Assembly: GCA_963666055.2 (NCBI GenBank)
Contig: CAXWPH010000007.1
Coordinates: forward strand, 256,001 to 320,000
Direction: 5' to 3'
DNA length: 64,000 nucleotides
Source of the DNA: Acidobacteriota bacterium
GTDB lineage: Bacteria > Acidobacteriota > UBA890 > WLXD01
Shown: positions 1-64,000 of the stretch, piece by piece
How the letters are laid out: each line of letters opens with the position of its first letter
Numbering within the stretch: the stretch's first letter is position 1
Notes under the pieces: generated by a model
Database searches by the model: none
What the model saw: the letters and a program-made list of their open reading frames with translations, nothing else
Told to the model about the DNA's origin: nothing
Translations under genes and position numbers: made by a program

Positions 1-1293
1 GGCGCCCTGCGCGGCCTTGATCCGGTCGACGATCAGCGGTTCGCCGCCGCGCGGTCCCAGCACGAAGTCCTCGTAGGCCGCTATCGTGTCGATGGGTGTG
101 CCCGGCTCGATGTCGCGCCCGCCGATTGCCGCATCGAGGAACGGTGCCTCGGCGTCGCCACGCATGTAGTAGGTGATCTCGATCGGGTGGTCGCCACGGC
201 CGAGCGGAATCGTGCTGGAGATGACGCGCCCGATATCGCGCGGTTTGGTGGCCACCACGTCGCCGTCGACCAACAGCTCCGATCCCGAGCAGCGGTGGGA
301 GGTGAGCTCGAAGGTGTAATCGCCCGGCGCGTCGATCCGAATCAGCGCCGAGTAGCGGAACCCGTGGTTACCTCGGCGGGTGCGCATCGGCAGCTCCAGA
401 GACAGCTCCCCAAGCCGACCGCGGCCGACCACCTCCCAGGCATCGAAGTCGGGAGGAGGCCGGGTGAAGAAGCCCTCGGCATCCTCGTCCCCATCGTCGA
501 CGAAGTACTGGAATTCGAAGCCCCGCACTCGATTTGGCGACTCTGGCCGCTGGTCACGCAGCAGGTAAACCGCAATGTCGGTCGCTTCTGCGTCCGACAG
601 ATACAGCGACGGCATGCGCAACCCGTGGCGAACCCGACGAGGGTTCAGGAGGAAATCCCGCAGGCCGGCGACGGAGTTCTTGGCCGCTAGGTCCGGGAGC
701 GGCACATCTCGGGTCAACGGCGTGCCGGATGCCCCCTCAGAAGCGTGGCAAGCGACACACCCGACGCTGTGGAACAAGGCGCGGCCGTGCTCAACCATGG
801 CGCGAAAGCGGAGCGGACGGTATCCGGACGGTCGAGCTTGACTGCTTTGCTCGACGAGAAAGTGGGTGATCAGCTCGGCGAGCCGGTCACGCTCCTCGGC
901 TGCGTAGGAGGCCAACACGGTCGGCATGGTAGTGCCGGGCTTGAGCGCCGGCGGGTCGGCAAGGAAGCCGGCGATCCAGTCGGCGCTGGCACGCTCACCG
1001 ATTTCGCTTAGGTCGGGAGCCGGCTTGGTGGTGACGCGCCCCGCAACGCCCGGATCGGAGGCAGCGTGGCACGATAGGCAGTTGAGCTCGCCGAGAAGTA
1101 CTTCGCCCATCGCGGCATCGCTCGCCAGGCCCGCCGTGAGCATCGTCTCGTAGCCCGCAACGACGGAGTCGGCGGCATCCCCGGAGCCCGCAACAGGTGG
1201 ATCGACCAGGCTGTCGCATCCGCCCAAGACCACAGCCAACAGAACCACGGCGGCAACGGGAACGCGCTGTGAGACCCTGGCACGGCGACTCAC
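1..1293 (-). CDS. Multi-heme c-type cytochrome lipoprotein with probable PA14 domain (runs off the left edge)
   Basis: Absent from the ORF track because it is open at the edge. Manual translation from GTG 1293 (overlapping the upstream TGA) gives MSRRARVSQRVPVAAVVLLAVVLGGC (lipobox), heme motifs CLSCH and CVACH, MP distal-ligand segments (TTMP, LRMPSL), then PA14-like GDYTFEL...LGRGDHPIEITYY. Confidence 0.8.
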   Translation of the reverse strand, partial: MSRRARVSQRVPVAAVVLLAVVLGGCDSLVDPPVAGSGDAADSVVAGYETMLTAGLASDAAMGEVLLGELNCLSCHAASDPGVAGRVTTKPAPDLSEIGERASADWIAGFLADPPALKPGTTMPTVLASYAAEERDRLAELITHFLVEQSSQARPSGYRPLRFRAMVEHGRALFHSVGCVACHASEGASGTPLTRDVPLPDLAAKNSVAGLRDFLLNPRRVRHGLRMPSLYLSDAEATDIAVYLLRDQRPESPNRVRGFEFQYFVDDGDEDAEGFFTRPPPDFDAWEVVGRGRLGELSLELPMRTRRGNHGFRYSALIRIDAPGDYTFELTSHRCSGSELLVDGDVVATKPRDIGRVISSTIPLGRGDHPIEITYYMRGDAEAPFLDAAIGGRDIEPGTPIDTIAAYEDFVLGPRGGEPLIVDRIKAAQGA

Positions 1294-2255
1294 CAGACCA
1301 CTTGCTCCGGAGCGATCACAACCGGCTTCTCGGGTCCCGGAAACGAGCTGGGAACAGCGATAGTGACAACGCCGGTGGCGACGAATTCCGTGCCGCGGGC
1401 CAGGACCGTCTGGAAGCCGACACAGTGCACCGACTCACCGTAGGGCTCGGACTCGTCGTTGTAGTGACCCATCGGAAGATGAAGGACCTTCCCGGTGCCG
1501 TAGCTGATAATCATCAGCATGGGCTCAGCCTCGTCGGTGACCCTCGAGTAGGCGTGAGCGAGCACCTCGACGTTCTTCGCCGGGCCGCGCAGCGCCGAGT
1601 AGAGCTCATCGGGCGCGTGCATCCACGTGGTTGGCAGCCCCGCGAGGATCGGGTGCTCGGGGCGATCGTGGATTACCTGGAACGGTCGTATCTCGCCGTG
1701 CTCGCCGCTCAGGCCCTCGCCGGGCGAGGTGGCCACCCAGTCGCCGTCGACGCTGCGCAGCAGCGACCCCGAGATGCCGGCGCGCCGGCCGCCCCAGCCA
1801 CCGACGCCGATCATCTCGTTGTACTCGGCCCATCCGGCGTCGTGGTTGTCGGCCGCGTGAACCGAAACAAAGCCGCCTCCCTGCCGCACGTACTTCTCCA
1901 GGTCGGACTTGGTCTGCGCCGACCACAGGGAATCGCAGCCTGATCGCTCCTCGCAATCGTCGTTGAAGTTGCTCACCACCACGTCGTAGGCAGAGAAGTC
2001 GGGCCGCCAAGCGTCCCATTCGGCCGGCGCGGCCCGTTTACGCGGCGAGGTGCTCACGTCGACATCAAAGCGGCCCGTCTGCGTCAACGTCGCCCTGTTC
2101 GCCGCCGTCGTGCTCTCCCAGTCGTGGTTGTTCACGCCATCGATGATCAGCACCTTGATCGGTTCCTGGACCGCACCGGAGGCCGGCCCGAGCGCGGCTC
2201 CTGCCGGACTGGATGCAACGAGCGGCAACAGCAAGATCGCCAGAGTAGTTCTCAT
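1290..2255 (-). CDS. Secreted ThuA-like (class I GATase-like fold) domain protein
   Basis: KVLIIDGVNNHDW, GGGFVSVHAAD, HPILAGLP..WMH..DELY, YGTGKV..LPMGH. Signal peptide from ATG 2255 with GAGGA upstream. Confidence 0.85.
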   Translation of the reverse strand: MRTTLAILLLPLVASSPAGAALGPASGAVQEPIKVLIIDGVNNHDWESTTAANRATLTQTGRFDVDVSTSPRKRAAPAEWDAWRPDFSAYDVVVSNFNDDCEERSGCDSLWSAQTKSDLEKYVRQGGGFVSVHAADNHDAGWAEYNEMIGVGGWGGRRAGISGSLLRSVDGDWVATSPGEGLSGEHGEIRPFQVIHDRPEHPILAGLPTTWMHAPDELYSALRGPAKNVEVLAHAYSRVTDEAEPMLMIISYGTGKVLHLPMGHYNDESEPYGESVHCVGFQTVLARGTEFVATGVVTIAVPSSFPGPEKPVVIAPEQVVW

Positions 2256-2305
2256 GTCCTCGTCCGAGTTGGGCGGTTTCAGGAGTCTACGGTGTGCGGC
2301 ATCAA

Positions 2306-2578
2306 TCACCGACCCACAGGATGCGGCCCGAGGACCCCGAGTCGATGCCGGCCGTCGATCAAACTGCCGTCAACGTCACGCAGTGGCAACGGCTCGAATC
2401 GCTGCGACGTGGCGACGGTTACCAGAACCAGAGCCACCAACCCGATGCGCGCGGCAATGAGATCGGCCGGGTAGGGCGTCGCCAGCCACTCCAGAAACAC
2501 CCAGCTCATCATGCCGGCCAACAGGCTGGTCACCGCCGCCGGCCCGTTGCAGCGCCGTCAGTAGATCGCCGCGGTCAC
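2306..2578 (-). pseudogene. C-terminal remnant of a sodium:solute symporter family gene
   Basis: Reads VTAAIY*RRCNGPAAVTSLLAGMMSWVFLEW...LVTVATSQR, matching the SSS late-TM motif (YW-[KR]-R-x-N-x-x-[GA]-A). TGA at 2558-2560 replaces Trp, and the rest of the gene is missing. Confidence 0.6.
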
Positions 2579-2691
2579 TGATCCGGTGCCCGGCCGAGAT
2601 TGTATATTGTATTCGATCAGCGACTGTGGGCCTCTGGGTCGACGAACGGCGCTGAGGTCAACCGGAGCCCCATTGAGATGACCCGTTCGAG

Positions 2692-3645
2692 ATGACCCGA
2701 CGCGACGAGCTGCGCCAGGTGGACGTGAATCAGACGCCTCGGTCGTCCGAGGTCGCCACCTTGATGCGCGCCGCCCAGCAGCGCGGCGCCGCAGGGCTCG
2801 ACATCGCGCTGTGCGGCGTGCCCTTCGACGGTGGCTCTTCGTTTCGTGCCGGCGCGCGTCACGGCCCGGCGCAGATTCGCGAGATGTCGCGCTTGATCCG
2901 GCGGGCCCATTACCTCAGCGGCATAGCCCCGTTCGATCTGTGCCGCATTGCCGACGTCGGCGACGCCCCGGTCAACCCGCTGGACATGGGTGCCACCCTG
3001 AAGAGCGTGCAGGCGTTCTTCGAGCACATCGGCGATGCGGGCGCGCTCCCCTTGGCCGTCGGCGGCGATCATACGGTGACGCTGCCGATCCTCCGAGCGG
3101 TTGCCCGAGGCGGCCCAATCGCCCTACTGCAGATCGACGCTCATTCGGACACCCAGGACACCATGCTCGGACAGCGCTACGCCAACGGCACGCCGATTCG
3201 TCGAGCCATCGAAGAGGATCTCGTCGACCCACGCCGAACAGTCCAGATCGGCATTCGCGGCACCCTGTTCGCAGCTGACGAGCTCGACTGGGCGCGCCAG
3301 CAGGGCGTCACCATCGTCAACATTGACGAGCTCTACACGCTCGGCCAAGAGGAGGTAATCGCCCGAAGCCGCCAAGCTCTCGGAGCGGGCCCCTGCTACG
3401 TGACCGTCGACATCGACGTCCTGGATCCGGCCTACGCACCCGGCACTGGCGGCCTCGAGCCCGGCGGCATGAGCGTGCGCGAGCTGCAGTGCCTGATCCG
3501 TGGTTTCGCCGGCCTGCAGATCGCGGCCGCCGACGTCACCGAGGTATCGCCACCCCTGGATCCGACCGGCATCACGGCGTTGGCCGCGTGCAGCGTGATG
3601 TTCGAGCTGTTGTGCCTGCTGGCCGGCGACATTGCGTCTGGTTGA
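2692..3645 (+). CDS. Ureohydrolase (agmatinase/arginase family)
   Basis: GVPFDGG..RAGARHGP, GGDHTV, DAHSD, DIDVLDPAYAPGTG, EVSPPLD motifs. Confidence 0.92.
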   Translation: MTRRDELRQVDVNQTPRSSEVATLMRAAQQRGAAGLDIALCGVPFDGGSSFRAGARHGPAQIREMSRLIRRAHYLSGIAPFDLCRIADVGDAPVNPLDMGATLKSVQAFFEHIGDAGALPLAVGGDHTVTLPILRAVARGGPIALLQIDAHSDTQDTMLGQRYANGTPIRRAIEEDLVDPRRTVQIGIRGTLFAADELDWARQQGVTIVNIDELYTLGQEEVIARSRQALGAGPCYVTVDIDVLDPAYAPGTGGLEPGGMSVRELQCLIRGFAGLQIAAADVTEVSPPLDPTGITALAACSVMFELLCLLAGDIASG

Positions 3646-3684
3646 CACCTCAGCGAGTGCCTTGGGGCAAAGCGGCGGGCTCCG

Positions 3685-5040
3685 TTAGCGGATCACCATG
3701 ACGCGCTGTTGTGGCGGTACGATCCATTCGATGCCGTGTTCGGTGACCAACGCGTTCTCCTCGACGTTCACCGGTATCTTGCGGCCCCCCCATTCCGGCG
3801 CCGGCACGAAGACGATGTACTCGAGCGAGATGATGCTGTTGGCACGCACGACGTACTGACTGCGGAACGGATAGATCTGGAACATCGACGCGGTCATGTC
3901 GTGGCCCAGGTTGCCGGCGGCGTGCATGCCCACGTTGACCTCGATGCCTTCGACGTCGCTGGCGCGCTCGCGCTCGGTGTACACATAGCCGGCGTCGCGG
4001 ATGATCTGCTTGAGTCGATCCAGCTGCACCTGCCCGACGATGTCGACCCCGACGTTCTCACGCACGATGTCGCCAACCACCTTCGATACCTCGAAGGCCC
4101 TCTGGATCCCCGGCGGCACCTCGGTTTCGCCCTCGCGCAACACGTAGGCAAAGCGCTTCATGTCGGTGTAGAAGTTGTTGCGGCCGATTCCCCAATCGAT
4201 CTGCATGACGTCGCCGCGCTGCACCACCCTGTCGGTAGCCGCGATCTCATTGCCGTCGGGCAAGTGCAGGTACACGGTTGGGAACCAGCCGCGCTCGACC
4301 CCGAGCAGCTGCCGTTGCTCCTCCAGCCACCAGGCGATGTCGAGCTGCGACGTGGCGCCGACCGTGATCACCTCGTTGGACAGCGCCCTCTCCAGGTAAC
4401 TGCGCGTGAGGTCGGCGGTCTTGGAGAACTCGACGATCTCCGTCGCCACGCGAGGCCCGCGAAAGTCGGCGATCACATGGCGGGCCGAAACGAAGCGACT
4501 GGCGTAGGTCTCGCCGAGCTCCTCGCCGAGAAACTGGTAGTCGCTGTACGACAGGCCGTCGGCGATAAACAGCCCCTCCATGACGTTGTCATGGTCCAGG
4601 AAGTTGAGCGCGATCCGCTGCGGGTCACGCTCGTGCACGAAGGCGGCCAGGTCGCGCTTGGAGCCGACGATGTCGTAGGCGCCGCAGCTCTCGATCATCT
4701 CGGTCTCACCGCCTAGCGCCGCCGTCTCCACCCGGTCACCCCGGTCGGTGAAGACGAAGATACCGTTGCCGTTGCTCGTATCGGGGCCGAAATCACGCAC
4801 CATCGGCTCGCTGCCACGACCGCGATCGATGACGATCCACATGTCGACGTCGTTACGCCTCAACGCATCCGGCAACACGTAGCGGAACTTGTCCTTGCGT
4901 ATCGCACAGGAGACTTCCCACTGCGAGCGCGCCTCGTCCTGTGGCAAGCGCTGCTGCGGGGTGGCGGGTGTTGCGGTCGCCGCGATGGTTGCCAGCAGCA
5001 GCATCGATCCGAAGAGAAGTTGCCTAGGTGCTCTGTTCAT
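3685..5040 (-). CDS. Secreted M24-family metallopeptidase (Xaa-Pro aminopeptidase-like)
   Basis: Signal peptide. Pita-bread metal ligands in QIDWG, YTDMKR, GMHAAG, SLEY and VEEN. Confidence 0.85.
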   Translation of the reverse strand: MNRAPRQLLFGSMLLLATIAATATPATPQQRLPQDEARSQWEVSCAIRKDKFRYVLPDALRRNDVDMWIVIDRGRGSEPMVRDFGPDTSNGNGIFVFTDRGDRVETAALGGETEMIESCGAYDIVGSKRDLAAFVHERDPQRIALNFLDHDNVMEGLFIADGLSYSDYQFLGEELGETYASRFVSARHVIADFRGPRVATEIVEFSKTADLTRSYLERALSNEVITVGATSQLDIAWWLEEQRQLLGVERGWFPTVYLHLPDGNEIAATDRVVQRGDVMQIDWGIGRNNFYTDMKRFAYVLREGETEVPPGIQRAFEVSKVVGDIVRENVGVDIVGQVQLDRLKQIIRDAGYVYTERERASDVEGIEVNVGMHAAGNLGHDMTASMFQIYPFRSQYVVRANSIISLEYIVFVPAPEWGGRKIPVNVEENALVTEHGIEWIVPPQQRVMVIR

Positions 5041-5192
5041 CGCATCTGTCCTCATGTTGTCCGGGAGCAAATCGACACTCGTTAGTCGGCTGGCGGCAGT
5101 TCCAGCACCTGCCCGCGATGCCAGTTCCCTGCCCCAGGAACCAGCCTTGCAGGATCGCCGCGATGTACGGCGCCAAGGGGCGCAGATCCGAG

Positions 5193-6206
5193 TCAGCGCT
5201 GCTGGCGCGCCCAGATCGCCAGCTGTCTCACGATTACCGCCAGCTCGCTCCGCAGCGTCGACGCCCTGGCGATGTTGGTCAGCCGCAACGGCCGACGGAG
5301 CACCTCCCGAGCGCCGTCACCGGTGCGAATCACGATATTGCCTTGCAGCCACCTCGGCTCGCCGCTCACCGTCTGTCCTTCGGTCTCATCGGTAGTGCCA
5401 CGGGCCAAGTTCTCCACCTCCACGACGAGCACATAGCTGGCCTGCTCGGGGTCGCTCACCAGCGAGATCTGCATGCTCGCCGACAGCCCCCGTGCCAGCT
5501 CCAAGATCATCAAGTCGAGGTCGGCGCGGGATTCGGCAACCATCGGTGCGCCGGTCTGCGTGACCCAGGCGGTCACGTCGGTGGGATCGGGAGACAGCGT
5601 CGAGGTCAGATTCCGCGATCCTTCGCTCGCCGGCTGGCCGGTCGCGGCACCGAAGCTGGAGTTTCCAGTGCGGATCTCGCGGCCGAAGGGGTTCTCGTTG
5701 AAGGCCTCGAACGCCGACAGATCCAGCGGCCCCAGAAAGATACGCGGTGCCACCAATAGGTCGGCCAGGTCGGCCGGCGGCGGGCCCATCCCGGTCAGCA
5801 CATCGATCTCGTTCGCCATGTCGAGGCCCGATTGCTGTGCCCGAATCGCCTGCTCCCAAGCGATGTCCAGCTGACCCGAGTTCGCCGCCGCCAGCGCCGC
5901 CATGCGGTGCGCCTCGGCCCAGCCCGGGCGTAGCTCTACGGCACGCAGGAAGGCGGCGGCGGCAGGCTCGTGCTCGCCGAGTCGCCCGTGCGCGAATCCG
6001 AGCACGTGATATGCGCGAGCATAGGAGCCGTCTGCCTCAACGGCGCGCTCGGCCTCGCGTATGGCCTGGTGGTAGCTGCCTTCGTTGACCAGCTTGCTGG
6101 CCTCATCGGTCAGGTCGGCCGCTGTTCTCTGTGCCTCGGCGGCAACCGGAAGCAGAACGGAGGCGATGAGAAGAACGATGCAGCCCGCTACCGGATTACG
6201 TGCCAT
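5193..6206 (-). CDS. Secreted TPR-repeat protein
   Basis: Signal peptide MARNPVAGCIVLLIASVLLPVAAEA followed by TPR-like helices (AYHVLGFAHGRLGEHEPAAAAFLRAVELRP). Confidence 0.75.
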   Translation of the reverse strand: MARNPVAGCIVLLIASVLLPVAAEAQRTAADLTDEASKLVNEGSYHQAIREAERAVEADGSYARAYHVLGFAHGRLGEHEPAAAAFLRAVELRPGWAEAHRMAALAAANSGQLDIAWEQAIRAQQSGLDMANEIDVLTGMGPPPADLADLLVAPRIFLGPLDLSAFEAFNENPFGREIRTGNSSFGAATGQPASEGSRNLTSTLSPDPTDVTAWVTQTGAPMVAESRADLDLMILELARGLSASMQISLVSDPEQASYVLVVEVENLARGTTDETEGQTVSGEPRWLQGNIVIRTGDGAREVLRRPLRLTNIARASTLRSELAVIVRQLAIWARQQR

Positions 6207-7597
6207 TGGCTCTCCTGCGGCCGGTCCAGGTAGCGCAGCTCCTGGCCGTCGAACCAGGCGATCTGGCCGATGCCGAGCTCGACTCCGTGCTCTCCCCAAC
6301 CCTCCACCGCGACGCTGGTATGGGGCTCGAAAGCGTAGAGCGTGTTGGCGTAGAGCCGGTGATCGTTGGTGACGATGGACGTCGGGTAGTAGCCCGGCCC
6401 GGAAGTCATGCCGGCAACGTAGGGCTTGGTAACAAACATGAAGCCGCCGAGCTGGTAGCGACGCAGGAAGGTCGGCGGCGGATGGAATCCTAGCCGGCTC
6501 TCGATCACGCCGGCCTCGCGCGGTATGCGGTCGGCCGCGGCGACGATCTCCTTGCCGGTGCGACCAGCAACGAACTCGGCGCGAAACAGATCCTGCATGC
6601 GGTTCACCTTGGCCAGAGCTTCGACAAGGTCAGGCGGTACCTCGGTCTCGCCTAACTCGAGCACATAGGCGTGCTGATGCGAGTCGGTTACCAGCCCCAG
6701 CAACATGATGTCGCTATCGCAGCTGATAATGTCGCCCCGCTGCACGGTCACCGCCATGCCGTTTCGACTGCGCCCGGCGCGAAAGTACTCGGGCGGATCG
6801 TCGTACTTGGCGATGTTCGCCGGCTTGCGCTGGATTCCGATGCTGGGGTGGTTCTCGTACTCCAGATGCAGATCTGCCATGCGCTCGCGGAACCACCAAT
6901 TGAGGTCATCGGTGGTGGTCACGCCGGGAATCACGACACGGTTCGAGAAGCCCTCGGCAATGATGTCGTTGGCGACCCCCTGGACGAGCTTGAAGACGCT
7001 GATCTGATCGGGCGCCATGGTCTCGAGCCAGCGTACGCCGAGCGTCCACGAGGAGACCGCCCGCTCAGAGTATGGGCCCAGTGCCTCGAGCATCGGATCA
7101 TTCAGGTGGTCGCCGATAGCAATCGTCTGGGGGTCGAGCTGATTCACCAGGGCTGAGATGGCGTCGTAGTCGCGCGGCTCAACGTAGGTCACGCCCGCCT
7201 CGGTGACATGGAAGGCAAGATAGCGCGGCGTACGCTGCGAACCGTCACGCTCGTGCTCGCTGCCATAGGCGAGACCCTCGGCGTTCGCCGGGATGAGCGA
7301 GCTGTAGACTGGGCCCTCGTTGTTGAAGAACCGGTCGCCCTCGTCGTTACGGACGATAAACAGGTCGATGCCTTGCTCGCGCATGACCGCCGGTAGCACG
7401 TTCTGCAGCTTCCATTCGATCCACCGCTGCATGATCCGGACGCGCTGCCGTAACGGCGGAATCACGTGGTGGACAGTACTGAGCTCACGATCCTGCGCCT
7501 GGCTCTCCGACCAGCCCGGGACAGATGCGAGCACCCCGAGTACCGCCCCGAGTACGAGGAGCCGTAGCCTACGGTCGCGTCGGCTTGTCCTGTTCAT
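6188..7597 (-). CDS. Secreted M24-family peptidase homolog
   Basis: Same architecture as 3685-5040 (LPAVMREQGIDL, FSNRVVIPGVTTTDDL.WW, QRGDII.CD, LVTD, AYVL..GETEVP). Start could be 7624. Confidence 0.8.
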   Translation of the reverse strand: MNRTSRRDRRLRLLVLGAVLGVLASVPGWSESQAQDRELSTVHHVIPPLRQRVRIMQRWIEWKLQNVLPAVMREQGIDLFIVRNDEGDRFFNNEGPVYSSLIPANAEGLAYGSEHERDGSQRTPRYLAFHVTEAGVTYVEPRDYDAISALVNQLDPQTIAIGDHLNDPMLEALGPYSERAVSSWTLGVRWLETMAPDQISVFKLVQGVANDIIAEGFSNRVVIPGVTTTDDLNWWFRERMADLHLEYENHPSIGIQRKPANIAKYDDPPEYFRAGRSRNGMAVTVQRGDIISCDSDIMLLGLVTDSHQHAYVLELGETEVPPDLVEALAKVNRMQDLFRAEFVAGRTGKEIVAAADRIPREAGVIESRLGFHPPPTFLRRYQLGGFMFVTKPYVAGMTSGPGYYPTSIVTNDHRLYANTLYAFEPHTSVAVEGWGEHGVELGIGQIAWFDGQELRYLDRPQESQWHVIR

Positions 7598-7620
7598 CAC
7601 ACCCCTCCCTCTCTTGGGGT

Positions 7621-8406
7621 TCACTGCATGTACTGCCCGCCGTTGGCCAGGAAGGTGGCGCCGGTGGAGAACTCGGCACCGATGATAGCGTCGAGCATGT
7701 GGGTCACATCGCCGACCTCGCCCAGACGCCCCATCGGCATGGTCCCTATCTCCTTGGCCAGGCCGGCCTCATCTTCGAGGTCGTATCGCTCCATGACCTC
7801 GCGCGTCTTGACAGCGTTGGGCAACAACGCGTTCACCCGGATCCGCGGGCCGAGCTCCTGCGCCATGCACTTGGTAAGCGCGAAGATCCCGCCCTTTGCG
7901 CTGCAGAAGTTGGCGCCGTTCTTGCGCCCCACCTGACCACACGCAGCACCCAGATTGATGATGCAGCCCGGTCGATCGGGGTTGTGGAAGACAAACTCCT
8001 GGCTGCAAACGAAGGTGCCGCGAAGGTGCGCTGCCACCACCGAGTCCCACATATCGTCGGTCAGCTCGGTGAACGGCGCGTCGCGGTTAATGCCTGCAAA
8101 GTTAATCAGGATATCGACTCGCCCGAAGGCCTCGATGGCATCGTCGAACATCGCTCGCACCTGTTCGCGGTTGGCAACGTCGGCCTTGCACTTGATTACT
8201 CGGTCAGCGCCCACCTGCGAGCTGATCGCCTCGTGGACCGTCTCCGCCTCGTCATCGACGATGTAGCCGAGGACGATCCGGTAGCCCTTGGCGGCGAAAT
8301 GCTCGGCGCTCGCCGCGCCCAGACCACTCGAGGCCCCGGTGATGACCATGACTCGCTCTTCGCTCATGCTGGTGACCTGCTCTTGCTCTCCGTCAGTCAT
8401 CCTCAT
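7621..8406 (-). CDS. SDR family NAD(P)-dependent oxidoreductase
   Basis: TGASSGLG, INFAGI, PMGRLG motifs. The catalytic YxxxK reads FCSAK. Start may be 8367. Confidence 0.88.
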   Translation of the reverse strand: MRMTDGEQEQVTSMSEERVMVITGASSGLGAASAEHFAAKGYRIVLGYIVDDEAETVHEAISSQVGADRVIKCKADVANREQVRAMFDDAIEAFGRVDILINFAGINRDAPFTELTDDMWDSVVAAHLRGTFVCSQEFVFHNPDRPGCIINLGAACGQVGRKNGANFCSAKGGIFALTKCMAQELGPRIRVNALLPNAVKTREVMERYDLEDEAGLAKEIGTMPMGRLGEVGDVTHMLDAIIGAEFSTGATFLANGGQYMQ

Positions 8407-9464
8407 CCACCCCAGATGTCCCCAACCGTGAAGCCGTTGGGGAAGGGATCGTCGTCATCGACGACATATTGCGCCATACCGGTAATCCACGCCGTGCCGC
8501 GGATTGTCGGCACCACCGCGGGGCGCTCGCCCAGCGTCGTCTCGCGCACCAATCGCCCGGTGAACGTGGTGCTGAGAATTCCCTCGTGGACGAAGTCCTG
8601 ATCGAGCGGCAGCTCGCCCTTGGCCCACATAGCCACCATCTTGGCGCAGGTACCGGTGCCGCAGGGCGAGCGGTCAAGCACGCCCTTCCAGGTAGCGGGG
8701 CGATTCCAATCCAGCTTGCCAGTGGAAACGATCACCGTGTTCCTGCGGTGTGCCCCCGATACGGTCGGCGGTGCCGAGAGCTGTGCGATCGTCACCCCGC
8801 GGATGTCCGGGTTGACCGGGTGAACCGGCACCTCGAGCTGCTCTTGGGTGGCGACCTTGATCATCTCGCCTACGCGGGTGATCTCCCCGGCCTCGTCGGG
8901 ATCCAGTGTCAGCCCCAGCTGATCGGCGTCGGCAATGGCGTAGAACATGCCCCCGTAGGCGACGTCAACGACCACCTTGCCGAGCTCCGGAACATCGACC
9001 TCGGCGTCGAGATGCACCGCAAAACCGGGCACATTCTCGAACGTCACGCCCTTCACCTTGCCGCCCTCGACCTCGGCGATCACCTTGATCAGCCCGGCCG
9101 GCGATTCCAGTGTCAGCTCGGTGATCGGCTCGGTGAACGGCACCATGCCGGTCTCGATGAGCACCGTCGTCACCGCGATGGTGTTGGTCCCCGACATGCC
9201 GGGGTACTCGACTTGCTCCATGATCACGTAGCCGGCGGCAGCTCGCGGGTCGGTCGGCGGCAGGATCAAGTTGCAGTTGGCCGCCGGGTAGCCGCGCGGC
9301 TCGCGCAGCATACGCTTGCGAATGTGGTCGGCCTTGGTCTCCAGGTAGACCATCTTCTCGTACATCGTTTTGCCGGGGACATCCAATACGCCGCCCACGA
9401 TGACGCGGCCGGGTTCACCGCCCACATGAGTATCGACGGCGTGAATGACGTTGGAGACTCGCAT
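8403..9464 (-). CDS. Proline racemase superfamily protein (Ser/Cys active-site pair)
   Basis: DTHVGGEPGR, REPRG, MSGTNT, DVAYGG, DRSPCGTGT motifs. Confidence 0.92.
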   Translation of the reverse strand: MRVSNVIHAVDTHVGGEPGRVIVGGVLDVPGKTMYEKMVYLETKADHIRKRMLREPRGYPAANCNLILPPTDPRAAAGYVIMEQVEYPGMSGTNTIAVTTVLIETGMVPFTEPITELTLESPAGLIKVIAEVEGGKVKGVTFENVPGFAVHLDAEVDVPELGKVVVDVAYGGMFYAIADADQLGLTLDPDEAGEITRVGEMIKVATQEQLEVPVHPVNPDIRGVTIAQLSAPPTVSGAHRRNTVIVSTGKLDWNRPATWKGVLDRSPCGTGTCAKMVAMWAKGELPLDQDFVHEGILSTTFTGRLVRETTLGERPAVVPTIRGTAWITGMAQYVVDDDDPFPNGFTVGDIWGG

Positions 9465-9531
9465 CGTGATTGGCTTCCTGTTTCGCGGTTCGTTTCAGCG
9501 GAGCGGCGTGCGCCTTAGGTCAGTCGGGCAG

Positions 9532-10572
9532 CTACGCGCCGACCACCGTCTTCATCCAGTCTGCGGTGTTGTGGAAGTCGGAGACAACGCTGCCGGGCGG
9601 CACCAGATCGTCGCAAGCCTGGCGCGCCGCGTCGCTGAGGTCCATCTCCAGCACGGGCAGCAGCGGCTCGAGATGCTCCATCGTTCGCGGCCCGATCAGT
9701 GGCGCGGTGATCCCCGGCTGGTCCTTGCACCAGAGAATCGCCAGCTGGGCAGCGCTGAGCCCCTCTGATTCGGCGATCTTGGTGAACTCGATGCCGACCT
9801 CCACACCACGACGCGTTACGCGATCGGCGTAGAAGCCGCCGCGCAGGGCAGCACGAGACTCGGCCGGGTACTCGTCGTGACTCTTGTATCGACCGGCCAA
9901 TACACCCATCGCCATGGGCGCCCAGGTGATCAGGCCGACACCATGGCGTTGGCACATCGGAATGAGCTCGTTCTCGATGCGCCGATCGAGGAGGTTGTAT
10001 GGCGGCTGCTCGGACACGTATCGGGCCCAGCCGCGAGCCTTGCTGACGCCAATCGACTCCATGACCATCCAGGCGGGGTGGGTGGAGCAGCCGATGTAGC
10101 GGATCTTGCCCTGCGTCACCAGGTCGTGAAGGGCTCCCAACGTCTCATCGAAGGGAATGTCGGGAGACGGGCGGTGCATCTGGTACAGGTCGATATAGTC
10201 GGTGTCGAGCCGCTTCAGCGACGCCTCACAGGCGCGAATAATATTAAGCCGCGAGTGACCGTACTCGTTGGGTCCGATCTGATCCGTGTAGTCCTCGAGC
10301 GTTGCGCCCACCTGACGCCTGCCGTGATCGCACTTCGTGCCGATCAAGACCTCGTGCCGACGACCGCTGCGCTTGAGAATGCGGCCCAGAACCCGCTCGC
10401 CCTCACCGTCGGCGTAGACGTCGCCGGTGTCGACCAGATTGATACCCGCGTCCATGGCGGTGAGGAGAATGCGCTCGCATTCCTCCTCCGGGGTCGGGTC
10501 CATGAAGTTGTCGGTGCCAAGCGCCAGAGGCGCGACCTTGGCGCCGGTTCGTCCGAGGCTTCGGTAGTGCAT
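9532..10572 (-). CDS. Aldo/keto reductase
   Basis: MHYRSLGRTG start at 10572, DTGDVY, SLKRLDTDYIDLYQMH, GKIRYIGCS, EQPPYNLL. Confidence 0.93.
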   Translation of the reverse strand: MHYRSLGRTGAKVAPLALGTDNFMDPTPEEECERILLTAMDAGINLVDTGDVYADGEGERVLGRILKRSGRRHEVLIGTKCDHGRRQVGATLEDYTDQIGPNEYGHSRLNIIRACEASLKRLDTDYIDLYQMHRPSPDIPFDETLGALHDLVTQGKIRYIGCSTHPAWMVMESIGVSKARGWARYVSEQPPYNLLDRRIENELIPMCQRHGVGLITWAPMAMGVLAGRYKSHDEYPAESRAALRGGFYADRVTRRGVEVGIEFTKIAESEGLSAAQLAILWCKDQPGITAPLIGPRTMEHLEPLLPVLEMDLSDAARQACDDLVPPGSVVSDFHNTADWMKTVVGA

Positions 10573-12080
10573 CACTTGTGCCACCGCCGTTTGTTCTGCA
10601 GGCCGTCTGCGTGGGGAAAGGAGCCCTCGCGCGTCGCGGCGTGATAGGCGAAGCTCGCCAGGATTACCGATGCTTGCTCGAGATCTTCCGCAACCAGCCG
10701 GTCGTATACGTCCATGTTGGTGTGGAACGACACGTTGAAAAACTCGAGATCGTCTTGAATGAACTGGAAGCCGGGCAGCCCGACCTCTTGAAACGCCATG
10801 TGGTCGGTGCCGCCGGTGTTGCCGGGAACGATCCACTCCATGCCGACATCGTGGAAGGGCCGCATCCAGGCCTCGAAGATCGGCCGCGCCTCGTCGTTGC
10901 CTTGCAGGAAGATACCGCGAAAGCGACCGTACCAGTCGACGTTGAAGTACACGTAGTGGCTGGCGTGCTCCGGTCGCCGCTCCCCGGTGTCGCGGTTGCC
11001 GAGATGCTTGGCGACGTAGCCTCGCGAACCGAGCATCCCCGACTCCTCGGCGCCCCAGAGCGCTGCGCGGATGGTCCGCCGCGGCTTCGCCTCGACCGCC
11101 GCCAGAATGCGCATTGCCTCCATGACGATGGCGCTGCCCGAGGCGTTGTCGGTAGCACCGGTTCCAGCCGGCTGCGAGTCAAAATGCGCCCCGATCATCA
11201 CTACCTCCGACGCCAGGTCGCCGCCCGGTAGCTCCGCGAGCACGTTGTAGTCGAGCGGGTCGTCGTCGTGGAACGCGTTGCGCACCTCGATCTGCATCTC
11301 GGGCTCGATGCCGCGGCCAATCAGCCGCACGACGCGGTTGTAGTGCTCTGCCGCCAATACCAGCGCCGGGAGCCCCGGCTCCTCCCCCAAGGGGAGGGGG
11401 CCGTCACCGGTGACGGCGACCAACCCCTTGTCCATCGGTCCGACGTTGGCCTGGCCGGGAGCCATCAAGGCCACCACACCCTGGTCGCGGAAGAACTGCT
11501 GCATCCACTGCGGTGGCAACGGCTGACGCTCGCTAGCACTGTCTCCGCGCGGCGGCTCGTCCGCGGGGCGCTCGGTGTCGAGGCGCGCCATCTCGCGCAG
11601 CTCCTCGTCCGACAGGCGAACCGCCTGCGGCTGAAAGCTCATCTCCAGCCGGCGCTCCGGCTGCGTGAAGACACTCTGACCGGCAAGCTTGCCGCGATAG
11701 GCTTCCAGGTCCGACGCGTCGAAGATCTGTGTGGTGTCCAGCAGCACCACCCCGGTGGTCACGGTGCCGCTGGTGCTCGCCGTGCCGGGCACCGGATAGG
11801 CGATCACCGGCTGATAGCGCGGCTTGGTCAGATGAACGGAGGTGTATTCGTTCTCCCATCCGTAGCCGTATTCGCCCCACGCTTCGAGGGTGGCCGTCAG
11901 ACCGAAGCTCTCGAAAGTCTGACGCGCCCACTCGGCCGCCGCGTCATACGAGGGAGAGTTCGCGTACCTGGGACCGTAAACATCAGTCATCGCCCCGGCC
12001 CACTCCATCACTTTGGAACGGGTCAATCCCTCGCGGCGAAGCTCGGCAACGACCGCCTCGTGGATGGGCTCGGGGTTCAT
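10572..12080 (-). CDS. M28-family metallopeptidase (carboxypeptidase Q-like), detached from its signal peptide by a repeat insertion
   Basis: GAHFDS, GATDNASG, WGAEESG, GGTDH and HTNMD motifs. No signal peptide at 12080, but an in-frame hydrophobic leader lies at 12363-12419. Confidence 0.9.
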   Translation of the reverse strand: MNPEPIHEAVVAELRREGLTRSKVMEWAGAMTDVYGPRYANSPSYDAAAEWARQTFESFGLTATLEAWGEYGYGWENEYTSVHLTKPRYQPVIAYPVPGTASTSGTVTTGVVLLDTTQIFDASDLEAYRGKLAGQSVFTQPERRLEMSFQPQAVRLSDEELREMARLDTERPADEPPRGDSASERQPLPPQWMQQFFRDQGVVALMAPGQANVGPMDKGLVAVTGDGPLPLGEEPGLPALVLAAEHYNRVVRLIGRGIEPEMQIEVRNAFHDDDPLDYNVLAELPGGDLASEVVMIGAHFDSQPAGTGATDNASGSAIVMEAMRILAAVEAKPRRTIRAALWGAEESGMLGSRGYVAKHLGNRDTGERRPEHASHYVYFNVDWYGRFRGIFLQGNDEARPIFEAWMRPFHDVGMEWIVPGNTGGTDHMAFQEVGLPGFQFIQDDLEFFNVSFHTNMDVYDRLVAEDLEQASVILASFAYHAATREGSFPHADGLQNKRRWHK

Positions 12081-12085
12081 GGGCT

Positions 12086-12362
12086 CTAGCAGGCCGTGGT
12101 GAAAGTGTGGTGGGTCTGGTTACGGCGAGTTGGGGCCAGATGCAAGGCAGCCTGACACAGGCGATGCCCTAGCCATCGTCGAGGAAGGCCAACGCTGCAG
12201 ATGGCCCCAAATCGCCGTAACCCTTCGGGCGACAGGGGGTTGCGCGCGTAGGCTGCGTCGTTCCTCGTCAACGATGGCGTAACCATCGCCTCCTCGTCTC
12301 TCCTTGCCTCCACTTTCGCAAGACCCTGTCGCCAGACCCGCCACACTTTCACCACGGCCTGC
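12086..12362. mobile_element. Complete MITE/REP-like palindromic element with 31-bp terminal inverted repeats
   Basis: 12089-12119 GCAGGCCGTGGTGAAAGTGTGGTGGGTCTGG is the inverse of 12332-12362 (1 mismatch). Internal hairpins at 12120-12220 and 12230-12331 flank CCCTTCGGG. CTAG at the left end. Confidence 0.85.
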
Positions 12363-12453
12363 GACGGGCGATGCGGCGACCAGCGGCACCGTAGCGGCAA
12401 GAGCTGCCAAACGGCACATCTGCGTGGTCCCGGTACGTGCTGGAAAATCGTCG

Positions 12454-12471
12454 ACACAATATCGTATACAC
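12454..12471 (-). promoter_or_regulatory. Candidate GntR operator / -10 region of the peptidase-proline racemase operon
   Basis: Reverse complement GTGTATACGATATTGTGT matches GTGTATGGAATATTGTAT (30013-30030, upstream of gntR) at 14/18 positions. Confidence 0.55.
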
Positions 12472-12526
12472 AAAGCAATAGCATCCGCGGCGCTGCGGCG
12501 GCGGCGGCATCGATGTGCCTGGCAGG

Positions 12527-12556
12527 GCAGGCCGTGGTGAAAGTGTCGCCTGCTAG
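12527..12556. repeat. Short collapsed copy of the CTAG repeat
   Basis: GCAGGCCGTGGTGAAAGTGTCGCCTGCTAG. The terminal CTAG contains the stop codon of the GWxTD gene. Confidence 0.8.
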
Positions 12557-14802
12557 CTTGCTCGCTGCGCCGCCTGCGCCCGTTCGAGCGTCGCTCTGAC
12601 GCCGACTTGGCTGTCGTCCAGCGCCAGCGAGCGCGTCAGGATCTCGATGGCGCGCTGCAGATTCGCCGGCTCGCCCGCCTCGTCTTGTGCGAGGTACTCG
12701 GCGGCCAGCGAGTTGAGCACGTCGACGCTGTCGCTACGTTCCAGTACGGCGCGCTCGTAGAAGCGAATGGCGTCGTAGTGCTTCCCTTGTCGCGCCGTGG
12801 CCTCGGCCAGCAGCAGCAGCAGCTCCAAATCGTGCGGAGCATCCACGAGGCGCTCGATGAGGAGCTCCTCGAGAGCCTCGTGATGGCCACCGTCACGGAG
12901 TAGCTCGATTTGCAGCTGCAACGCATCGTAAAGGTCCGGCTCCCGCAACAGGGCGTCGTCGACCAGAGCGATCGCCTCCCCGGTACTGCCGGCGACCCGC
13001 AGGATTGCGGCACGTCGTACCAGCGACCTCGGGTCGGTAGGCGGAGGCGTCGCTGCAGCGTGCACGATGGGGCGCCGAACCTCGTGGCGCACGAAGAACG
13101 GCAAGCTATCCCAGGCGGCCTGGCCAACGATCGACACCGTCAAGGAGTAGGCGCCCGGATCGACGTCCATCGTGATGCCGGTGAGCTGGTTGACGACCCC
13201 GAAACGGTCCACCCCATCGGGCCGGATCGAGATCTGTTTCACGCTGACCATGCGCCCAGCGTCGTCGTGGACCGTGTAGGACACGTTGACAATCTCGGTG
13301 TGCTCCTCCGGTAGCAGCACCTGATGGAACACGTACAGCTGCCCCCCGACGGGGAACGGACCGTCGATCGTGGGGGTCATCGCCAGCTGACCGACCTGGA
13401 ATGGCAGCTGAGCTCCGAACGGATCGTAGGCGGCACCGAGCGGCCGCACATCGGCACACAAGATCGGCTGCCCGAGGGTAACCGACGCAGGATGGGGGAT
13501 GGGGACCAGGGCTGCCGTGCCGATCTCGCCGTACTCGTGGCTGACGTTGTTTTCGAGCACCAGCTCCAGCTGTAAGGATCCATGGATGGCGGGAATCCGG
13601 TCGACGTACATCAGCGACCCGGCGCGGGCGCGCTCGAGCGCACCCTCGGGCAGGCTGCTCTGGATGAGGCGAGGCGGCGGTCCCTCGAGCACGCGTCGGG
13701 CTTCGTCGAGCAAGTACGTCCCCACCGAGAAGGTCATGTAGTGATTGCCCTCGTGCTCACCGAGGTTGAGCCCTGGTCCGGGCGCCCGCGCCACGTAGCT
13801 GACGAACGGCCGACCGTCGGGATCGAGCCAACCGATGGCTCGCGCGTCGATATCGAGAGTTTCGAACCGCACCTCGGTTTCGGTGGCGCCGGTCAGGATC
13901 GGGTACGTCCACTCGATCGTCGGCACCATGAGATCGGGAATCTCGAGAATGTCCCCGATCAGGCTCTCCGACCGGAGGGGCGACCCCAGCCGCGCCTCGC
14001 CCGGAATCAGGCTGAACGCCGCCTCGGCAAGGTCGGGGTTGACCAGCCGCAACAAGTTGTAGGTCCCCGGACCACCGCTGATAAGGCCTCCCATTCCGAA
14101 GCCCTGCTGGCCGAGGCCACCTTGCTGCCGTACCGAGTTGCGACCGGTCGGGTTGAGAAGTCGCTCGGGACCATCGCCGGCGGGACTGTAGAGCTCGAAC
14201 TCGCCCATGCCCTGCTCGCGAAAGAAGACGACGTAGAAAAATGTCGGGACTCCGAGGCGCGGATCCATCTGGTAGAACCAGACCTCCACCGGGTACAGGT
14301 TGGCGTCGTTGTGGTGCCGTGAGCGGGTTTGAGGCTCGCCGAGCAACACGTAGATGCGGCCCATGTCGGTGCGCCAGCCAGGCCCCGGAGAGACGCGGCC
14401 GAACTGACGAGTGGCGTACGCCAGCCGCTCGTAGTGAATCGGAACATACTCGTTGCGCGGCGTCCCCGGGGTCGGGTCGCGACGCTCCCAAAACGCATCG
14501 ATGAACCGATCACGCTTGTCGTCGGAGTCGAGACGCAGGAAAACGTCGCGCTCGGGCTCGGTGATGATCCAGACGACCTCCTCTTCGAGCCAGACACGGA
14601 AACGCTCTGGCAGGTCGCGCGATCGGAGCTTTGGATAGGCACTCAGATCGACCTGATGTGCAGGCAACGCACCGGCGGCCCGGACCGTTGCGCCGACCAT
14701 CGTGCCGAAGCTGCTCAGCCCGATGACGACAGCGACTACCAGGCCGATCCGACCGGCGCGCCGCCCGGCTCCGGCTACCGGGCGCGGAGGACTCGGATGC
14801 AT
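12553..14802 (-). CDS. GWxTD domain protein with C-terminal TPR repeats
   Basis: WLEEEVVWIITEPERDVFL, FWERRDPTPGTPRNE, GWRTDMGRIYVLLGEP, N-terminal signal and TPR tail. Confidence 0.9.
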   Translation of the reverse strand: MHPSPPRPVAGAGRRAGRIGLVVAVVIGLSSFGTMVGATVRAAGALPAHQVDLSAYPKLRSRDLPERFRVWLEEEVVWIITEPERDVFLRLDSDDKRDRFIDAFWERRDPTPGTPRNEYVPIHYERLAYATRQFGRVSPGPGWRTDMGRIYVLLGEPQTRSRHHNDANLYPVEVWFYQMDPRLGVPTFFYVVFFREQGMGEFELYSPAGDGPERLLNPTGRNSVRQQGGLGQQGFGMGGLISGGPGTYNLLRLVNPDLAEAAFSLIPGEARLGSPLRSESLIGDILEIPDLMVPTIEWTYPILTGATETEVRFETLDIDARAIGWLDPDGRPFVSYVARAPGPGLNLGEHEGNHYMTFSVGTYLLDEARRVLEGPPPRLIQSSLPEGALERARAGSLMYVDRIPAIHGSLQLELVLENNVSHEYGEIGTAALVPIPHPASVTLGQPILCADVRPLGAAYDPFGAQLPFQVGQLAMTPTIDGPFPVGGQLYVFHQVLLPEEHTEIVNVSYTVHDDAGRMVSVKQISIRPDGVDRFGVVNQLTGITMDVDPGAYSLTVSIVGQAAWDSLPFFVRHEVRRPIVHAAATPPPTDPRSLVRRAAILRVAGSTGEAIALVDDALLREPDLYDALQLQIELLRDGGHHEALEELLIERLVDAPHDLELLLLLAEATARQGKHYDAIRFYERAVLERSDSVDVLNSLAAEYLAQDEAGEPANLQRAIEILTRSLALDDSQVGVRATLERAQAAQRAS

Positions 14803-14805
14803 GCC

Positions 14806-15864
14806 CTACTGCGACTCTCGCAGCGCGGCGAGGATGTCGTTCACGATGGCCGCCTCTTCGCCGTCCGCGGGTACCATCTCGATGTAGCGCTCGAACGCCG
14901 CAATCGCCTGTTCCATCTGACCGCTGTTCACATGCGCGAAGCCGAGCTGCTTGTAGGCGACGCTGTACTGTGGATCGACCTCGACGGCCCGCGAGTAGAA
15001 GGAAATGGCCTCGCCGGCACGGCTCTGCTGGAAGTAGATCTCGCCGATGTTGTAGTAGAGTGAGGCGTTCTCGGGGTCTTGGACGATGACTCGTTCGAAA
15101 TAGTCGAGCGCCGTATCCAGGTCTCCGACGTTGGAGCTCAGGCTCGCCAGCATGAACAATGCGGTCTGGTGTTCGGACGACAACGCCAGCACCCGCTGGT
15201 AGGCGGCTTGGGCCGGCGCGATGCTGTCTACTCGAACATAGGCTTCGGCGAGGCGAAGCCAGACCGCGAAGTTGTCGGGGTTGTCAACTACGAAAGCCTG
15301 CCAGCTCTCCACGGCACCGGCGAAATCGTCGGATTCAAACGCGGCGACGCCGTCCCAGTAGTTGTCCGCATTGATCGCCTCGTCCCCCACACCGCCGCCA
15401 GCGTCGGTGGCACCACTCTCGGTCATCTGCTGCAACGTCACGTCGAGGTCGGCGTTGCAGGCGCCACCCGTCGCCCCGAAGCTATCCTCGCAAGTGGTCA
15501 CCGCCGCCGCACCCGCACGACACCTTCGAGCCAGCGGCTTGACGCATTGGCTCACCTGCACCGTGACATAGCCCTCGAGCTCGAATGCAAAATTCCACGG
15601 AGCGGTGCGGTCGCCAAAGCCGATCATCGCCCACCGACCACGATCGTCGGTCACGGCGGTGAACCTGCCCGGGGCGAAATTCTCGTTCACCGAGGTCACG
15701 GTGACACCCTCGAGCGGCTCTCCGGCCGCATCGGAAACGACACCGCGCAGCCGCGTATTGCGTTGCGCCTCGACGAAAGCCACCAACAACATCACCAGTG
15801 CCAACATCAGCACCGGGACGAATATCGGCGCCTTCGGCCACGCCAGTCTCAGCTGCCACTGCAT
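14806..15864 (-). CDS. Secreted carboxypeptidase-regulatory-like domain + TPR protein
   Basis: LRGVVSDAAGEPLEGVTV...TDDRGRW, followed by about 4 TPR repeats (YYNIGEIYFQQ, AYKQLGFAHVNSG). Confidence 0.85.
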   Translation of the reverse strand: MQWQLRLAWPKAPIFVPVLMLALVMLLVAFVEAQRNTRLRGVVSDAAGEPLEGVTVTSVNENFAPGRFTAVTDDRGRWAMIGFGDRTAPWNFAFELEGYVTVQVSQCVKPLARRCRAGAAAVTTCEDSFGATGGACNADLDVTLQQMTESGATDAGGGVGDEAINADNYWDGVAAFESDDFAGAVESWQAFVVDNPDNFAVWLRLAEAYVRVDSIAPAQAAYQRVLALSSEHQTALFMLASLSSNVGDLDTALDYFERVIVQDPENASLYYNIGEIYFQQSRAGEAISFYSRAVEVDPQYSVAYKQLGFAHVNSGQMEQAIAAFERYIEMVPADGEEAAIVNDILAALRESQ

Positions 15865-15982
15865 TCTCGAGCCTCCTGGCTCAGGGGCCGTCGGGGCTTG
15901 GCGAACGTCGTTCGGATCGGCCGCGAGGCCGGTAGTATGTTGGTGAGTCTATTGTATCCAGTTACCCGCCTACGGCCTGCGC

Positions 15983-17722
15983 ATGCTACGCCTCTCCATC
16001 TTGCTGACGGTGGCGCTCGCCCAGCCGGGACTCGCCCGGCCTCATGCAGAGCCCATGACCACCGTCCCGGCACAGCAAGTGCTACTAGCGGACGCGACGG
16101 CGAACTCGGGGCTGGCCTTCGAACACCGTCACGGCGGCACCGGCGAGCGCTACATGGTCGAGACCATGGGCTCCGGCTTGGCGCTGATCGACATCGACAT
16201 GGACGGGCGGGTCGACGCCTACCTCGTGCAGCAGGGGGCGACGCCTGGCTTCGTCACCGACGGGCCGCTGATCGATCGGCTGTTTCGCAACGCCGGGAGC
16301 TCGTTCCGCGACGCCACGGCGGCCTCACAGTTGATCGAGGAGGGCTACGGCGTGGGGGCCGCCGCCGCCGACTACGACAACGATGGCTTCCCCGACCTCT
16401 ACGTCACCAACTTCGGCCTCAACAGCCTGTGGCGAAACAATGGCGACGGCACCTTCAGCCGTGCCGACGACGCCGGCACGCGCGATGACCTCTGGGGCTC
16501 GTCGGCCGCATGGGGCGACTTCGATGGCGACGGAGATCTCGATCTGTACGTTGCCAACTACGTCGACTTCGACTGGGACAACAACAAGTTCTGTGGCGAC
16601 GCTGGCCGACAGATCTCGGCGTACTGTCACCCGGACGTCTACAACGCCCTCCCCGACCGGCTGTACGAGAACCGCGCCGACGGAACGTTCGTCGAGATCG
16701 GCGCCGCCGCCGGCATCGACGACCGGATCGATGGCAAGGGGCTCGGGGTGGTCTGGGGCGACTACGACAACGACGGCGACCCCGACATCTACGTGGCCAA
16801 CGACTCGACGCGCAACTTCCTGTACACCAACCAGGGCGACGGCACCTTCGTCGACGACTCCTTCCTTGCCGGCGTCGGCTACAGCGAGGACGGGCGCACC
16901 CAGGCCGGCATGGGGACCGAATTCGGCGACTTCGACGGCGATGGCGATCTCGACCTGATCGTCACCAACCTGACGCTCGAAACCAACACGCTGTACCGCA
17001 ACCTCGGCGACGCGGCGTTCGTCGACCACAGCTACGCCAGCGGGATCGGCGAGCCCAGCCTGCTGCTCGTCGGCTTTGGCACCAACTGGTTCGATGTCGA
17101 CGCCGACGGCGACCTCGACCTGTTCGTCGCCAACGGGCATATCATCGACAACATCGCCGAGTTCCGCGAGGGCGTCGCCGGCTCGGCGCTCGCCGAGCGC
17201 ACCTACCCGCAGCCCAACCACCTGTATATCAACGACGGCAGCGGGCGATTCGCGGAGGTGCATGCCGAAGCCGGAAGCGGCATGGGGCTGGTGAAAGTCT
17301 CTCGCGGCAGCGTCGTCGGCGACATCGACAACGATGGGGATCTCGATGTCGTGGTCTCCAACAGCAATCAGGCGGCCGACTATCTGCGCAACGACACGGT
17401 CAACGGCAACTGGATCCAGCTGCGACTGATAGGCCGCCAGGCCAACCGCAACGCGGTGGGGGCGCGCGTCGAGGTAAGGTCCGCAAGTACGCTTGCCAAC
17501 GGCGCCGGATACCCCATACGAGAGGTTGTGGCCGGTTCGTCGTACGCATCTACCAACGATCTGACAATGCACATCGGACTCGGTGCCGCGTCCTCGGCCG
17601 ACCTGACGATCCGCTGGCCCGGTGGCGACCGCGAGGTACTGCACGACCTCGCCGCCAACCGGCGCTTCGTGGTCCAGCAAGGGCGTGGGGTGGTTGCGTC
17701 GCGCCCGGCGGTGGCTCGCTAG
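15983..17722 (+). CDS. CRTAC1-family protein (FG-GAP repeats + ASPIC/UnbV domain)
   Basis: Repeated DxDxDGxxDL motifs, ETMGSG, QAGMG, SRG...GDIDNDGDLD, and a C-terminal NRNAVGARV...HIGLG...IRWP segment. Confidence 0.92.
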   Translation: MLRLSILLTVALAQPGLARPHAEPMTTVPAQQVLLADATANSGLAFEHRHGGTGERYMVETMGSGLALIDIDMDGRVDAYLVQQGATPGFVTDGPLIDRLFRNAGSSFRDATAASQLIEEGYGVGAAAADYDNDGFPDLYVTNFGLNSLWRNNGDGTFSRADDAGTRDDLWGSSAAWGDFDGDGDLDLYVANYVDFDWDNNKFCGDAGRQISAYCHPDVYNALPDRLYENRADGTFVEIGAAAGIDDRIDGKGLGVVWGDYDNDGDPDIYVANDSTRNFLYTNQGDGTFVDDSFLAGVGYSEDGRTQAGMGTEFGDFDGDGDLDLIVTNLTLETNTLYRNLGDAAFVDHSYASGIGEPSLLLVGFGTNWFDVDADGDLDLFVANGHIIDNIAEFREGVAGSALAERTYPQPNHLYINDGSGRFAEVHAEAGSGMGLVKVSRGSVVGDIDNDGDLDVVVSNSNQAADYLRNDTVNGNWIQLRLIGRQANRNAVGARVEVRSASTLANGAGYPIREVVAGSSYASTNDLTMHIGLGAASSADLTIRWPGGDREVLHDLAANRRFVVQQGRGVVASRPAVAR

Positions 17723-17837
17723 CGCCAGCCGGAACGCGGCAGCCTTGGGGTAACTCCCTTCTTCGTGTTTCGAAGATTCCATACACTTGCTCGCAGCGCC
17801 CGCCCAGTCGTGTCTTCCGCCGCAGGAGCAACCTCTG

Positions 17838-20633
17838 ATGTCCCGTACATCCGGACAACGCCGCCTCGCAACCGCACTGGCTATCGTTGCACTGGTTATC
17901 GTCGCTGCGCCAAGCTTTTCGAGGCACGCCGATGCCGTACCGCCGCTCGGTCAGCAGGATTCAGGCGCAACGCTCAGCGTGCCGCGCTCGATCCTGGACG
18001 GCATCCACTTCCGCTCCATCGGCGGCACCAAGCAAGGCGGCCGCATCATGGACATCGGCGTGCCGGATCCGGCAAAGCAGCCGTTCACTTTCTACGCAGC
18101 GGCTTCCACCGGAGGGCTGTGGAAGACCAGCGACGCCGGCATCACCTGGACGCCGATCTTCGATGACGCGCCGATCAACTCGATCGGCGACGTCGCGGTG
18201 GCACATTCCGACCCCGACGTGCTCTACGTCGGCACCGGCAACGGTTCGTACTGGGGAGAAGGAATCTACCGCAGTGGCGATGGCGGCGCCACCTGGAGCC
18301 ATCGTGGGCTCGACAACTCGCTCTACATCACGCGCATCCGAGTCCACCCCGAGGACCCGGACACGCTGTACGTCGCGGCGGCCGGCAACTGGGTGAGCGA
18401 TAGCGCCGAGAAGGGTGTCTTCCGGAGCGCCGACGGCGGTGCCACCTGGGTGCGCTCGCTGGCGCTGCGCCACGACGACCATCACGTTGGCGCCGCGGAT
18501 CTGGTCATCGACCCGCGCGATCCGGATGTGCTTTACGCCTCGGCCTGGGACCGCGACGACGGCGGCGGCAGCGGCATCTACAAGACCATCGACGGCGGCG
18601 ACAGCTGGGCGCGGCTCGAAGGCGGGCTACCGACGACCAGCATGGATCGGATCGGCCTCGACATCTATCTCACCGACCCCGACATCCTGGTCGCCTGTAT
18701 CCTCGTGCAGCACCCGGATTGGGACGGAAGCAACCGCGACCGATACCGCAACACCGCCTGGCGCAGCGTCGATGCGGGTGTCACGTGGGGCGGGATCGGG
18801 CCCGATCCCGATGAGTACGAGCTCAAGGGATCGTCCCGCTTTGGTCAGATCCGCATCGATCCGCGCAACGCCGACCGTATTTACGTGCTCAACACCGGCG
18901 TGCAGGGCACCCCGGACGGCGGGCGCACCTGGCAGAAGATGATCCGCTTCGCTGGCGACAACCAGGCGATGTGGATCAACCCGACCAACAGCGACCACAT
19001 GATTCTGGGCTACGACTATGGCCTGGCGATCTCCTACTCCAACGGCGACACCTGGTACCACCCCGACAACCTGCCGCTCGGGCAGCTCGAAGCCGTCGCC
19101 GTGGACATGGCACGGCCATACAACGTCTACGGTGGCATGCAGGACTTCGGCACCTGGCGCGGTCCGAGCACCAAGCGGGGTCGGTGGCCGATTCGCTTCG
19201 AAGACTGGGAGCACGTCGGCGGCGCCGACGGCTCCTACGCCCAGATCGACCCGACCGACAATCGCTGGCTCTATGTGGAGTCACAGAACGGCAGCATCTC
19301 GCGCAACGACCAGCGCACCGGCGTGCGCACCCGAATCCGCTACCGTGCCGAGGGAGTGCGCTTCAACTTCATCGCACCGATCCTGATCTCGCCGCACAAC
19401 CCGGATGTGATCTACCACGGGGCCAACGTGCTGCTGCGCTCGCCGTTCCGTGGTGAGGCGTGGGTGGAGATCAGCCCTGACCTGTCGGAGGGCGGCGGTG
19501 CGACGTCGGAGCGCCGCATCAACGGCACGATCAGCACACTCGATGAGTCGCCGGTGCAGCAAGGCGTCATCTGGGCCGGGACCGATAACGGCAACGTTTG
19601 GGTTACTCACGACGACGGGGCGAGCTGGCAGCGCTCCAGTAACGCCATTCCCGATTGGCGGAACTACAAAGTCACCCGGTTGGAGGCATCGAATCACGCG
19701 CCTGGCAGGGCGTACGTGACCGCCAGCGGCGGTCGCCGGGATCGTCGCGACCTACGCCCATACGTTTACCGAACCGACGATTTCGGGGAGACCTGGCGCT
19801 CGATCAGCGGCGGTTTGCCGGCCGATGAGCCGGTCAACGTGATCCGCGAGGACCATCGCAACCCCGACTTGCTGTTCGTGGGCACCGCCAAGGGCATCTA
19901 CGTCTCGTTCGATGGCGGCAACTCCTGGTCCTCGTTGCGCAACAACATGCCCAACGTTCCGATCCACGACCTGGTGATCCATCCGCGCGACAACGACCTG
20001 GTGGTGGGGACGTACGGGCGCAGCTTCTGGATCGCCGACATCTCCCCACTGCAGGAGATCACGCGCCAGACGCTGGCCAAGGACGTGCACCTGTTCGACG
20101 TCGCGCCTCAGGTACTGTGGGTCTCGGCCCGCGAGACTCAGGTCGCTTCCATCTATCAAAACTACGAGGGCGAGAACGCGCCGAAGGGCGCCGTCGTGTA
20201 CTACATGCTGCGCGAGCCTGCCACGGGTCCGGTGAGGGTACAGATCTACCGCGGCACCACGCTGGTCAACGAATACAGCGGCCCCGGCGAGGCAGGGCTG
20301 AACTCCGTCGAGTGGTATCTGACCGAGCGAATCCCGCGCACCGAGGAAGGCAAACTCGACTGGGAGGAGTGGAACCGCGGCGTACGCTCGGAAGAGGAAT
20401 ACTTCGACTACTACGACGGCACCGATCACTTCGGTGCCGCCGACAGCGAGGTAAGCATCTACGGGCGGCCGCTGAACGTCTGGGTGCACACGCTGCCGGA
20501 ATGGCGCGAGCGCGACTTCAGGCACATCCGCGCCAAGCCCGGCGACTACACCGTCAAGCTCCTGGTCGACGGCCGTGAGCTGAGCGGCGGCGTCACGGTG
20601 CTGCAGGACGAGTGGTTCGACCGGACGTACTGA
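17838..20633 (+). CDS. Secreted BNR/Asp-box beta-propeller protein (VPS10/sortilin-like, putative glycosyl hydrolase)
   Basis: Many S/T-x-D-x-G-x-T/S-W Asp boxes, DNDLVVGTYGRS, signal peptide, AGGAG before ATG 17838. Confidence 0.88.
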   Translation: MSRTSGQRRLATALAIVALVIVAAPSFSRHADAVPPLGQQDSGATLSVPRSILDGIHFRSIGGTKQGGRIMDIGVPDPAKQPFTFYAAASTGGLWKTSDAGITWTPIFDDAPINSIGDVAVAHSDPDVLYVGTGNGSYWGEGIYRSGDGGATWSHRGLDNSLYITRIRVHPEDPDTLYVAAAGNWVSDSAEKGVFRSADGGATWVRSLALRHDDHHVGAADLVIDPRDPDVLYASAWDRDDGGGSGIYKTIDGGDSWARLEGGLPTTSMDRIGLDIYLTDPDILVACILVQHPDWDGSNRDRYRNTAWRSVDAGVTWGGIGPDPDEYELKGSSRFGQIRIDPRNADRIYVLNTGVQGTPDGGRTWQKMIRFAGDNQAMWINPTNSDHMILGYDYGLAISYSNGDTWYHPDNLPLGQLEAVAVDMARPYNVYGGMQDFGTWRGPSTKRGRWPIRFEDWEHVGGADGSYAQIDPTDNRWLYVESQNGSISRNDQRTGVRTRIRYRAEGVRFNFIAPILISPHNPDVIYHGANVLLRSPFRGEAWVEISPDLSEGGGATSERRINGTISTLDESPVQQGVIWAGTDNGNVWVTHDDGASWQRSSNAIPDWRNYKVTRLEASNHAPGRAYVTASGGRRDRRDLRPYVYRTDDFGETWRSISGGLPADEPVNVIREDHRNPDLLFVGTAKGIYVSFDGGNSWSSLRNNMPNVPIHDLVIHPRDNDLVVGTYGRSFWIADISPLQEITRQTLAKDVHLFDVAPQVLWVSARETQVASIYQNYEGENAPKGAVVYYMLREPATGPVRVQIYRGTTLVNEYSGPGEAGLNSVEWYLTERIPRTEEGKLDWEEWNRGVRSEEEYFDYYDGTDHFGAADSEVSIYGRPLNVWVHTLPEWRERDFRHIRAKPGDYTVKLLVDGRELSGGVTVLQDEWFDRTY

Positions 20634-20643
20634 CGCCCTGGTC

Positions 20644-22122
20644 TTATGTCCGTGACTCGCCGCTAGGGCATGCTCCCGGAGCCTCTCGTAGAATGGCCCA
20701 CACCGCTGGCCCCAGAACCATGCCCTGCCGGCGCGCCGCTTCCCAAGCGGTCCGTGCCTCCTCGAAGCGACCCGCCGCATAGAGGGCAAGCACCCAGGCG
20801 CGATGCCACTCGACAGTGTCCGCTCCCTGGGCTCGCGCATTCTCCAGATGGCCGGCGGCGGCCGAGGGATCGCCCGACATCAGCAGCGCCCGGGCCAGCC
20901 CAACGCTGGCGCCCATGTCCAGCGAATCGATCTCTAGCGCAGCTCGATACTCGCGCTCTGCGGTGCTTGCATCGCCCGCCAGCCGCAGGTACTCGTCGCC
21001 CAGCTCACGATGCTCACGACCGTCCGAGAGCTTCTTGAAGGTTCGCAGGTGAGCCACACCGTCGGGGTCACCGCGTCGCTGCAGGACCGTGCCCAGGTCG
21101 AAGTGCCCCTGGACGTTGCGCGGCGCTACCTCGAGAAGCGCTCGGGCAACCTGCTCGGCTTCGTCGAGCCTGCCGAGCTTTATGAGGATCTTGGCCTGGA
21201 GTTCTAGCGCACCGACGCGCAACGCACCGACGCCGTGCTCGAGCGTCGTTGAAGCGCCGGCAATCGTCGCGATCGCCTGTTCGATCACGGCAAGCGCTTC
21301 CTCGCCACGGCCCTGATACAGCACCGCCTCGGTGTAGGGCAGCTGCACGGCAGGGTCGCCCGGCCTCCGGCGCAGGGCTTCCTGGAGGACCCTCTCGGCG
21401 GCCTCGAACCTCTGCACGTTGAACAGGTGATACCCGAGCGCCACCCGCCCGGCCACGACGTCTGGGGCCAGATCGACGGCTCGCCGGTAGGCCGCTTCGG
21501 CGGCCTCGTTGTCGAACGCCGCGGCAAGCGCATCGCCGCGGCGCTGCCACAGCCCGGGGCGCTCGGGGTCGATCTCGATGGCGCGCGCCAACCACTCGGC
21601 CGCCTCACGAGCGTTGCCCGCCTCCGAAGCGAGCTCGGCGGCCCTCAGCTCCGGCCCTGTCCACCGGGGGGTGACGGCGGCGAGATCCTCTAGCCTCCGC
21701 CGTGCCTCGGAGACGGCACCGATGCGATAGCAGACCTCGGCGCGTTGGTACTCCGCCGGCCGCAGATCCGGGCGCGACTGCAGCGCCAGCGTCAGCTCGG
21801 TCCAAGCGTCGGCCCATCGGTCTTGTGCGAATCTGACCAGCCCGAGCTGGTATCGCACCGCGCCCGGGTCAGCGCTCCCCGGAAGCGCCGACTGCAGCTC
21901 GCCCGCGGCCCGCTCCAGCTGGCCGACCGCCAGCAGGGCCCGGCCTAGGTGAAAGTGCGTGGCGGAGCTTTCCGGATCGAGGCGCAGCGCCTCCTCGAGC
22001 TCGACAATGGCCTCTTTGGCCTGGTTCTGCTGCAAGAGGTCGACGCCGCTGGCCAGATGCTCGGCCGCCGATTGACCGAGCCCCCCCAGCAGGCCCGCGA
22101 CGAGAGCCCAGCGCAGCATCAT
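20644..22122 (-). CDS. Secreted TPR-repeat protein
   Basis: Signal peptide and tandem TPR motifs. Start overlaps the stop of the upstream CRTAC1 gene. Confidence 0.85.
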   Translation of the reverse strand: MMLRWALVAGLLGGLGQSAAEHLASGVDLLQQNQAKEAIVELEEALRLDPESSATHFHLGRALLAVGQLERAAGELQSALPGSADPGAVRYQLGLVRFAQDRWADAWTELTLALQSRPDLRPAEYQRAEVCYRIGAVSEARRRLEDLAAVTPRWTGPELRAAELASEAGNAREAAEWLARAIEIDPERPGLWQRRGDALAAAFDNEAAEAAYRRAVDLAPDVVAGRVALGYHLFNVQRFEAAERVLQEALRRRPGDPAVQLPYTEAVLYQGRGEEALAVIEQAIATIAGASTTLEHGVGALRVGALELQAKILIKLGRLDEAEQVARALLEVAPRNVQGHFDLGTVLQRRGDPDGVAHLRTFKKLSDGREHRELGDEYLRLAGDASTAEREYRAALEIDSLDMGASVGLARALLMSGDPSAAAGHLENARAQGADTVEWHRAWVLALYAAGRFEEARTAWEAARRQGMVLGPAVWAILREAPGACPSGESRT

Positions 22123-23846
22123 TGCGCCGACCGCGCCACGACGCCGTAGCGCTCGTCGACCACCAGCCGGCCGGGCTGTTGCTCCGGTAGCCGCAAGATC
22201 TCGCCACCTGGCCAGCGGATCTCGACGGCTTCTGCTACCCCGGACGGGAGATAGAACAACAGCCGGGCATCGTTGGCGCCGGCGTAGCCATCGCTGTCGC
22301 GCAGCTGAATCCGCTGCTCGATGGCGCCGGAGCGCACGACCACGTCGGCTCCGTAGCCGGAGCGGTTCGATCGGCGGCCGACCAGCGTGATCCTCAGCGC
22401 CGCGTGCGCCATCGACGTGTCGTTGCGGATCAATGTGGGGCGCGCATCGATGTTGGTCACCAGCAGATCGAGATCGCCGTCGTTGTCGAAGTCACCTCGT
22501 ACCGCGCCGCGCGACGACTCGCGGATCGCCAAGGCGTCGCCGGCCGTCGCAGTCACCGTTGTGAAGTCGGCCGCGCCCGACTCGCGCAACCGGTTCACAT
22601 ACAGCGAGTTGAGCTGCCGGTACGGCTCGATGCCGCGCTCCGCGACAGCTGGGTGGATGTGGCCGTTGGCGACGAACAGATCCTGATCGGCGTCGCCGTC
22701 GATATCGAGAAACAGTGCCGACCACCCCATGTACGGAAAGCTGCTGGCCGCCAGCCGGCGCAGGTCGGTCTCGTCCTGGAAGACGCAGTCGCCGAGGTTA
22801 CGGTAGAGCGTGTTGTGGTCGTTGTGGAAGTTGGTGACGTACAGATCGAGCCGCCCGTCACCGTCGAAGTCGGCGCTGGTCACCCCCATGCCCGCCTGCT
22901 CGCGACCGTCGGCGCTGTACCCGGCGCCCGACAGCAGTCCCTGCTCGTCGATCTCGCCAGCGGGAGTGTGCCGGTACAGGAGGTTCATCATCGAGTCGTT
23001 GGCGACGTAGATCTCCGACAACCCGTCGTCGTCGCAGTCGATCGCAGCCAGCGCCAGCCCGTACCCAGCGGCCTGATCGACGCGGTCCGACATCCACTCG
23101 ACGAAGGTGCCGTCGGCGAGATTGCGATACAGGAGGTCGCGCTGCCCGACCAGCCCCTCGGGCCCGCAGAACGCCTCGACGCCCGCATAAGAGCACCGAC
23201 TTTCTCCCCGCGACGGCACCGAGGTGGCCTGCAGATCCACGTAGCGAGCCACGTAGAGGTCCAGGTTGCCGTCCGCATCCCAATCCGTGAAGGTGGCGCT
23301 GGCGCCCCAGCCGGGATCCTCCACCCCGTTGGACCAAACCGCAAAGGTCCCGTCACCGTTGTTGCGATACAGCCGGTCGGCGCCGATGGCGGCGATGAAC
23401 AGGTCTGGCCAGCCATCGTTGTCGACGTCGCCCCAGGTGACGCCGGTGCCCCATACGACCTCGCGTACTCCGGCGGAGATCGGCGCCTCGCGAAACGTCT
23501 GCCCATCGCCGCGGTACAAGCGGTGTCCCGCGCCGCGGCGGCCCGCGGCCAGTGCCGGGTGGGGGGCCGGTTGAGCGATCTGCACGGTGGATCCCGTCGC
23601 CTCGGACAACGCGTTCACCAGCACGACGTCGAGGTTGCCGTCGACGTCGAAGTCCAGGAACGCCGCTCCGGACCCGGTCGACTCGGTGATGTAGGACTTG
23701 TCGAGGCTGCCGAAAGTCTGCACCAGGTCGAGGCCTGAGTTGGCCACCGCACGCAGGTCCAACGCCTGGGCAGGCAGCCCCGCCGGCGCCACAGTGAGGG
23801 TCAGCGATGCCGCCACCAGGAGCCGCCCGCCGGGGCTAGCCGCCAT
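22119..23846 (-). CDS. CRTAC1-family protein (FG-GAP + ASPIC/UnbV), second paralog
   Basis: ESTGSGAAFLDFDVDG, EQAGMG, SSRGAVRGDFDNDGDLDL, SNRSGYGA...IRWP. Confidence 0.9.
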   Translation of the reverse strand: MAASPGGRLLVAASLTLTVAPAGLPAQALDLRAVANSGLDLVQTFGSLDKSYITESTGSGAAFLDFDVDGNLDVVLVNALSEATGSTVQIAQPAPHPALAAGRRGAGHRLYRGDGQTFREAPISAGVREVVWGTGVTWGDVDNDGWPDLFIAAIGADRLYRNNGDGTFAVWSNGVEDPGWGASATFTDWDADGNLDLYVARYVDLQATSVPSRGESRCSYAGVEAFCGPEGLVGQRDLLYRNLADGTFVEWMSDRVDQAAGYGLALAAIDCDDDGLSEIYVANDSMMNLLYRHTPAGEIDEQGLLSGAGYSADGREQAGMGVTSADFDGDGRLDLYVTNFHNDHNTLYRNLGDCVFQDETDLRRLAASSFPYMGWSALFLDIDGDADQDLFVANGHIHPAVAERGIEPYRQLNSLYVNRLRESGAADFTTVTATAGDALAIRESSRGAVRGDFDNDGDLDLLVTNIDARPTLIRNDTSMAHAALRITLVGRRSNRSGYGADVVVRSGAIEQRIQLRDSDGYAGANDARLLFYLPSGVAEAVEIRWPGGEILRLPEQQPGRLVVDERYGVVARSAQ

Positions 23847-26193
23847 CGATTTGCTGACGTAGCTGCTGGCCTCGACGGGCCCATTCCTGCGCCCGCGCCG
23901 GCTCGCCTGTTCGGTTGTACAGATCGGCGAGCAGAAAGTAGCCGAGGGTCATGTCGGGGGGTTCGAGCTGCTCCGCGATCGCCCCCTCGACCATCTCGAT
24001 GGCGCGCTGCAGGTCGCCGCCGCGCCGCAGCATCAGGCGTGCCATGAAGAGGTTGCCCTGCGCAAAGTCGGTATCGAGCTCGAGCACGCGCTGCAACTGC
24101 CGGTGCTCGTCGTCCTCACGCCCCATCTTTCGGTAGACCATCGCCAGGTTGAAGTGGGCGGCGACGTCCTCGGGAACGGTTTCGAGCTCCTGCAGGTACT
24201 CGCGCACCGCTGCCGCCGGCTCGCCGCGCTGGTCGTGAATCTCGGCCAGCACCGCGTGCACCCCGATCAGCCGATCGTTGAGCTCGAGCGCGGCACGCGC
24301 GTAGCTTTCGGCGTCGTCGAAACGGTCCAGATGGAAGTACACCTGCGCCAGGCCCCCGCGCGACGACGACCCGTCGGGGTTGAGCTCCAGGCATCGCTGG
24401 AACGCGGCTATCGCGTCGTCGAGCTCGCCCTGGCGCCTGAGAACGTCGCCAAGAAGAAAGTACAGCTGGGCGTTGTCGCCCACCAGCTCCAGGCCGTCCC
24501 GAACGGTCTTCTCGGCCTCTTCGAGGCGCCGCAGGCCGACCAGGGCATCGGAGGCGAAGATGTAAGCGTACGGGTCGTCGGGCTTGAGCGGGATGGAAGC
24601 GCTGTAAGCCTCGACCGCCTCCTCCAGGCGTCCCTGCTGGAAGTACAGCTCGCCCAGCGTGTGGTGCGCATCGACAATGCCCGGGTCTTCTTCCAGCACC
24701 TCGCGCAGCAGGCGCTCGGCCTCGGCAAACTCGTCGCGGTTCATCGCTTGCCTTGCTTCAAGCGACTTGTTGTAGATCTCGATCTTGGTGCGCGGACTGG
24801 GCAGATCCGAGCCATCGTCGTCGATCGCCTGGAAGGTCCCGACGTAGCCGAGGCTGACGAGCTTGCGTCGCGTCTCCTCGTCGAGGTCAACGGCGGTCGA
24901 CGAGCTGGCGCCTTCGCTCCACGTGGCGATCTGTTCCTCCGCCGAGCGCGTCATCTCGAAGACCACCGTGTTCAGCGTACCGGCCAGGTTGTGCTCCTCG
25001 GCCGGGTCTTCGATCAGATCGTAGAGCTCCGGGTCCGACGACAGGATGAGCTTGTAGCGCTCGTCGCGCAGCGCCCGCAGATCACTCCAACCGTAGTGCA
25101 ACCGTGCGTACCAGCTCTCGGAGTAGATATATCGCTCCTCGGGCTCGGTCCCTGACTCGAACAACGGTGCGAGGCTGCGACCTTGGAATTCGAGGCCGGG
25201 CTCCAACCCGATGATCTCGAGCACCGTCGGCATGACGTCGACAATCGACACCAGCTCGGAGCGTCGCTGACCACCGTAGTTGCCGAAGGGGACGCGCATG
25301 ATGAGCGGCACGTGCGTTGCCTCGTCGTAGACGAAGAAACCGTGTTGCGCCTCGCCGTGTTCCCCGAGGCTCTCGCCGTGGTCGGCGACGATCACCAACA
25401 GCGTGCTGTCGAGCAGCTCACGCTGGCGCAGCTCCTGCACCAACCGTCCGACCTGGGAGTCAGTGTAGGCGATCTCGCCCAGGTAGGGGCGGCCCGGGTA
25501 CTGCGACTTGTAGGGCTCCGGCGGATCGTAGGGGGCGTGCGGATCGTACATGTGCAACCACATGAAGAAGGGCTGTTCGGGGGCCTGCTGAGAGGCCCGC
25601 TGGGAGGATTCCGGCGCCGGCTGATCGAGCCAATCGATCGCCTGGTCGACCACCTCGCTCGCCGGCCGCTGCACGCTGCCCATGGCGATCACCCGCTGGC
25701 CACGTACGTCGAAGTCGTCGACGTAGTGGTCGAACCCTTGATCGATGCGCCAGCGCCGATCGAGGACGTAGGCCGCGACGAAGCCCCCGGTGCGGTATCC
25801 GGCCGCTCCCAAGACCTCCGCCAGGGTCTCGGCCTCCTCGGGGACGAGATAGCCGCCGTTGTCGATGACGCCATGCAGCAGCGGGTAGTTGCCGGTGAAC
25901 AGCGACGTGTGCGCCGGCAGCGTCAGCGGCGTGGTCGAGTGGGCGTTCTCGAACAGCACCCCGTGGCGCGCCAGGCCATCGATCGCCGGCGTCGAGATAT
26001 CGCTGAAGCCGTAGGCGCCGAGGCGATCGGCGCGCAGCGTGTCCAGCGTCACCACCACCACGTTGTAGGGGCCTTCGCCACGTGCATCGGCGACGCTGCC
26101 CGACGGTGACCCGCCGCTGCATCCGACGGCGCACCAGGCGAGCAGCGTGACCGCAAACCGAGCCCGGGTTGTGCCGCTGCGCCGTAACGCCAT
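23836..26193 (-). CDS. Sulfatase-like (alkaline phosphatase superfamily) lipoprotein with C-terminal TPRs
   Basis: VTLDTLRADRLG, TLPAHTSLFTG, HMYDPHAPY, ADHGESLGEHGE, lipobox AVGC and a TPR tail. Start estimated. Confidence 0.9.
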   Translation of the reverse strand: MALRRSGTTRARFAVTLLAWCAVGCSGGSPSGSVADARGEGPYNVVVVTLDTLRADRLGAYGFSDISTPAIDGLARHGVLFENAHSTTPLTLPAHTSLFTGNYPLLHGVIDNGGYLVPEEAETLAEVLGAAGYRTGGFVAAYVLDRRWRIDQGFDHYVDDFDVRGQRVIAMGSVQRPASEVVDQAIDWLDQPAPESSQRASQQAPEQPFFMWLHMYDPHAPYDPPEPYKSQYPGRPYLGEIAYTDSQVGRLVQELRQRELLDSTLLVIVADHGESLGEHGEAQHGFFVYDEATHVPLIMRVPFGNYGGQRRSELVSIVDVMPTVLEIIGLEPGLEFQGRSLAPLFESGTEPEERYIYSESWYARLHYGWSDLRALRDERYKLILSSDPELYDLIEDPAEEHNLAGTLNTVVFEMTRSAEEQIATWSEGASSSTAVDLDEETRRKLVSLGYVGTFQAIDDDGSDLPSPRTKIEIYNKSLEARQAMNRDEFAEAERLLREVLEEDPGIVDAHHTLGELYFQQGRLEEAVEAYSASIPLKPDDPYAYIFASDALVGLRRLEEAEKTVRDGLELVGDNAQLYFLLGDVLRRQGELDDAIAAFQRCLELNPDGSSSRGGLAQVYFHLDRFDDAESYARAALELNDRLIGVHAVLAEIHDQRGEPAAAVREYLQELETVPEDVAAHFNLAMVYRKMGREDDEHRQLQRVLELDTDFAQGNLFMARLMLRRGGDLQRAIEMVEGAIAEQLEPPDMTLGYFLLADLYNRTGEPARAQEWARRGQQLRQQIDGG

Positions 26194-26276
26194 CGCTGGT
26201 CGCCTGCAACAGGGAACGGTGAGTCCGGTGGTCAGGGATCGGGTGTCACCAGCGAGGCGTACCGGGGCCCTGCCCA

Positions 26277-26312
26277 AAACAAGTACGGGGGAACGGATCG
26301 CTCCGTCCCCCC
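26277..26312 (-). terminator. Probable intrinsic terminator/attenuator after the TonB-dependent receptor
   Basis: GGGGGAACGGA-TCGC-TCCGTCCCCC hairpin followed on the minus strand by GTACTTGTTTT, 30 nt past the stop. Confidence 0.6.
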
Positions 26313-26341
26313 GGTATCTTGCCGCGAACTCGCGGTCAGGC

Positions 26342-29227
26342 CTAGAAGTTCAAGACGAATCCAAGCCGGATGTTGCGCGGGAAGCGGAGGTTTCGGGTCG
26401 CCGCGAAGGCATCTGACGGGTTGTCGTTGAAGGGGTCGTCCTCGGTTTGGACCCTCGTTATGGTACCGGAGTTGAAGACGTTGAACACGTCCGCCATGAC
26501 GCGCAGCTGCGCCCGCCCGATCGGGTACCGCCCCTCGACTCGGAGATCGAGGTTGACCTGCGTCGGAGTGCGCCGGGAGCCGCGTGGCTCGACGAAGACG
26601 CCGCGGTTACGCCCGGTAAAGTCGACATCGCGGAAGCGGAGACTGCGCTGATAGGGCATACCGGACTGGATCCAGAAGAACCCGCCGACCGCGATATGGC
26701 TGCCGATCCGCGCGCTTCCGGTCGCCTTGATGTTGTGCGGCCGGTCGCCTTCTAAGGGGCCGTCCGCGTTGAAGTGGTTGTTGGGGTTTCTCCAGTTACG
26801 CGAGGGTCCGAGCGACGATCCGCGGTTGTTCTCGAACGCGGTGTCGTCGGTGCCCTTGGTGCGGCCGTAGAAGTACGACAGGTTGGCGCTCCAGCCGTCG
26901 GCGAACCGCTTCTCGAAGCTCAGGCCCACGCCGTCGTACCTGCGCGACTGGGTGAAGCCGTTGAAGTCGAACGGCGACAGGATCGGCAGCCGCTCCGGGT
27001 TCGTGTTCAGAAACTCCGATTCGTCTACGTTCGTCTGATCCCACAGCTGGTAGCTCTCCCCGGTACCCGACGGGGTTTGGTTATCGACTCCGGTGAGGTT
27101 TCGGAATATGCCGTTGCCCAGGCGGTAGTCCATGAAGTCCTTGGTGCGTCGGTTGATGTAGGTGAGCTCGACGCCGATCCTTCGGCTCAGCTGGCGCTCG
27201 ATGCCGACGCTGAACTCGTTGAAGTAGCTCATCCGCAGGTTCGGGTCGATCGGCGTGAGGGGCGACTGGAACTCGGTGAACTCGAGCTCGTACTCGTCGC
27301 CGTTCCAGAAGAAGCCCTGGAATATCGACTCTCCCGGCGCCAAGTACATGCTGGTGATGATCTGCGAATAGTACTTACCGAAGTGTCCCTTCAGGGCCGT
27401 CGTACCGTCGCCCAAAAGGTCATAGGTAAGGCCTATACGTGGTGCGAACCCGGTCTTCGGCTTGAAGGGGGTACCGAAATCATCCGTAACCGCCGGAATG
27501 CCGGTGGCGGCACCCCTATCCGTCACTGCCGAGCCCTGCCAGGAAGTAATGCGTACGCCAGGGTTGATCGTCAGGCGATCGCCGCCGAGCGTCCAGGCAT
27601 CCTGCGCGAAGAACGCGATCGTCCGGTTCTTGGGCTGGTCGTTCTGGGACGGCAGCTCGTACTTGTAGAGCGGCTCGCCGGCATAGTCGATGTAGAACGC
27701 CCCGCCGGTATACCCGGTATGGGTGCGCGTCGGATCGCTCGACGACTGGAACCCCGCCTTGAAGTCGTGCGAGCCACCGAGGAACTCGTCGGCGTAGTGA
27801 CTGATCGAGGCGTTCAGCTGGTAGCGGTTCCGGGTGCGATCGAAGAAGAAGCCCGGGCTCCCGGTCAACAGGCCAGTGGCCTCGTCGACGCGACCAGGAG
27901 GCAGAGGATTGCTCAGGTCGGTATCCGGGTTGATGTCCGTCGCGCCCGGATAGTCTGAGCTGGCGTTGGCGGCCAGGCCGGCGTGAATCTCGAGCACCGT
28001 GTCGGGGTTGAAAATGCGCAGGTAGTCGACGAAGTAGGTGTCCCACTTCCCCCACGGCGCGAATACGGCCTCTGGCGCGACAAACAGGTCGGCCGGGTCC
28101 ATTCCGCTCTCGCGCTCATACGCGATGCTCCCCTGCAGCCTGTCCTTTTCCGAAATTTGCCAGGAGAGCTTACCGAACATTGCCCAACGACTGGCGAACC
28201 CCTCGGTGCCGCCCGAGACCTCGGTCGCAAAGTTCGACTTGGAGCGACGATACGAGCCGTAGCCCCAGAGCGTGTTGGCCGCCAGCGGACCACCGATGTC
28301 GATGTGTTGCTGGTTGTTGTTGTTGATGGTCTGGATGAACTGCGGGTCGTCGGAGTTCTGCGAGTTCCAGCCGTTGGCGCGCACGAAGTAATTCGCCGTG
28401 CCCTGCAGCCGCGGTCCACCGGACTTGGTCACCAGGTTCATCACCATGCCGCTGTAGCCACCGACCTCTGCCGGGGCACCGACGCCGCCGAACGAAGCCT
28501 CGGCGACGTTGTCGACATCCATCTGCATCTCGACCTCGCCGCCCTCGGCGGAGTTCACCAGCACGCCGTCGTAGGAGAACTGGGTCCCCTGATTCGTACC
28601 GCCTAGCGCCGACGCGCCCCGACCTGAGGCACCGCCGGAGCTGCGCGTTCTACCGAGGTTGGCACCCGGTGCCATGCCGAGAAAGTCCGACGCACCGCTG
28701 TTGCTGCGGTTGGCCGGCAGCGCATCGAGGTATTCGTTGCTGAACGTGGTGGTGTTGGAGGACGACCCCCTGACATCGACCAACGGCGCCTCACCGGTGA
28801 CCGTGACGGTCTCCGTCACACCGCCGATCTCCATGGTGAAGTTGACCGCCAAGGTGGCACCCATGCTCACCCGGACGTCGTTCTGCTGCATCGGCCCGAA
28901 GCCTTCCAGCGTCGCGTCGACCGTGTAGAGCCCAGGTGGCAGTGCTGGCGCTCTGTAGCGTCCGTCGATTCCGGTGACCATGACGCTCGGCACCATCAGC
29001 ACCGGGCCGGAAACGGCTACCGTCACACCTGGCAATGGTGCGCCGTCAGGATCCGTAATGGTCCCGTTCAGCGTGCCGGAGCGGCCGGTGGCGCCCTGCG
29101 CCATGACGTTCGTCGGTGTGGTCAGCAACAGGACAAGGGCTGCGGTAATGGAAATCAGCCAAACAGCGCGTCGCATGTGAGCTCTCCTCGATGGGGCTGC
29201 GGGCAACGTGAGTGGAGTGTGATTCAC
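26342..29227 (-). CDS. TonB-dependent receptor (Oar-like, N-terminal carboxypeptidase-regulatory domain)
   Basis: GTITDPDGAPLPGVTV, ETVTVTGEAPLVD, NLVTKSGG, FAPRIGLTYDL, DVFNVFN, C-terminal PRNIRLGFVLNF. Start could be ATG 29176. Confidence 0.92.
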   Translation of the reverse strand: MNHTPLTLPAAPSRRAHMRRAVWLISITAALVLLLTTPTNVMAQGATGRSGTLNGTITDPDGAPLPGVTVAVSGPVLMVPSVMVTGIDGRYRAPALPPGLYTVDATLEGFGPMQQNDVRVSMGATLAVNFTMEIGGVTETVTVTGEAPLVDVRGSSSNTTTFSNEYLDALPANRSNSGASDFLGMAPGANLGRTRSSGGASGRGASALGGTNQGTQFSYDGVLVNSAEGGEVEMQMDVDNVAEASFGGVGAPAEVGGYSGMVMNLVTKSGGPRLQGTANYFVRANGWNSQNSDDPQFIQTINNNNQQHIDIGGPLAANTLWGYGSYRRSKSNFATEVSGGTEGFASRWAMFGKLSWQISEKDRLQGSIAYERESGMDPADLFVAPEAVFAPWGKWDTYFVDYLRIFNPDTVLEIHAGLAANASSDYPGATDINPDTDLSNPLPPGRVDEATGLLTGSPGFFFDRTRNRYQLNASISHYADEFLGGSHDFKAGFQSSSDPTRTHTGYTGGAFYIDYAGEPLYKYELPSQNDQPKNRTIAFFAQDAWTLGGDRLTINPGVRITSWQGSAVTDRGAATGIPAVTDDFGTPFKPKTGFAPRIGLTYDLLGDGTTALKGHFGKYYSQIITSMYLAPGESIFQGFFWNGDEYELEFTEFQSPLTPIDPNLRMSYFNEFSVGIERQLSRRIGVELTYINRRTKDFMDYRLGNGIFRNLTGVDNQTPSGTGESYQLWDQTNVDESEFLNTNPERLPILSPFDFNGFTQSRRYDGVGLSFEKRFADGWSANLSYFYGRTKGTDDTAFENNRGSSLGPSRNWRNPNNHFNADGPLEGDRPHNIKATGSARIGSHIAVGGFFWIQSGMPYQRSLRFRDVDFTGRNRGVFVEPRGSRRTPTQVNLDLRVEGRYPIGRAQLRVMADVFNVFNSGTITRVQTEDDPFNDNPSDAFAATRNLRFPRNIRLGFVLNF

Positions 29228-30000
29228 GGGGTTCCGTCTCGGGCGTGCCGGTCGCCCGGATTCTCGGAGTCCTTTGCCGACGCGGCGGTCGGCTCGGGCT
29301 CCATCGGCAGGTTATCGCCGGCCGGACGCATTCTAGCGTAGGGCCAGCTGTTGGTCTGATAGTCGTGATAGGTCTTCGAACGGTTCTCCTTCAGCACCTC
29401 TATGGCACGCTCAATGCTGCCGGCTTCGATAGCGTCGAGTATCTGGTCGTGCTGCTCGATCGACTCGGTCCACTCGCTGATATGCGAGAACGCCCAGATC
29501 TCCAGGCTCTTCACCTTGGAGCGGAGCTCGTCGAGCATACGCAGCAAGCGATCATTGCTCGAGCCGGCCGACAGGAGGTGGTGAAACTCGTGGTTTACAG
29601 CGATGCCAGCCTTGATGTCCTGTTCGGCGAACGCGGCGCGATAGCTCCGGTTCACTTCCCGAAGCTCCTCCAGAGCGTCGGCGTCGAGCCGCGGGAACGA
29701 CTCCTCTGCGGCCAGCACCTCGAGCGCGCACATGATCGGGTAGAACTCGGCGAGGTCGGCGGCAGATTCCTCGGGCACCCGAAAGCCACGATGGGGAATG
29801 CGCTCGAGAAACCCTTCGGACGCAAGACGACCCAGCGCTTCTCGCACCGGCGTGCGGCTGACCTGCAGTCGCGCGCTCACGTCTTGTTCCCGAATGAATT
29901 CACCAGGCTTCAGGCTCGCGGCCAACACGCGATCTCGGAGGATCTGATAGACCTGATCGGTCAGCGTAGCGGTACGCAGGAGCGGCCAAGTCTCACTCAA
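29224..30000 (-). CDS. GntR-family (FadR/FCD) transcriptional regulator
   Basis: LTDQVYQILRDRV...VSRTPVREALGRLASEG winged HTH and FCD NHEFH...EQHDQI. Likely TTG start at 30000. Confidence 0.93.
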   Translation of the reverse strand: MSETWPLLRTATLTDQVYQILRDRVLAASLKPGEFIREQDVSARLQVSRTPVREALGRLASEGFLERIPHRGFRVPEESAADLAEFYPIMCALEVLAAEESFPRLDADALEELREVNRSYRAAFAEQDIKAGIAVNHEFHHLLSAGSSNDRLLRMLDELRSKVKSLEIWAFSHISEWTESIEQHDQILDAIEAGSIERAIEVLKENRSKTYHDYQTNSWPYARMRPAGDNLPMEPEPTAASAKDSENPGDRHARDGTP

Positions 30001-30011
30001 TAACTGCCCAT

Positions 30012-30042
30012 AGTGTATGGAATATTGTATGCAGTATTCGAT
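30012..30042. promoter_or_regulatory. AT-rich promoter/operator of gntR (tandem TGTAT boxes, -10 TACACT on the minus strand)
   Basis: AGTGTATGGAATATTGTATGCAGTATTCGAT directly upstream of gntR. Resembles GntR GT-N-AC type boxes and recurs elsewhere in the window. Confidence 0.6.
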
Positions 30043-30264
30043 TGGCCGTAAAGCTAACGAATCCATACATCTCATGTAAAGGGCTGTGGCCCGAAATCTT
30101 GACGATATTCCGACGATTGCTGACGATGCGCGCGTGCAGCTAGCGCCGCATGTAGAGGAGTGTGGCCCCTTCCGTCGTCACAGCCTGTTGCATACTGACT
30201 ACGGTGACACTGGTGGACTGGAACGGTCCGGCGAACCTAAAGCATGGCGGGGATCAATCTTCGA

Positions 30265-31194
30265 ATGGCGGTCAGAATCGGCGTCGTCGGCTGGGGAGAG
30301 ATCGCGCGCCGACACGCCGATCAGCTGCAACGCGCCGGGGCGCGCTTGGCGGGGGTTGTGGCGCGGCGGCGTCCCGTAGATCTAGAGGTGCCGTGGTTCG
30401 AATCGATCGAGCAGCTGCTGCCACACGTCGACGGCGTAACCATCGCGGTGCCCAACCACCTTCACGCCAGCAACTGTCTTGCCGCCGTACGGGCCGGGCG
30501 AGCCGTCATGGTCGAGAAGCCCTTGTTGATATCCGCCGCCGAGCTCGGCGACCTCGAACGGGTGCTGCCGCATGTCGACGTGCCCGTTCACGTCGGCTTT
30601 CGCCTGCGCTGGAACTCACTGCTCGGGGACCTGCGCGACACCCTACGGAACGCCCGACGGATCGAGTGCTCGTACACACTCGGAATCAACGAGCTCGCCG
30701 CCGGCAAGGACTGGACCCGACGCCAAGACCGCACCGGCGGCGCGTTCTTCACGCTGGGCGTCCACGTGCTCGATCTGGCCCGCTGGCTGAGTCGTGCCAA
30801 CGGTGAGCCGATGGCCGATCTGCGCGCCCGCGCCGACGGGTTGGGCGAAGGGGCCGACTACCCGCTCCGTGCCACCATCAGCGGGCACATTCACGGCATA
30901 CAGCTGCAAGCAACAACCGACACCCGCGGCGACCAGCCGTATCGACTCGACGTGCGCGCCTGGCACCACGACGGCTCAGCACCGCACCACATCTCGCTCG
31001 ACGAAGCCCACGAAGTGATCGAATACGGCGCCTTGCTGCGCGATTTCGTGGAAGCAACGGCGACGGGCCGTGTCGATCAACAGGCGGTAACCGAATACCT
31101 GCAGACGCATCGCGAGCTGCTGCACGCCCGCGAGCTGGCCGCGAACCCCGATTCTGCTGTCGCCCCGGGGAACGGCGGAGACCCGGCGTCGTAA
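30265..31194 (+). CDS. Gfo/Idh/MocA family oxidoreductase
   Basis: RIGVVGWGEIA, AVPNHLH, VMVEKPL, GGAFFTLGVHVLD. Confidence 0.88.
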   Translation: MAVRIGVVGWGEIARRHADQLQRAGARLAGVVARRRPVDLEVPWFESIEQLLPHVDGVTIAVPNHLHASNCLAAVRAGRAVMVEKPLLISAAELGDLERVLPHVDVPVHVGFRLRWNSLLGDLRDTLRNARRIECSYTLGINELAAGKDWTRRQDRTGGAFFTLGVHVLDLARWLSRANGEPMADLRARADGLGEGADYPLRATISGHIHGIQLQATTDTRGDQPYRLDVRAWHHDGSAPHHISLDEAHEVIEYGALLRDFVEATATGRVDQQAVTEYLQTHRELLHARELAANPDSAVAPGNGGDPAS

Positions 31195-32648
31195 TGACCC
31201 GAGTATGGCGTGCGATCGGTGGCGCGACGATGCTCGCTATTGTCGTGCTCAGCGCCGCTGCAACCGCGCCGGCCAGCTGGGCCGAGCAAGGGGACTCGCG
31301 ACTGGGGGCGGCGCGACGAGCTGTTCTCGACGGTCGAGTCGAGGAGGCGCTCGAATTGCTCGCCAGGCTGGCGAGCGAGCGCCCCGAATCGGGAGAGGTG
31401 GCGCTGTGGCTGGGTCACGCATTGCGACGATCGGGCGATCCGCGCGGCGCGGCGCAGCAGTACGTTCAGGCGATGCGGCTCGACCCGGCGAATGCCGGGG
31501 CGCTCGTTGCGCTGGGTGACATGCAGTCGGACGCTGGCGACCTGGCGAGCGCGCTCGACTACTACGAACAGGCGATCGTGGCGGCCCCGGACTTTCCGCG
31601 CGGCTACCGGAAGGCCGCCGGGATCGAGGTGCAGATGGTGCTGCACCGCAACGCCATCGAACACTTGAGCCAGTACCTCGAGATGCGCCCCGGCGATGTC
31701 GTGGCGATGAGCCTGCTCGGGATGGAGCAGTACCTGGACGAGGATATCGACGGTGCGATCGCCACCCTGGAACGCGTCGTCGAGCTGGACCCGGATCACG
31801 TCAAAGGCCACTTCGGGCTCGGAATGGCGCTGGCGGATCGACCCGCGGAGTACGAACGCGCCTTGACGCACCTGGGCACGGCCGCCGGCGGCGATCCCGA
31901 CAACGCCATGGTGCACTATCTGATCGGGCGGATCCGTGCATCGCGGGGAGAGCTCGAGCCGGCCCTGGAAGCGCTGCGCGCCAGCCTGGCGATCGACTCC
32001 GAGCAGCCCGATGCGCACTACCAGATCGCGCTGGTTTACGCACGTTTGAGCGACCGGGAGGCCGCCCGCGTCCACCAGGCGCGATTCCAAGAGCTGTCGC
32101 GGGCACGCGACGACGAGGAAGAGCTCCAACGGCGAATCGGGCTACTCACGGAAGCCGCCGGAGTGGCGATCGCTGCCGAAGACCTAGCCGAGGTGCGCGC
32201 GGCGGCCGAGGTGCTGGCGCAACTGGTGCCCGACGACTTGGATGTCCTCATGGTGCAAGCTCGCATGGCGCTGGCTGGCGGTGAACCGAGCACCGGGTTG
32301 CGCGCCACCGACCGCGCGCTGGAGCTCTATCCCGACCACTGGGAGGCTCACTACCTGCGCGGGCTATTGCTACACCGCACCGGCCGCTTCGCCGACGCGC
32401 TCGGTTTCCTCGAGCGAGCGGTCGAGCTGAACTCGATGTACGGGCCCGGCTACGCCGCACTGGGCAACGCCTTCATGGCACTGGCGGAGCCCGCGGCGGC
32501 ATTGGACACTTATCAGTCGGCGGTGACCCTGCAGCCGACGACGCCAGCTCACTATCTGAATCTGGCCACCGTCTACGGGGCACTCGGACAGGGCGAGCTC
32601 GAGGCCCGAGCTCTAGCCACCTACCGCCGTTTGCTAGCCGAGCAATAG
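31194..32648 (+). CDS. Secreted TPR-repeat protein
   Basis: Signal peptide and more than 8 TPR-like repeats. TAATG coupling to the upstream gene. Confidence 0.85.
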   Translation: MTRVWRAIGGATMLAIVVLSAAATAPASWAEQGDSRLGAARRAVLDGRVEEALELLARLASERPESGEVALWLGHALRRSGDPRGAAQQYVQAMRLDPANAGALVALGDMQSDAGDLASALDYYEQAIVAAPDFPRGYRKAAGIEVQMVLHRNAIEHLSQYLEMRPGDVVAMSLLGMEQYLDEDIDGAIATLERVVELDPDHVKGHFGLGMALADRPAEYERALTHLGTAAGGDPDNAMVHYLIGRIRASRGELEPALEALRASLAIDSEQPDAHYQIALVYARLSDREAARVHQARFQELSRARDDEEELQRRIGLLTEAAGVAIAAEDLAEVRAAAEVLAQLVPDDLDVLMVQARMALAGGEPSTGLRATDRALELYPDHWEAHYLRGLLLHRTGRFADALGFLERAVELNSMYGPGYAALGNAFMALAEPAAALDTYQSAVTLQPTTPAHYLNLATVYGALGQGELEARALATYRRLLAEQ

Positions 32649-32750
32649 CGCCGACTGCGGCTGGCGGGGCGGGTTGGTCGCTGGTCGAACTGCGGCTGCC
32701 GGGAACGGTGATCTTGCACCCTGGCGTCACGTGCCCGATGCTTGGAGCAG

Positions 32751-32782
<32 letters not shown>

Positions 32783-32865
32783 ACGATCGAGACAGCCGCC
32801 ACGGGGCCGCGAGGCAGGAAGCTCGCCGCCTGGCCGCGGCTGAGATACGCACGTAGTGCGAAGGG

Positions 32866-33399
32866 CCGCGACGAGAGGCGCTCGGTCGACTCGCGTCCGA
32901 GGGATTCCTGGAACGCATCGCGCACCGCGGCTTCCGCGTACCCGAGGAATCGATCACCGATCTGCTGGAGCTGTATCCGATTCTCGGTACGCTCGAGGCC
33001 CTCGCCGGCAGAGAGTCGTTTCCCCGGCTCGACGAAGCGGATATCGTCGAGCTACACGAGATCAACCGCGATTACGCGGCCGCCGCGAAGCGTGAAGACT
33101 ACCGGACGGGCATCGACCTGAACGATCGGTTCCACCACGTGCTGTCTCGCCGCTCACAGAACACGCGGCTCGAGGCGATGCTCGATGAGCTCCGCATGAC
33201 GGTCCGTCGCCTGGAGACCTGGACGTTCACCACCCATCGGCGGGACTGGACACGCTCGATTGCCGATCACGCCGAGATCCTCATGGCGGTCGAGGCACGC
33301 GACTTCGAGGCGGCCACCGAGACTCTACGGCGCAACCGACTCATGACCTACCGTCAGTTCCGCGACTCCAACCTCGCAACGCCGCAACAGAGCGACTGA
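32866..33399 (+). pseudogene. 5'-truncated GntR/FCD regulator, paralog of 29224-30000
   Basis: REALGRLASEGFLERIAHRGFRVPEES...NDRFHH...RRNRLMTY aligns with the intact GntR. In-frame TAG at 32854-32856, and the first ~45 aa and the start codon are missing. Confidence 0.85.
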
Positions 33400-33418
33400 C
33401 ACGCTCGGTCGTCGGAGG

Positions 33419-35116
33419 CTACCTAGCAGGCCGTGGTAGAAGTGTGGCGGGCCTGGCGGCCGGGTGCCCTATCGAGTCGAGCCACGCCTCGGCATGACCG
33501 TAGAGCCGCCCGTAGTAGTCAGCGAAACCGGCGGCGGTGAGCGGCTCCCATACATCAGGGACGGCGGGATTGCCCTCGAGAATCTCGCCGTTGGGCCGAA
33601 TCGTGTGCCCGATGCTCCACATGAAGCCGATCACCGGTTGATCGGTGCCCGGAAACACGAGCTCCTCTTGCCACTCCCAGGTGTTGGAGTATCCGCCTGC
33701 CGGCATGCCGATGATCGGACCGAGATCGTTGTCCGCGACGATGGAGTTGAACTGATCTAGATGGGAGCCTCCGTGCGGTCCGCTGATGACCACCAGCGGG
33801 CCGGTGAAGTGCAGCGCCGCAGGCTCGAGCACCCCGTTGGAGTCTTTCGGTGCGTGCGCCAGCTTGAAGGGTACCGGCACCGTCGTCGTGTCGCCGCGCG
33901 CCAGCCCCGCGATGACGTCGTTCTGCAGCCAATCCAGCAGCCAGGTTCCGTCATCGATCGTCTCGGGGGAGCTGCCCTCGAGCAGCGCCCGTGCGTCGAG
34001 CTCGGCCCGCTTGACCGCAATGAACGGCTCGATCACGTCGGACAGACGCAGCGTGCCGAAGGTGGTCTTGAATGCCCGCGGCTGCAGTCGTTGCAGGGCG
34101 TACGGGCCAAGCGAGCCACCTCGACTTCGCGTCACATCGACGATCAGCGCGTCGTCGAGCCAGCCTTCCTGCTCGGCTCGGGCCACCAGCGTGTCAACGT
34201 CTTCGACCAGCGTGGCTCCGAAGCCCCACCACACCAGGATGGCGATCTTGCGCCCGTCCTCGGACCGCAACAGATCATAGGTCGGCGTGCTGCCGACCCG
34301 AGTGAATCCGACGTACGCTGGCTCGGCGAGGTCGCGCCATGCCAACGCCTCGGGGTCGTGGTAGCCGAGGGTGACAGAGTAGAAGCGGCCGTCGCCATCC
34401 TCCAGCATCAGCAGCAACTCCTCATCGACGAGGGTGGGGTGCAGCACGCCGGTTCGCCGCGGGATGGTGCTGGCGATCTCCCAGCGAAGGCCGGCGGCAC
34501 TGGAGTAAGGAATGTACGGCGTGGCGAGCTCGACGTACTCGGAAATGTGCAGGCCGTTGATCTGCACAATCCGATCGCCGGGGGTGATGCGAAGCGCCGC
34601 TTCGTAGCCATCAGCGATGTCGCCGACGAAGTAATCCCGGGATCGGTGGCTGTAGTCGGGGAACACGCGGATCGGCGCCTGCCTCGGGGTCGCCGTCTCC
34701 AACTCGCCCATGGTGGGGAACCCATCGGTGAGCTCCGGCGAGAGCCCCCCGGGGACGAGCATCACCGACAGATGCCGATCGCGGCGCGCCGCGCTCAGCC
34801 GCGCCAGCGCGTAGAAGAGCTCGCTCTCGGTCTCCGCCCCGACCACCGCGTCGCGCTCGCCGCGCATGGCGCGGATGGGATCGAAGTCGAGCGCACCGTT
34901 CTTGATCGGCGAGAGCGCCTCCCGATCCCTGGTCTTGGAGATAATCGCACTGAAAAGCGCCGTGCGTTGCTCTGCAGTGCCGACCGCTGACGTCAGCGCT
35001 GAGCAGCCGGATGCGCTCAGCGCACCGGCGAGCGCGACGATGAGGCAGTGTCGGGCGACAGGCAACGGTGCGTTCACCTCCGCATCGTACTGTCGCGCGT
35101 GGCGCGGCGTCGACAT
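33419..35116 (-). CDS. Lipoprotein with PDZ-like and S41/tail-specific-protease-like domains
   Basis: Lipobox ASGC, PGDRIVQING, LIVDVTRSRGG, FTGPLVVISGPHGGS, ILEGNPAVPD. Start estimated at MSTPR. Confidence 0.7.
   Translation of the reverse strand: MSTPRHARQYDAEVNAPLPVARHCLIVALAGALSASGCSALTSAVGTAEQRTALFSAIISKTRDREALSPIKNGALDFDPIRAMRGERDAVVGAETESELFYALARLSAARRDRHLSVMLVPGGLSPELTDGFPTMGELETATPRQAPIRVFPDYSHRSRDYFVGDIADGYEAALRITPGDRIVQINGLHISEYVELATPYIPYSSAAGLRWEIASTIPRRTGVLHPTLVDEELLLMLEDGDGRFYSVTLGYHDPEALAWRDLAEPAYVGFTRVGSTPTYDLLRSEDGRKIAILVWWGFGATLVEDVDTLVARAEQEGWLDDALIVDVTRSRGGSLGPYALQRLQPRAFKTTFGTLRLSDVIEPFIAVKRAELDARALLEGSSPETIDDGTWLLDWLQNDVIAGLARGDTTTVPVPFKLAHAPKDSNGVLEPAALHFTGPLVVISGPHGGSHLDQFNSIVADNDLGPIIGMPAGGYSNTWEWQEELVFPGTDQPVIGFMWSIGHTIRPNGEILEGNPAVPDVWEPLTAAGFADYYGRLYGHAEAWLDSIGHPAARPATLLPRPAR
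33423..33465 (+). repeat. CTAG repeat end overlapping the 3' end of the S41-like gene
   Basis: CTAGCAGGCCGTGGTAGAAGTGTGGCGGGCCTGGCG, a close match to the element TIR. Confidence 0.85.
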
Positions 35117-35130
35117 GGCGTACCCTCGAT

Positions 35131-35210
35131 CTAGCAAGCCGTGGTGGAAGTATGGCGCGCCTGGCGACAGGGTCTTGCGAGGCAGACGCGAGAACGACAA
35201 GGAGGAGCGA
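35131..35210 (+). repeat. Partial CTAG repeat between divergent genes
   Basis: CTAGCAAGCCGTGGTGGAAGTATGGCGCGCCTGGCGACAGGGTCTTGCGA aligns with the reverse complement of ~12285-12362. Confidence 0.85.
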
Positions 35211-35214
35211 CCTG

Positions 35215-35745
35215 GTGGACGAGGCGAGTCTGGAACGCACACCCGGCGGCACGGTTGCCACTAGCGACGGCTGGTTCGTGTTGCACACCTCTGACGCTCC
35301 CTGGATGCGCAGCGCGCGCTTCGGAGCCGGTTGCCGCTTCGAGGGCCAGGTACGGTTCCCGCAAGTCGGCATCAACCTTCGAGTCCTGGAGCCCGGAACG
35401 CCCGCCTGCCTCTACCACCGCGAGAACGCCCAGGAGGACTTCTTCGTCATCTCCGGCGAGGGCACACTCCTCGTCGAAGAGCAGGAACGGCCCCTACGAG
35501 CCGGCGACTTCGTTCACTGCCCCGCCGAGACGAACCATGTGCTCGTCGGCGCCGGCGACGGCCCCTGCGTGATCCTGATGATCGGCTACCGGCCCGATCA
35601 GGAGAAGCTCTGCTACCCGGTGAGCGCAGCCGCCGCCAAGTACGGTGGCTCGGTGGCCAAGGAAACTCCGAGCCAGAAGGAAGCGTACGGTGCGATGGAC
35701 ATCGAGCCCATTGCGCCCATGTGGCCACTCTATGGGGCGGACTGA
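35215..35745 (+). CDS. Cupin domain protein
   Basis: LYHRENAQEDFFVISGEG, GDFVHCPAETNHVLVGAG. GTG 35215 with AAGGAGG 9 nt upstream. Confidence 0.85.
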   Translation: MDEASLERTPGGTVATSDGWFVLHTSDAPWMRSARFGAGCRFEGQVRFPQVGINLRVLEPGTPACLYHRENAQEDFFVISGEGTLLVEEQERPLRAGDFVHCPAETNHVLVGAGDGPCVILMIGYRPDQEKLCYPVSAAAAKYGGSVAKETPSQKEAYGAMDIEPIAPMWPLYGAD

Positions 35746-36655
35746 AGAACGCCTCGTGTGGGCTCGACGGCTCGAAGCGCTGTCGGTGGCTTCCGTCGCC
35801 GAGATCGTTTCCGAGCGCTTCCCCGACTTTCGCGGACTGCGTGTCGACTTCCTGGGTGAAGGCTGGGACTTCCGTGCGTTCGAAGTGGACTCTCGATGGG
35901 TATTCCGCTTTCCGAAACGCGACTCGAGCAACGCCGGCCTGAAGATGGAGCATGAGCTGCTAGCGGGACTCGCCGGCTCGTTGCCCTTACGCGTGCCCGT
36001 CTACGATTACCTGGCGAGCGTTCCCGGGCACCCGGAGTGGCTCTTCGGCGGCTACCGCAAGCTCCCTGGGCCAGCCGCCGAAGCTGCCGATCGTGTCGAT
36101 TCGATGGCGGTCGCCCGACAGCTCGGCCACTTCCTGGATCGCCTTCACGCCTATCCGCTCGAGGCGGCGCGCGCCGCAGGAGTCCCCGAACGTCCCGATC
36201 TTGCGGGACAGACGTCGGAGCGGGCGCGCCGGCAACTCGCGCGCATCGATGACCGCGAGATCGACCTCCGGCGGCTTGGCACCTTTCTCGATGCTGGCGC
36301 GCCCGGAGCTTGCAGCACGCGCCTGGCGCTGGTCCACAATGATCTCGGGCCGGATCACGTCTTGGTCGATCCCGAGTCGGGACAAGCAAGCGCGGTGATC
36401 GATTGGACCGACGCGGTGATCGCCGAGCCGGTCGTCGACTTTGCCGGCATCTACGCCTGGCTGGGCGAGCGTTGTCTAGAAGGTGCCTTGGGGCACTACA
36501 CGCACGAGTTGGACACAGAGCTCATCGCCCGCGCCCGGTACCTGGGAATATGCGTGGCCCTCCACCTCCTCACGCTGTCGCGACAGCTCGACCAAGCTGG
36601 GTGGGAGAGGGTCGGAATGAGGGCGTTGCGACGCGATTTCGCTTCCGAGCAGTGA
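35732..36655 (+). CDS. Aminoglycoside/choline phosphotransferase-family kinase
   Basis: LGEGWD, WVFRFPK, VHNDLGPDHVLVD, VIDWTDA. Confidence 0.85.
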   Translation: MGRTEERLVWARRLEALSVASVAEIVSERFPDFRGLRVDFLGEGWDFRAFEVDSRWVFRFPKRDSSNAGLKMEHELLAGLAGSLPLRVPVYDYLASVPGHPEWLFGGYRKLPGPAAEAADRVDSMAVARQLGHFLDRLHAYPLEAARAAGVPERPDLAGQTSERARRQLARIDDREIDLRRLGTFLDAGAPGACSTRLALVHNDLGPDHVLVDPESGQASAVIDWTDAVIAEPVVDFAGIYAWLGERCLEGALGHYTHELDTELIARARYLGICVALHLLTLSRQLDQAGWERVGMRALRRDFASEQ

Positions 36656-36658
36656 GCG

Positions 36659-37330
36659 ATGGGTGACGGGCAGAACCTCGAAGCCGTCCGACTCCCCATC
36701 GTCGCCGTCATCGGCTCCGGATCGCCGCATCATCCCAGCGCTCGCCTCGCCGCTGAGCTCGGCGCCCTGGTGGCCCGCAAGCACTGCCACCTGCTGACCG
36801 GCGGCGGCGGCGGCGTGATGCTCGACGCCTCGCGGGGATTCACCGCGGTGCGAGCGCGCAGCGGCCTGGCGATCGGCGTCATCCCTCGTGCTGCTAGCGG
36901 CGACGGCCCCAAGCCTGGCTATCCCAACGAGCACGTCGAGGTACCGATCTTCACCCACCTTGCCGGTGCCGACCCGACCTCGGTGCAAAGCCGCAATCCG
37001 ATCAACGTGCTGACTTGTTGCTGTGTGGTGGCCCTGCCGGGCGACGCCGGGACGCGCGCCGAGGCGCGGTTGGCACTGCGCTACGGCACGCCGATTCGGG
37101 CCGTCGTCGACGTCGGCGCGGCGCCCTCGTCGACCCTGTTCGAAGCAACGATGACGGCGATGGGCGTGGCTTGCGTGCACGTCGAGATGCGTCCCGGCAA
37201 GAACGCGGGCTTCGATCTCGGGTCGGTCGAGGCGTTTATCAACGGCTCTCCGGTAGCATCTTGCGACGCCGCGAACGCGAGTAGGCCGTTGCCAACAGTC
37301 GGCGAGCACGCCGCTCATTTCGATCGTTGA
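36659..37330 (+). CDS. LOG/SLOG-family protein (molybdenum cofactor carrier-like)
   Basis: VAVIGSG, LLTGGGGGVM, IGVIP, SRNPINV, LPGDAGTRAE. Confidence 0.82.
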   Translation: MGDGQNLEAVRLPIVAVIGSGSPHHPSARLAAELGALVARKHCHLLTGGGGGVMLDASRGFTAVRARSGLAIGVIPRAASGDGPKPGYPNEHVEVPIFTHLAGADPTSVQSRNPINVLTCCCVVALPGDAGTRAEARLALRYGTPIRAVVDVGAAPSSTLFEATMTAMGVACVHVEMRPGKNAGFDLGSVEAFINGSPVASCDAANASRPLPTVGEHAAHFDR

Positions 37331-37460
37331 TGAGCGAGCCCATCGTTGGCCCTCATCCCGCCGTTCGGCGGTCATGCGGTCAGGCCACCGGAGATCCGTT
37401 TGCCAAGGGTGTATCATCCGCCGGGCGTAGGCCGTATTGACGAGCACCTGGGAGAAGCGG

Positions 37461-39501
37461 ATGGCGACGATCGAACGCTCGAAGACAACGTGGATGAAAC
37501 CTGCGATATGCGCCGCGGTCGCGGTCACCCTGTCCCTGCTGTCGATGCCTGCGGTCGGCCAGAACGGTGCGCCGAACATCGGCACCGAGAACGGTGAGTG
37601 GCGTCACTGGGGTGGCGATATGTACAGCACGCGCTACTCGCCGCTCGATCAGATCAACGCCGACAACTTCAACGACCTCGAGGTCGCCTGGGTGTGGCGG
37701 GGCGACAACTACGGTCCCTCGGTGGACAACATCATGCGCTCCACGCCGACCTATGTGAATGGAGTGCTCTACACGGTCGCCGGTCAGCGGCGCACGGTCG
37801 TCGCTATCGACCCGGCCACCGGCGAGACGCTGTGGACCTACCGCGAGCCCTACACGCCGCGCTGGGAAGCGTCGATGCGGAAGAACTACGGCAAGGGTGT
37901 CGGGTACGCCAACATCGACCGCCGCGGTGTGATCTACATGATCTCGCCGGGCTTCTTCCTGCACGCGCTCGACGCCGTCACTGGAAAGCCAATCGAGCAG
38001 TTCGGTAACGAGGGCACCGTAGATCTGCTGGCGGACTTCGGCTATCCGTACGATGCCTGGGAGGGACTCCCCACCGACGTCGGCTACATCACCAACTCCT
38101 CGCCGCCGATGGTGGTCAACGACGTGGTGGTGGTAGGCAACTCGCACGAGCAGGGCTACCGGCAGACCCGACGCGAGAACGTGCCCGGGCACGTGCTGGC
38201 GTACGACGCGCGTTCTGGCGAGCACCTGTGGAAGTTCAACGTCATTCCGCAGCCCGGCGAGTTCGGCCACGAGACCTGGGAAAGCGATGCCTGGTCGTAC
38301 ACCGGCAACGTCTCGGCTTGGGCACCGATGGCCGCCGACCCGGAGCTCGGGCTGGTCTACTTCGCCACCGACCCACCGACCAACGATTACTGGGGAGGCC
38401 ACCATCCCGGCGACAACCTCTTCGCCACCTCGATAATCGCCGTCGATATCAAGACGGGTGAGCGCCGCTGGCATTTCCAAACGGTGCACCACGACATCTG
38501 GAACTACGACAACCCCACTGCGCCGAACCTCGTCGACATCACCGTTGACGGCAAGAGGATTCCGGCGCTGGTACAGACCACGAAGCAGAGCTTCGCCTAT
38601 GTGCTCAACCATGAGACCGGCGAGCCGGTGTGGCCGATCGAGGAGCGCCCAGTTCCAAGATCGAAGATACCGGGTGAATACACTTCGCCGACGCAGCCCT
38701 TCCCGACCAGGCCGGCGGCGTACGAGATGCAGGGTGTCACCGAGGACGACCTGATCGACTTCACACCACAGCTCCGGCAGGCGGCGATAGAGATGCTCAG
38801 CGAGTACGAGCTCGGGCCGCTGTTCAACCCACCGCTGCACCGCGACAACGACCTGGGCCTCAGAGCCTCGGTCCATTGCCCGGGAGGCAACGGTGGCACC
38901 AACATCCCCGGTGGCGCGGCGGTCGACCCCGAGACCCAGATTCTCTACGTCGCGTCTACGAAGACTTGCTCCGCGCCGACGTTGATTCCAGGCAGCGAGG
39001 CAGATGCCCACGATCCCAACCCGATCGGCAAGACGGTCACGGCGTGGGCCAGCGGACCGGGCTTTGGGCCCGGTGGAGTCCAGGGACTGCCCTACCTCAA
39101 GCCGCCCTACGGTCGCATCACCGCGATCGATCTGAACACCGGCGAGCATCTGTGGTGGATTCCAAACGGCGACACAACCCGAGTCGATTACCCATCACCC
39201 GGCACTGCAAGGTCTCGACATCCCCAACACCGGCAGGCCGTCACACGCCACCAAGGTGATCACCAAGACACTGCTCATCTACGCCGAGGGCCGCCGCGGC
39301 GCTCCACTGTTGCACGCGGTCGACAAGCTCACCGGCGAGCGGCTCGGCACGGTGGATATCCCGGCGCAGAGCAACAGCGCGCCGATGACCTACATGCACG
39401 AGGGCAGGCAGTACATCGTGCTGCCCATAGGTGGGCCGGCCCACTCCGGTTCGCTCGCCGCCGTGGCGCTACCTACCGGACAAGCCCAACCGGAGCACTA
39501 G
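37461..39501 (+). pseudogene. PQQ-dependent dehydrogenase (glucose/quinate type) with a +1 frameshift near 39177
   Basis: TRYSPLDQIN, HFQTVHHDIWNYD, KPPYGRITAIDLNTGEHLW. Removing one A at ~39177 restores GDTPESITHHPALQGLDIPNTG...PMTYMHEGRQYIV to the TAG at 39501. Confidence 0.85.
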
Positions 39502-39522
39502 CAGGCCGTGGCGGCCTGCTAG
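39498..39522. repeat. Minimal palindromic CTAG repeat between convergent stops
   Basis: CTAGCAGGCC-GTGGC-GGCCTGCTAG, a perfect 10-bp stem. Confidence 0.9.
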
Positions 39523-41631
39523 CTATCCCTCGATACGCCTCGCCTCGAACACCCCGTTGGGCTGGATGAAACGGGCACCGGTGACAACCGCCGAGTCGTC
39601 GAGCAGAAACTCGAGGCTGAAGCCGCTCAGGCGACCGATAGCGAATTCGGTGCCGCGCATCGGCTCGAGCGCATAGACCGGCTGATCCGGCAAGGCAACC
39701 CGTAGCTCGGTACCGTGAAGCGTCACCTCGGCCCGCTGGCTGGATAGCTCGTAGACGCCGACGAACTGCGCCAAGTAGTGGGCATCCGAGAGCCGCTCGT
39801 CGGCGAGCTTGGTGAACACGATGGGGTCCATCTGCGACTCGAACGGCACCGCGAGCTCGGCGATCTCGCCGGCGGTGTTGAGACGGAACAGCACCTTGGT
39901 GTCTTCGAACGTGGGATCTTCGCCGTCATCCATGCCGTTGAAGGTGTTGTGGTGCCAGTGCTCGAGGTTGACGGCCATGTTGTTGTATTTCATTCGCAGA
40001 CCGCCCTCCTCGAGGGTCACCTCGACGACCCCGTACCCCGGTTGGTCGTACTTGCCGGCGTACTCGGCCAGCGGATGCGTCGGCGTCGTGCCGGCCTTGC
40101 GCTTGGCCTCGGCGTTGATGTGCGCCTCCGCCTGCGCTCTCTCTCCTTCTTCGACGGCCTCCAGGGCCTCGGCGAGGTAGCCGGCGTCGTCGAGCCCCAG
40201 GATGCGATCGATCACCGTGCGCGCCACCGCCGTGGGCACCGGATTGGCGCCGGCCGCATTCGTATAGACCACCACGCCGAAGTCGTCCAATGGCAGCAAG
40301 GCGACCCAGGAGATGAACCCATCGATGCCGCCACCATGCTGCACGAGGAAATGGCCGCGGTGAGCCTCGATCGACCAACCGAGGCCGTAGCCCATGGCCA
40401 TCGTCCGCGACCTGCTCGGATACTGCGAGATCGCCATGTGCGGCGTATGCATCTCCCGCAGCGTAGCCGCCTCGACGAGACGTTTGTCGCCGATCGCCCC
40501 GCCGCCCAGCTGCATCCGCATCCACTGGCTCATCTCCGAGACCGACGAGTTGATCGATCCGGCCGGCCCGACGGTGTCGATGTTGCGGAACGGGATGAGT
40601 TGCGCGGCGCGATCTTCGAGCGCGTAGGGCGACGCGTGGTCGGGGTCCTGCTGCGAGGCCAGCACCGAGAAGTTCGAACGCTGCATGCCCAGCGGCGTGA
40701 AGATACGCTCGCGCACCAGGTCTTCCCAGCTTCTGCCGGTGATGCGCTCCGCCAGGTAGCCCGCGGTCATGAACATGAGGTTCTGATACTGGAACTCCTC
40801 GCCCAGGTCACGGGTGGGCTCCAGATACGCCAGGCGCGCAAAGAGCTCCTTGCGAGACAGCGGCGAGTTGTACCAGAGCAGGTCGTGGCGTGGCAGACCC
40901 GAGGCGTGGATCAGCAGATCGCGTACTTTCAACCGCCGTGTTGCGTGGTCGTCGTAGAGGCGGAAGGCCGGCAGATACTCGATCAGCGGCGTGTCCCAAT
41001 CGAGCTCGCCTTCGTCGATCAACGTCCCGAGGATGAACGCGGTAAACGCCTTGGTGGTCGATCCGATGGCGAACAGCGTGTCGGGAGTAACGGGCGTGGC
41101 GTCGTCGACATGGCGCAGCCCATATCCCTTGGCGAACACCACCTCGTCGGCGGCAACCACGGCGATGGCCAGCCCGGGCACGCCGAAGTCCTCGAGCGCC
41201 CTCTCGATCACGGCATCGATGTCGGCAAGCGCGGCGCGGGCGTTGTCGGCAATCGGCACGCCGCGCCTGAGCTCGAAGGGAAACGAGCCGCCCCCTTGAG
41301 TGAACTCGCCGCTAATCTGGTCGCCTTCGACGGTACCGTCGAAGGTCGGATCGCCGGGAACGCCGGCGATCGCAAAACGGACCGAGTCTCCGTCAACAGA
41401 CAGTTCACCCAGCGGCAGGTCGGTGGCGCTCTGCGCCGGGATGCTGATCGTCCCCGCCAGGTCGCCGCCTGAGTCCGTGAAGTCGAGCTTGACCACCAGC
41501 GGTGATCCGGGGATGTCGATCGAGCCTTCCCAGTGCCCGGCCAGCGTGGACTGGGCTCGCGCAGCCGCGGCCTGGAGCGCCACCAGCGCACCGACGAGGA
41601 ATACAGCGTTGACAACGGTGGTTCGCCGCAT
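39523..41631 (-). CDS. Secreted serine hydrolase (beta-lactamase/peptidase S12 family) with DUF3471-like C-terminal domains
   Basis: FAIGSTTK (SxxK), FQYQN (YxN), HGGGIDGF, LAEYAGKY. Confidence 0.9.
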   Translation of the reverse strand: MRRTTVVNAVFLVGALVALQAAAARAQSTLAGHWEGSIDIPGSPLVVKLDFTDSGGDLAGTISIPAQSATDLPLGELSVDGDSVRFAIAGVPGDPTFDGTVEGDQISGEFTQGGGSFPFELRRGVPIADNARAALADIDAVIERALEDFGVPGLAIAVVAADEVVFAKGYGLRHVDDATPVTPDTLFAIGSTTKAFTAFILGTLIDEGELDWDTPLIEYLPAFRLYDDHATRRLKVRDLLIHASGLPRHDLLWYNSPLSRKELFARLAYLEPTRDLGEEFQYQNLMFMTAGYLAERITGRSWEDLVRERIFTPLGMQRSNFSVLASQQDPDHASPYALEDRAAQLIPFRNIDTVGPAGSINSSVSEMSQWMRMQLGGGAIGDKRLVEAATLREMHTPHMAISQYPSRSRTMAMGYGLGWSIEAHRGHFLVQHGGGIDGFISWVALLPLDDFGVVVYTNAAGANPVPTAVARTVIDRILGLDDAGYLAEALEAVEEGERAQAEAHINAEAKRKAGTTPTHPLAEYAGKYDQPGYGVVEVTLEEGGLRMKYNNMAVNLEHWHHNTFNGMDDGEDPTFEDTKVLFRLNTAGEIAELAVPFESQMDPIVFTKLADERLSDAHYLAQFVGVYELSSQRAEVTLHGTELRVALPDQPVYALEPMRGTEFAIGRLSGFSLEFLLDDSAVVTGARFIQPNGVFEARRIEG

Positions 41632-41678
41632 GACGGTGCCTCCGAGAGGGGATTGCCAGGTGCGCAGAATTCTACCGG

Positions 41679-41850
41679 CTAGTGTCCTGTAACAGAGGTT
41701 CGTTGTGCCTCGCCCGGCTCCGGTTCCGCAGTGGGCACGTGCACCGGCAAGAGCACCCGGCCTTCCTGGACCACGAGCTCGCCGTCCCGCACCACCGAGA
41801 CCACGTTGGCAAGGTCGCGGATGCGCTCGTCCGGACGGCCGTCGACGACT
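41679..41850 (-). pseudogene. C-terminal remnant of an amidohydrolase-family gene ending in a second CTAG end type
   Basis: VVDGRPDERIRDLANVVSVVRDGELVV matches the amidohydrolase terminal beta-sandwich. The stop lies in CTAGTGTCCTGT. Confidence 0.65.
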
Positions 41851-41945
41851 CGTCGCCTACTGCGGAGCTCCGGCAATGCCATCACGGGGCGCCTGCTCAT
41901 CATGAATCATGTGACCCGACGCCTCGGAGCAGCTGAAGCGTCCGG

Positions 41946-42620
41946 CTAGTCGATGGCGAAGCAGTAGAACAAGCCGTCGCCGCCGGTGCCCTGCAGGTCC
42001 TCCTGGCCGCAGCCACGCGAGCCGTGCGCCGAGTTCCACGACGTGGGGTTATCGCCACCGCCGCTGCGATCGAAATGCCCCACAAGGGCGCTGCCGTCGG
42101 AGCGACTCGTCCAATTGCTGCAGGTGTGGTCCTCATCGTCGGCCAGCAAAGTACCGTCCATCTGGACACCGGTAAGAATGTCGTGACGGTTGGGACTGTC
42201 GCCGCGGCCTTTCACCGTGTCGCCGTTCTCGGTAAGAACGGTCTCCTTAGTCATGTTGTTGTCGCCATGGAGATTGGCCACATCGGTGGCCACGACCACG
42301 CCACGCACATTGCGCCACGGCCCGCTGCCAATGCGGTCACCAGCGTTGACCGCCGGCCGGCCGTCGGACGCCGCGGCGCCGAGATATGCCCGCCACGTGC
42401 TATCCCCTGCGCCAACCGCCCGCGCCAGCATCTCGCAACGGGCGTCAGCGCCCGCCAGACCGCCCAGATCGGCACCGTTGCCACTTCCCGAGCTCGTGAT
42501 GAAGAAGCTCATCTCATTCGCTTGAGCGCTCGACTCTGCCACCGCGGTCGCTTCCGGCACGGCGGTGGCGAGCGTTGCGAGCAACAACAACGTAATCGCA
42601 AGAATCACGGTCTTTCGCAT
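41946..42620 (-). CDS. Secreted Cys-containing protein with endostatin/C-type-lectin-like fold
   Basis: Signal peptide from ATG 42620 (GAGGGGAG RBS), FFITS..GLAGADARC..TWRAYL..RIGSGPW..CSNWTS..LFYCF. Confidence 0.75.
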   Translation of the reverse strand: MRKTVILAITLLLLATLATAVPEATAVAESSAQANEMSFFITSSGSGNGADLGGLAGADARCEMLARAVGAGDSTWRAYLGAAASDGRPAVNAGDRIGSGPWRNVRGVVVATDVANLHGDNNMTKETVLTENGDTVKGRGDSPNRHDILTGVQMDGTLLADDEDHTCSNWTSRSDGSALVGHFDRSGGGDNPTSWNSAHGSRGCGQEDLQGTGGDGLFYCFAID

Positions 42621-42712
42621 ATCGATCTCCCCTCGGACGGAGCGCAACGGAGTGGACGGGCTGGAGTGTACGGAAAATACCGGCCGCCAGCGAGCCCCCC
42701 CCCAGGTCGTGG

Positions 42713-42745
42713 CTAGCAGGTCGTGATGGAAGCGTGGCCTGCTAG
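42713..42745. repeat. Short degenerate CTAG repeat
   Basis: CTAGCAGGTCGTGATGGAAGCGTGGCCTGCTAG. Confidence 0.85.
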
Positions 42746-42899
42746 AACTTCGCGACGTTGGCTTTGATCGCCGCCGATACGTACGTCGACAGGCCTTCGG
42801 CGCCGCCATCGCTCCTTCGGAATCCGGCGGGTGGCCGGCGGCCAACCGCGCCGCCAGCTCCTCGACGATCGCCCCGCTCTCAGCCTTGATTGCCTTCCA
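42742..42899 (-). pseudogene. Internally deleted TipAS (MerR/TipA drug-binding) domain remnant
   Basis: WKAIKAESGAIVEELAARLAAGHPPDSEGAMAA is joined out of frame to EGLSTYVSAAIKANVAKF*. The two pieces resemble the TipAS segments G.PADSEGAMDAA and PGLAAYMRDAILAN. Confidence 0.7.
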
Positions 42900-43035
42900 T
42901 CACCCTCGACCGACAGAACCATCCCAAACGGCACCATCACAACGGCATCGTGCAGACCCGCGACAGCGGACGAGTAGACTGGGCGCATGCTCGAGAGCAA
43001 CCTCATCCAGACGGAGGCCGCACCCTTGGCGAGTC

Positions 43036-44505
43036 GTGCCTGAGGCCATCGAACGCTGGCGCGTGGCTCCCGATCTCAGTATCTCGCGCGTGCTCACCGG
43101 CCTGTGGCAGATTGCCGACATGGAGCGCGACGGCCGTTCGGTCAACCGCGCAGCCGCCGCCGGCGCGATGGAACCGTACGTCGAGGCTGGCTTCACCACC
43201 TTCGACATGGCCGACCACTACGGCTCGGCGGAGAAGATTGCCGGCGAGTTCGTCCAGCGCCACGGCGCCGACTCGGTTCAACTGCTGACCAAGTGGGTAC
43301 CCAAGCCCGGAGCAACCAGCCGCGATGAAGTGCGCGCCGCGGTCGAGCTGGCCTTGGAGCGGCTGCGCAGCGACCGCATCGACCTGCTCCAGTACCACAC
43401 CTGGAACTACGCCGACCCCGCCTACCTGGACACCCTATTTTATCTACAGGAGCTCAAAGAGGAGGGGCTCATCGGCCACCTCGGGCTCACCAACGTGGAC
43501 ACGCCACATCTCAGGATCCTCATCCACACCGGCATCGAGGTGGTCTCCAATCAGGTGTCTTTCTCGCTCCTCGATCAGCGGTGCCGCGTCAACGGCATGA
43601 CCGAGCTGTGCCGGCAGCACGACATCACGCTGCTGGCGTTCGGCACCCTCGCCGGGGGATTCCTCAGCGAGCGCTGGCTGCACCAGCCGGAGCCCGACTG
43701 GGAAGGTGTCGAAACCTGGTCGAAGATGAAATACGGCCGGTTCATTCGCACCGCCGGCGGGTGGGAGGCATTTCAGGCGCTGCTTCGTGTGGTGCAGGCT
43801 GTTGCCACACGCCACGAGGTCTCGATAGCGAACGTCGCCTGCCGCTACATCCTCGATCAACCCGCCGTCGGCGGCGTGATCCTGGGGGCGCGCCTCGGTG
43901 TCAGCGAACACCGCGATGACAACAGCCGTCTGTTCGAGCTCGCCCTCGATGATGCGGGCCGATCGGAGATCGACGCGGCGGTAGCCCGACTCGACCCGAT
44001 ACCCGGTGACTGCGGCGACGAGTACCGACGAGCACCGTTCCTGACGGCGACGGGCGACCTCAGCCACCACATCGAATGCCTGCCGCCCCCCTACGAGGCA
44101 TGCCGTGGCGTCGACGGCCGCACCCGGGTGCTGACCGGCACGGTCTGGGAAGAACTCGCCGGCTTCAGTCGGGCCGTGCGCCAGGGCGATCGGATCGTGG
44201 TGTCCGGAACCACCGCCACGTACGGTAAGCGATTGATTGGTGGCAACGACGCCGAAGCACAGACGCACTTCCTGATCGACAAGATCGAGGGCGCCCTGCA
44301 ATCGTTGGGCGCGCGGCTCGACGATGTGATCCGAACTCGCGTCTACATCAACAACGAGGCCGACTGGGAGCCGGTCTCCCGGGTCCACGGCGACCGGTTT
44401 CGCCACATCCTGCCGGCGAATACCCTGGTCCAATCTGGGATCATCGGTTCCGGGTATCTCGTCGAGATGGAAGCAGAGGCATGGCTAACGGCAGATCAAC
44501 GCTGA
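43036..44505 (+). CDS. Aldo/keto reductase fused to a C-terminal RidA/YjgF-like domain
   Basis: GLWQ, TTFDMADHYG, IDLLQYHTW, SNQVSFSLLD, then WEELAGFSRAVR...VSGTTA...RTRVY...LVEMEAEA. Start estimated. Confidence 0.88.
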   Translation: MPEAIERWRVAPDLSISRVLTGLWQIADMERDGRSVNRAAAAGAMEPYVEAGFTTFDMADHYGSAEKIAGEFVQRHGADSVQLLTKWVPKPGATSRDEVRAAVELALERLRSDRIDLLQYHTWNYADPAYLDTLFYLQELKEEGLIGHLGLTNVDTPHLRILIHTGIEVVSNQVSFSLLDQRCRVNGMTELCRQHDITLLAFGTLAGGFLSERWLHQPEPDWEGVETWSKMKYGRFIRTAGGWEAFQALLRVVQAVATRHEVSIANVACRYILDQPAVGGVILGARLGVSEHRDDNSRLFELALDDAGRSEIDAAVARLDPIPGDCGDEYRRAPFLTATGDLSHHIECLPPPYEACRGVDGRTRVLTGTVWEELAGFSRAVRQGDRIVVSGTTATYGKRLIGGNDAEAQTHFLIDKIEGALQSLGARLDDVIRTRVYINNEADWEPVSRVHGDRFRHILPANTLVQSGIIGSGYLVEMEAEAWLTADQR

Positions 44506-45743
44506 GCTTGGCACTCGTCGTCATCGGGGTGTCGCTGGTCGTCGCCACCCTGCTGGCGACGGTCGGCGGAGCGCGCGGCCAGGAAATGCCCGATTGGACC
44601 AGGATCACCCCCTCCATCGAGGCAACGGGGTTCGTCGAACGCCTTCCCATCGAGGTCCTGCAAACGAAGCTCTTCCTCGAGCTCGAGCTTGGCGGGCACC
44701 CGCGGTCGGTGATATTCGATACCGGCTCCCCCAGCGTGCTCAGCAAGCCACTGGCGACCGAGCTCGGCCTGGAGATCATCGATACCATCCGAACCGTCGA
44801 CGCCAACGGCACACGCATCGACAGCGAGGTGGCGGTGCTTGACGAGCTCCGGCTCGGCAGTCTGAGCGTGCGCAACCTCCCGGTGATTGTTGCCGACCTC
44901 TCGAAGGCACCGATCGCCAGCTGCCTGTTCGATGCCGTGCTCGGCTCCAACATCCTGCAGGTCTGCAACTGGCAGATTGACGTCGCCGGGCGAACGCTGA
45001 CCTGCGCCGACCGGCTCGAGGACTTGCCGTTCATCGACGAAAGCGCCTCGGTGCTGCTACGCGAGTTCGGCTATCCCTACTCGCCGATCCTCGACACCGA
45101 GTTTCACAACGGCATGACGAGCACCGCGATGTTCGATACCGGTTCGCCCGAGTACGTTGCTCTGACGCGCCGCGAGTTCGAGGACCTCGAGCGCACCGGT
45201 GCGATCGAGCGTAGCGCGATGGTCCGCGGGTTCGGCTCCGCCGGAGAATCGCTCGGTGGCATGGGCCAGGATCAGGAGACCTTTCTGCTGTCGCTCAGTC
45301 GGCTCTGGATCGGCGAGCTCGAGCTCGTGGACGTGGTGGCACGAACGCAGCAGGAAGCGCCCACACTCATCGGTGCCAGCCTGCTGGAGCACTATCTGGT
45401 GACCCTGGCGTATCCACACAAGCGAGCTTTCTTCTACAAGAATTCAGAGGCGCCGCTGCGGCGAACCGGCTTTGGCTTTGGCCCCGATTTCGATGCGCAA
45501 ACGGTTACCGCCAGCTTCGTCTGGGAAGAATCCCCCGCCTACAAAGCGGGAATCCGCCCCGGCGATCGGCTCATGCGCATCGGCGATTCCGACCTGTCCG
45601 AGATCACCCAGCAGAGCCGCTGCCCGATAATACGCGACGTCCTCGACTCGTTAGATGGCGATGCCACGCTGCGCGTCGACTTCGAGCACGAAGGCGCCGC
45701 GACGAGGGTCGAGCTCACCCGGCAGCCGACGCTACAGCGCTGA
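44481..45743 (+). CDS. Secreted twin retropepsin-like aspartyl protease with C-terminal PDZ domain
   Basis: Two FDTGSP motifs, LGSNIL/IGASLL segments and SPAYKAGIRPGDRLMRI. Confidence 0.85.
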   Translation: MANGRSTLSLALVVIGVSLVVATLLATVGGARGQEMPDWTRITPSIEATGFVERLPIEVLQTKLFLELELGGHPRSVIFDTGSPSVLSKPLATELGLEIIDTIRTVDANGTRIDSEVAVLDELRLGSLSVRNLPVIVADLSKAPIASCLFDAVLGSNILQVCNWQIDVAGRTLTCADRLEDLPFIDESASVLLREFGYPYSPILDTEFHNGMTSTAMFDTGSPEYVALTRREFEDLERTGAIERSAMVRGFGSAGESLGGMGQDQETFLLSLSRLWIGELELVDVVARTQQEAPTLIGASLLEHYLVTLAYPHKRAFFYKNSEAPLRRTGFGFGPDFDAQTVTASFVWEESPAYKAGIRPGDRLMRIGDSDLSEITQQSRCPIIRDVLDSLDGDATLRVDFEHEGAATRVELTRQPTLQR

Positions 45744-45784
45744 GCCACCGCGCCCCGAGCCCCGGCAGGGGTATTCTGGAGCTC

Positions 45785-46201
45785 ATGCCATACAGGCGAC
45801 TTGCCGCACTCAGCACACTGGTAGTGACCGCCAACCTGCTCATCGGGGCGGCGCACATGCTGGCTCACCTGCAGCTCGGCGTGGCGCTTGCCCCGTCGCA
45901 GGATATATTCGTGAGCGTGGTGGTCGTAACGAGCCCGATCGTGGCGGCAGTCCTGGTACGTACGCCTTTGCGGCGCATCGGCGCCAGCCTGCTCACCGGG
46001 TCGATGGCGGGCGCCTTCGTCTTCAGCACCTACTTCCACTACATCTTGGTATCGTCCGACCACGTCGCGCACCTGCCGGAGGGCGAGCTGGAGTGGTTGT
46101 TTCGCCTGACCGCGGCGTTGCTGCTGGTGGCTCAGGGACTAGGAGTATCGATTGGCGTGCTCATGATGCGAGCGATACAGGAGGGAACATGGCGGACGTA
46201 A
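45785..46201 (+). CDS. Small membrane protein (about 4 TM)
   Basis: Four hydrophobic segments with His-rich loops (HMLAH, YFHY..DHVAH). Overlaps the start of the next gene. Confidence 0.7.
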   Translation: MPYRRLAALSTLVVTANLLIGAAHMLAHLQLGVALAPSQDIFVSVVVVTSPIVAAVLVRTPLRRIGASLLTGSMAGAFVFSTYFHYILVSSDHVAHLPEGELEWLFRLTAALLLVAQGLGVSIGVLMMRAIQEGTWRT

Positions 46202-46524
46202 CGCTGCGAACCATCGACGAGCTCGACGGCCACGAGAGCATGTTCCTCTACGCTGGCAAGGCCCTGGGAGTGACCGCCTGGGGCATGAACGTCCTCAAGC
46301 TACCCGCCGGGTGGGACGACTATCCGGAACACGACCACAACGAGGACGGACACGAGGAGGTTTACGTAACGCTGGAAGGCAGCGCCACGCTCGAGGCAGA
46401 CGGCGAGACCTGGTTGCTTGAGCCCGGCAACCTGGCCCGCGTTGGCCCGGCGCAGAAGCGCAGGATCGTCCCCGGTAGCGAGGGCGTCGTCTTGCTGGCG
46501 ATCGGCGGACCTGCCGAGAACTGA
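46189..46524 (+). CDS. Cupin domain protein
   Basis: AGGAGG RBS, EHDHNEDGHEEVYVTLEGSA motif. Confidence 0.85.
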   Translation: MADVTLRTIDELDGHESMFLYAGKALGVTAWGMNVLKLPAGWDDYPEHDHNEDGHEEVYVTLEGSATLEADGETWLLEPGNLARVGPAQKRRIVPGSEGVVLLAIGGPAEN

Positions 46525-46792
46525 TTCGTTGGGCGGCGCGCGCCTCGCGATCATCCATACAAAGAACCGCCGCGGACGCCACCGAGCCCGCGGCACGTGA
46601 TCGCCTCGATCTAGCTGGCAGGCCTACGAGGCTGTTGACCGCCTCTACCACTGGATCGTGCCCTGATCGGCAAGGCCCAGCCCTTGCCAGCAACCGCCCC
46701 TTACCGTTTACTTGCTTCGCCCATTGTCGATGACCCTGGTCGGCGATACGACGCCCGGCCGGGCCCGAACTGCTGGAACAAGGAAGGCACCG

Positions 46793-47794
46793 ATGCGGAA
46801 GCTCAGCGTCCTCGTTATCGCCCTCATACTCGTAGGCGCTTCGACCCTGATGATCGGAGGCGTGAACGTAGCGCCGGCTCGAGCAGCCGACCACCGAGAT
46901 GGCCCCAACGCCCTGGCCGATGGTCGTACGGACATCGGCGACACTTACATCTTCCCGGCAAAAAAGCGCAACTACACCGTCATGGTGATGACCGTAGACC
47001 CGTTCGCCGGCCTGTTGAGCCCCACGACGTTCAACGATGCCGCGACCTACGAGTTCAAGATCGACAATACCGGCGACAACAAGGTCGACACCATATGGAC
47101 CGCCGAGTTCAGCGGCTCGAGCAGAGGCGCGGCCGGCCGCATGACGGTGTCTCAGGACGGCAAGAATCGCGGCTCTGGCGCCGTCGACAGCGATTTCTCC
47201 CTCAGGGGGGGCGGCACGGCGATGGCGGGCATGTTCGACGATCCGTTCTACTTCGACGCCGCAGCGGCGGGTAACGACCTTCAGTTCTGCCCCGGCGGAG
47301 TAGGAAGTGACTTCTTCGCCTTCGGCAACATCATGGCGATCATCCTCGAAGTACCCACGAAGAGCCTGTTCGATGGCGCCGCCCAGATCGGTTTCTGGGG
47401 GGCGACGCGCGTCAACGCACGGCAGATTGACCGCATCGGCGGGCCGTTCGTCAACCTTTTCTTGCTGCCGACCAGTGCTCTGATGAACAAGTTCAACAAG
47501 AACAAGCAGCCGCATCGCGACCCGAAGAAGTTCGGCGACGTCGTGACGCAGACAATTCAGGGACTGGGGGCCGACGCCGCCACCGCCGCAGCTTTGGCGG
47601 GCTTGTTGCTACCGGACGTCATGGCCTACAGCACCGCCGCAGCAGCCGGCTTCCCGAACGGCCGTGGCCTGGCTGACGACGTCACCGACGTTAATCTGAT
47701 GACGCTTACTGGCGATGCGAACGCCACAGATTGCGTCGACAGTAACGACAAGGACTTCAGCTCCAAGTTCCCGTACCTGGCGCCGGCGCACTAG
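46793..47794 (+). CDS. Secreted DUF4331-family protein
   Basis: AADHRDGP...TDIGDTYIF, YEFKIDNTGD, DDPFYFD, QIDRIG.P, FPNGRGLADDVTD, FPYLAPAH. Confidence 0.85.
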   Translation: MRKLSVLVIALILVGASTLMIGGVNVAPARAADHRDGPNALADGRTDIGDTYIFPAKKRNYTVMVMTVDPFAGLLSPTTFNDAATYEFKIDNTGDNKVDTIWTAEFSGSSRGAAGRMTVSQDGKNRGSGAVDSDFSLRGGGTAMAGMFDDPFYFDAAAAGNDLQFCPGGVGSDFFAFGNIMAIILEVPTKSLFDGAAQIGFWGATRVNARQIDRIGGPFVNLFLLPTSALMNKFNKNKQPHRDPKKFGDVVTQTIQGLGADAATAAALAGLLLPDVMAYSTAAAAGFPNGRGLADDVTDVNLMTLTGDANATDCVDSNDKDFSSKFPYLAPAH

Positions 47795-47804
47795 TACCGA
47801 GCGA

Positions 47805-49139
47805 ATGAGCGGTCTGAAGGCCGCGGCGCTGGCGCTTCTTACCGTCGGCGTCGCGGCCATGCTCTTCAGCGCCCGGCCGGCGCTGCGCACGGCTCCGACC
47901 GACGCCACTACCTGGAACGTAGAGCTTGTCGACGCCACGGCGGTGGAGGCTTTGCCGCCGACTGATGCCGGCATCGCGGCGTTTAGAGCGCGCGTCGAGG
48001 AGCATCCCGGTTCTGCCCCCGATCACGTCACGCTGGGGCGGCTCTACCTGCGGCGCGCCGCCGAATCGGGCGACGACGCGCTCTATGCAGAGGCGGAGCG
48101 GACCTACCGGCGAGCATTCACGCTGGTACCGGACAACCCATCCGCTCGACTGGGTCTCGCGTCGGCGCTCGCGGCGCAACACCAGTTCTCCCTCGGGCTG
48201 GAGCTGATCGAACCGATCCTCGAACAGGATCCCGAAAATCGCCAGGCCCTGATGGCGGCCGGTGACGCCTACGTGGCGCTCGGGCGCTACGCAGAGGCGG
48301 CGACAGCGCACGAGGCATCCGCTGACCTGCAGTCCGGCCCCCCAGCTACAGCGCGGCTCGCGCAGCTGGAAGAATTGCACGGCAATGTCGATGAAGCGTT
48401 GGCGCTGTTCGAATTCGCCGCCCTCGAAGCCCTCCAGCTCGACGCTCTGGCCGACGATCTGGCCTGGTACCTGACGCGCCTGGCCGACAGCTACTTCCAT
48501 GTGGGCAACTACGATGCCTCCGCCCGCCATGCCGAAGTAGCCTACGCGGTGTCGCAACGCCAGCATCCCGCGCTCGCCCTGCTGGCCCGCGCCCGCGCTG
48601 CGCAAGGACGCTACGACGAGGCGATCGAGGCCGGCGAGCGGCTGGTCGCAGCAATGCCGCACCCCGAGCTCATCGGCCAGCTCGGCGACCTCTATGCAGC
48701 TACCGGCCGTATCGCCGAAGCGGAGCAACAGTACCAACGCGTCATCGCTCTCAGCATCACCGCTGGCCCGGTGGAGGATCGCCCGCTGGCGAGGTTCCTC
48801 GCCGACCACGACCTCCAGCCCGAACAGGCGCTGCTGCGGGCTGAGCGCGACGTCGAGCTGCGCCCGAACATCGAGGCACACGATCTGCACGCCTGGGCGC
48901 TGTATCGTAACGGCCGTTTCGAAGCCGCCGCCGAGGCCATCGAGCGCGCCTTGCGCCTGGGCACTCGACGCGCCGACTTCTACTATCACGCAGGCATGAT
49001 CTATGGAGCGCTGGGTGACGTTGACCGCTCGATCTCGTTCTTGCAGGAGGCGCTGGCGATCAATCCCGGATTCGATCCGCTGCAAGCACCGCTCGCCCGC
49101 GAGCACCTGGAGACACAGCGCGCTGCACACGCAAGCTAG
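47805..49139 (+). CDS. TPR-repeat protein associated with DUF4331
   Basis: N-terminal hydrophobic anchor, TPRs, AWALYRNG, YYHAGMIY, ALAINPGFDP. Confidence 0.85.
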   Translation: MSGLKAAALALLTVGVAAMLFSARPALRTAPTDATTWNVELVDATAVEALPPTDAGIAAFRARVEEHPGSAPDHVTLGRLYLRRAAESGDDALYAEAERTYRRAFTLVPDNPSARLGLASALAAQHQFSLGLELIEPILEQDPENRQALMAAGDAYVALGRYAEAATAHEASADLQSGPPATARLAQLEELHGNVDEALALFEFAALEALQLDALADDLAWYLTRLADSYFHVGNYDASARHAEVAYAVSQRQHPALALLARARAAQGRYDEAIEAGERLVAAMPHPELIGQLGDLYAATGRIAEAEQQYQRVIALSITAGPVEDRPLARFLADHDLQPEQALLRAERDVELRPNIEAHDLHAWALYRNGRFEAAAEAIERALRLGTRRADFYYHAGMIYGALGDVDRSISFLQEALAINPGFDPLQAPLAREHLETQRAAHAS

Positions 49140-49182
49140 CCAAGCGATCGCAACGTCGTGGTTCAGGTTCACGACCCAGATC

Positions 49183-49950
49183 GTGCTGGCTCTCGGCGTC
49201 GCCGCGGTGATCGCCTGCAGTGGGGCCTCGTCAGATGCGAGCGGTGAAGTGCTGGTGTTTGCGGCGGCTAGCCTGCGCGACGTCCTCCAGGAGGTCGGAA
49301 CGGCCTTCGAGGAAGAGGCTGGCATCAGCGTCGTATTCAACTTCGCTGGTTCCAACGTGCTGGCACGCCAGATCGAGGCGCGCCCGATCGCCGACGTATT
49401 CGTCTCCGCCGACGAGCGCTGGATGAACTACGTCGCGGATCTCGACATGGTGGCTCCCGGAACACGCACCACGCCGCTGGGCAACCGCCTCGTAGTGGTG
49501 GCAAACTCGGACAGCCAGCTGAGGCTCGGGGAAGTCGCCGAGCTCGCCGACGCCGACTTCAGCTTCCTGTCACTCGCCGATCCGGATGCCGTGCCGGCGG
49601 GCCGCTACGCCAAGGAAACGTTGCAGCGCGTACGAGTAGGGACCACCGATCTGTGGAGCCAGGTGCACCACCTGGTTGTGCCCGCACCCAACGTTCGGGC
49701 GGCGCTGGCACTGGTGGCGGCGCGACTCGATGTGGTCGGCATCGTCTACCGCACCGATGCGCTGACCTCGCCGCGGGTGAAGGTCGTGCTCGACATACCC
49801 GACTCCATGAGCCCACCCATCCGCTACGCGGTTGCCGCCATCGGCACGCAACCGACCGCGGCCACCAGGCGCTGGCTGGAGTTTCTCCGCGCCGACGCCA
49901 CCCGTGAGACCTTCGAGCGACACGGGTTCCTGACCTTCGAAGGCAACTGA
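49183..49950 (+). CDS. modA: Molybdate ABC transporter substrate-binding protein
   Basis: [41 protein letters not shown]. Start uncertain. Confidence 0.93.
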
Positions 49951-49952
49951 CG

Positions 49953-50630
49953 GTGGACACTGTCACACTCACGGCCCTCGGCCTGACGCTCCAGGTTGCC
50001 GCCGCCGCCACCGCGCTCGTGCTCGTGCCCTGCACATTGATCGCCTACGCGTTGGCGCGCTACGAGTTCCGCGGCAAGGCCCTGCTGTCGAGCCTGTTCG
50101 GGTTGCCGCTGGTGCTGCCGCCGACCGCCGTCGGCTACCTGTTGCTCAAGACGTTGGGGAGCTCCGGACCGCTGGGACCTGCTGCCCTAGGCTTCGATCT
50201 CGGCATCCTTCTCACCTGGAAGGGAGCGGTCGTTGCCTCGAGCATCATGGCTTCGCCACTGGTCGTGCGCACCGCGCGAGTGACCTTCGAGGGCATCGAT
50301 CCACGTCTCGAGATGATGGCTCGCACGCTCGGTCATAGCCGATCAAAAGTGTTCCTGCGCTACACGATTCCGCTGGCCTCGCGCGGCCTGCTGGCCGCCG
50401 CGATTCTCGGCTTCACCCGCGCAGTGGGCGAGTTCGGCGCCACGGTGATGCTGGCTGGCAACATCCCGGGGCGTACACAGACCTTGTCGCTAGCGATCTA
50501 CTCCGCACAGCAGGCCGGCAACGACACCGAGGCATACGTGCTTTTGGGCGTCGCCGTGGCCGTCGGCCTCATTGCCATCCTGGGCTCCGAGAAGCTCTCG
50601 CGGGCGCCATTGCGAACCGGCTCGGCCTGA
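49953..50630 (+). CDS. modB: Molybdate ABC transporter permease
   Basis: [34 protein letters not shown]. Confidence 0.95.
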
Positions 50631-51796
50631 TGAGCACCGCGGGAAGGGGCGCCACCAGTGGGTCTGCCGACACCGCCACGCCGCTGCTGCAGGTAAGCGT
50701 GCGCCTGCCGCTCGATCACTTCGATCTCGAGGTCGACTTCGCCACACGGGCCCGCGCCGTGGGCGTGTTCGGGCCATCGGGCGCCGGCAAGACCAGCGTG
50801 CTACGCGCCATCGCCGGGCTCGAGGACCGGGCGCGCGGGCGGATCAGTTTGGGCGACGAAGTGTGGCTCGATTCTGCCGCCGGCACTTGGGTGCCGCCGG
50901 AGCGACGTGCCATCGGCTACCTGCCGCAAGACGGGCTGTTGTTTCCGAACCAGGACGTTCGCGGCAACCTGCTCGCCGGCGCTGCTCGCGCGCGCCGAGA
51001 GGGCCGCCACGTCGAGGAGCTGTTCGACACCACATGCCGGCTGCTGGAGCTCACAGCGCTGCTCGATCGCAACGTGGCAACCTTGTCGGGAGGCGAGCGA
51101 CAGCGCGTCGCCCTAGGGCGCGCCATCTGCTCGGGCCCGCGCTTGCTACTGCTCGACGAGCCCCTGGCGTCGATCGACCAGCCGCTGCGCCGCCGGGTGC
51201 TGCCATTTTTGCGGCGAGTGCGGGAGCAACTGGAGATCCCGATGCTGTTGGTGTCGCATGATCCGGTCGAAGTGCAGGCGCTGTGCGACGATTTGGTCGC
51301 CATGCAGCGCGGCGTCGTGGTGGCCAACGGCGAGGTGCGCGACGTGCTCACCGATGCCGAAGTGCTGCCGTTCAGTGGCCACGAGGGCTTCGACAACGTG
51401 GTCCACTGCACGTTGCTCGAGCACGGTGCCGGCACCAGCACGGTGCAACTCGGCGAAACCGGCGCGGCGCGGTTAACGGTACCGAAAACAAGTGGCGCAG
51501 CAGGCGACTCGCGTCTGCTGCGCGTTCCGGCACGCGACATCATCGTTGCGATCAACCGCCCCGTGGGCCTGTCGGCGCGCAACGTCGTGCCGGCCACGAT
51601 CGTGAGAATTCGCTCCGACGGTGACCTGCGCATGCTCGTCGCAGAGCTCGGCAACGGCTCCCCTGAGCTCGCTGCCGTGGTCACCAGCGAGGCGTGCAGC
51701 GCCCTAGGGCTGGAGGTTGGGCAGCACGTCTACATGATCATCAAGACAGCGTCCTGCGATCTGTATGACAGCCCACAAGAAAGTCAGTCCGAATGA
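50630..51796 (+). CDS. modC: Molybdate ABC transporter ATP-binding protein
   Basis: GPSGAGKT, LSGGERQR, LLDEPL and a C-terminal TOBE/mop domain (LSARN, MIIK). Confidence 0.95.
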   Translation: MSTAGRGATSGSADTATPLLQVSVRLPLDHFDLEVDFATRARAVGVFGPSGAGKTSVLRAIAGLEDRARGRISLGDEVWLDSAAGTWVPPERRAIGYLPQDGLLFPNQDVRGNLLAGAARARREGRHVEELFDTTCRLLELTALLDRNVATLSGGERQRVALGRAICSGPRLLLLDEPLASIDQPLRRRVLPFLRRVREQLEIPMLLVSHDPVEVQALCDDLVAMQRGVVVANGEVRDVLTDAEVLPFSGHEGFDNVVHCTLLEHGAGTSTVQLGETGAARLTVPKTSGAAGDSRLLRVPARDIIVAINRPVGLSARNVVPATIVRIRSDGDLRMLVAELGNGSPELAAVVTSEACSALGLEVGQHVYMIIKTASCDLYDSPQESQSE

Positions 51797-52314
51797 GCTC
51801 CTCCGGGGACAACGGCGCGCCATGCAGCACCAGCGCGGTCGAGACGAGCGCGAGCATCCGCATCTTCGTCGACGCCGACGCCTGCCCGGTCAAGAACGAG
51901 GTGTACCGAGTGGCGCGCCGTTATCAGCTCCAGGTTCGAGTGGTGACCAACTCCTGGATCCGCATACCGGACGACGAAGCGTTCGACCTCATCGTCGTGG
52001 AGGGGCAGTTCGACGCCGCGGATGACTGGATCGTCGACAACTGCGGCCCCGGCGACGTCGTCATCTGCGACGACATTCCGCTTGCGGCGCGAACGCTGCA
52101 GCGCGGCGCCCGCGCACTCAGCCCGCGCGGCCGTCCGTTCACCGAAGATTCCATCGGCGGCGCGTTGGCGACCCGGGAGCTCATGTCGCAGCTACGCGAC
52201 ATGGGAACGGTGACCGGCGGCCCGGCGCCGTTCGCAAAACGCCACCGATCGCGGTTCTTGCAGCAACTCGACCAGACCGTCCAGGACCTACGCAAGCGAG
52301 GATCTCGCCGATGA
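51793..52314 (+). CDS. YaiI/YqxD (DUF188) family protein
   Basis: IFVDADACPVK, DAADDWI, DIPLAA, GGPAPF. Confidence 0.92.
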   Translation: MSSSGDNGAPCSTSAVETSASIRIFVDADACPVKNEVYRVARRYQLQVRVVTNSWIRIPDDEAFDLIVVEGQFDAADDWIVDNCGPGDVVICDDIPLAARTLQRGARALSPRGRPFTEDSIGGALATRELMSQLRDMGTVTGGPAPFAKRHRSRFLQQLDQTVQDLRKRGSRR

Positions 52315-52694
52315 ACCCCTTCAGTCATATCGACCTGCGCGTCGACAGCATGCCGAAATGCCTGCCGTTCTACGAGAGGCTGTTGTCGAGGTTTGGCTTC
52401 GGCAGCCCCACCAGCGATGGCGAATGGCAGATCTTCGTCGGCGGCGGCGAGTATCCCAGCGTTGCCTTCTTCTCGATCATCGAAGCGGCAACACACCAGC
52501 CAAACGGCAACCGCATCGCATTTTGGGCCGCGTCGCGTGACGAGGTCGATGAAATCGGCGCGCTACTGCGCCAGATCGGAGCCAGCATCGAGAGCGGCCC
52601 GCGTCTGTGCAGCGAATACAACGATGGTTACTACGCAGTTTTTTTCGAGGATCCGGCAGGGAACCTGCTCGAGGTCGTGCACCGAACGGAGTGA
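52311..52694 (+). CDS. VOC/glyoxalase family protein
   Basis: FSHIDLRV, IAFWAASRDEVD, YYAVFFEDPAGNLLEV. Confidence 0.9.
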   Translation: MNPFSHIDLRVDSMPKCLPFYERLLSRFGFGSPTSDGEWQIFVGGGEYPSVAFFSIIEAATHQPNGNRIAFWAASRDEVDEIGALLRQIGASIESGPRLCSEYNDGYYAVFFEDPAGNLLEVVHRTE

Positions 52695-52697
52695 AAC

Positions 52698-53435
52698 ATG
52701 CCCACTGACGCCTCAGCACGCTGCAGAAGCCAACAGCCGGTCTTCCCGCTCTCGCCACTCAGAGCCACGGTCGGTGCGTCGATCGCTGCCTTGTTCCTGC
52801 TCGCGACGCCGGCCGGCGCGCAAGATGTCGACCCGCGACTCGACGAGGCAATCCGCTGGTACACCGGCATGACCGGCACGGTCGATGACCACCGAGCTCG
52901 GGAGCTGCTGCTCGAAGCGCTCGAGGATCCCAATCCGATCAGCCGCATGTGGCTCGCCCGCTGCCACTCGCGCGGCCGCATGTTCTTCGAGCGCGACGAG
53001 ACACGCGCCGATCAGATCGCCGCCGAGGTATTGGACGAGGTCGAGCGTCTGGCCCGCCGCGGCGTCGCCGAAGCGGCGTTCCTCATGGGCACGGCCAACG
53101 ACGAAGGCCTCGCCATGGAGGTCGACCCCGCCATGGCCGCCGCCTGGTTTCACCGCGCCGCCGACCAGGCTCATGTGCTGGCACAGCACAATCTCGGCAA
53201 CGCCTACTACGGCGGCCGCGGGCTGCCGCAGAGCGACACGATGGCCGTTTACTGGTGGCTTCAGGCAGCCGAGCAAGGCGACGCCATACCGCAGCGCGAG
53301 CTCGCCTCCATGTTCGAGCAGGGTCGGGGCGTCGAAAAGGACCTCGCCGAGGCGGAGCGTTGGTATCGGCAGAGCGCCGAGAGGGGGAACACCCAGGCAC
53401 GAGAGGCCCTCGAGCGGCTGACCAGTCAACGCTGA
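52698..53435 (+). CDS. Secreted Sel1-repeat protein
   Basis: AQHNLGNAYYGGRG, AVYWWLQAAEQG, GRGVEKDLAEAERWYRQSAERG. Confidence 0.88.
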   Translation: MPTDASARCRSQQPVFPLSPLRATVGASIAALFLLATPAGAQDVDPRLDEAIRWYTGMTGTVDDHRARELLLEALEDPNPISRMWLARCHSRGRMFFERDETRADQIAAEVLDEVERLARRGVAEAAFLMGTANDEGLAMEVDPAMAAAWFHRAADQAHVLAQHNLGNAYYGGRGLPQSDTMAVYWWLQAAEQGDAIPQRELASMFEQGRGVEKDLAEAERWYRQSAERGNTQAREALERLTSQR

Positions 53436-53590
53436 GCGGCCTGCCTCGTAGCCTGGCCACCAGCCACCACCGCTCCGACCGGCGATCGACGATCGACGAC
53501 CAGACCCGTCGGAGCGCGGTGGAGGACGCCACGGTACGATGGGCAAACATCCGCATCTCGCGCGAGCGCCTACGACATTGTCGTCCTGTC

Positions 53591-54442
53591 ATGGAGATCG
53601 TCCGACACCTCGACGCCACCGCGTTTCTCCATCGGGCCGAAGTATGGCTGCGACAGGCTGAGGCAGAAAACAACCTGGTGCTCGGCATCGCCCGGGCGCT
53701 GATCGGCGGCGACCACCCATACCGGGATCCCATCTACCTGGCGACGGTCGAGGACAACGGCAAGGTGTGCGGCTGCGCCTTTCGTACGCCGCCCTACAAG
53801 CTCGCGCTGACGCGCATGCCACCGGCAGCGATCGACGCTCTGGTCGAGAGCATCGCCTCTCTGTATCCCTCGATACATGCGGTTGGCGGGCCGGAGTCCA
53901 CCGCAAACCGGTTCGCTCGGGCCTGGACACTGCGCCAGGGGATCGAGAGCGAGGTGTCGATGCGCAACGGCATCTATGCTCTCGACAGTGTCGTCCGCCC
54001 GTCGTCACCACCCGCCGGCTCGATGCGCCAGGCGTCGGGTTCCGACCTGGCGCGCCTGAGTCAGTGGGCACACCTCTTCGTCGAGGAAACTGGTGTAGAG
54101 CACCCCGACCCGGCCGAGCTGGCGGCTCGGCTCCTCGAGCAGGGAGCGATGTACGTATGGGAGGACGACTCTGTCACCTCGATGGCGGCGGCGATGGACC
54201 CCACGCCCACCGGTATTCGCATTGGCTATGTCTACACGCCGCCAGAAGCACGTGGCCTTGGCTATGCTTCGATCCTCGTCGCCAAACTCAGCCAGCTGCA
54301 CCTCGATCGCGGCTGCAGCTCGTGCTTTCTGTACACCGACATGGCCAACCCCACATCGAACGCCATCTACCAGCGCATCGGCTATCGGCAGGTGTGCGAG
54401 GTCGTGGACATCGCCTTCCGTCAACGCGCCATCTCTCACTAG
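53591..54442 (+). CDS. GNAT family N-acetyltransferase
   Basis: EAENNLVLG, VYTPPEARGLGYAS, LYTDMANPTSNAIYQRIGY. Confidence 0.92.
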   Translation: MEIVRHLDATAFLHRAEVWLRQAEAENNLVLGIARALIGGDHPYRDPIYLATVEDNGKVCGCAFRTPPYKLALTRMPPAAIDALVESIASLYPSIHAVGGPESTANRFARAWTLRQGIESEVSMRNGIYALDSVVRPSSPPAGSMRQASGSDLARLSQWAHLFVEETGVEHPDPAELAARLLEQGAMYVWEDDSVTSMAAAMDPTPTGIRIGYVYTPPEARGLGYASILVAKLSQLHLDRGCSSCFLYTDMANPTSNAIYQRIGYRQVCEVVDIAFRQRAISH

Positions 54443-54529
54443 TGTGCTGTCTCCGATGAGGCTTCTCCTTGCCTCCACTTCGCAAGTCCCTGTCGCCAGA
54501 CCCACCACACTTTCACCACAGCCTGCTAG
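54439..54529. repeat. CTAG-bounded composite repeat filling a convergent intergenic space
   Basis: The right part is near-identical to ~12299-12362. Both terminal CTAGs carry the stop codons of the flanking genes, and the left end CTAGTGTGCTGT resembles 41679. Confidence 0.9.
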
Positions 54530-55839
54530 CGCAAGGTGGCAGCCAGTCGACGCAGGCTGGCCTCGTCGGTATCCGCGCGCAGCCACACCAGGTAGCCACG
54601 CCGATCCCGCCAGCGCAGCATGTGGTCGCCGTTCGGGTGAACACTGAACACAGCAGTCTCCAGGCCAGACCTGGCGCGCCCTCCCTGGCGCCGCGGAGCC
54701 GCGAGCTGACGGAACTCCTCAGACGCATCCAAGACATCGAGATCTGCCGCCGCGTCCGCCATTGATCCCACGTACTGCTGCAACAGGGTGACCTGAGCGC
54801 CGCCTTCGAGCACATAGCGATGCCGCAGCACCGGGCGACCGCGAGTCGCGTCGGGGAGCCCGCCCCCGGGACCCACTGACACCTCCACCGTGCCGGTGCC
54901 GACGAACTGCAAAGGTGGGGCCCCGAGCCAGTCCTCGGCGGCCAGCGCGTCGATCGCGGTCAGTGTGTCGCTCGCCGTCAGCTCGTCGCCCGCACGAAAG
55001 TCGCGAGACACGACGGCCGCTTCGGCCTCCAACCGGGACCGAGCGCTGCTCGCCGAGGCGGTCACTGGCGCGGGCGCTGGCAGGCGGCCCGCCGCGAGCC
55101 GATCTTCCTCGCGGTCGGCCAGCGCCAGCCTCCGTTTCTGGAGGTCCGCTAGCGCGGCGCCGCCACGCACCTCGCCAGAGACAATCTCGTCTGGGCGAGC
55201 GGCGGCGCGCAGACCTTCCCCGACGCCACCTGCGGATCGAGCCACTGGTGACAACGGCGCGGGCGCGGCGGCCCGCTCTGCACGTCGGGCTGGCTGAGCG
55301 GCGGCGATGTCGTCGGCCACCTCGTCAACCATGGCGGCAAGCGACGGCGCGGGTTTAGTGGCCTGCGGCGATTGTTCGAGGCGGTTGTCGGGCACCAGCT
55401 CGACTGTGCTGGTGGGCGGCGCCAAGGTGCCTTCGGTGAGCTCCGCGGCCTGCTCCTGCGTCGGTTCGGCCAGGCGAATCTCCGCTGACCGATTCGACGC
55501 CCCGGGCGCAAACTCGCGGTTGGCCTGCCACCCGAGCCCGAAGGCCAACACCAGCGTCGCCGCCCAGGCGAGATCACGCCGCCAGGTGCGCGCTGATCGC
55601 GGTGCCGGTAGGACGCCCTGGCCGGCCCGATCGAGCATCTCACGCCACCCGGGTGCCTCCACCTCGGGCGCCAGCTCGCCCACCAGCTGCGCCGCTAGCG
55701 ACCTGGTTGCGGCGGCGTCCTCAATCAGCAAACGACACGATTCGCACCCGTGCAGATGGCCTTCCAACGCGAGGCGCTCGGCCGCCGTGCACTCGCCGTC
55801 CAGGTAGGCATGCATCCCTCCCTCGTCAACGTGCGGCAT
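54526..55839 (-). CDS. Zinc-finger (ZAS/zf-HC2) transmembrane anti-sigma factor
   Basis: AYLDGE...HLHGCESC (HxxxCxxC), TM LAWAATLVLAFGLGW, directly downstream of the sigma gene. Confidence 0.85.
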   Translation of the reverse strand: MPHVDEGGMHAYLDGECTAAERLALEGHLHGCESCRLLIEDAAATRSLAAQLVGELAPEVEAPGWREMLDRAGQGVLPAPRSARTWRRDLAWAATLVLAFGLGWQANREFAPGASNRSAEIRLAEPTQEQAAELTEGTLAPPTSTVELVPDNRLEQSPQATKPAPSLAAMVDEVADDIAAAQPARRAERAAAPAPLSPVARSAGGVGEGLRAAARPDEIVSGEVRGGAALADLQKRRLALADREEDRLAAGRLPAPAPVTASASSARSRLEAEAAVVSRDFRAGDELTASDTLTAIDALAAEDWLGAPPLQFVGTGTVEVSVGPGGGLPDATRGRPVLRHRYVLEGGAQVTLLQQYVGSMADAAADLDVLDASEEFRQLAAPRRQGGRARSGLETAVFSVHPNGDHMLRWRDRRGYLVWLRADTDEASLRRLAATLR

Positions 55840-56326
55840 CGCTCGCTCCTCGTTGTTGTTGCTGACGATCCCACGCCTCTACCAGTCGTTTGCGCGCCCG
55901 TGCGAGCGTCGTGCCCATCGACCCTGCCGACAGACCAAGTTGCTCCGCAATCTCGTCGTACGAGAAGCCCTGCTCCTTGAGCATCAGTGCCTGCCGATGG
56001 CGCTCAGGAAGCTCGGCAAGCGCTGCTTGAATCCGTTCCTGTCGTTGTCGCCGCACCAATTCCTCATCGGCGGCCACCTCGTCGGTCACCGATGTCGCCA
56101 CCAGGCGCAGGTGGTGTCGCCGCACCGCGATGCGACGCCCCTCGTCGCGCACCAGGTTGGCGGCCACGGTGTAGAGCCAACTCCGCGGGTTGCTGGGACG
56201 ATTGCGGATGGCGCGCACAAAGGCCTCCTGAGCCAGTTCCTCGGAACGAGCAAGGTCTCCCAGCCTGCGGTTGATGAACCCGACCAGGGGACCGTACTGC
56301 TCCTTGTAGACCTGTTCCAGATCCAC
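55826..56326 (-). CDS. ECF-subfamily RNA polymerase sigma factor
   Basis: EELAQEAFVRA, SWLYTVAANL, LPERHRQAL, GFSYDEIAEQLG...LARAR. Confidence 0.93.
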   Translation of the reverse strand: MDLEQVYKEQYGPLVGFINRRLGDLARSEELAQEAFVRAIRNRPSNPRSWLYTVAANLVRDEGRRIAVRRHHLRLVATSVTDEVAADEELVRRQRQERIQAALAELPERHRQALMLKEQGFSYDEIAEQLGLSAGSMGTTLARARKRLVEAWDRQQQQRGASDAAR

Positions 56327-56382
56327 GCGTTACTCCTGGGTGCCAGGGGCCCGACTGGCGGGCTCCCGGCTCCCAACTCCGG

Positions 56383-58752
56383 CTATCGAGCTTCGGCTGC
56401 AAAGGCGCGGCTTAGCAACGACCAGTCGGCTACCCCCAGTGGAGCACCGCCCGACTCGATGCGAAGCACCAACCCCTCACCCGCGATGATAACGCCCTCA
56501 CCCAGCGCCAAGGCGGGCTTCAGACCGGGGAACTGCCGATGTAACTCGAACCAATCGCGGCTGTACGACGCTACGCTGATCGCCGGCAACCCGGAGGCGG
56601 CGCGCACGTCGCGCAATCCATCGGCGGTTTCGACGAACAGCCGCCTTCCGACGCGCCGCCAGCTCGATGCCTTGCTCAGCCGACCGCCCAGCGCCGGTGC
56701 GGCCGCCAGGATTTCATCGGCCTCGCTCACCGATGCCGCAGCGCGCAGTCGGCTGCTGACCAGCGCCTGGCGCAGCGCCGTCTCGCCGGTCTGCTCGGCC
56801 GGCGGCAGAGCGAAACGCCGGGCGCGACGCTGCGCTTCCTCGCGATCATCGGCCAAATGAGGCTCTTGCACCAGATAGGAGGTGTACTCGGTGAGCACGC
56901 CATATCGCAGACCCAGCGTCCGGATCTCCTCGATCAGCTCACGATCCGGGCCGTGCAGACGCAACTGCGCGGTCAGCGCGCCGACCTTCCGCGACGCCCA
57001 GATCCGCGCCACGTACTCGTTGTCGCGCTGCCGGTGTGGAAAGTCGACCTCGAACGTGAACCGCTCGCGCCTGCCAGCACGCTCGCCCTCGAGCACCAAG
57101 CTACCGACACCACCACCGCGGTAGCGGCCGGTAACCACGAGCTCCTGGCCATGGAACAAGTCGGGCAGCGGGCCCGGGTGAAGGTCCTCGATGGTGGCCG
57201 GCGCCGAGACAATACGCAGATCCGACAATACCGGAGCACCGATTCGGCGGCCGAGCGCGGCAACCGCGCGCTCGACGCTCTCGCCCGCACGCACGTAATC
57301 GACGGTGCCTCGGCCCGCTTCCACCAGACGATCAAGCAGGTAGGTGTTCACATCGTCGCCCACACCGAAGGCAAAGACTCTCTCGCCGTCTCGTAGCTGC
57401 TCCGCCGCGGCGCTGATCCGCACCGGGTCGGTCTCACCCACTGTCGGCAGGCCGTCGGTAAGAAACAGCACCATCGTCAACCGACCCTCGACCACCTGTG
57501 GCTGCAGCGCCGCGCGCAGCGCACCGTCGATGTTGGTGCTGCCATCCGCCGGCACGCGGTGCAGGTACTCGATGGCAAGCGCGACGTTCTCGGGACTGGC
57601 CGGCAGGTAAGCGGGCTCGTACGAGCGCACCGCGCTAGAGAAGGTGATCAAGCGGAAGCGGTCGTGTAGGCGCAGGCCGCGTAGCACCTGCTCGAGAGCC
57701 GAGCGCGCCTGTTCGATCTTGTGGCCCGCCATCGATCCCGACACGTCGAGCACGAGCGAGACATCGCGAGCGATGGTCGCCGTGGTCTCCGCCGCCGGCG
57801 GGTTGAGCAGCAGCAGGAAATATCCATCCTCGTTGCCGGGATCCGGAGCATGCGCCAGCAGGCTGGCGCCGATGGTGGAACCGAGCCGCGGCAAGAGCAG
57901 CTCGAAGGCGGCACCGCCCGTGCGACGCTCGTTTTCGAGCAGGCGCACCTCGACCAGGTTATCGTCACGACGAACGACGTCGATCGCATCGGTGGGCGAA
58001 TACGGGGTGCCCAGCATCGAGGCGTTCTCTATGCGTACGTGCACCACCGATGCCAGCGCCGGGGCGGTCGGCATTATCGGGCGTCGGATATCCGTCCGAG
58101 GCTCCGGAAATCTCTCGGGGCCCTCGCCGCGCAGATCCATCACGCTGGCCGTACGCGGGAACCGCATGCGCAGCGCGTCGCCGAGCAGCGGCAGCACCTG
58201 CGTATAGCGCAGGATGATGCGGCGCGTACCGCCCGGCTCGATCGGAAACACGCGGGCGCGGATAAGGTCGTGGCCGGCAAGCTCGACCAGCGCCGGATCG
58301 CGCCGCTTGCGCACGATCTCCTCGTAGATTGCCCTCGCCTGATCGGCCCGCAGCATCTCGCCCCGCATCTCGTTCTCGCCAGCGAACAGGGACAGGTTGT
58401 GAAACACCGCACCGCGCGGAATCGCGTACAGGTAGTCGCCCTCGAGAACGCGGCCGGCGTTGTTGCGGAACTCCTCGAGCACCTCGAAATCGGCGAGACG
58501 AGTGCGCGCGTCGATTCGGATGGTGACCTCGCTGCGCACACGCTCGACCATCGCATCGACTAGCGGGCGGATCGGCGTGGCCACTCGAGCGGCGAACAGC
58601 CTCGAAACGCCATCGCCGGACGCGCTGGACTGGATCGTCGCTGGCGAGACGGCGGCGGCACCGAGAAGCGCCGGAAACACCACGAGCGCCGGGAGCCAGG
58701 CGCGGCGCGTTGGCCGTTTCGGGCGCCGCGACGAGCGATGTCTGGAAGTCAT
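56383..58752 (-). CDS. Exported VIT + von Willebrand factor A domain protein
   Basis: VIT segment (ARAIYEEIVRKRRDPALVE), MIDAS DVSGSM...GSTNI...TDGLPT, YGVLTEYTSYLV. AGGAG before ATG 58752. Confidence 0.9.
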   Translation of the reverse strand: MTSRHRSSRRPKRPTRRAWLPALVVFPALLGAAAVSPATIQSSASGDGVSRLFAARVATPIRPLVDAMVERVRSEVTIRIDARTRLADFEVLEEFRNNAGRVLEGDYLYAIPRGAVFHNLSLFAGENEMRGEMLRADQARAIYEEIVRKRRDPALVELAGHDLIRARVFPIEPGGTRRIILRYTQVLPLLGDALRMRFPRTASVMDLRGEGPERFPEPRTDIRRPIMPTAPALASVVHVRIENASMLGTPYSPTDAIDVVRRDDNLVEVRLLENERRTGGAAFELLLPRLGSTIGASLLAHAPDPGNEDGYFLLLLNPPAAETTATIARDVSLVLDVSGSMAGHKIEQARSALEQVLRGLRLHDRFRLITFSSAVRSYEPAYLPASPENVALAIEYLHRVPADGSTNIDGALRAALQPQVVEGRLTMVLFLTDGLPTVGETDPVRISAAAEQLRDGERVFAFGVGDDVNTYLLDRLVEAGRGTVDYVRAGESVERAVAALGRRIGAPVLSDLRIVSAPATIEDLHPGPLPDLFHGQELVVTGRYRGGGVGSLVLEGERAGRRERFTFEVDFPHRQRDNEYVARIWASRKVGALTAQLRLHGPDRELIEEIRTLGLRYGVLTEYTSYLVQEPHLADDREEAQRRARRFALPPAEQTGETALRQALVSSRLRAAASVSEADEILAAAPALGGRLSKASSWRRVGRRLFVETADGLRDVRAASGLPAISVASYSRDWFELHRQFPGLKPALALGEGVIIAGEGLVLRIESGGAPLGVADWSLLSRAFAAEAR

Positions 58753-58895
58753 GGTGTGTCTCCTGTTGTGTGGGTGGGGGGTCAAAATTTCCTGAACCAA
58801 CCCTGAGACGCACGAGCGCACCAAACTTGCACACCGCGGGAGAAGGAACCCGGCCCTAGGCAGACTGCGGCCACTGGACCGGATACCCTGAGGGC

Positions 58896-59438
58896 GTGAA
58901 TGAAACGACGACGTTGGGTGGCGGCTGTTTCTGGTGCCTGGAGGCCGTGTACAACGAGCTTTCGGGCGTCGAGGCGGTGACGTCGGGCTACGCCGGCGGC
59001 CATGCTGCGGACCCGACCTACGAGGAGGTCTGCACCGGCTCCACGAACCACGCCGAGGTCATCCGCGTCGAGTTCGACCCCGAGATCATCTCCTACGGCG
59101 AAATTCTCGAGGTCTTCTTCGGCGTCCACGATCCGACGACCCTCAACCAGCAGGGGGCCGATGTCGGCACCCAGTACCGGTCGGTGATCTATTACGAGAC
59201 CCCGGAGCAAGGGGAGCTGGCGACAGAGATCATCGCTCGACTCCAAGCCGAGAGCGTGTTCCCGCAGCCAATCGTTACCGAGGTGGCACCCCTCGACACG
59301 TTTTACGCCGCCGAGACCTACCACCTCGACTACTACGCGCGGAACACCGGCATGCGCTACTGCCAGGTGGTGATCGGGCCAAAGCTCGCCAAGCTGCGCA
59401 AGCAGTTTGCCGCGAGGCTGAAAGAAACTGCCCATTGA
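58896..59438 (+). CDS. msrA: Peptide-methionine (S)-S-oxide reductase
   Basis: GGGCFWCLE, PTYEEVC, HDPTTLN.QG.DVGTQYRS. Confidence 0.97.
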   Translation: MNETTTLGGGCFWCLEAVYNELSGVEAVTSGYAGGHAADPTYEEVCTGSTNHAEVIRVEFDPEIISYGEILEVFFGVHDPTTLNQQGADVGTQYRSVIYYETPEQGELATEIIARLQAESVFPQPIVTEVAPLDTFYAAETYHLDYYARNTGMRYCQVVIGPKLAKLRKQFAARLKETAH

Positions 59439-59995
59439 ACCAGGTTCAACAAGCGCTCAACGCGCGCACCACGGTTCACAAGTACAGGCCGGGGCCGGTT
59501 CCCGAGGGCTGCATCGAGCGCGCACTCGAAGCTGCGCTCGCCGCGCCTAACCATCGCATGACCGAGCCATGGCGGTTCGTGAGCGCCGGAGCACAGACAC
59601 GCGAGCAGCTGAGTGAGATCGCGCTGCAGCTCAAGGTCGCCAAGCTAGGCGATAGCAAGCAGTTGCGCCGGGTGATCCGCGCCAAGTTCCTTGATCCCGC
59701 GCATCTGATGGTGGTGTCGCAGGTGCTCGAGCAGGACCCGGTGATGGCGCGCGAGGACTACGCTGCCATCGCCTGTGCCATCCAGAACTTCATGCTGTCG
59801 CTGCACTCCGAGGGCGTGGGGTCGAAGTGGAGCACCAGCAAGGTGATCCAACAATCCGATACCTATCGCATCCTGGAGATCGATCCGGAGACCGCGGAGA
59901 TCGTCGCGTTCATTTGGGTCGGCGTACCGGCTCAGGTACCCACCAAGCGTGCCCGGAGCCGCGATCTCGCCGGGCTGTGGCGCCAGCTGCCCTAG
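59435..59995 (+). CDS. Nitroreductase family protein
   Basis: TTG overlapping the msrA stop, RTTVHKY, AAPNHRMTEPWRF, CAIQNFMLSL...WST. Confidence 0.9.
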   Translation: MNQVQQALNARTTVHKYRPGPVPEGCIERALEAALAAPNHRMTEPWRFVSAGAQTREQLSEIALQLKVAKLGDSKQLRRVIRAKFLDPAHLMVVSQVLEQDPVMAREDYAAIACAIQNFMLSLHSEGVGSKWSTSKVIQQSDTYRILEIDPETAEIVAFIWVGVPAQVPTKRARSRDLAGLWRQLP

Positions 59996-60020
59996 CAGGC
60001 CGCGGTGGAAGTATGGTGCC
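59992..60020 (+). repeat. CTAG repeat end at the nitroreductase stop
   Basis: CTAGCAGGCCGCGGTGGAAGTATGGTG. Confidence 0.8.
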
Positions 60021-60049
60021 CGGGAGCCGGCTCGCTGAGCAGCCGGACC

Positions 60050-60235
60050 AGAAGAACTGGTCGATCAGCACGGGGTTGCCGTCGGGATCCAACGGTCTGA
60101 TGTGGCCCGCCCCCTCACCATGAACTCCTCGAGCTGCTCGGCAGTGTTGTCGAGCCCCGCGTTAAACGTCAGAATGTTTCTCTCGAACATTCCCCCTGGA
60201 ACAGCCCGATCAGACAGGTCCCATTCTTGACGTGT
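60050..60235 (-). pseudogene. Degraded VOC/glyoxalase gene remnant
   Basis: Pieces in different frames: KNGTCLIGLFQG / MFERNILTFN.G...LEEF / GEGAGHI..LDPDGNPVLIDQF. The N-terminus and an internal part are missing. Confidence 0.75.
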
Positions 60236-60319
60236 GGTGTTCGGGGCGAACGTAATGGTCGACTTGCCGTGCGGAACATCAGACCCCATCGATCGAAGAC
60301 ACCGAACGGCCAGCTGCCG

Positions 60320-61501
60320 ATGGCGCGGCCGGTCCGCGCTGTCGCGTGCATCGTAGGGCTCGCCGCGTCGACGAGCTGGGCCGCGGCAACCGTGGGCGCG
60401 GCGGGCGTGGCCACACCGCCACCACAACCGGATGTCGCGGCCATCGCCGAGCGGATTCTCGCGCGCACGGACCTGCAACAGGGCGAGCGCGTGCTGCTGG
60501 TCGCCCGACCGGGCCGTTTCGATGAGTTGGTTCCCCGCCTGCGCAACGGCATCCGTGCGGCCGGGGGCACCGATCTCGGCGCAATCCTGGCCTCAGGGCG
60601 AGCAGCGGTCGGGGACGCCACCGAGTTCACACGCAGCCTCGTGCGCCTGCCGCGGGCGCGGCTGGTCGAGAGACTCCTGGACGTCGATCTGGCGATAATG
60701 CTACCCGACACCACCCCGGCCGACCTCGTCTATGCCGCCATGCAGGATGTGCTGTGGCAGGGGCGCGGACGCACGATCCACTTCCACTGGTCGGGCGCCT
60801 ACGAGCTATCCGGCAATCTGCGCGAGGTCGATGCCGAAGTCGACGCTCTCTATGCGCGGGTGCTGCGCGACACCGATTACGCGGCACTCTCTGCTGCGCA
60901 GCGCGGCTTCGAAGCGGCAATACGCAACGCCGAGATCCGGGTCACTACCCCGGCAGGCACCAATCTGCGGTTCCGCATCGGCGATCGGCCAGTAACGCGC
61001 CAGGACGGCGACGCCTCCGCCGCCCGCGCCGCGCAGGCGCGCAACCTCATCGACCGCGAGATCGAGCTCCCGGCTGGCGCAATCCGCGTCGCGCCGCTCG
61101 AGGAGACCGTGCAGGGGACCGTCGCCTTCCCGCCATCGATGTGGAACAGCGCCATTGTCGAGGGCCTGGTGCTGACCTTTCGCGACGGTGTGGTGGTGTC
61201 GGCCGCTGCAGACAGGGGGCTCGAGGCCGCTGAGGCGGTGCTGCAACGAGGCGGTATTTCGGCACGATCGTTCCGCGAGTTCGCGCTTGGCTTCAACCCG
61301 CTGCTGGCCATCCCCGAAGGCGCCCCCTGGATCCCCGACTACGGGTATGGCGCCGGAGTGGTGCGCCTGTCGCTGGGCGACAACTCGGAGCTCGGGGGCA
61401 ACGTCGGCGGTGGGTTCGTGCGCTGGAACTTCTTCGTCGACGCCACGATCACCGTCGACGGCGACATCTGGGTACGGAATGGACGGCTAGTGCCACGGTA
61501 G
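60320..61501 (+). CDS. Secreted M29 (thermophilic aminopeptidase)-like protein with degenerate metal site
   Basis: LQQGERVLL, IRVTTPAGTNLRFRI, LPAG, FREFALGFNP, LSLGDN..LGG, ATITVDG...GRL. Confidence 0.72.
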   Translation: MARPVRAVACIVGLAASTSWAAATVGAAGVATPPPQPDVAAIAERILARTDLQQGERVLLVARPGRFDELVPRLRNGIRAAGGTDLGAILASGRAAVGDATEFTRSLVRLPRARLVERLLDVDLAIMLPDTTPADLVYAAMQDVLWQGRGRTIHFHWSGAYELSGNLREVDAEVDALYARVLRDTDYAALSAAQRGFEAAIRNAEIRVTTPAGTNLRFRIGDRPVTRQDGDASAARAAQARNLIDREIELPAGAIRVAPLEETVQGTVAFPPSMWNSAIVEGLVLTFRDGVVVSAAADRGLEAAEAVLQRGGISARSFREFALGFNPLLAIPEGAPWIPDYGYGAGVVRLSLGDNSELGGNVGGGFVRWNFFVDATITVDGDIWVRNGRLVPR

Positions 61502-61570
61502 GAGGCGGGCCACCCGCTTCGCCGCGACGGCGGATTACGCTACTCGACTCATCGCCAGTGGGAGAAGCCC

Positions 61571-61765
61571 TTGGCTCAAGCCCATCGCGTCGCCATCATC
61601 GCCGGAGACGGAGTAGGTCCGGAGGTCGTTCACGAGGGGCTCCGCGTGCTGCGCGCCACCGCCGACCGCTTCGGCCTCGAGATCGGCATTACCTCGCTCA
61701 GAGGCGGCGCCACACCCACCGACGAGCTCGGCGGCCTGGTCGTCGAGCAGCTGCGCGCCGGGTAA
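61571..61765 (+). pseudogene. Isocitrate/isopropylmalate/tartrate dehydrogenase gene collapsed by an in-frame internal deletion
   Basis: Family N-terminus RVAIIAGDGVGPEVV.EGLRVL is fused directly to a family-like C-terminus GGATPTDELG..V...L, giving 64 aa. Confidence 0.8.
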
Positions 61766-61771
61766 CCGATC

Positions 61772-62470
61772 ATGCGGGTACTGCTGCTGCAGAACTGCGA
61801 GCTCGAGACCTTCGGACGCTATGCGGAGTATCTCGACACCAACAACATCGAGCACCAGCTCGTACACGCGTATTCCGGCGCGCTGATTCCGGCCGACGAG
61901 CCGTGGGACGCGATCCTCGTAGGGGGCACGCCGATCAGCGCCTACGAGGCCGATGAGCACGAGTTCCTGCGCGCCGAGCTGAGCTTCTTGCGCGAGGCGA
62001 TCGACCAGGACGTCGCCTGCCTCGGCGTCTGCTGCGGCGGTCAGATCCTGGCGAGCCTGCTCGGCGGAGCTGCCCGCCCCCAGGGATACCGAGAGCTCGG
62101 CGTCTACGAGGTGGAGATCGACGAAGGCGCCACCGCCGACCCCCTGCTCGTCGGGTTTCCGTCGCGGTTCCCGGTGTTCCACTGGCACGGCGACACCTTC
62201 GACCCGCCCCCGGATGGCCACGTGCTCGTACGCGGCCTCGACGACGGCCAGCAATCGTTCCGCAGCGGCCGCCAGGCGGGTGTGCAGTTCCACCTCGAAA
62301 CCTCGGCAGCGGAAGCAGCGCGCTGGGCCGTGGCGTACGACGATGAGCTACACGAGTTCGGAGGCAACGCCAATGCCATCGTGCGACGGTGCGAGGCAAC
62401 CGAAGCGGTCCGCTTCCACCTCGCCGATCAACTGATGGCGAACTTCCTACGAATCGCCGCCCGCAGCTGA
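61772..62470 (+). CDS. Type 1 glutamine amidotransferase (GMP-synthase-like)
   Basis: LGVCCGGQ, FHWHGDTF, GVQFHLE triad motifs. Confidence 0.92.
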   Translation: MRVLLLQNCELETFGRYAEYLDTNNIEHQLVHAYSGALIPADEPWDAILVGGTPISAYEADEHEFLRAELSFLREAIDQDVACLGVCCGGQILASLLGGAARPQGYRELGVYEVEIDEGATADPLLVGFPSRFPVFHWHGDTFDPPPDGHVLVRGLDDGQQSFRSGRQAGVQFHLETSAAEAARWAVAYDDELHEFGGNANAIVRRCEATEAVRFHLADQLMANFLRIAARS

Positions 62471-62540
62471 GCTGAGGGCAGCACCCCATACGATCGGAGA
62501 GCGTGATCGCTAGCGCTTACGACTCGAGCGCGGGCGCCTA

Positions 62541-62575
62541 TATAATCGGCCACCGATATATCGGTCGACGATCTA
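62541..62575 (+). promoter_or_regulatory. -10 box and overlapping palindromic operator of padR
   Basis: TATAAT at 62541-62546, perfect palindrome ACCGATATATCGGT at 62552-62565, and overlapping ATCG-N5-CGAT boxes. Confidence 0.7.
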
Positions 62576-62589
62576 TTGGGAAGACCATC

Positions 62590-62934
62590 GTGGGATCCTC
62601 CGACGCACGCGCCCCACTCACACCGGCGACGCTGCATATCTTGCTGTCGTTGGCACAGGCTGACCGCCACGGCTACGCCGTGCGCCAGGACGTCGAGGCT
62701 CGTACTTCCGGCGACCTGAGGCTCGGCCCCGGAACGCTGTACGAGGCTCTTCATCGGATGCTCGGGGCAGGCTGGGTCGACGTCGTGGCCGAACCCGTCG
62801 AGCGACGGCGGAAAGTCTACCGGCTCACGCCCGCCGGGCAGGCGGAACTGGCCACAGAGCTCGAGCGCCTCGACGCAATCGTGCAATTCGCTCGCGCCAG
62901 CAAGCTCCTCCCCGATCCAGGATCACACGCTTGA
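62590..62934 (+). CDS. PadR family transcriptional regulator
   Basis: HILLSLA..RHGYAV, LGPGTLYEALHRM, RRKVYRLTPAG. Confidence 0.93.
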   Translation: MGSSDARAPLTPATLHILLSLAQADRHGYAVRQDVEARTSGDLRLGPGTLYEALHRMLGAGWVDVVAEPVERRRKVYRLTPAGQAELATELERLDAIVQFARASKLLPDPGSHA

Positions 62935-64000
62935 GCGACTGGTACCTGACCGCTCTTCTGCGCCTGTTTCCCCGCAAGTTCCGTCGACAACACGGCGAGG
63001 AAATCCGGCACGACGTGGCAGCCGAGCGCGGCCAGCGCCCGACGCGGCTCGCCCGCGCCGCGCTGTGGTTCGAGATCACCATCGACCTCCTGCGATCGGC
63101 GCGACGGGTTCGCGCCCCTTACCGACACCAACTCCTGACGCATCCCCGCACCGCCACCAGCGGTGGAGTCGAGACCATGGCCTCCGTTCTGCAGGACCTG
63201 CGCCACGCCGTCCGAGCGCTCTTGCGCACCCCGGTCACCTCGCTGGTCATCGTGCTCACGCTGGCCCTCGGCATCGGCATGAACACGTCGATCTTCAGCG
63301 TCGTCAACGCCGTGTTGCTGCGACCGTTCGAGTACCGTGAGCCCGACCGGCTGGTGCATATCGGGGCCAACTACGCGTCCGACGGAGTCTTCGACAGCAA
63401 CCACGCCGGAGGCATCTACCGCCGCATCCAGGCGAGCAGCGACACGCTCGTCGAGGTGGCGGCGGTGCGCAACATCCAGCAGAACCTGTCGGGAGTGCCG
63501 ACGCCGTTGCAGGCGCAGGTGGGCTGGGTGTCCGACAACATCTTCTCGATGCTCGGCGTGAGTGCGATCCGCGGCCGGCTGTTCTCAGCGAACGACCCAC
63601 CCGGCCTCGCCGTCCTGAGCCACCGGCTCTGGCAGACGACGTTCACGGCCGACCCGGAAGCCATCGGCCAGGTCGTCGCTCTCGACGGGGTTCCCTACAC
63701 GATCATCGGTGTGCTGCCGGCCGAGTTCCGCCTGCGGGTCTGGAGCTCGCCGCGCCGAATCGATATCTGGAAGCTCCCCGACAACGTCTGGGCCAACGGC
63801 GACGTGTGGGACGCCACTGGGCTGAGCTTCAGCCTGCTGAAGGTGTTCGGCAGGCTGCATGACGACGCCACCATCGAGCAGGCACGCGACGAGATGGGCG
63901 CCATCGCCGACCAGGTGCGCGAGGAGTATTCGGAATACCGAGAGGCCGGCTTCGACATGTCGGTGGTGCCGCTGCTCGAGACCGTCGTCGGCAACGTTCG
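62931..64000 (+). CDS. ADOP/MacB-FtsX type ABC permease (runs off the right edge)
   Basis: TTG overlapping the padR stop, LLRLFPRKFRRQHGEEI, LQDLRHAVRALLRTP, LTLALGIGMNTSIFSVVNAVLLRP..EPDRLV. Not in the ORF track because it is open at the edge. Confidence 0.92.
   Translation, partial: MSDWYLTALLRLFPRKFRRQHGEEIRHDVAAERGQRPTRLARAALWFEITIDLLRSARRVRAPYRHQLLTHPRTATSGGVETMASVLQDLRHAVRALLRTPVTSLVIVLTLALGIGMNTSIFSVVNAVLLRPFEYREPDRLVHIGANYASDGVFDSNHAGGIYRRIQASSDTLVEVAAVRNIQQNLSGVPTPLQAQVGWVSDNIFSMLGVSAIRGRLFSANDPPGLAVLSHRLWQTTFTADPEAIGQVVALDGVPYTIIGVLPAEFRLRVWSSPRRIDIWKLPDNVWANGDVWDATGLSFSLLKVFGRLHDDATIEQARDEMGAIADQVREEYSEYREAGFDMSVVPLLETVVGNV

What the first reader, a model, noticed from the sequence alone, without database searches (positions are those of the whole stretch)
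10572..12419. Element inserted exactly in frame between signal peptide and mature M28 peptidase, with a single TAA blocking read-through
Seen: ATG 12419 encodes MCRLAALAATVPLVAASPV, in the same frame as the peptidase ATG 12080. The 273 nt between them (12090-12362, 91 codons) are the element, and the only stop is TAA 12120-12122. After the stop the frame continues PDPPHFHHGLLEPMNPEP. Removing the element gives a normal secreted M28 protein. Inference: the first gene of a 7-gene operon was either knocked out or converted to a cytoplasmic form by re-initiation. In-frame palindromic inserts recall Rickettsia RPEs. Excision or splicing would act as an export switch, which is speculative.
Basis: partly seen in the sequence, partly recalled or inferred. 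Interest (0 to 1): 0.7.

Follow-up and report, generated by a model that had tools for sequence, protein, structure and literature searches.

The report
Mini-transposon cuts off peptidase export signal
A common non-coding mini-transposon sits between the predicted export signal and the body of a peptidase gene, and the gene likely lives on as a cytoplasmic enzyme started at an older internal methionine, as in relatives that lost the same signal without any transposon, so this is ordinary signal-peptide loss rather than an export switch.

Summary
In detail: leader ATG 12419, one TAA (12120-12122) and the M28 ATG 12080 share a frame. A congener (G001) has the empty allele with the leader fused to the peptidase; the net insert is 276 nt, not 273.

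The insert is one of 84 full-length copies of a CTAG-flanked, likely IS5-type MITE that the scan had already noted on other DNA. It is in frame only because of an extra A private to this copy (1 of 84), and the TAA is standard element sequence (68 of 84).

Relatives lose the same leader in other ways: G002 keeps only the element's right end and has deleted the leader; two MITE-free marine contigs carry it out of frame; others have no leader start codon or no room for a leader. The downstream Met is conserved, the metal-ligand motifs are intact, and dN/dS (0.12) matches the neighbouring genes.

Best reading (0.6): tolerated signal-peptide loss leaving a likely cytoplasmic M28. Main rival (0.27): recent silencing of a dispensable gene. 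An excision, splicing or read-through switch has no support (about 0.04): no cognate transposase was found in the genome and no empty junction in four runs. Expression is untested.

The parts
12366..12419 (-). Orphaned signal-peptide-like leader, 18 codons (MCRLAALAATVPLVAASP), with a weak Shine-Dalgarno
   Evidence: In frame with the M28 in G001; 3 synonymous and 1 non-synonymous difference from G001. Maximum 10-residue hydropathy 2.09. SD duplex -4.0 kcal/mol against -10.0 in G007. SignalP was not available.
12362..12365 (-). Left flank 4-mer GTCG, a decayed or non-canonical target site; CTAG is usual
   Evidence: 68 of 84 full copies have CTAG on both sides; GTCG occurs once. The empty allele has GCAG in G001 and L088.
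12090..12361 (-). MITE core, 272 nt, with terminal inverted repeats and nested internal hairpins; non-autonomous
   Evidence: 84 full-length copies and 455 TIR-like ends in G000; fold z=-8.5; terminus found in 20 of 41 genomes searched, all in the same order.
12314..12316 (-). AAA run holding the private extra A that makes the whole insert a multiple of three
   Evidence: 1 of 84 copies; matched with 0 differences by contigs of X3 and X6.
12120..12122 (-). TAA ending the leader-initiated 99-codon frame; consensus element sequence
   Evidence: TAA in 68 of 84 copies, CAA in 11 of 84; same TAA in G002.
12086..12286 (-). MITE-internal 66-codon ORF (ATG 12286, after a GAGGAGG run) that stops at the TAG of the right CTAG, 5 nt before the M28 ATG; could couple translation in this strain only
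   Evidence: Sequence; it is the 3' part of ORF 12086..12484. The start is deleted in G002, so it is not conserved. Function is inferred only.
12086..12089 (.). Right flank CTAG
   Evidence: identical junction in G002.
10572..12080 (-). M28 (carboxypeptidase-Q-like) metallopeptidase ORF, 502 aa, starting MNPEP, no leader, no cysteines
   Evidence: Pfam PF04389; closest solved structure 3iib, aligned from residue 5; H299, D301, E345/E346, D382 and H453 present; dN/dS 0.123 against G002.
12448..12478 (-). Conserved upstream motif (TTGCTT-17 nt-TATTGT layout with a TGTATAC core), likely the promoter or operator of the M28-AKR-racemase cluster
   Evidence: Found in G000, G001, G002, L088 and G007; single copy in G000. 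The sigma-70 scan scored nothing, so promoter status is inferred.
12527..12553 (.). Collapsed mini-copy of the same MITE end at the GWxTD gene's TAG stop
   Evidence: absent from G001 and G002; apparently present in the X9 and X13 contigs.

Best explanation
A CTAG-flanked MITE sits at the junction between the leader and the mature part of an M28 peptidase gene and stops the leader frame at its own TAA, and the gene likely survives because translation would start at the conserved Met 12080, giving a predicted cytoplasmic, full-domain enzyme. SHOWN: the insert is a standard copy of a high-copy family; the leader is ancestral; the Met is conserved in the closest relatives, including leader-bearing ones; the ORF is intact and conserved like its neighbours; other lineages lost the same leader without a MITE. 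INFERRED: an IS5-type transposase acting in trans made the insertion, probably once, before G000 and G002 split. INFERRED: ribosomes start at Met 12080 de novo, or re-initiate after the leader frame (stop 39 nt upstream) or after the MITE-internal ORF (stop 5 nt upstream). INFERRED: the protein stays in the cytoplasm, while four leader-bearing paralogues cover the secreted role. The frame match is an accident of one extra base and has no function.
For: Element: 84 full-length copies from 126 end pairs and 455 ends; 68 of 84 CTAG/CTAG. Empty allele with leader in G001. G002 has the same right junction and TAA but a 240-nt deletion removing most of the leader, at a GGCA microhomology. Met-start N-termini in the closest homologues: P0002 MNTEP, P0003 MTPEP, P0004 MNPEL, P0007 MSSEP, P0008 MSPES (gene-caller starts); leader-bearing G007 and P0005 also have Met at this position. 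DNA-checked leader loss without a MITE: L088 (84% identity; degenerate leader, no ATG, no TIR), L106 and L099 (start overlaps the GWxTD stop), and L091-type loci (polar N-terminus, in-frame stop just upstream). X9 and X13 contigs: net -275 nt against the window and no indel in the leader, so the leader is out of frame. Selection: M28 dN/dS 0.123 at dS 0.21 against G002, while the other 10 genes tested give 0.07-0.23; G000 branch 21 synonymous to 4 non-synonymous unambiguous changes; against leaderless L088, 0.14 at dS 0.59. Metal-ligand motifs intact; the 3iib alignment starts at residue 5, so the fold is not truncated. The element avoids coding DNA: 34 of 84 copies sit on stop codons, 1 of 84 scored intragenic. 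Shared old insertions are common: of 14 assessable G002 sites, 6 carry element DNA in G000. Four M28 paralogues in G000 have leaders. Signal-peptide loss among orthologues is common, mostly by N-terminal deletion (PMC5952966, passages).
Against: No expression data of any kind. The Met has no real Shine-Dalgarno (-1.7 kcal/mol; L088 and G001 -2.8) and lies 9 nt past the TIR stem, so translation may be low. The age of the insertion is unresolved: MITE-free X9 and X13 are closer to the window (19 of 588 and 10 of 325 differences) than G002 is (45 of 581 and 18 of 318), so G000 and G002 could have been hit independently and recently, in which case the dN/dS mostly predates the insertion. The element-clock test rejects neutrality only under some assumptions (P from 0.96 to below 1e-4). 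Among the 9 X9 differences shown, two G000-private changes are non-synonymous (F19L and residue 16). The cluster decays in kin: broken in G007, IS-interrupted in G005, not found with this query in G003 or G004. Several leaderless calls rest on gene-caller starts only.
Confidence: 0.6

Rival explanations
1. Recent knockout. The MITE inserted recently, and separately in G000 and G002, into a dispensable gene; the ORF is silent or nearly so and has not yet decayed.
For: MITE-free X9 and X13 are closer to G000 than G002 is. No Shine-Dalgarno at the Met. The cluster is broken or missing in G003, G004, G005 and G007. Orthologous MITE copies are no more alike than random pairs (12 differences, median 12), as expected from independent insertions. 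Orientation is biased at stop-anchored sites (25 against 10), so a matching orientation says little.
Against: The ancestral target GCAG is non-canonical, which makes two independent hits unlikely. The left flank has decayed, and the nearest sibling copy differs at 8 positions. Four G002-type proteins (three full-length calls starting at the Met, one called from a later start) are about 99% identical and unbroken. L088, L099, L106 and L091-type genes are long diverged, leaderless and intact.
Confidence: 0.27
2. The Met-started protein is made but still leaves the cytoplasm, by piggy-backing on a partner or by non-classical export, so its location has not changed.
For: The family is mostly leader-bearing (51 of 75 tree rows labelled signal-bearing by my heuristic). 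Two M24 genes in the cluster have leader-like N-termini.
Against: The Met-started N-terminus has no hydrophobic stretch (hydropathy 0.31) and no Tat-like motif by inspection; no partner is indicated. The adjacent AKR, racemase and SDR genes have no leader-like N-termini.
Confidence: 0.06
3. Export switch. Precise excision, RNA splicing or TAA read-through rejoins the leader and the peptidase under some condition.
For: The insert is in frame with a single stop; a CAA variant at that position exists in 11 of 84 copies; the paired TIRs bring the two junctions together.
Against: The frame depends on a private base. G002 keeps the TAA and the frame but has deleted the leader, so nothing would be left to export. 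No homologue of the G007 IS5-type transposase in G000 at E<1e-3. No Rfam match beyond one chance hit at E=0.63. No contig joint skips the element in X1, X2, X3 or X6 (contigs drop rare variants). The MITE-free close relatives have the leader out of frame. Read-through would place about 92 foreign residues between signal and enzyme.
Confidence: 0.04
4. RPE-like coding insert. The element is being domesticated as an in-frame peptide module and this copy is one mutation from fusion.
For: The consensus has one open frame across its length; 5 of 84 copies are both frame-preserving and open in some frame (7 frames).
Against: The open frame is not the frame used here. Only 1 of 84 copies scored intragenic, and that one is frame-shifting and sits in a gene with a further stop. 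At about 64% GC an open 91-codon frame among six is unremarkable (my rough estimate, about 40%). No Pfam hit for the 99-aa product.
Confidence: 0.03

Closest known systems
Bacterial MITEs mobilised in trans by IS transposases (Nezha, IMU, and from recall RUP and Correia; reviews PMC3184786 and PMC10969869, passages read), here linked to IS5 family NF033581 (transpos_IS5_4, DUF772)
   Same: TIRs, short conserved flank motif, non-coding hairpin core, high copy number, empty and filled alleles in congeners. A sister subfamily in G000 with the same body (about 73% identity) has ends nearly identical to IS5_4 elements of G007, which are also CTAG-flanked.
   Different: No autonomous element with exactly this TIR was found, and no cognate transposase in G000. 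The flank pattern does not fit a 4-bp duplication (none of 6 left-outer or 4 right-outer variants is mirrored); TA duplication against blunt insertion at CT^AG is unresolved.
Signal-peptide loss among orthologues (PMC5952966)
   Same: Orthologues differ in having a leader; loss comes mostly from removal of the N-terminal region and a shifted start.
   Different: That study looked for transposable elements near such N-termini with ISEScan and found none (passage). Here a non-autonomous element sits at the leader junction, and a Met at the leader boundary predates the loss.
Rickettsia palindromic elements (RPEs)
   Same: Palindromic repeat inside a coding frame, with length divisible by three in this copy.
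   Different: RPEs encode a conserved peptide and form translational fusions at many loci (PMC10969869). This copy has a stop in the host frame, its frame is accidental, and the family avoids genes.
M28 metallopeptidases (PF04389; PDB 3iib Peptidase M28; sources name close homologues carboxypeptidase Q)
   Same: Domain layout and metal-ligand motifs; four leader-bearing paralogues in the same genome.
   Different: The window's copy has no leader. Substrate and activity were not tested.

Membership tests
MITE | Terminal inverted repeats | tested here: met
   30 of the first 31 positions identical between the two ends
MITE | Short, no transposase, multi-copy | tested here: met
   272 nt; 84 full-length copies; no Pfam hit for the 99-aa product
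MITE | Empty and filled alleles at orthologous sites | tested here: met
   G001 is empty at this site; 8 of 14 assessable G002 sites are empty in G000
MITE | Target site duplication | tested here: inconclusive
   Insertion adds the core plus 4 nt, with CTAG on both sides in 68 of 84 copies; a 4-bp duplication is disfavoured; TA duplication against blunt insertion is not resolved
IS5-family-derived MITE (NF033581) | TIR shared with an autonomous IS5 element | tested here: inconclusive
   The sister subfamily's ends match G007 IS5_4 ends; this subfamily shares only the terminal CAGG(C) and a shifted TGAAA; no exact parent found
IS5-family-derived MITE (NF033581) | Mobilisation by that transposase | not testable with these tools
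   Needs a transposition assay; no cognate transposase found in G000
Rickettsia palindromic element | Open frame through the insert in the host frame (translational fusion) | tested here: not met
   TAA at 12120-12122
Rickettsia palindromic element | Frequent in-frame insertion into intact genes | tested here: not met
   1 of 84 copies scored intragenic by a crude codon model, frame-shifting, in a broken gene; the classifier missed the window's own copy, so short coding flanks are under-counted
Self-splicing intron | Match to a known catalytic RNA model | tested here: not met
   Rfam scan of 11900-12700 gave one chance match, E=0.63
Self-splicing intron | Spliced junction in RNA | not testable with these tools
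   No RNA holder listed
Programmed DNA excision switch | Cognate recombinase or transposase in the genome | tested here: not met
   tblastn with the G007 transposase found nothing in G000 (95.7% complete); the resident IS5 and IS630 elements have other ends
Programmed DNA excision switch | Precise frame-restoring empty junction within the same population | tested here: inconclusive
   None in contigs of 4 runs, but contigs drop rare variants; MITE-free relatives are out of frame
M28 peptidase | Pfam Peptidase_M28 above the gathering cut-off | tested here: met
   115.8 bits against a cut-off of 21.3
M28 peptidase | Two-metal ligand motifs (HxD, TDN, EE, D, H) | tested here: met
   H299, D301, DN311-312, E345/E346, D382, H453, aligned to 3iib; the ligand roles are from recalled family knowledge
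M28 peptidase | Peptidase activity | not testable with these tools
   Needs an assay
Sec signal peptide (the leader) | Basic n-region, hydrophobic h-region, small-residue cleavage site, homology to leaders of orthologues | tested here: inconclusive
   Hydropathy 1.85-2.09 and a homologous leader in G001 and G007; no SignalP available; a proline lies in the h-region

The most novel reading that the evidence does not exclude
This M28 clade had two starts: a leader ATG for a secreted form and a Met at the cleavage site for a cytoplasmic form. The secreted form has been dropped at least four times by different routes (MITE insertion, leader decay, loss of the whole intergenic region, replacement by a polar N-terminus). 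The window would then be a case caught in the act of a non-autonomous transposon re-localising an enzyme, a route a published survey looked for and did not find, and the X9/X13 allele may be the imprecise excision footprint of the same insertion. The stronger claim, a reversible export switch, I put at about 0.04.
Probability: 0.3. Interest if true: 0.5.

Novelty: new member of a known kind. Interest (0 to 1): 0.27.

Why it matters
If the leaderless protein is made, this is a clean natural series (leader intact, MITE-split, leader deleted, leader frameshifted, leader decayed) for how a secreted enzyme becomes cytoplasmic, with a MITE as one trigger; PMC5952966 found no transposable elements at such sites in Enterobacterales. 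It is also a caution for scans: an 'exactly in-frame insert with one stop' can arise by chance in a high-copy MITE family, since 16 of 84 copies here preserve frame. It does not reveal a new regulatory mechanism.

Tried and rejected
Looking for the parent transposase: I read the ORFs between 8 of the 10 widely spaced TIR pairs in the printed output; their translations read as host genes, not transposases. Family searches in G000 (PF13358, PF01609, PF05598) found an IS630 element and IS5 copies with unrelated ends. tblastn with the G007 transposase found nothing. A masked self-BLAST returned too many repeats to help.

Expression: no RNA holder listed; this is not evidence either way. Rfam gave one chance hit. 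The promoter and terminator scan found nothing.

Dating: comparing orthologous MITE copies was uninformative; the L032 comparison was spoiled by an orientation error in my script and dropped, and L044 was no closer than random. The element-clock test of neutrality depends on its assumptions. The tree is the quick version with heuristic labels on gene-caller starts, so I counted only DNA-checked losses. Runs X8 and X10 did not cover the junction. The order-wide search added only G007.

Assembly error as the source of the frame was rejected. A 4-bp CTAG duplication is disfavoured.

Literature: six searches were answered. 'MITE + CTAG + Acidobacteria' gave 0 papers, and none of the listings described this element or locus. 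The library lacks most subscription journals, and no supplements were read. No structure prediction was run, as it would not decide the question.
Full report
1. Observation. The frame from ATG 12419 reads MCRLAALAATVPLVAASPV, runs through the insert, meets one stop (TAA 12122-12120) and continues PDPPHFHHGLLEP into the 502-aa ORF at ATG 12080. That ORF is a Pfam M28 peptidase (E=2.7e-33); the 99-aa upstream product has no Pfam hit. The insert folds far better than shuffles (z=-8.5) and its ends are identical at 30 of the first 31 positions. The boundaries need a small correction: the core is 12090-12361 and the net insert against the empty allele is 276 nt (113 codons before the Met against 21).

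2. What the insert is. G000 (5.7 Mb, 15 contigs) holds 455 TIR-like ends, 126 facing pairs and 84 full-length copies, of which 58 are 271 nt and 68 are flanked by CTAG on both sides. The terminus occurs in 20 of 41 genomes searched, all in the same order, with almost no matches for the reversed control. A sister subfamily with the same body (about 73% identity) has ends nearly identical to 1.3-kb CTAG-flanked elements in G007 whose transposases pass the NF033581 IS5 cut-off. No homologue of that transposase was found in G000, and the resident IS5 and IS630 elements have other ends. It is therefore a MITE, likely IS5-mobilised and possibly immobile now. Outer flank variants are never mirrored (0 of 6 and 0 of 4), which argues against a 4-bp duplication; TA duplication and blunt insertion both remain possible. 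A crude codon model puts 34 of 84 copies on stop codons and 1 of 84 inside a gene; that gene is permease-like and carries a further stop. The scan had already described this family on other DNA; I had reached the same reading before looking.

3. The reading frame is an accident. The modal insertion adds 275 nt. Sixteen of 84 copies preserve frame by length. This copy does so through one extra A found in no other copy. The base is real, since X3 and X6 contigs match it exactly. The TAA is consensus sequence (68 of 84; CAA in 11 of 84). Without the extra A the leader frame would run to the TAG of the right flank, so export would be blocked either way.

4. The leader is real but dispensable. G001 (92% identity) has the empty allele, with the leader in frame. 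G007 has an MCR-type leader with a strong Shine-Dalgarno (-10.0 kcal/mol against -4.0 here), also followed by Met. Most homologues at 55-68% identity have leaders. The closest ones mostly do not. G002 (95%) shares the right junction and the TAA but has lost 240 nt, including most of the leader, at a GGCA microhomology. L088 (84%) has a codon-homologous but degenerate leader with no ATG and no TIR. In L106 and L099 the M28 start overlaps the upstream GWxTD stop. L091-type loci have a polar N-terminus with a stop just upstream. Contigs from two further studies (X9, X13) lack the MITE: they skip 278 nt with 3 letters between, and show no indel in the leader, which leaves the leader one base out of frame. 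The quick tree puts these leaderless forms in separate supported groups, with leader-bearing rows between them (labels are heuristic and rest on gene-caller starts, so I count only the DNA-checked cases, at least four losses).

5. Is the gene alive? The ORF is intact, has its metal-ligand motifs and aligns to PDB 3iib from residue 5. My NG86 estimate against G002 is dN/dS 0.123 at dS 0.21, inside the 0.07-0.23 range of the other 10 genes tested. The G000 branch shows 21 synonymous and 4 non-synonymous unambiguous changes, with 24 ambiguous codons set aside. Against leaderless L088 the value is 0.14. This shows function after the insertion only if the insertion predates the G000/G002 split. In favour: an identical junction, a non-canonical ancestral target (GCAG), a decayed left flank, 8 differences to the nearest sibling copy, and element DNA at 6 of 14 assessable shared sites (30 G002 loci examined; 11 had no usable orthologous flank, 4 were unclear, 1 was a duplicate; sorted by eye). 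Against: X9 and X13 are closer to the window (about 3%) than G002 is (5.7-7.7% over the same spans), so either they lost the element imprecisely or it inserted twice. Also against: the Met has no real Shine-Dalgarno, the cluster is broken or missing in four relatives, and the element-clock test is assumption-dependent. There are no expression data; no RNA holder was listed.

6. Mechanism. Transcription likely starts at the conserved motif at 12448-12478 (promoter status inferred). Leader-initiated ribosomes stop at the TAA. The peptidase would be made from Met 12080, by de novo initiation or by re-initiation; in this strain a MITE-internal ORF ends 5 nt before the ATG and could couple translation, but G002 lacks its start. 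The product has no export signal and is predicted to stay in the cytoplasm, next to the AKR, proline racemase and SDR products. Four paralogues in G000 keep leaders. I give this reading 0.6, recent silencing 0.27, export by another route 0.06, a switch 0.04 and RPE-like domestication 0.03.

7. Why not a switch. No cognate transposase was found and there is no Rfam model. No joint skips the element in four runs of two studies (contigs hide rare variants, and these runs may include the source). The frame rests on a private base, G002 has discarded the leader, and the only MITE-free close alleles are out of frame.

8. Comparison with what is known. It works like, and meets the tested criteria of, a MITE (PMC3184786, 12 passages seen; PMC10969869, 5 passages seen). 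It is not an RPE: those encode a conserved peptide and form fusions at many loci. Signal-peptide loss among orthologues is common and mostly deletional, and PMC5952966 (12 passages seen) reports finding no transposable elements at such N-termini, which gives this case modest value. Six literature searches listed nothing on this element or locus; the library is incomplete and no supplements were read. The phylum Acidobacteriota comes from a source name.

9. Verdict. This is a new member of known kinds (MITE insertion and signal-peptide loss). Interest 0.27. The most novel reading still open, an ancestral two-start gene that has shed its secreted form repeatedly and once through a MITE, has probability about 0.3 and interest about 0.5.

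Noticed in passing
G000:C10:107822-108092: A full MITE copy inside a permease-like gene (family judged by eye), frame-shifting, with flanks CTAG/CTGG; the gene has a further in-frame TAA downstream. The apparent CTGG target fits blunt insertion at CT^NN as well as TA duplication.
   Followed up: partly
G000:C11:160030-160379, C1:107444-107797, C7:59594-59979: 83-bp tandem units of the MITE's right end, likely from insertion into the element's own internal CTAG followed by recombination.
   Followed up: no
G000, e.g. C5:147123-147401 and C12:215491-215768: Sister MITE subfamily with IS5_4-like ends and a related body; it links the family to IS5.
   Followed up: partly
L044 against G000:C15:896583: MITE copies at orthologous sites differ by 12 of 271 nt while synonymous divergence is about 0.2. 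The element is more conserved than neutral DNA (constraint, gene conversion or re-insertion); unexplained.
   Followed up: partly
G000, e.g. C2:306030, C3:136965, C6:153541, C10:148838: Several MITE copies sit in the CTAG next to a recurring TGTTACAGGCCA flank that resembles an IS630 end (resemblance recalled).
   Followed up: no
window 12448-12478: Single-copy motif conserved in five genomes or contigs, with a TGTATAC core resembling a GntR-type operator (recalled), upstream of the M28-AKR-proline racemase-SDR cluster.
   Followed up: partly
L116 (G007:C2:2841402-2844851) and L007 (G005): The orthologous cluster is decaying: M28 is broken by deletions in G007 and interrupted by an IS in G005. 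G007 carries at least 150 DUF772 matches.
   Followed up: partly
window 33427, 35135, 54508-54525, 59996: Four more truncated or diverged MITE ends in the window, each preceded by CTAG.
   Followed up: partly
M28 C-terminus, window 10575-10592: A basic C-terminal (R/K)RWHK tail ends 106 of the top 120 homologues, with or without a leader; role unknown.
   Followed up: no
G000:C8:29538-42541 against C8:53958-66961; C6:1-8030 against C13:58156-66188: Near-identical duplications of 8-13 kb (99.9%); the genome is very repeat-rich and some may be assembly artefacts.
   Followed up: no

Follow-up and report, generated by a model that had tools for sequence, protein, structure and literature searches.

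The window, by which we mean the whole 64,000-nt stretch of DNA analyzed, carries a 279-bp MITE at eight sites, once as a full copy and seven times as a remnant, several of these lying at the ends of genes that include a GWxTD gene, a PQQ dehydrogenase gene and a nitroreductase gene (Table 1). All eight lie where the initial annotation had placed them; a weight matrix of the terminal repeat scored seven at 26–45 bits, and the palindrome at 39498–39522, being too short for the matrix, was read directly. The full copy, put at about 275 bp in that annotation, does exist but is longer, and a CTAG at 54439 that had been taken for an element end is not an end of the 279-bp MITE family. In agreement with the annotation, a scan of 28 proteins from the window, of which some overlap one another, revealed no transposase, and no promoter or intrinsic terminator was predicted in a scan of 12000–12600.

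Table 1. Sites of the 279-bp MITE in the window and parts of the full copy
Feature	Position	Strand	Basis or remark
Full element copy, left CTAG to decayed right word CGAC	12086..12365	+	280 bp
Left terminal inverted repeat	12089..12119	+	31 bp after TA
Left hairpin module (ERIC-like core)	12127..12213	+	model R1 84.5 bits; covariation
Internal CTAG in left-module loop	12169..12172	.	target for nested copies
Right hairpin module, inverted homologue of left module	12237..12324	-	model R1 65.2 bits; alignment
Right terminal inverted repeat	12332..12362	-	weight matrix
Collapsed remnant with both ends	12527..12556	.	CTAG carries stop of GWxTD gene 12553-14802 (-)
Solo end	33423..33456	+	within final codons of gene 33419-35116 (-)
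Truncated end and beginning of right arm	35131..35178	+	between divergent genes
Palindromic remnant	39498..39522	.	25 bp; between two convergent stops
Collapsed remnant	42713..42745	.	33 bp; weight matrix and direct reading
Right-end fragment	54462..54529	-	CTAG 54526 is stop of gene 54526-55839 (-)
Solo end	59992..60018	+	on stop of nitroreductase gene 59435-59995

Four of the five CTAG stop codons attributed to element ends were recovered: 12553 ends the 749-aa GWxTD gene, 39498 is the true end of the PQQ dehydrogenase gene (stop at 39499–39501, the gene being frameshifted upstream in this assembly and the stop of a minus-strand gene adjoining at 39523–39525), and at both 54526 and 59992 a gene ends on a CTAG that also terminates its orthologues. 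The fifth, 42742, was not confirmable as a gene end. Element positions mostly differ between this genome and the related genome G002, and three of the window sites (12086, 54526 and 59992) lack the element in at least one of G001, G002 and G003. By orthologue comparison, G001 has an empty site in place of the 12086 copy and G002 a partial deletion there, the stop at 54526 is already there in the empty sites of G002 and G003, and the nitroreductase gene has the identical stop in G001, without the element. Relative to G001 and G002, the stop of the GWxTD gene comes one codon sooner, and the gene at 33419–35116 draws about 12 C-terminal residues from the solo end, which are missing in its G002 and G001 orthologues. 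At the CTAG of the 35131 site, G002 carries a remnant with IS630-type ends instead. The idea that the element supplied the ribosome-binding site of the cupin gene at 35215 found no support, as an identical site follows another remnant in G002; this site may derive from the hairpin core in both genomes.

The MITE is too short for a transposase gene. A genome-wide search for further copies, proposed with the initial annotation, found 87 near-full copies and 425 ends scoring at least 18 bits; the reversed genome, used as a control, gave no end with such a score. Its 31-bp terminal inverted repeats are 79–100% conserved at each position through position 25 (174 ends), and the copies are young, nearest neighbors mostly being 2–10 substitutions apart; in many short derivatives that keep both ends, one or both hairpin modules are missing. 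The element is thus a MITE in being short, multi-copy and transposase-less, with inverted-repeat ends, a target duplication relative to the empty site and ends common to an autonomous element. Matches were obtained in 22 of the 41 genomes searched, and none in viral contigs searched by end pattern or in plasmids searched by blastn. A single contig from an RNA run overlaps a right end of the MITE only, which speaks neither for nor against expression. At gathering score, Rfam, also named in the annotation, gave no catalogued RNA in the window and chance-level matches only around the element. Literature searches that left aside ISfinder and most subscription journals turned up no publication describing this family or a core that different end types have in common; it could be among the MITE lists of PMC11602168.

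Orthologous empty sites, which the annotation had suggested looking for, were found and carry a single CTAG, indicating that insertion turns CTAG into CTAG-element-CTAG; one empty site reads CTGG. Among 21 distinct copies in relatives with an orthologous site in G000, five have a single clean 4-bp word there, one is shared and 15 are neither. Nested copies likewise show a single-CTAG target, with duplications of 2 and 4 bp both compatible, and the internal loop CTAG serves as left flank in 8 of the 87 near-full copies and also as right flank in two of these. The MITE pairs fit a TA duplication, one matched pair occurring among 37 other than CTAG/CTAG, so that a strict 4-bp duplication is poorly supported for the MITE; the insertion sequences gave three matched 4-bp words.

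With genes called by our own hexamer model, a stop adjoins 58 of the 116 paired copies compared with 606 of 4941 CTAG sites, which bears out the annotated excess at stops relative to CTAG sites elsewhere. Overlap with a stop codon is nevertheless ordinary: a TAG stop within the target CTAG is rebuilt on insertion, so the protein is unchanged. Stop CTAGs are occupied in 10.3% of cases (56/543) and intergenic CTAGs in 3.8%; inside genes the count is 0/2710, a figure to which the method itself contributes, as a gene call would be split by an insertion. CTAGs up to 30 nt behind a stop hold an element at a rate close to that of stop CTAGs (14/169, 8.3%), and the stops checked pre-date insertion, which together argue for a target word combined with tolerance at gene ends. 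The annotation had the element preferentially inserting at, or surviving at, stops, and of these two survival fits better. Remodeling of gene ends, also proposed there, does occur (at 33419, one case in the window that was checked against orthologues) but is rare, with four read-in genes genome-wide.

The conserved interior, overlooked in the initial annotation, is a more unusual feature than the stop overlap. It consists of two inverted, homologous hairpins of about 87 nt that covary, with double-sided changes in 37 of 82 pairs among 28 copies and in 21 of 25 pairs among 35 modules (0/500 shuffles; slid controls far lower), indicating that compensatory changes maintain both. The same core lies within IS5-type and IS630-type ends: the 285 module matches in this genome fall to end types as 209, 22, 21, 7 and 1, plus 25 without an assigned type, total lengths across end types are 279, 278 and 279, and interiors are 62–72% alike (shuffled 48%) where ends are 38–70% alike. 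Such a core, covarying, nearly constant in length and inside ends from unrelated transposase families, is out of the ordinary. Of 121 genomes of the phylum, 46 contain it, as does one Binatia genome; model R1 had no match in four of five genomes of other groups, and at 16 insertion sequence loci tested the core was absent except in an adjacent MITE. An excess of G-T over A-C in the stems (28 vs. 6 and 29 vs. 4), biased by how the fold was chosen, is a hint of strand specificity.

A candidate mover was found in another genome of the order, G011, which also carries the MITE. Its 1505-bp IS1182-like element, present in four copies with identical protein, has ends identical to the MITE ends at 21/21 and 20/21 positions, and the CTAG and left repeat of the 12086 copy begin with the 21 bases of its left end. 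The transposase matched DUF772 (69 bits) and an IS1182 model (E 2.5e-46); NF033551 was the best family at 158.6 bits, below the curated cut-off of 270, and we therefore call it IS1182-like. Related TA-bounded ends lie 1.45–1.55 kb apart at 58 of 78 homologous loci. Among 19 acidic residues that are invariant in 17 homologues are D151, D296, E358 and E361, which may include the DDE triad; a search for a solved structural relative found none. Judged from its ends, this element is the likely mover of the MITE, and the annotated view of a non-autonomous element mobilized in trans by an IS5/IS1182-type partner is supported to that extent. A transposase flanked by the same repeat, sought on the annotation's suggestion, thus exists in G011 but was not found in this genome (tblastn and six-frame HMM) or in four other genomes of the genus, nor among the 26 genes in nine spans below 6 kb between facing ends in this genome. 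That none turned up in the genus, although copies are young and sites mostly unlike those of G002, is an observation against an IS1182-like mover. Other candidates were rejected: this genome's own eight-copy IS5-type element has unrelated, TTAA-bounded ends; IS630 ends differ from the MITE repeat, and a test for an IS630-derived MITE of the RUP type found the MITE ends unlike those of resident IS630; a composite IS630 and MITE unit in G007 is contradicted by MITEs on either side in either orientation; and Y1/RAYT enzymes (REP/REPIN type) are lacking in this genome.

We consider it probable that the sites are copies and deletion remnants of a CTAG-sited MITE whose mover in trans is likely a DDE transposase of IS1182-like type, with tolerance at stops and a core that swaps ends. 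It is rather unlikely that the hairpin core is itself the mobile or recognized unit, read by some host or mobile enzyme with the insertion sequence ends as passengers or helpers. This would suit the retention of the core across end types at fixed total length, the core-like hairpins without terminal repeats (L265, L267 and L309, the last behind tmRNA) and the lack of a cognate transposase in five genus genomes, four of them rich in copies. However, boundaries are exact at terminal repeat and CTAG, the ends equal those of a real insertion sequence, short two-ended derivatives do without one or both modules, Y1/RAYT occurs in one of the order's 26 genomes, and the 26 genes scanned between facing ends are ordinary or without known function. 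Cross-recognition by an IS630-family or sister IS5 transposase, CTAG also being its target, appears improbable, since a search of 26 genomes of the order detected IS630 in only 8, its ends match other end types around the same core, and the 21-base identity points to the IS1182-like clade; on its side are the presence of IS630 in this genome and G002, the fit to a TA duplication, IS630 copies adjoining MITE ends in G007, and sister IS5 ends that share the first eight bases.

We give least credence to true stop targeting, for example, by translation-coupled access, or to host retention as a 3' regulatory hairpin. Occupancy of stop over intergenic CTAGs has an odds ratio of 2.9 (p 8e-8) that holds within convergent and tandem classes, orientation relative to transcription is biased in the genus (52 vs. 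14, left-first being the rarer orientation; 35 vs. 10 in this genome, 31 vs. 10 at stops, and 11 vs. 1 in G004, G003 and G001), and one orthologous gene carries independent copies at its stop in both G000 and G004. Against this stand the similar occupancy of near-stop CTAGs, the lack of orientation bias in three other genera (6 vs. 6, small samples) and the turnover of sites between close relatives, which argues against a fixed host role. A literature search found no paper on ribosome stalling at hairpins near stops. Under the preferred explanation of a MITE moved by an IS1182-like enzyme, copies within genes would be purged and those just behind genes best tolerated, giving an excess at stops without true stop targeting. 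Later deletions would leave solo ends and short palindromes, occasionally adding a few codons to a gene. The core would be an old structured cassette that swapped ends, and hence transposase, several times, probably because the elements have a common target word and one can land in the ends of another; it probably acts as a single-strand fold, in transcripts or unwound DNA, with a putative role in helping the spread or tolerance of the copy.

MITEPsy1 of Pseudomonas syringae is likewise gene-less, with IS5-superfamily repeats, a CTAG or YTAA target and movement in trans; its account (PMC3189936) gives 100 nt with demonstrated 4-nt duplication and mobility, whereas the MITE here has 279 bp, 31-bp repeats, two structured modules, an IS1182-like partner, pairs fitting TA better and presumed mobility. 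The ends of GTAG-type REPs and pneumococcal BOX often give the flanking gene's stop, as here, and these reports (PMC3733652, PMC3049150) offer no strong evidence for truncation and read gene 3'-end enrichment as tolerance; REPs, at 20–40 bp, go with the Y1/RAYT enzymes that were found in one of 26 genomes here. RUP, with IS630-Spn1 as proposed mover, has a TA target and often lies in or beside insertion sequences, as here, according to PMC2229807, but the MITE ends match an IS1182-like element, and it is sister elements built around the same core that bear IS630-type ends. The partner resembles the IS1182 family in its DUF772 and DDE domain, about 470 aa and 1.5-kb element with inverted ends, and differs in its score below the NCBIfam cut-off and strict CTAG target. 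Stem-loop replacement, as outlined for IS1272 in PMC5678879, was not seen at clean empty sites.

The ERIC, IRU or RU-1 element of enterobacteria is also a TA-bounded hairpin repeat near genes (PMC2759123, PMC2229807, PMC3184786, PMC3049150), with orientation-dependent effects on transcripts (PMC3049150). In these accounts ERIC has 127 bp, one longer module and short repeats, whereas the MITE has two shorter facing modules and long insertion sequence-derived ends, and by length, module number and ends is not ERIC. Applied to 36 kb, the core model placed its three best matches, of 31.6, 20.5 and 18.8 bits, on Escherichia coli ERIC in the same orientation, against at most 13.4 bits outside ERIC, matching 4 of 12 ERIC loci weakly and missing 8. 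A strict whole-genome search gave no match and a linear HMM of the module missed 12 of 12 ERIC copies; E. coli ERIC copies can be aligned, strand for strand, with the outer stem of the module and its two invariant words. A review describes the MITE cores of Neisseria, E. coli and Anabaena as without similarity (PMC3184786).

We tentatively suggest, as a possibility somewhat short of even, that many bacterial MITEs including ERIC may form one old superfamily with a strand-specific folded core bound by a conserved factor and terminal repeats swapped among IS1182-like, IS5 and IS630 elements at a common CTAG, the 279-bp element being a two-core version with a candidate transposase and an orientation bias. 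The matching ends of that transposase make mobility and the role of the core testable. If the suggestion holds, the 279-bp element would be a tractable system for learning what the ERIC core does, and small non-autonomous elements would be able to switch their mobilizing enzyme while keeping a selected structure.

The eight CTAG-ended repeats that the initial annotation described in the window, positions 256001–320000 of contig C7, are all present, and they belong to a family of a 279-bp element dispersed through the genome: BLAST with the full copy at 12086 as query returned 684 matches, 87 of them near-full copies. Scored with a weight matrix built from the ends, the genome has 425 ends of at least 18 bits and the reversed genome none, and 116 pairs of ends lie no more than 600 bp apart, with spans mostly of 277–280 bp or about 175 bp. 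A search of 41 genomes matched the element in 22: within the order, 9 of 10 genomes of one family and 11 of 15 of the other have it, and 1 of 15 outside the order does. Searching Rfam with the element gave no match, and literature searches yielded no account of this MITE family or of a core common to different ends.

The interior of the MITE consists of two homologous hairpins placed face to face. Both-sided changes were seen in 37 of 82 pairs among 28 copies from nine genomes, and in 21 of 25 pairs among 35 modules, exceeding 500 of 500 shuffles and every slid control. Counts of this kind can be raised by shared ancestry of the copies and by hairpin-templated repair. Outside the paired stems, the purine words of this core are invariant. 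At 16 insertion sequence loci the core was absent from the insertion sequences, save in an adjacent MITE. Three longer free-standing hairpins of the window's genome (L265, L266 and L267 on contig C14), one tandemly repeated and none with visible insertion sequence ends, have the same outer words as the core and an inner part nearer ERIC in length.

The same core is found within other ends. Of 285 module hits in the genome, 22 lie behind IS5-type and 28 behind IS630-type ends, and core elements with different end types are 278–279 bp long, with interiors 62–72% alike and ends 38–70% alike. Using strict filters, a covariance model of the module had matches in 46 of 121 genomes of the phylum, with many more end types around them; a Binatia genome gave 147 matches to the model, whereas four other genomes gave none. 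In G007, another genome compared, a 363-aa IS630 has its CTAG in common with a MITE end at eight of nine loci (L073, L080, L083, L086, L088, L090, L092, L093, L094), and may home on MITE ends; a second IS630 family does this at 0 of 6 loci and sister IS5 copies at 1 of 22. In the genus relative G002, the CTAG corresponding to 35131 in the window is occupied by a remnant with ends of a different type; with the shared CTAGs of G007, a route by which ends could swap becomes visible. G007 (5.1 Mb) has a very large insertion sequence expansion (146 DUF772 and 43 IS630 matches). Genome G140 carries many copies of an element of about 165 bp that has one module and IS630-like ends (L318–L332), often stacked with other CTAG elements.

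Features and sites in the window and in compared genomes (G001–G003, same genus; G011, same order).
Location	Feature	Observation
Window 12086	MITE	site empty in G001
Window 54526	MITE end	site empty in G002 and G003
Window 59992	MITE end	site empty in G001
Window 54439-54461	another CTAG end, IS630-type-like	makes the stop of a GNAT gene; CTGG in G002, where the GNAT gene runs about 25 codons further
Window 15983-17722 and 22119-23846	two opposite-strand genes with repeated D-x-D-x-D-G-D units, presumably FG-GAP-like	origin of most long repeats in the window
Window 37494-39569	PQQ dehydrogenase	frameshift near the 3' end relative to G002 and G001 orthologues, either assembly error or pseudogene; genuine end of the protein at 39501
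Window 39523-41631	702-aa serine hydrolase	has a domain resembling class C beta-lactamases, scoring far under family cut-offs
G006 L309:1489-1600	sole core match of that genome	hairpin without terminal repeats, directly behind tmRNA gene
G011 L109:1327-2745	transposase frame	continues across the right repeat to a stop at the TAG within the element's terminal CTAG target word

Eight of the 87 near-full copies are inserted at the internal CTAG of another copy, and two of these keep host sequence on both sides, so that one CTAG was turned into two. Distinct copies in G002 or G004 (also of the genus) with an orthologous site in the genome under study numbered 21; five of these sites consist of a single clean 4-bp word (CTAG in three, CTGG in one and CTAC in one), one is shared and the remaining 15 are unclear or hold remnants. 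CTAG stands on the left as well as the right in 89 of 116 pairs here and in 35 of 45 in relatives. Just 1 of the 37 other pairs has matched words, and the outermost base of the target word is the most variable (24 of 322 ends). This pattern would suit a duplication of TA, the element itself ending in G and C; three matched 4-bp words among the related insertion sequences would instead suit one of 4 bp.

The initial annotation proposed mobilization in trans. The IS5-type and IS630 elements resident in this genome end differently from the repeat and were rejected as movers, and a search of the genome for a Y1 enzyme was negative. A DUF772 search of 26 genomes of the order located a transposase with the same ends outside the window's genome, in four copies of a 1505-bp element of G011, where the MITE itself also occurs. 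Over the first 21 bases of the repeat, its two ends agree at 21/21 and 20/21 positions, and the 472-aa protein is IS1182-like, under the curated family cut-off. Homologues with 55–64% identity from several phyla have related CTAG-bounded ends at 58 of 78 loci, many from few genomes; several, like the G011 protein, stop on the target-word TAG. Counting against an IS1182-like mover, searches of this genome and of four more in the genus turned up no such protein despite young copies, whose distance to G002 copies equals that among themselves; passing visits of the insertion sequence would account for this absence. On balance, the repeats form a genuine MITE family that is probably mobilized by an IS1182-like transposase.

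Stop codons had been seen as preferred sites of insertion or survival. By our own gene model, a stop adjoins 58 of the 116 paired copies and 606 of 4941 other CTAGs, an enrichment at stops. With other repeat ends taken out, CTAG occupancy is 56/543 at stops, 60/1572 in intergenic sequence (odds ratio 2.9) and, partly by construction, 0/2710 inside genes; the 14/169 within 30 nt of a stop argues against true stop targeting. Stops pre-date insertion wherever empty sites were compared (two genome-wide, plus 54526 and 59992 in the window). Remodeling of gene ends, also proposed, applies to the gene at 33419, which gained about 12 element-derived residues, but only four genes in all read into an end, by 9–13 nt; the gene at 12553 stops one codon earlier than its G001 and G002 counterparts. 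Stop-codon overlap has been described for REPs (PMC3733652) and BOX elements (PMC3049150), the 3' enrichment of such repeats being interpreted as tolerance. We attribute the stop-codon habit mostly to target word plus selection.

In this genus, copies also show an orientation bias. Where neighbouring genes are in tandem, transcription enters more often through the right end than the left: 35 versus 10 copies in this genome, 11 versus 1 in G004, G003 and G001 together and 6 versus 3 in G002, with no bias in three other genera (6 versus 6); at stops the figures are 31 versus 10. Read left-first, elements of this genus terminate in a long C-rich tract that pairs poorly and contains CCTCC words, and our guess is that this tract may disturb the next gene, either via Rho or because it pairs with the ribosome-binding site of that gene.

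The module model, trained without ERIC, was compared with 12 Escherichia coli K-12 ERIC loci; three longer hairpins joined the training set only after the ERIC idea came up. Its three top matches fall on ERIC, same strand (31.6, 20.5 and 18.8 bits), the fourth ERIC match scoring 11.9 bits and the best non-ERIC match 13.4; eight of the 12 copies were missed, and the inner part was skipped in alignment. A linear HMM of the module found none of the 12 loci, and a strict whole-genome search with the module model gave no match. The ERIC consensus given in PMC2759123 carries the same two words as the module. The match of core to ERIC is weak but well placed. What sets this MITE family apart is its shared, conserved core and the probable swapping of ends.
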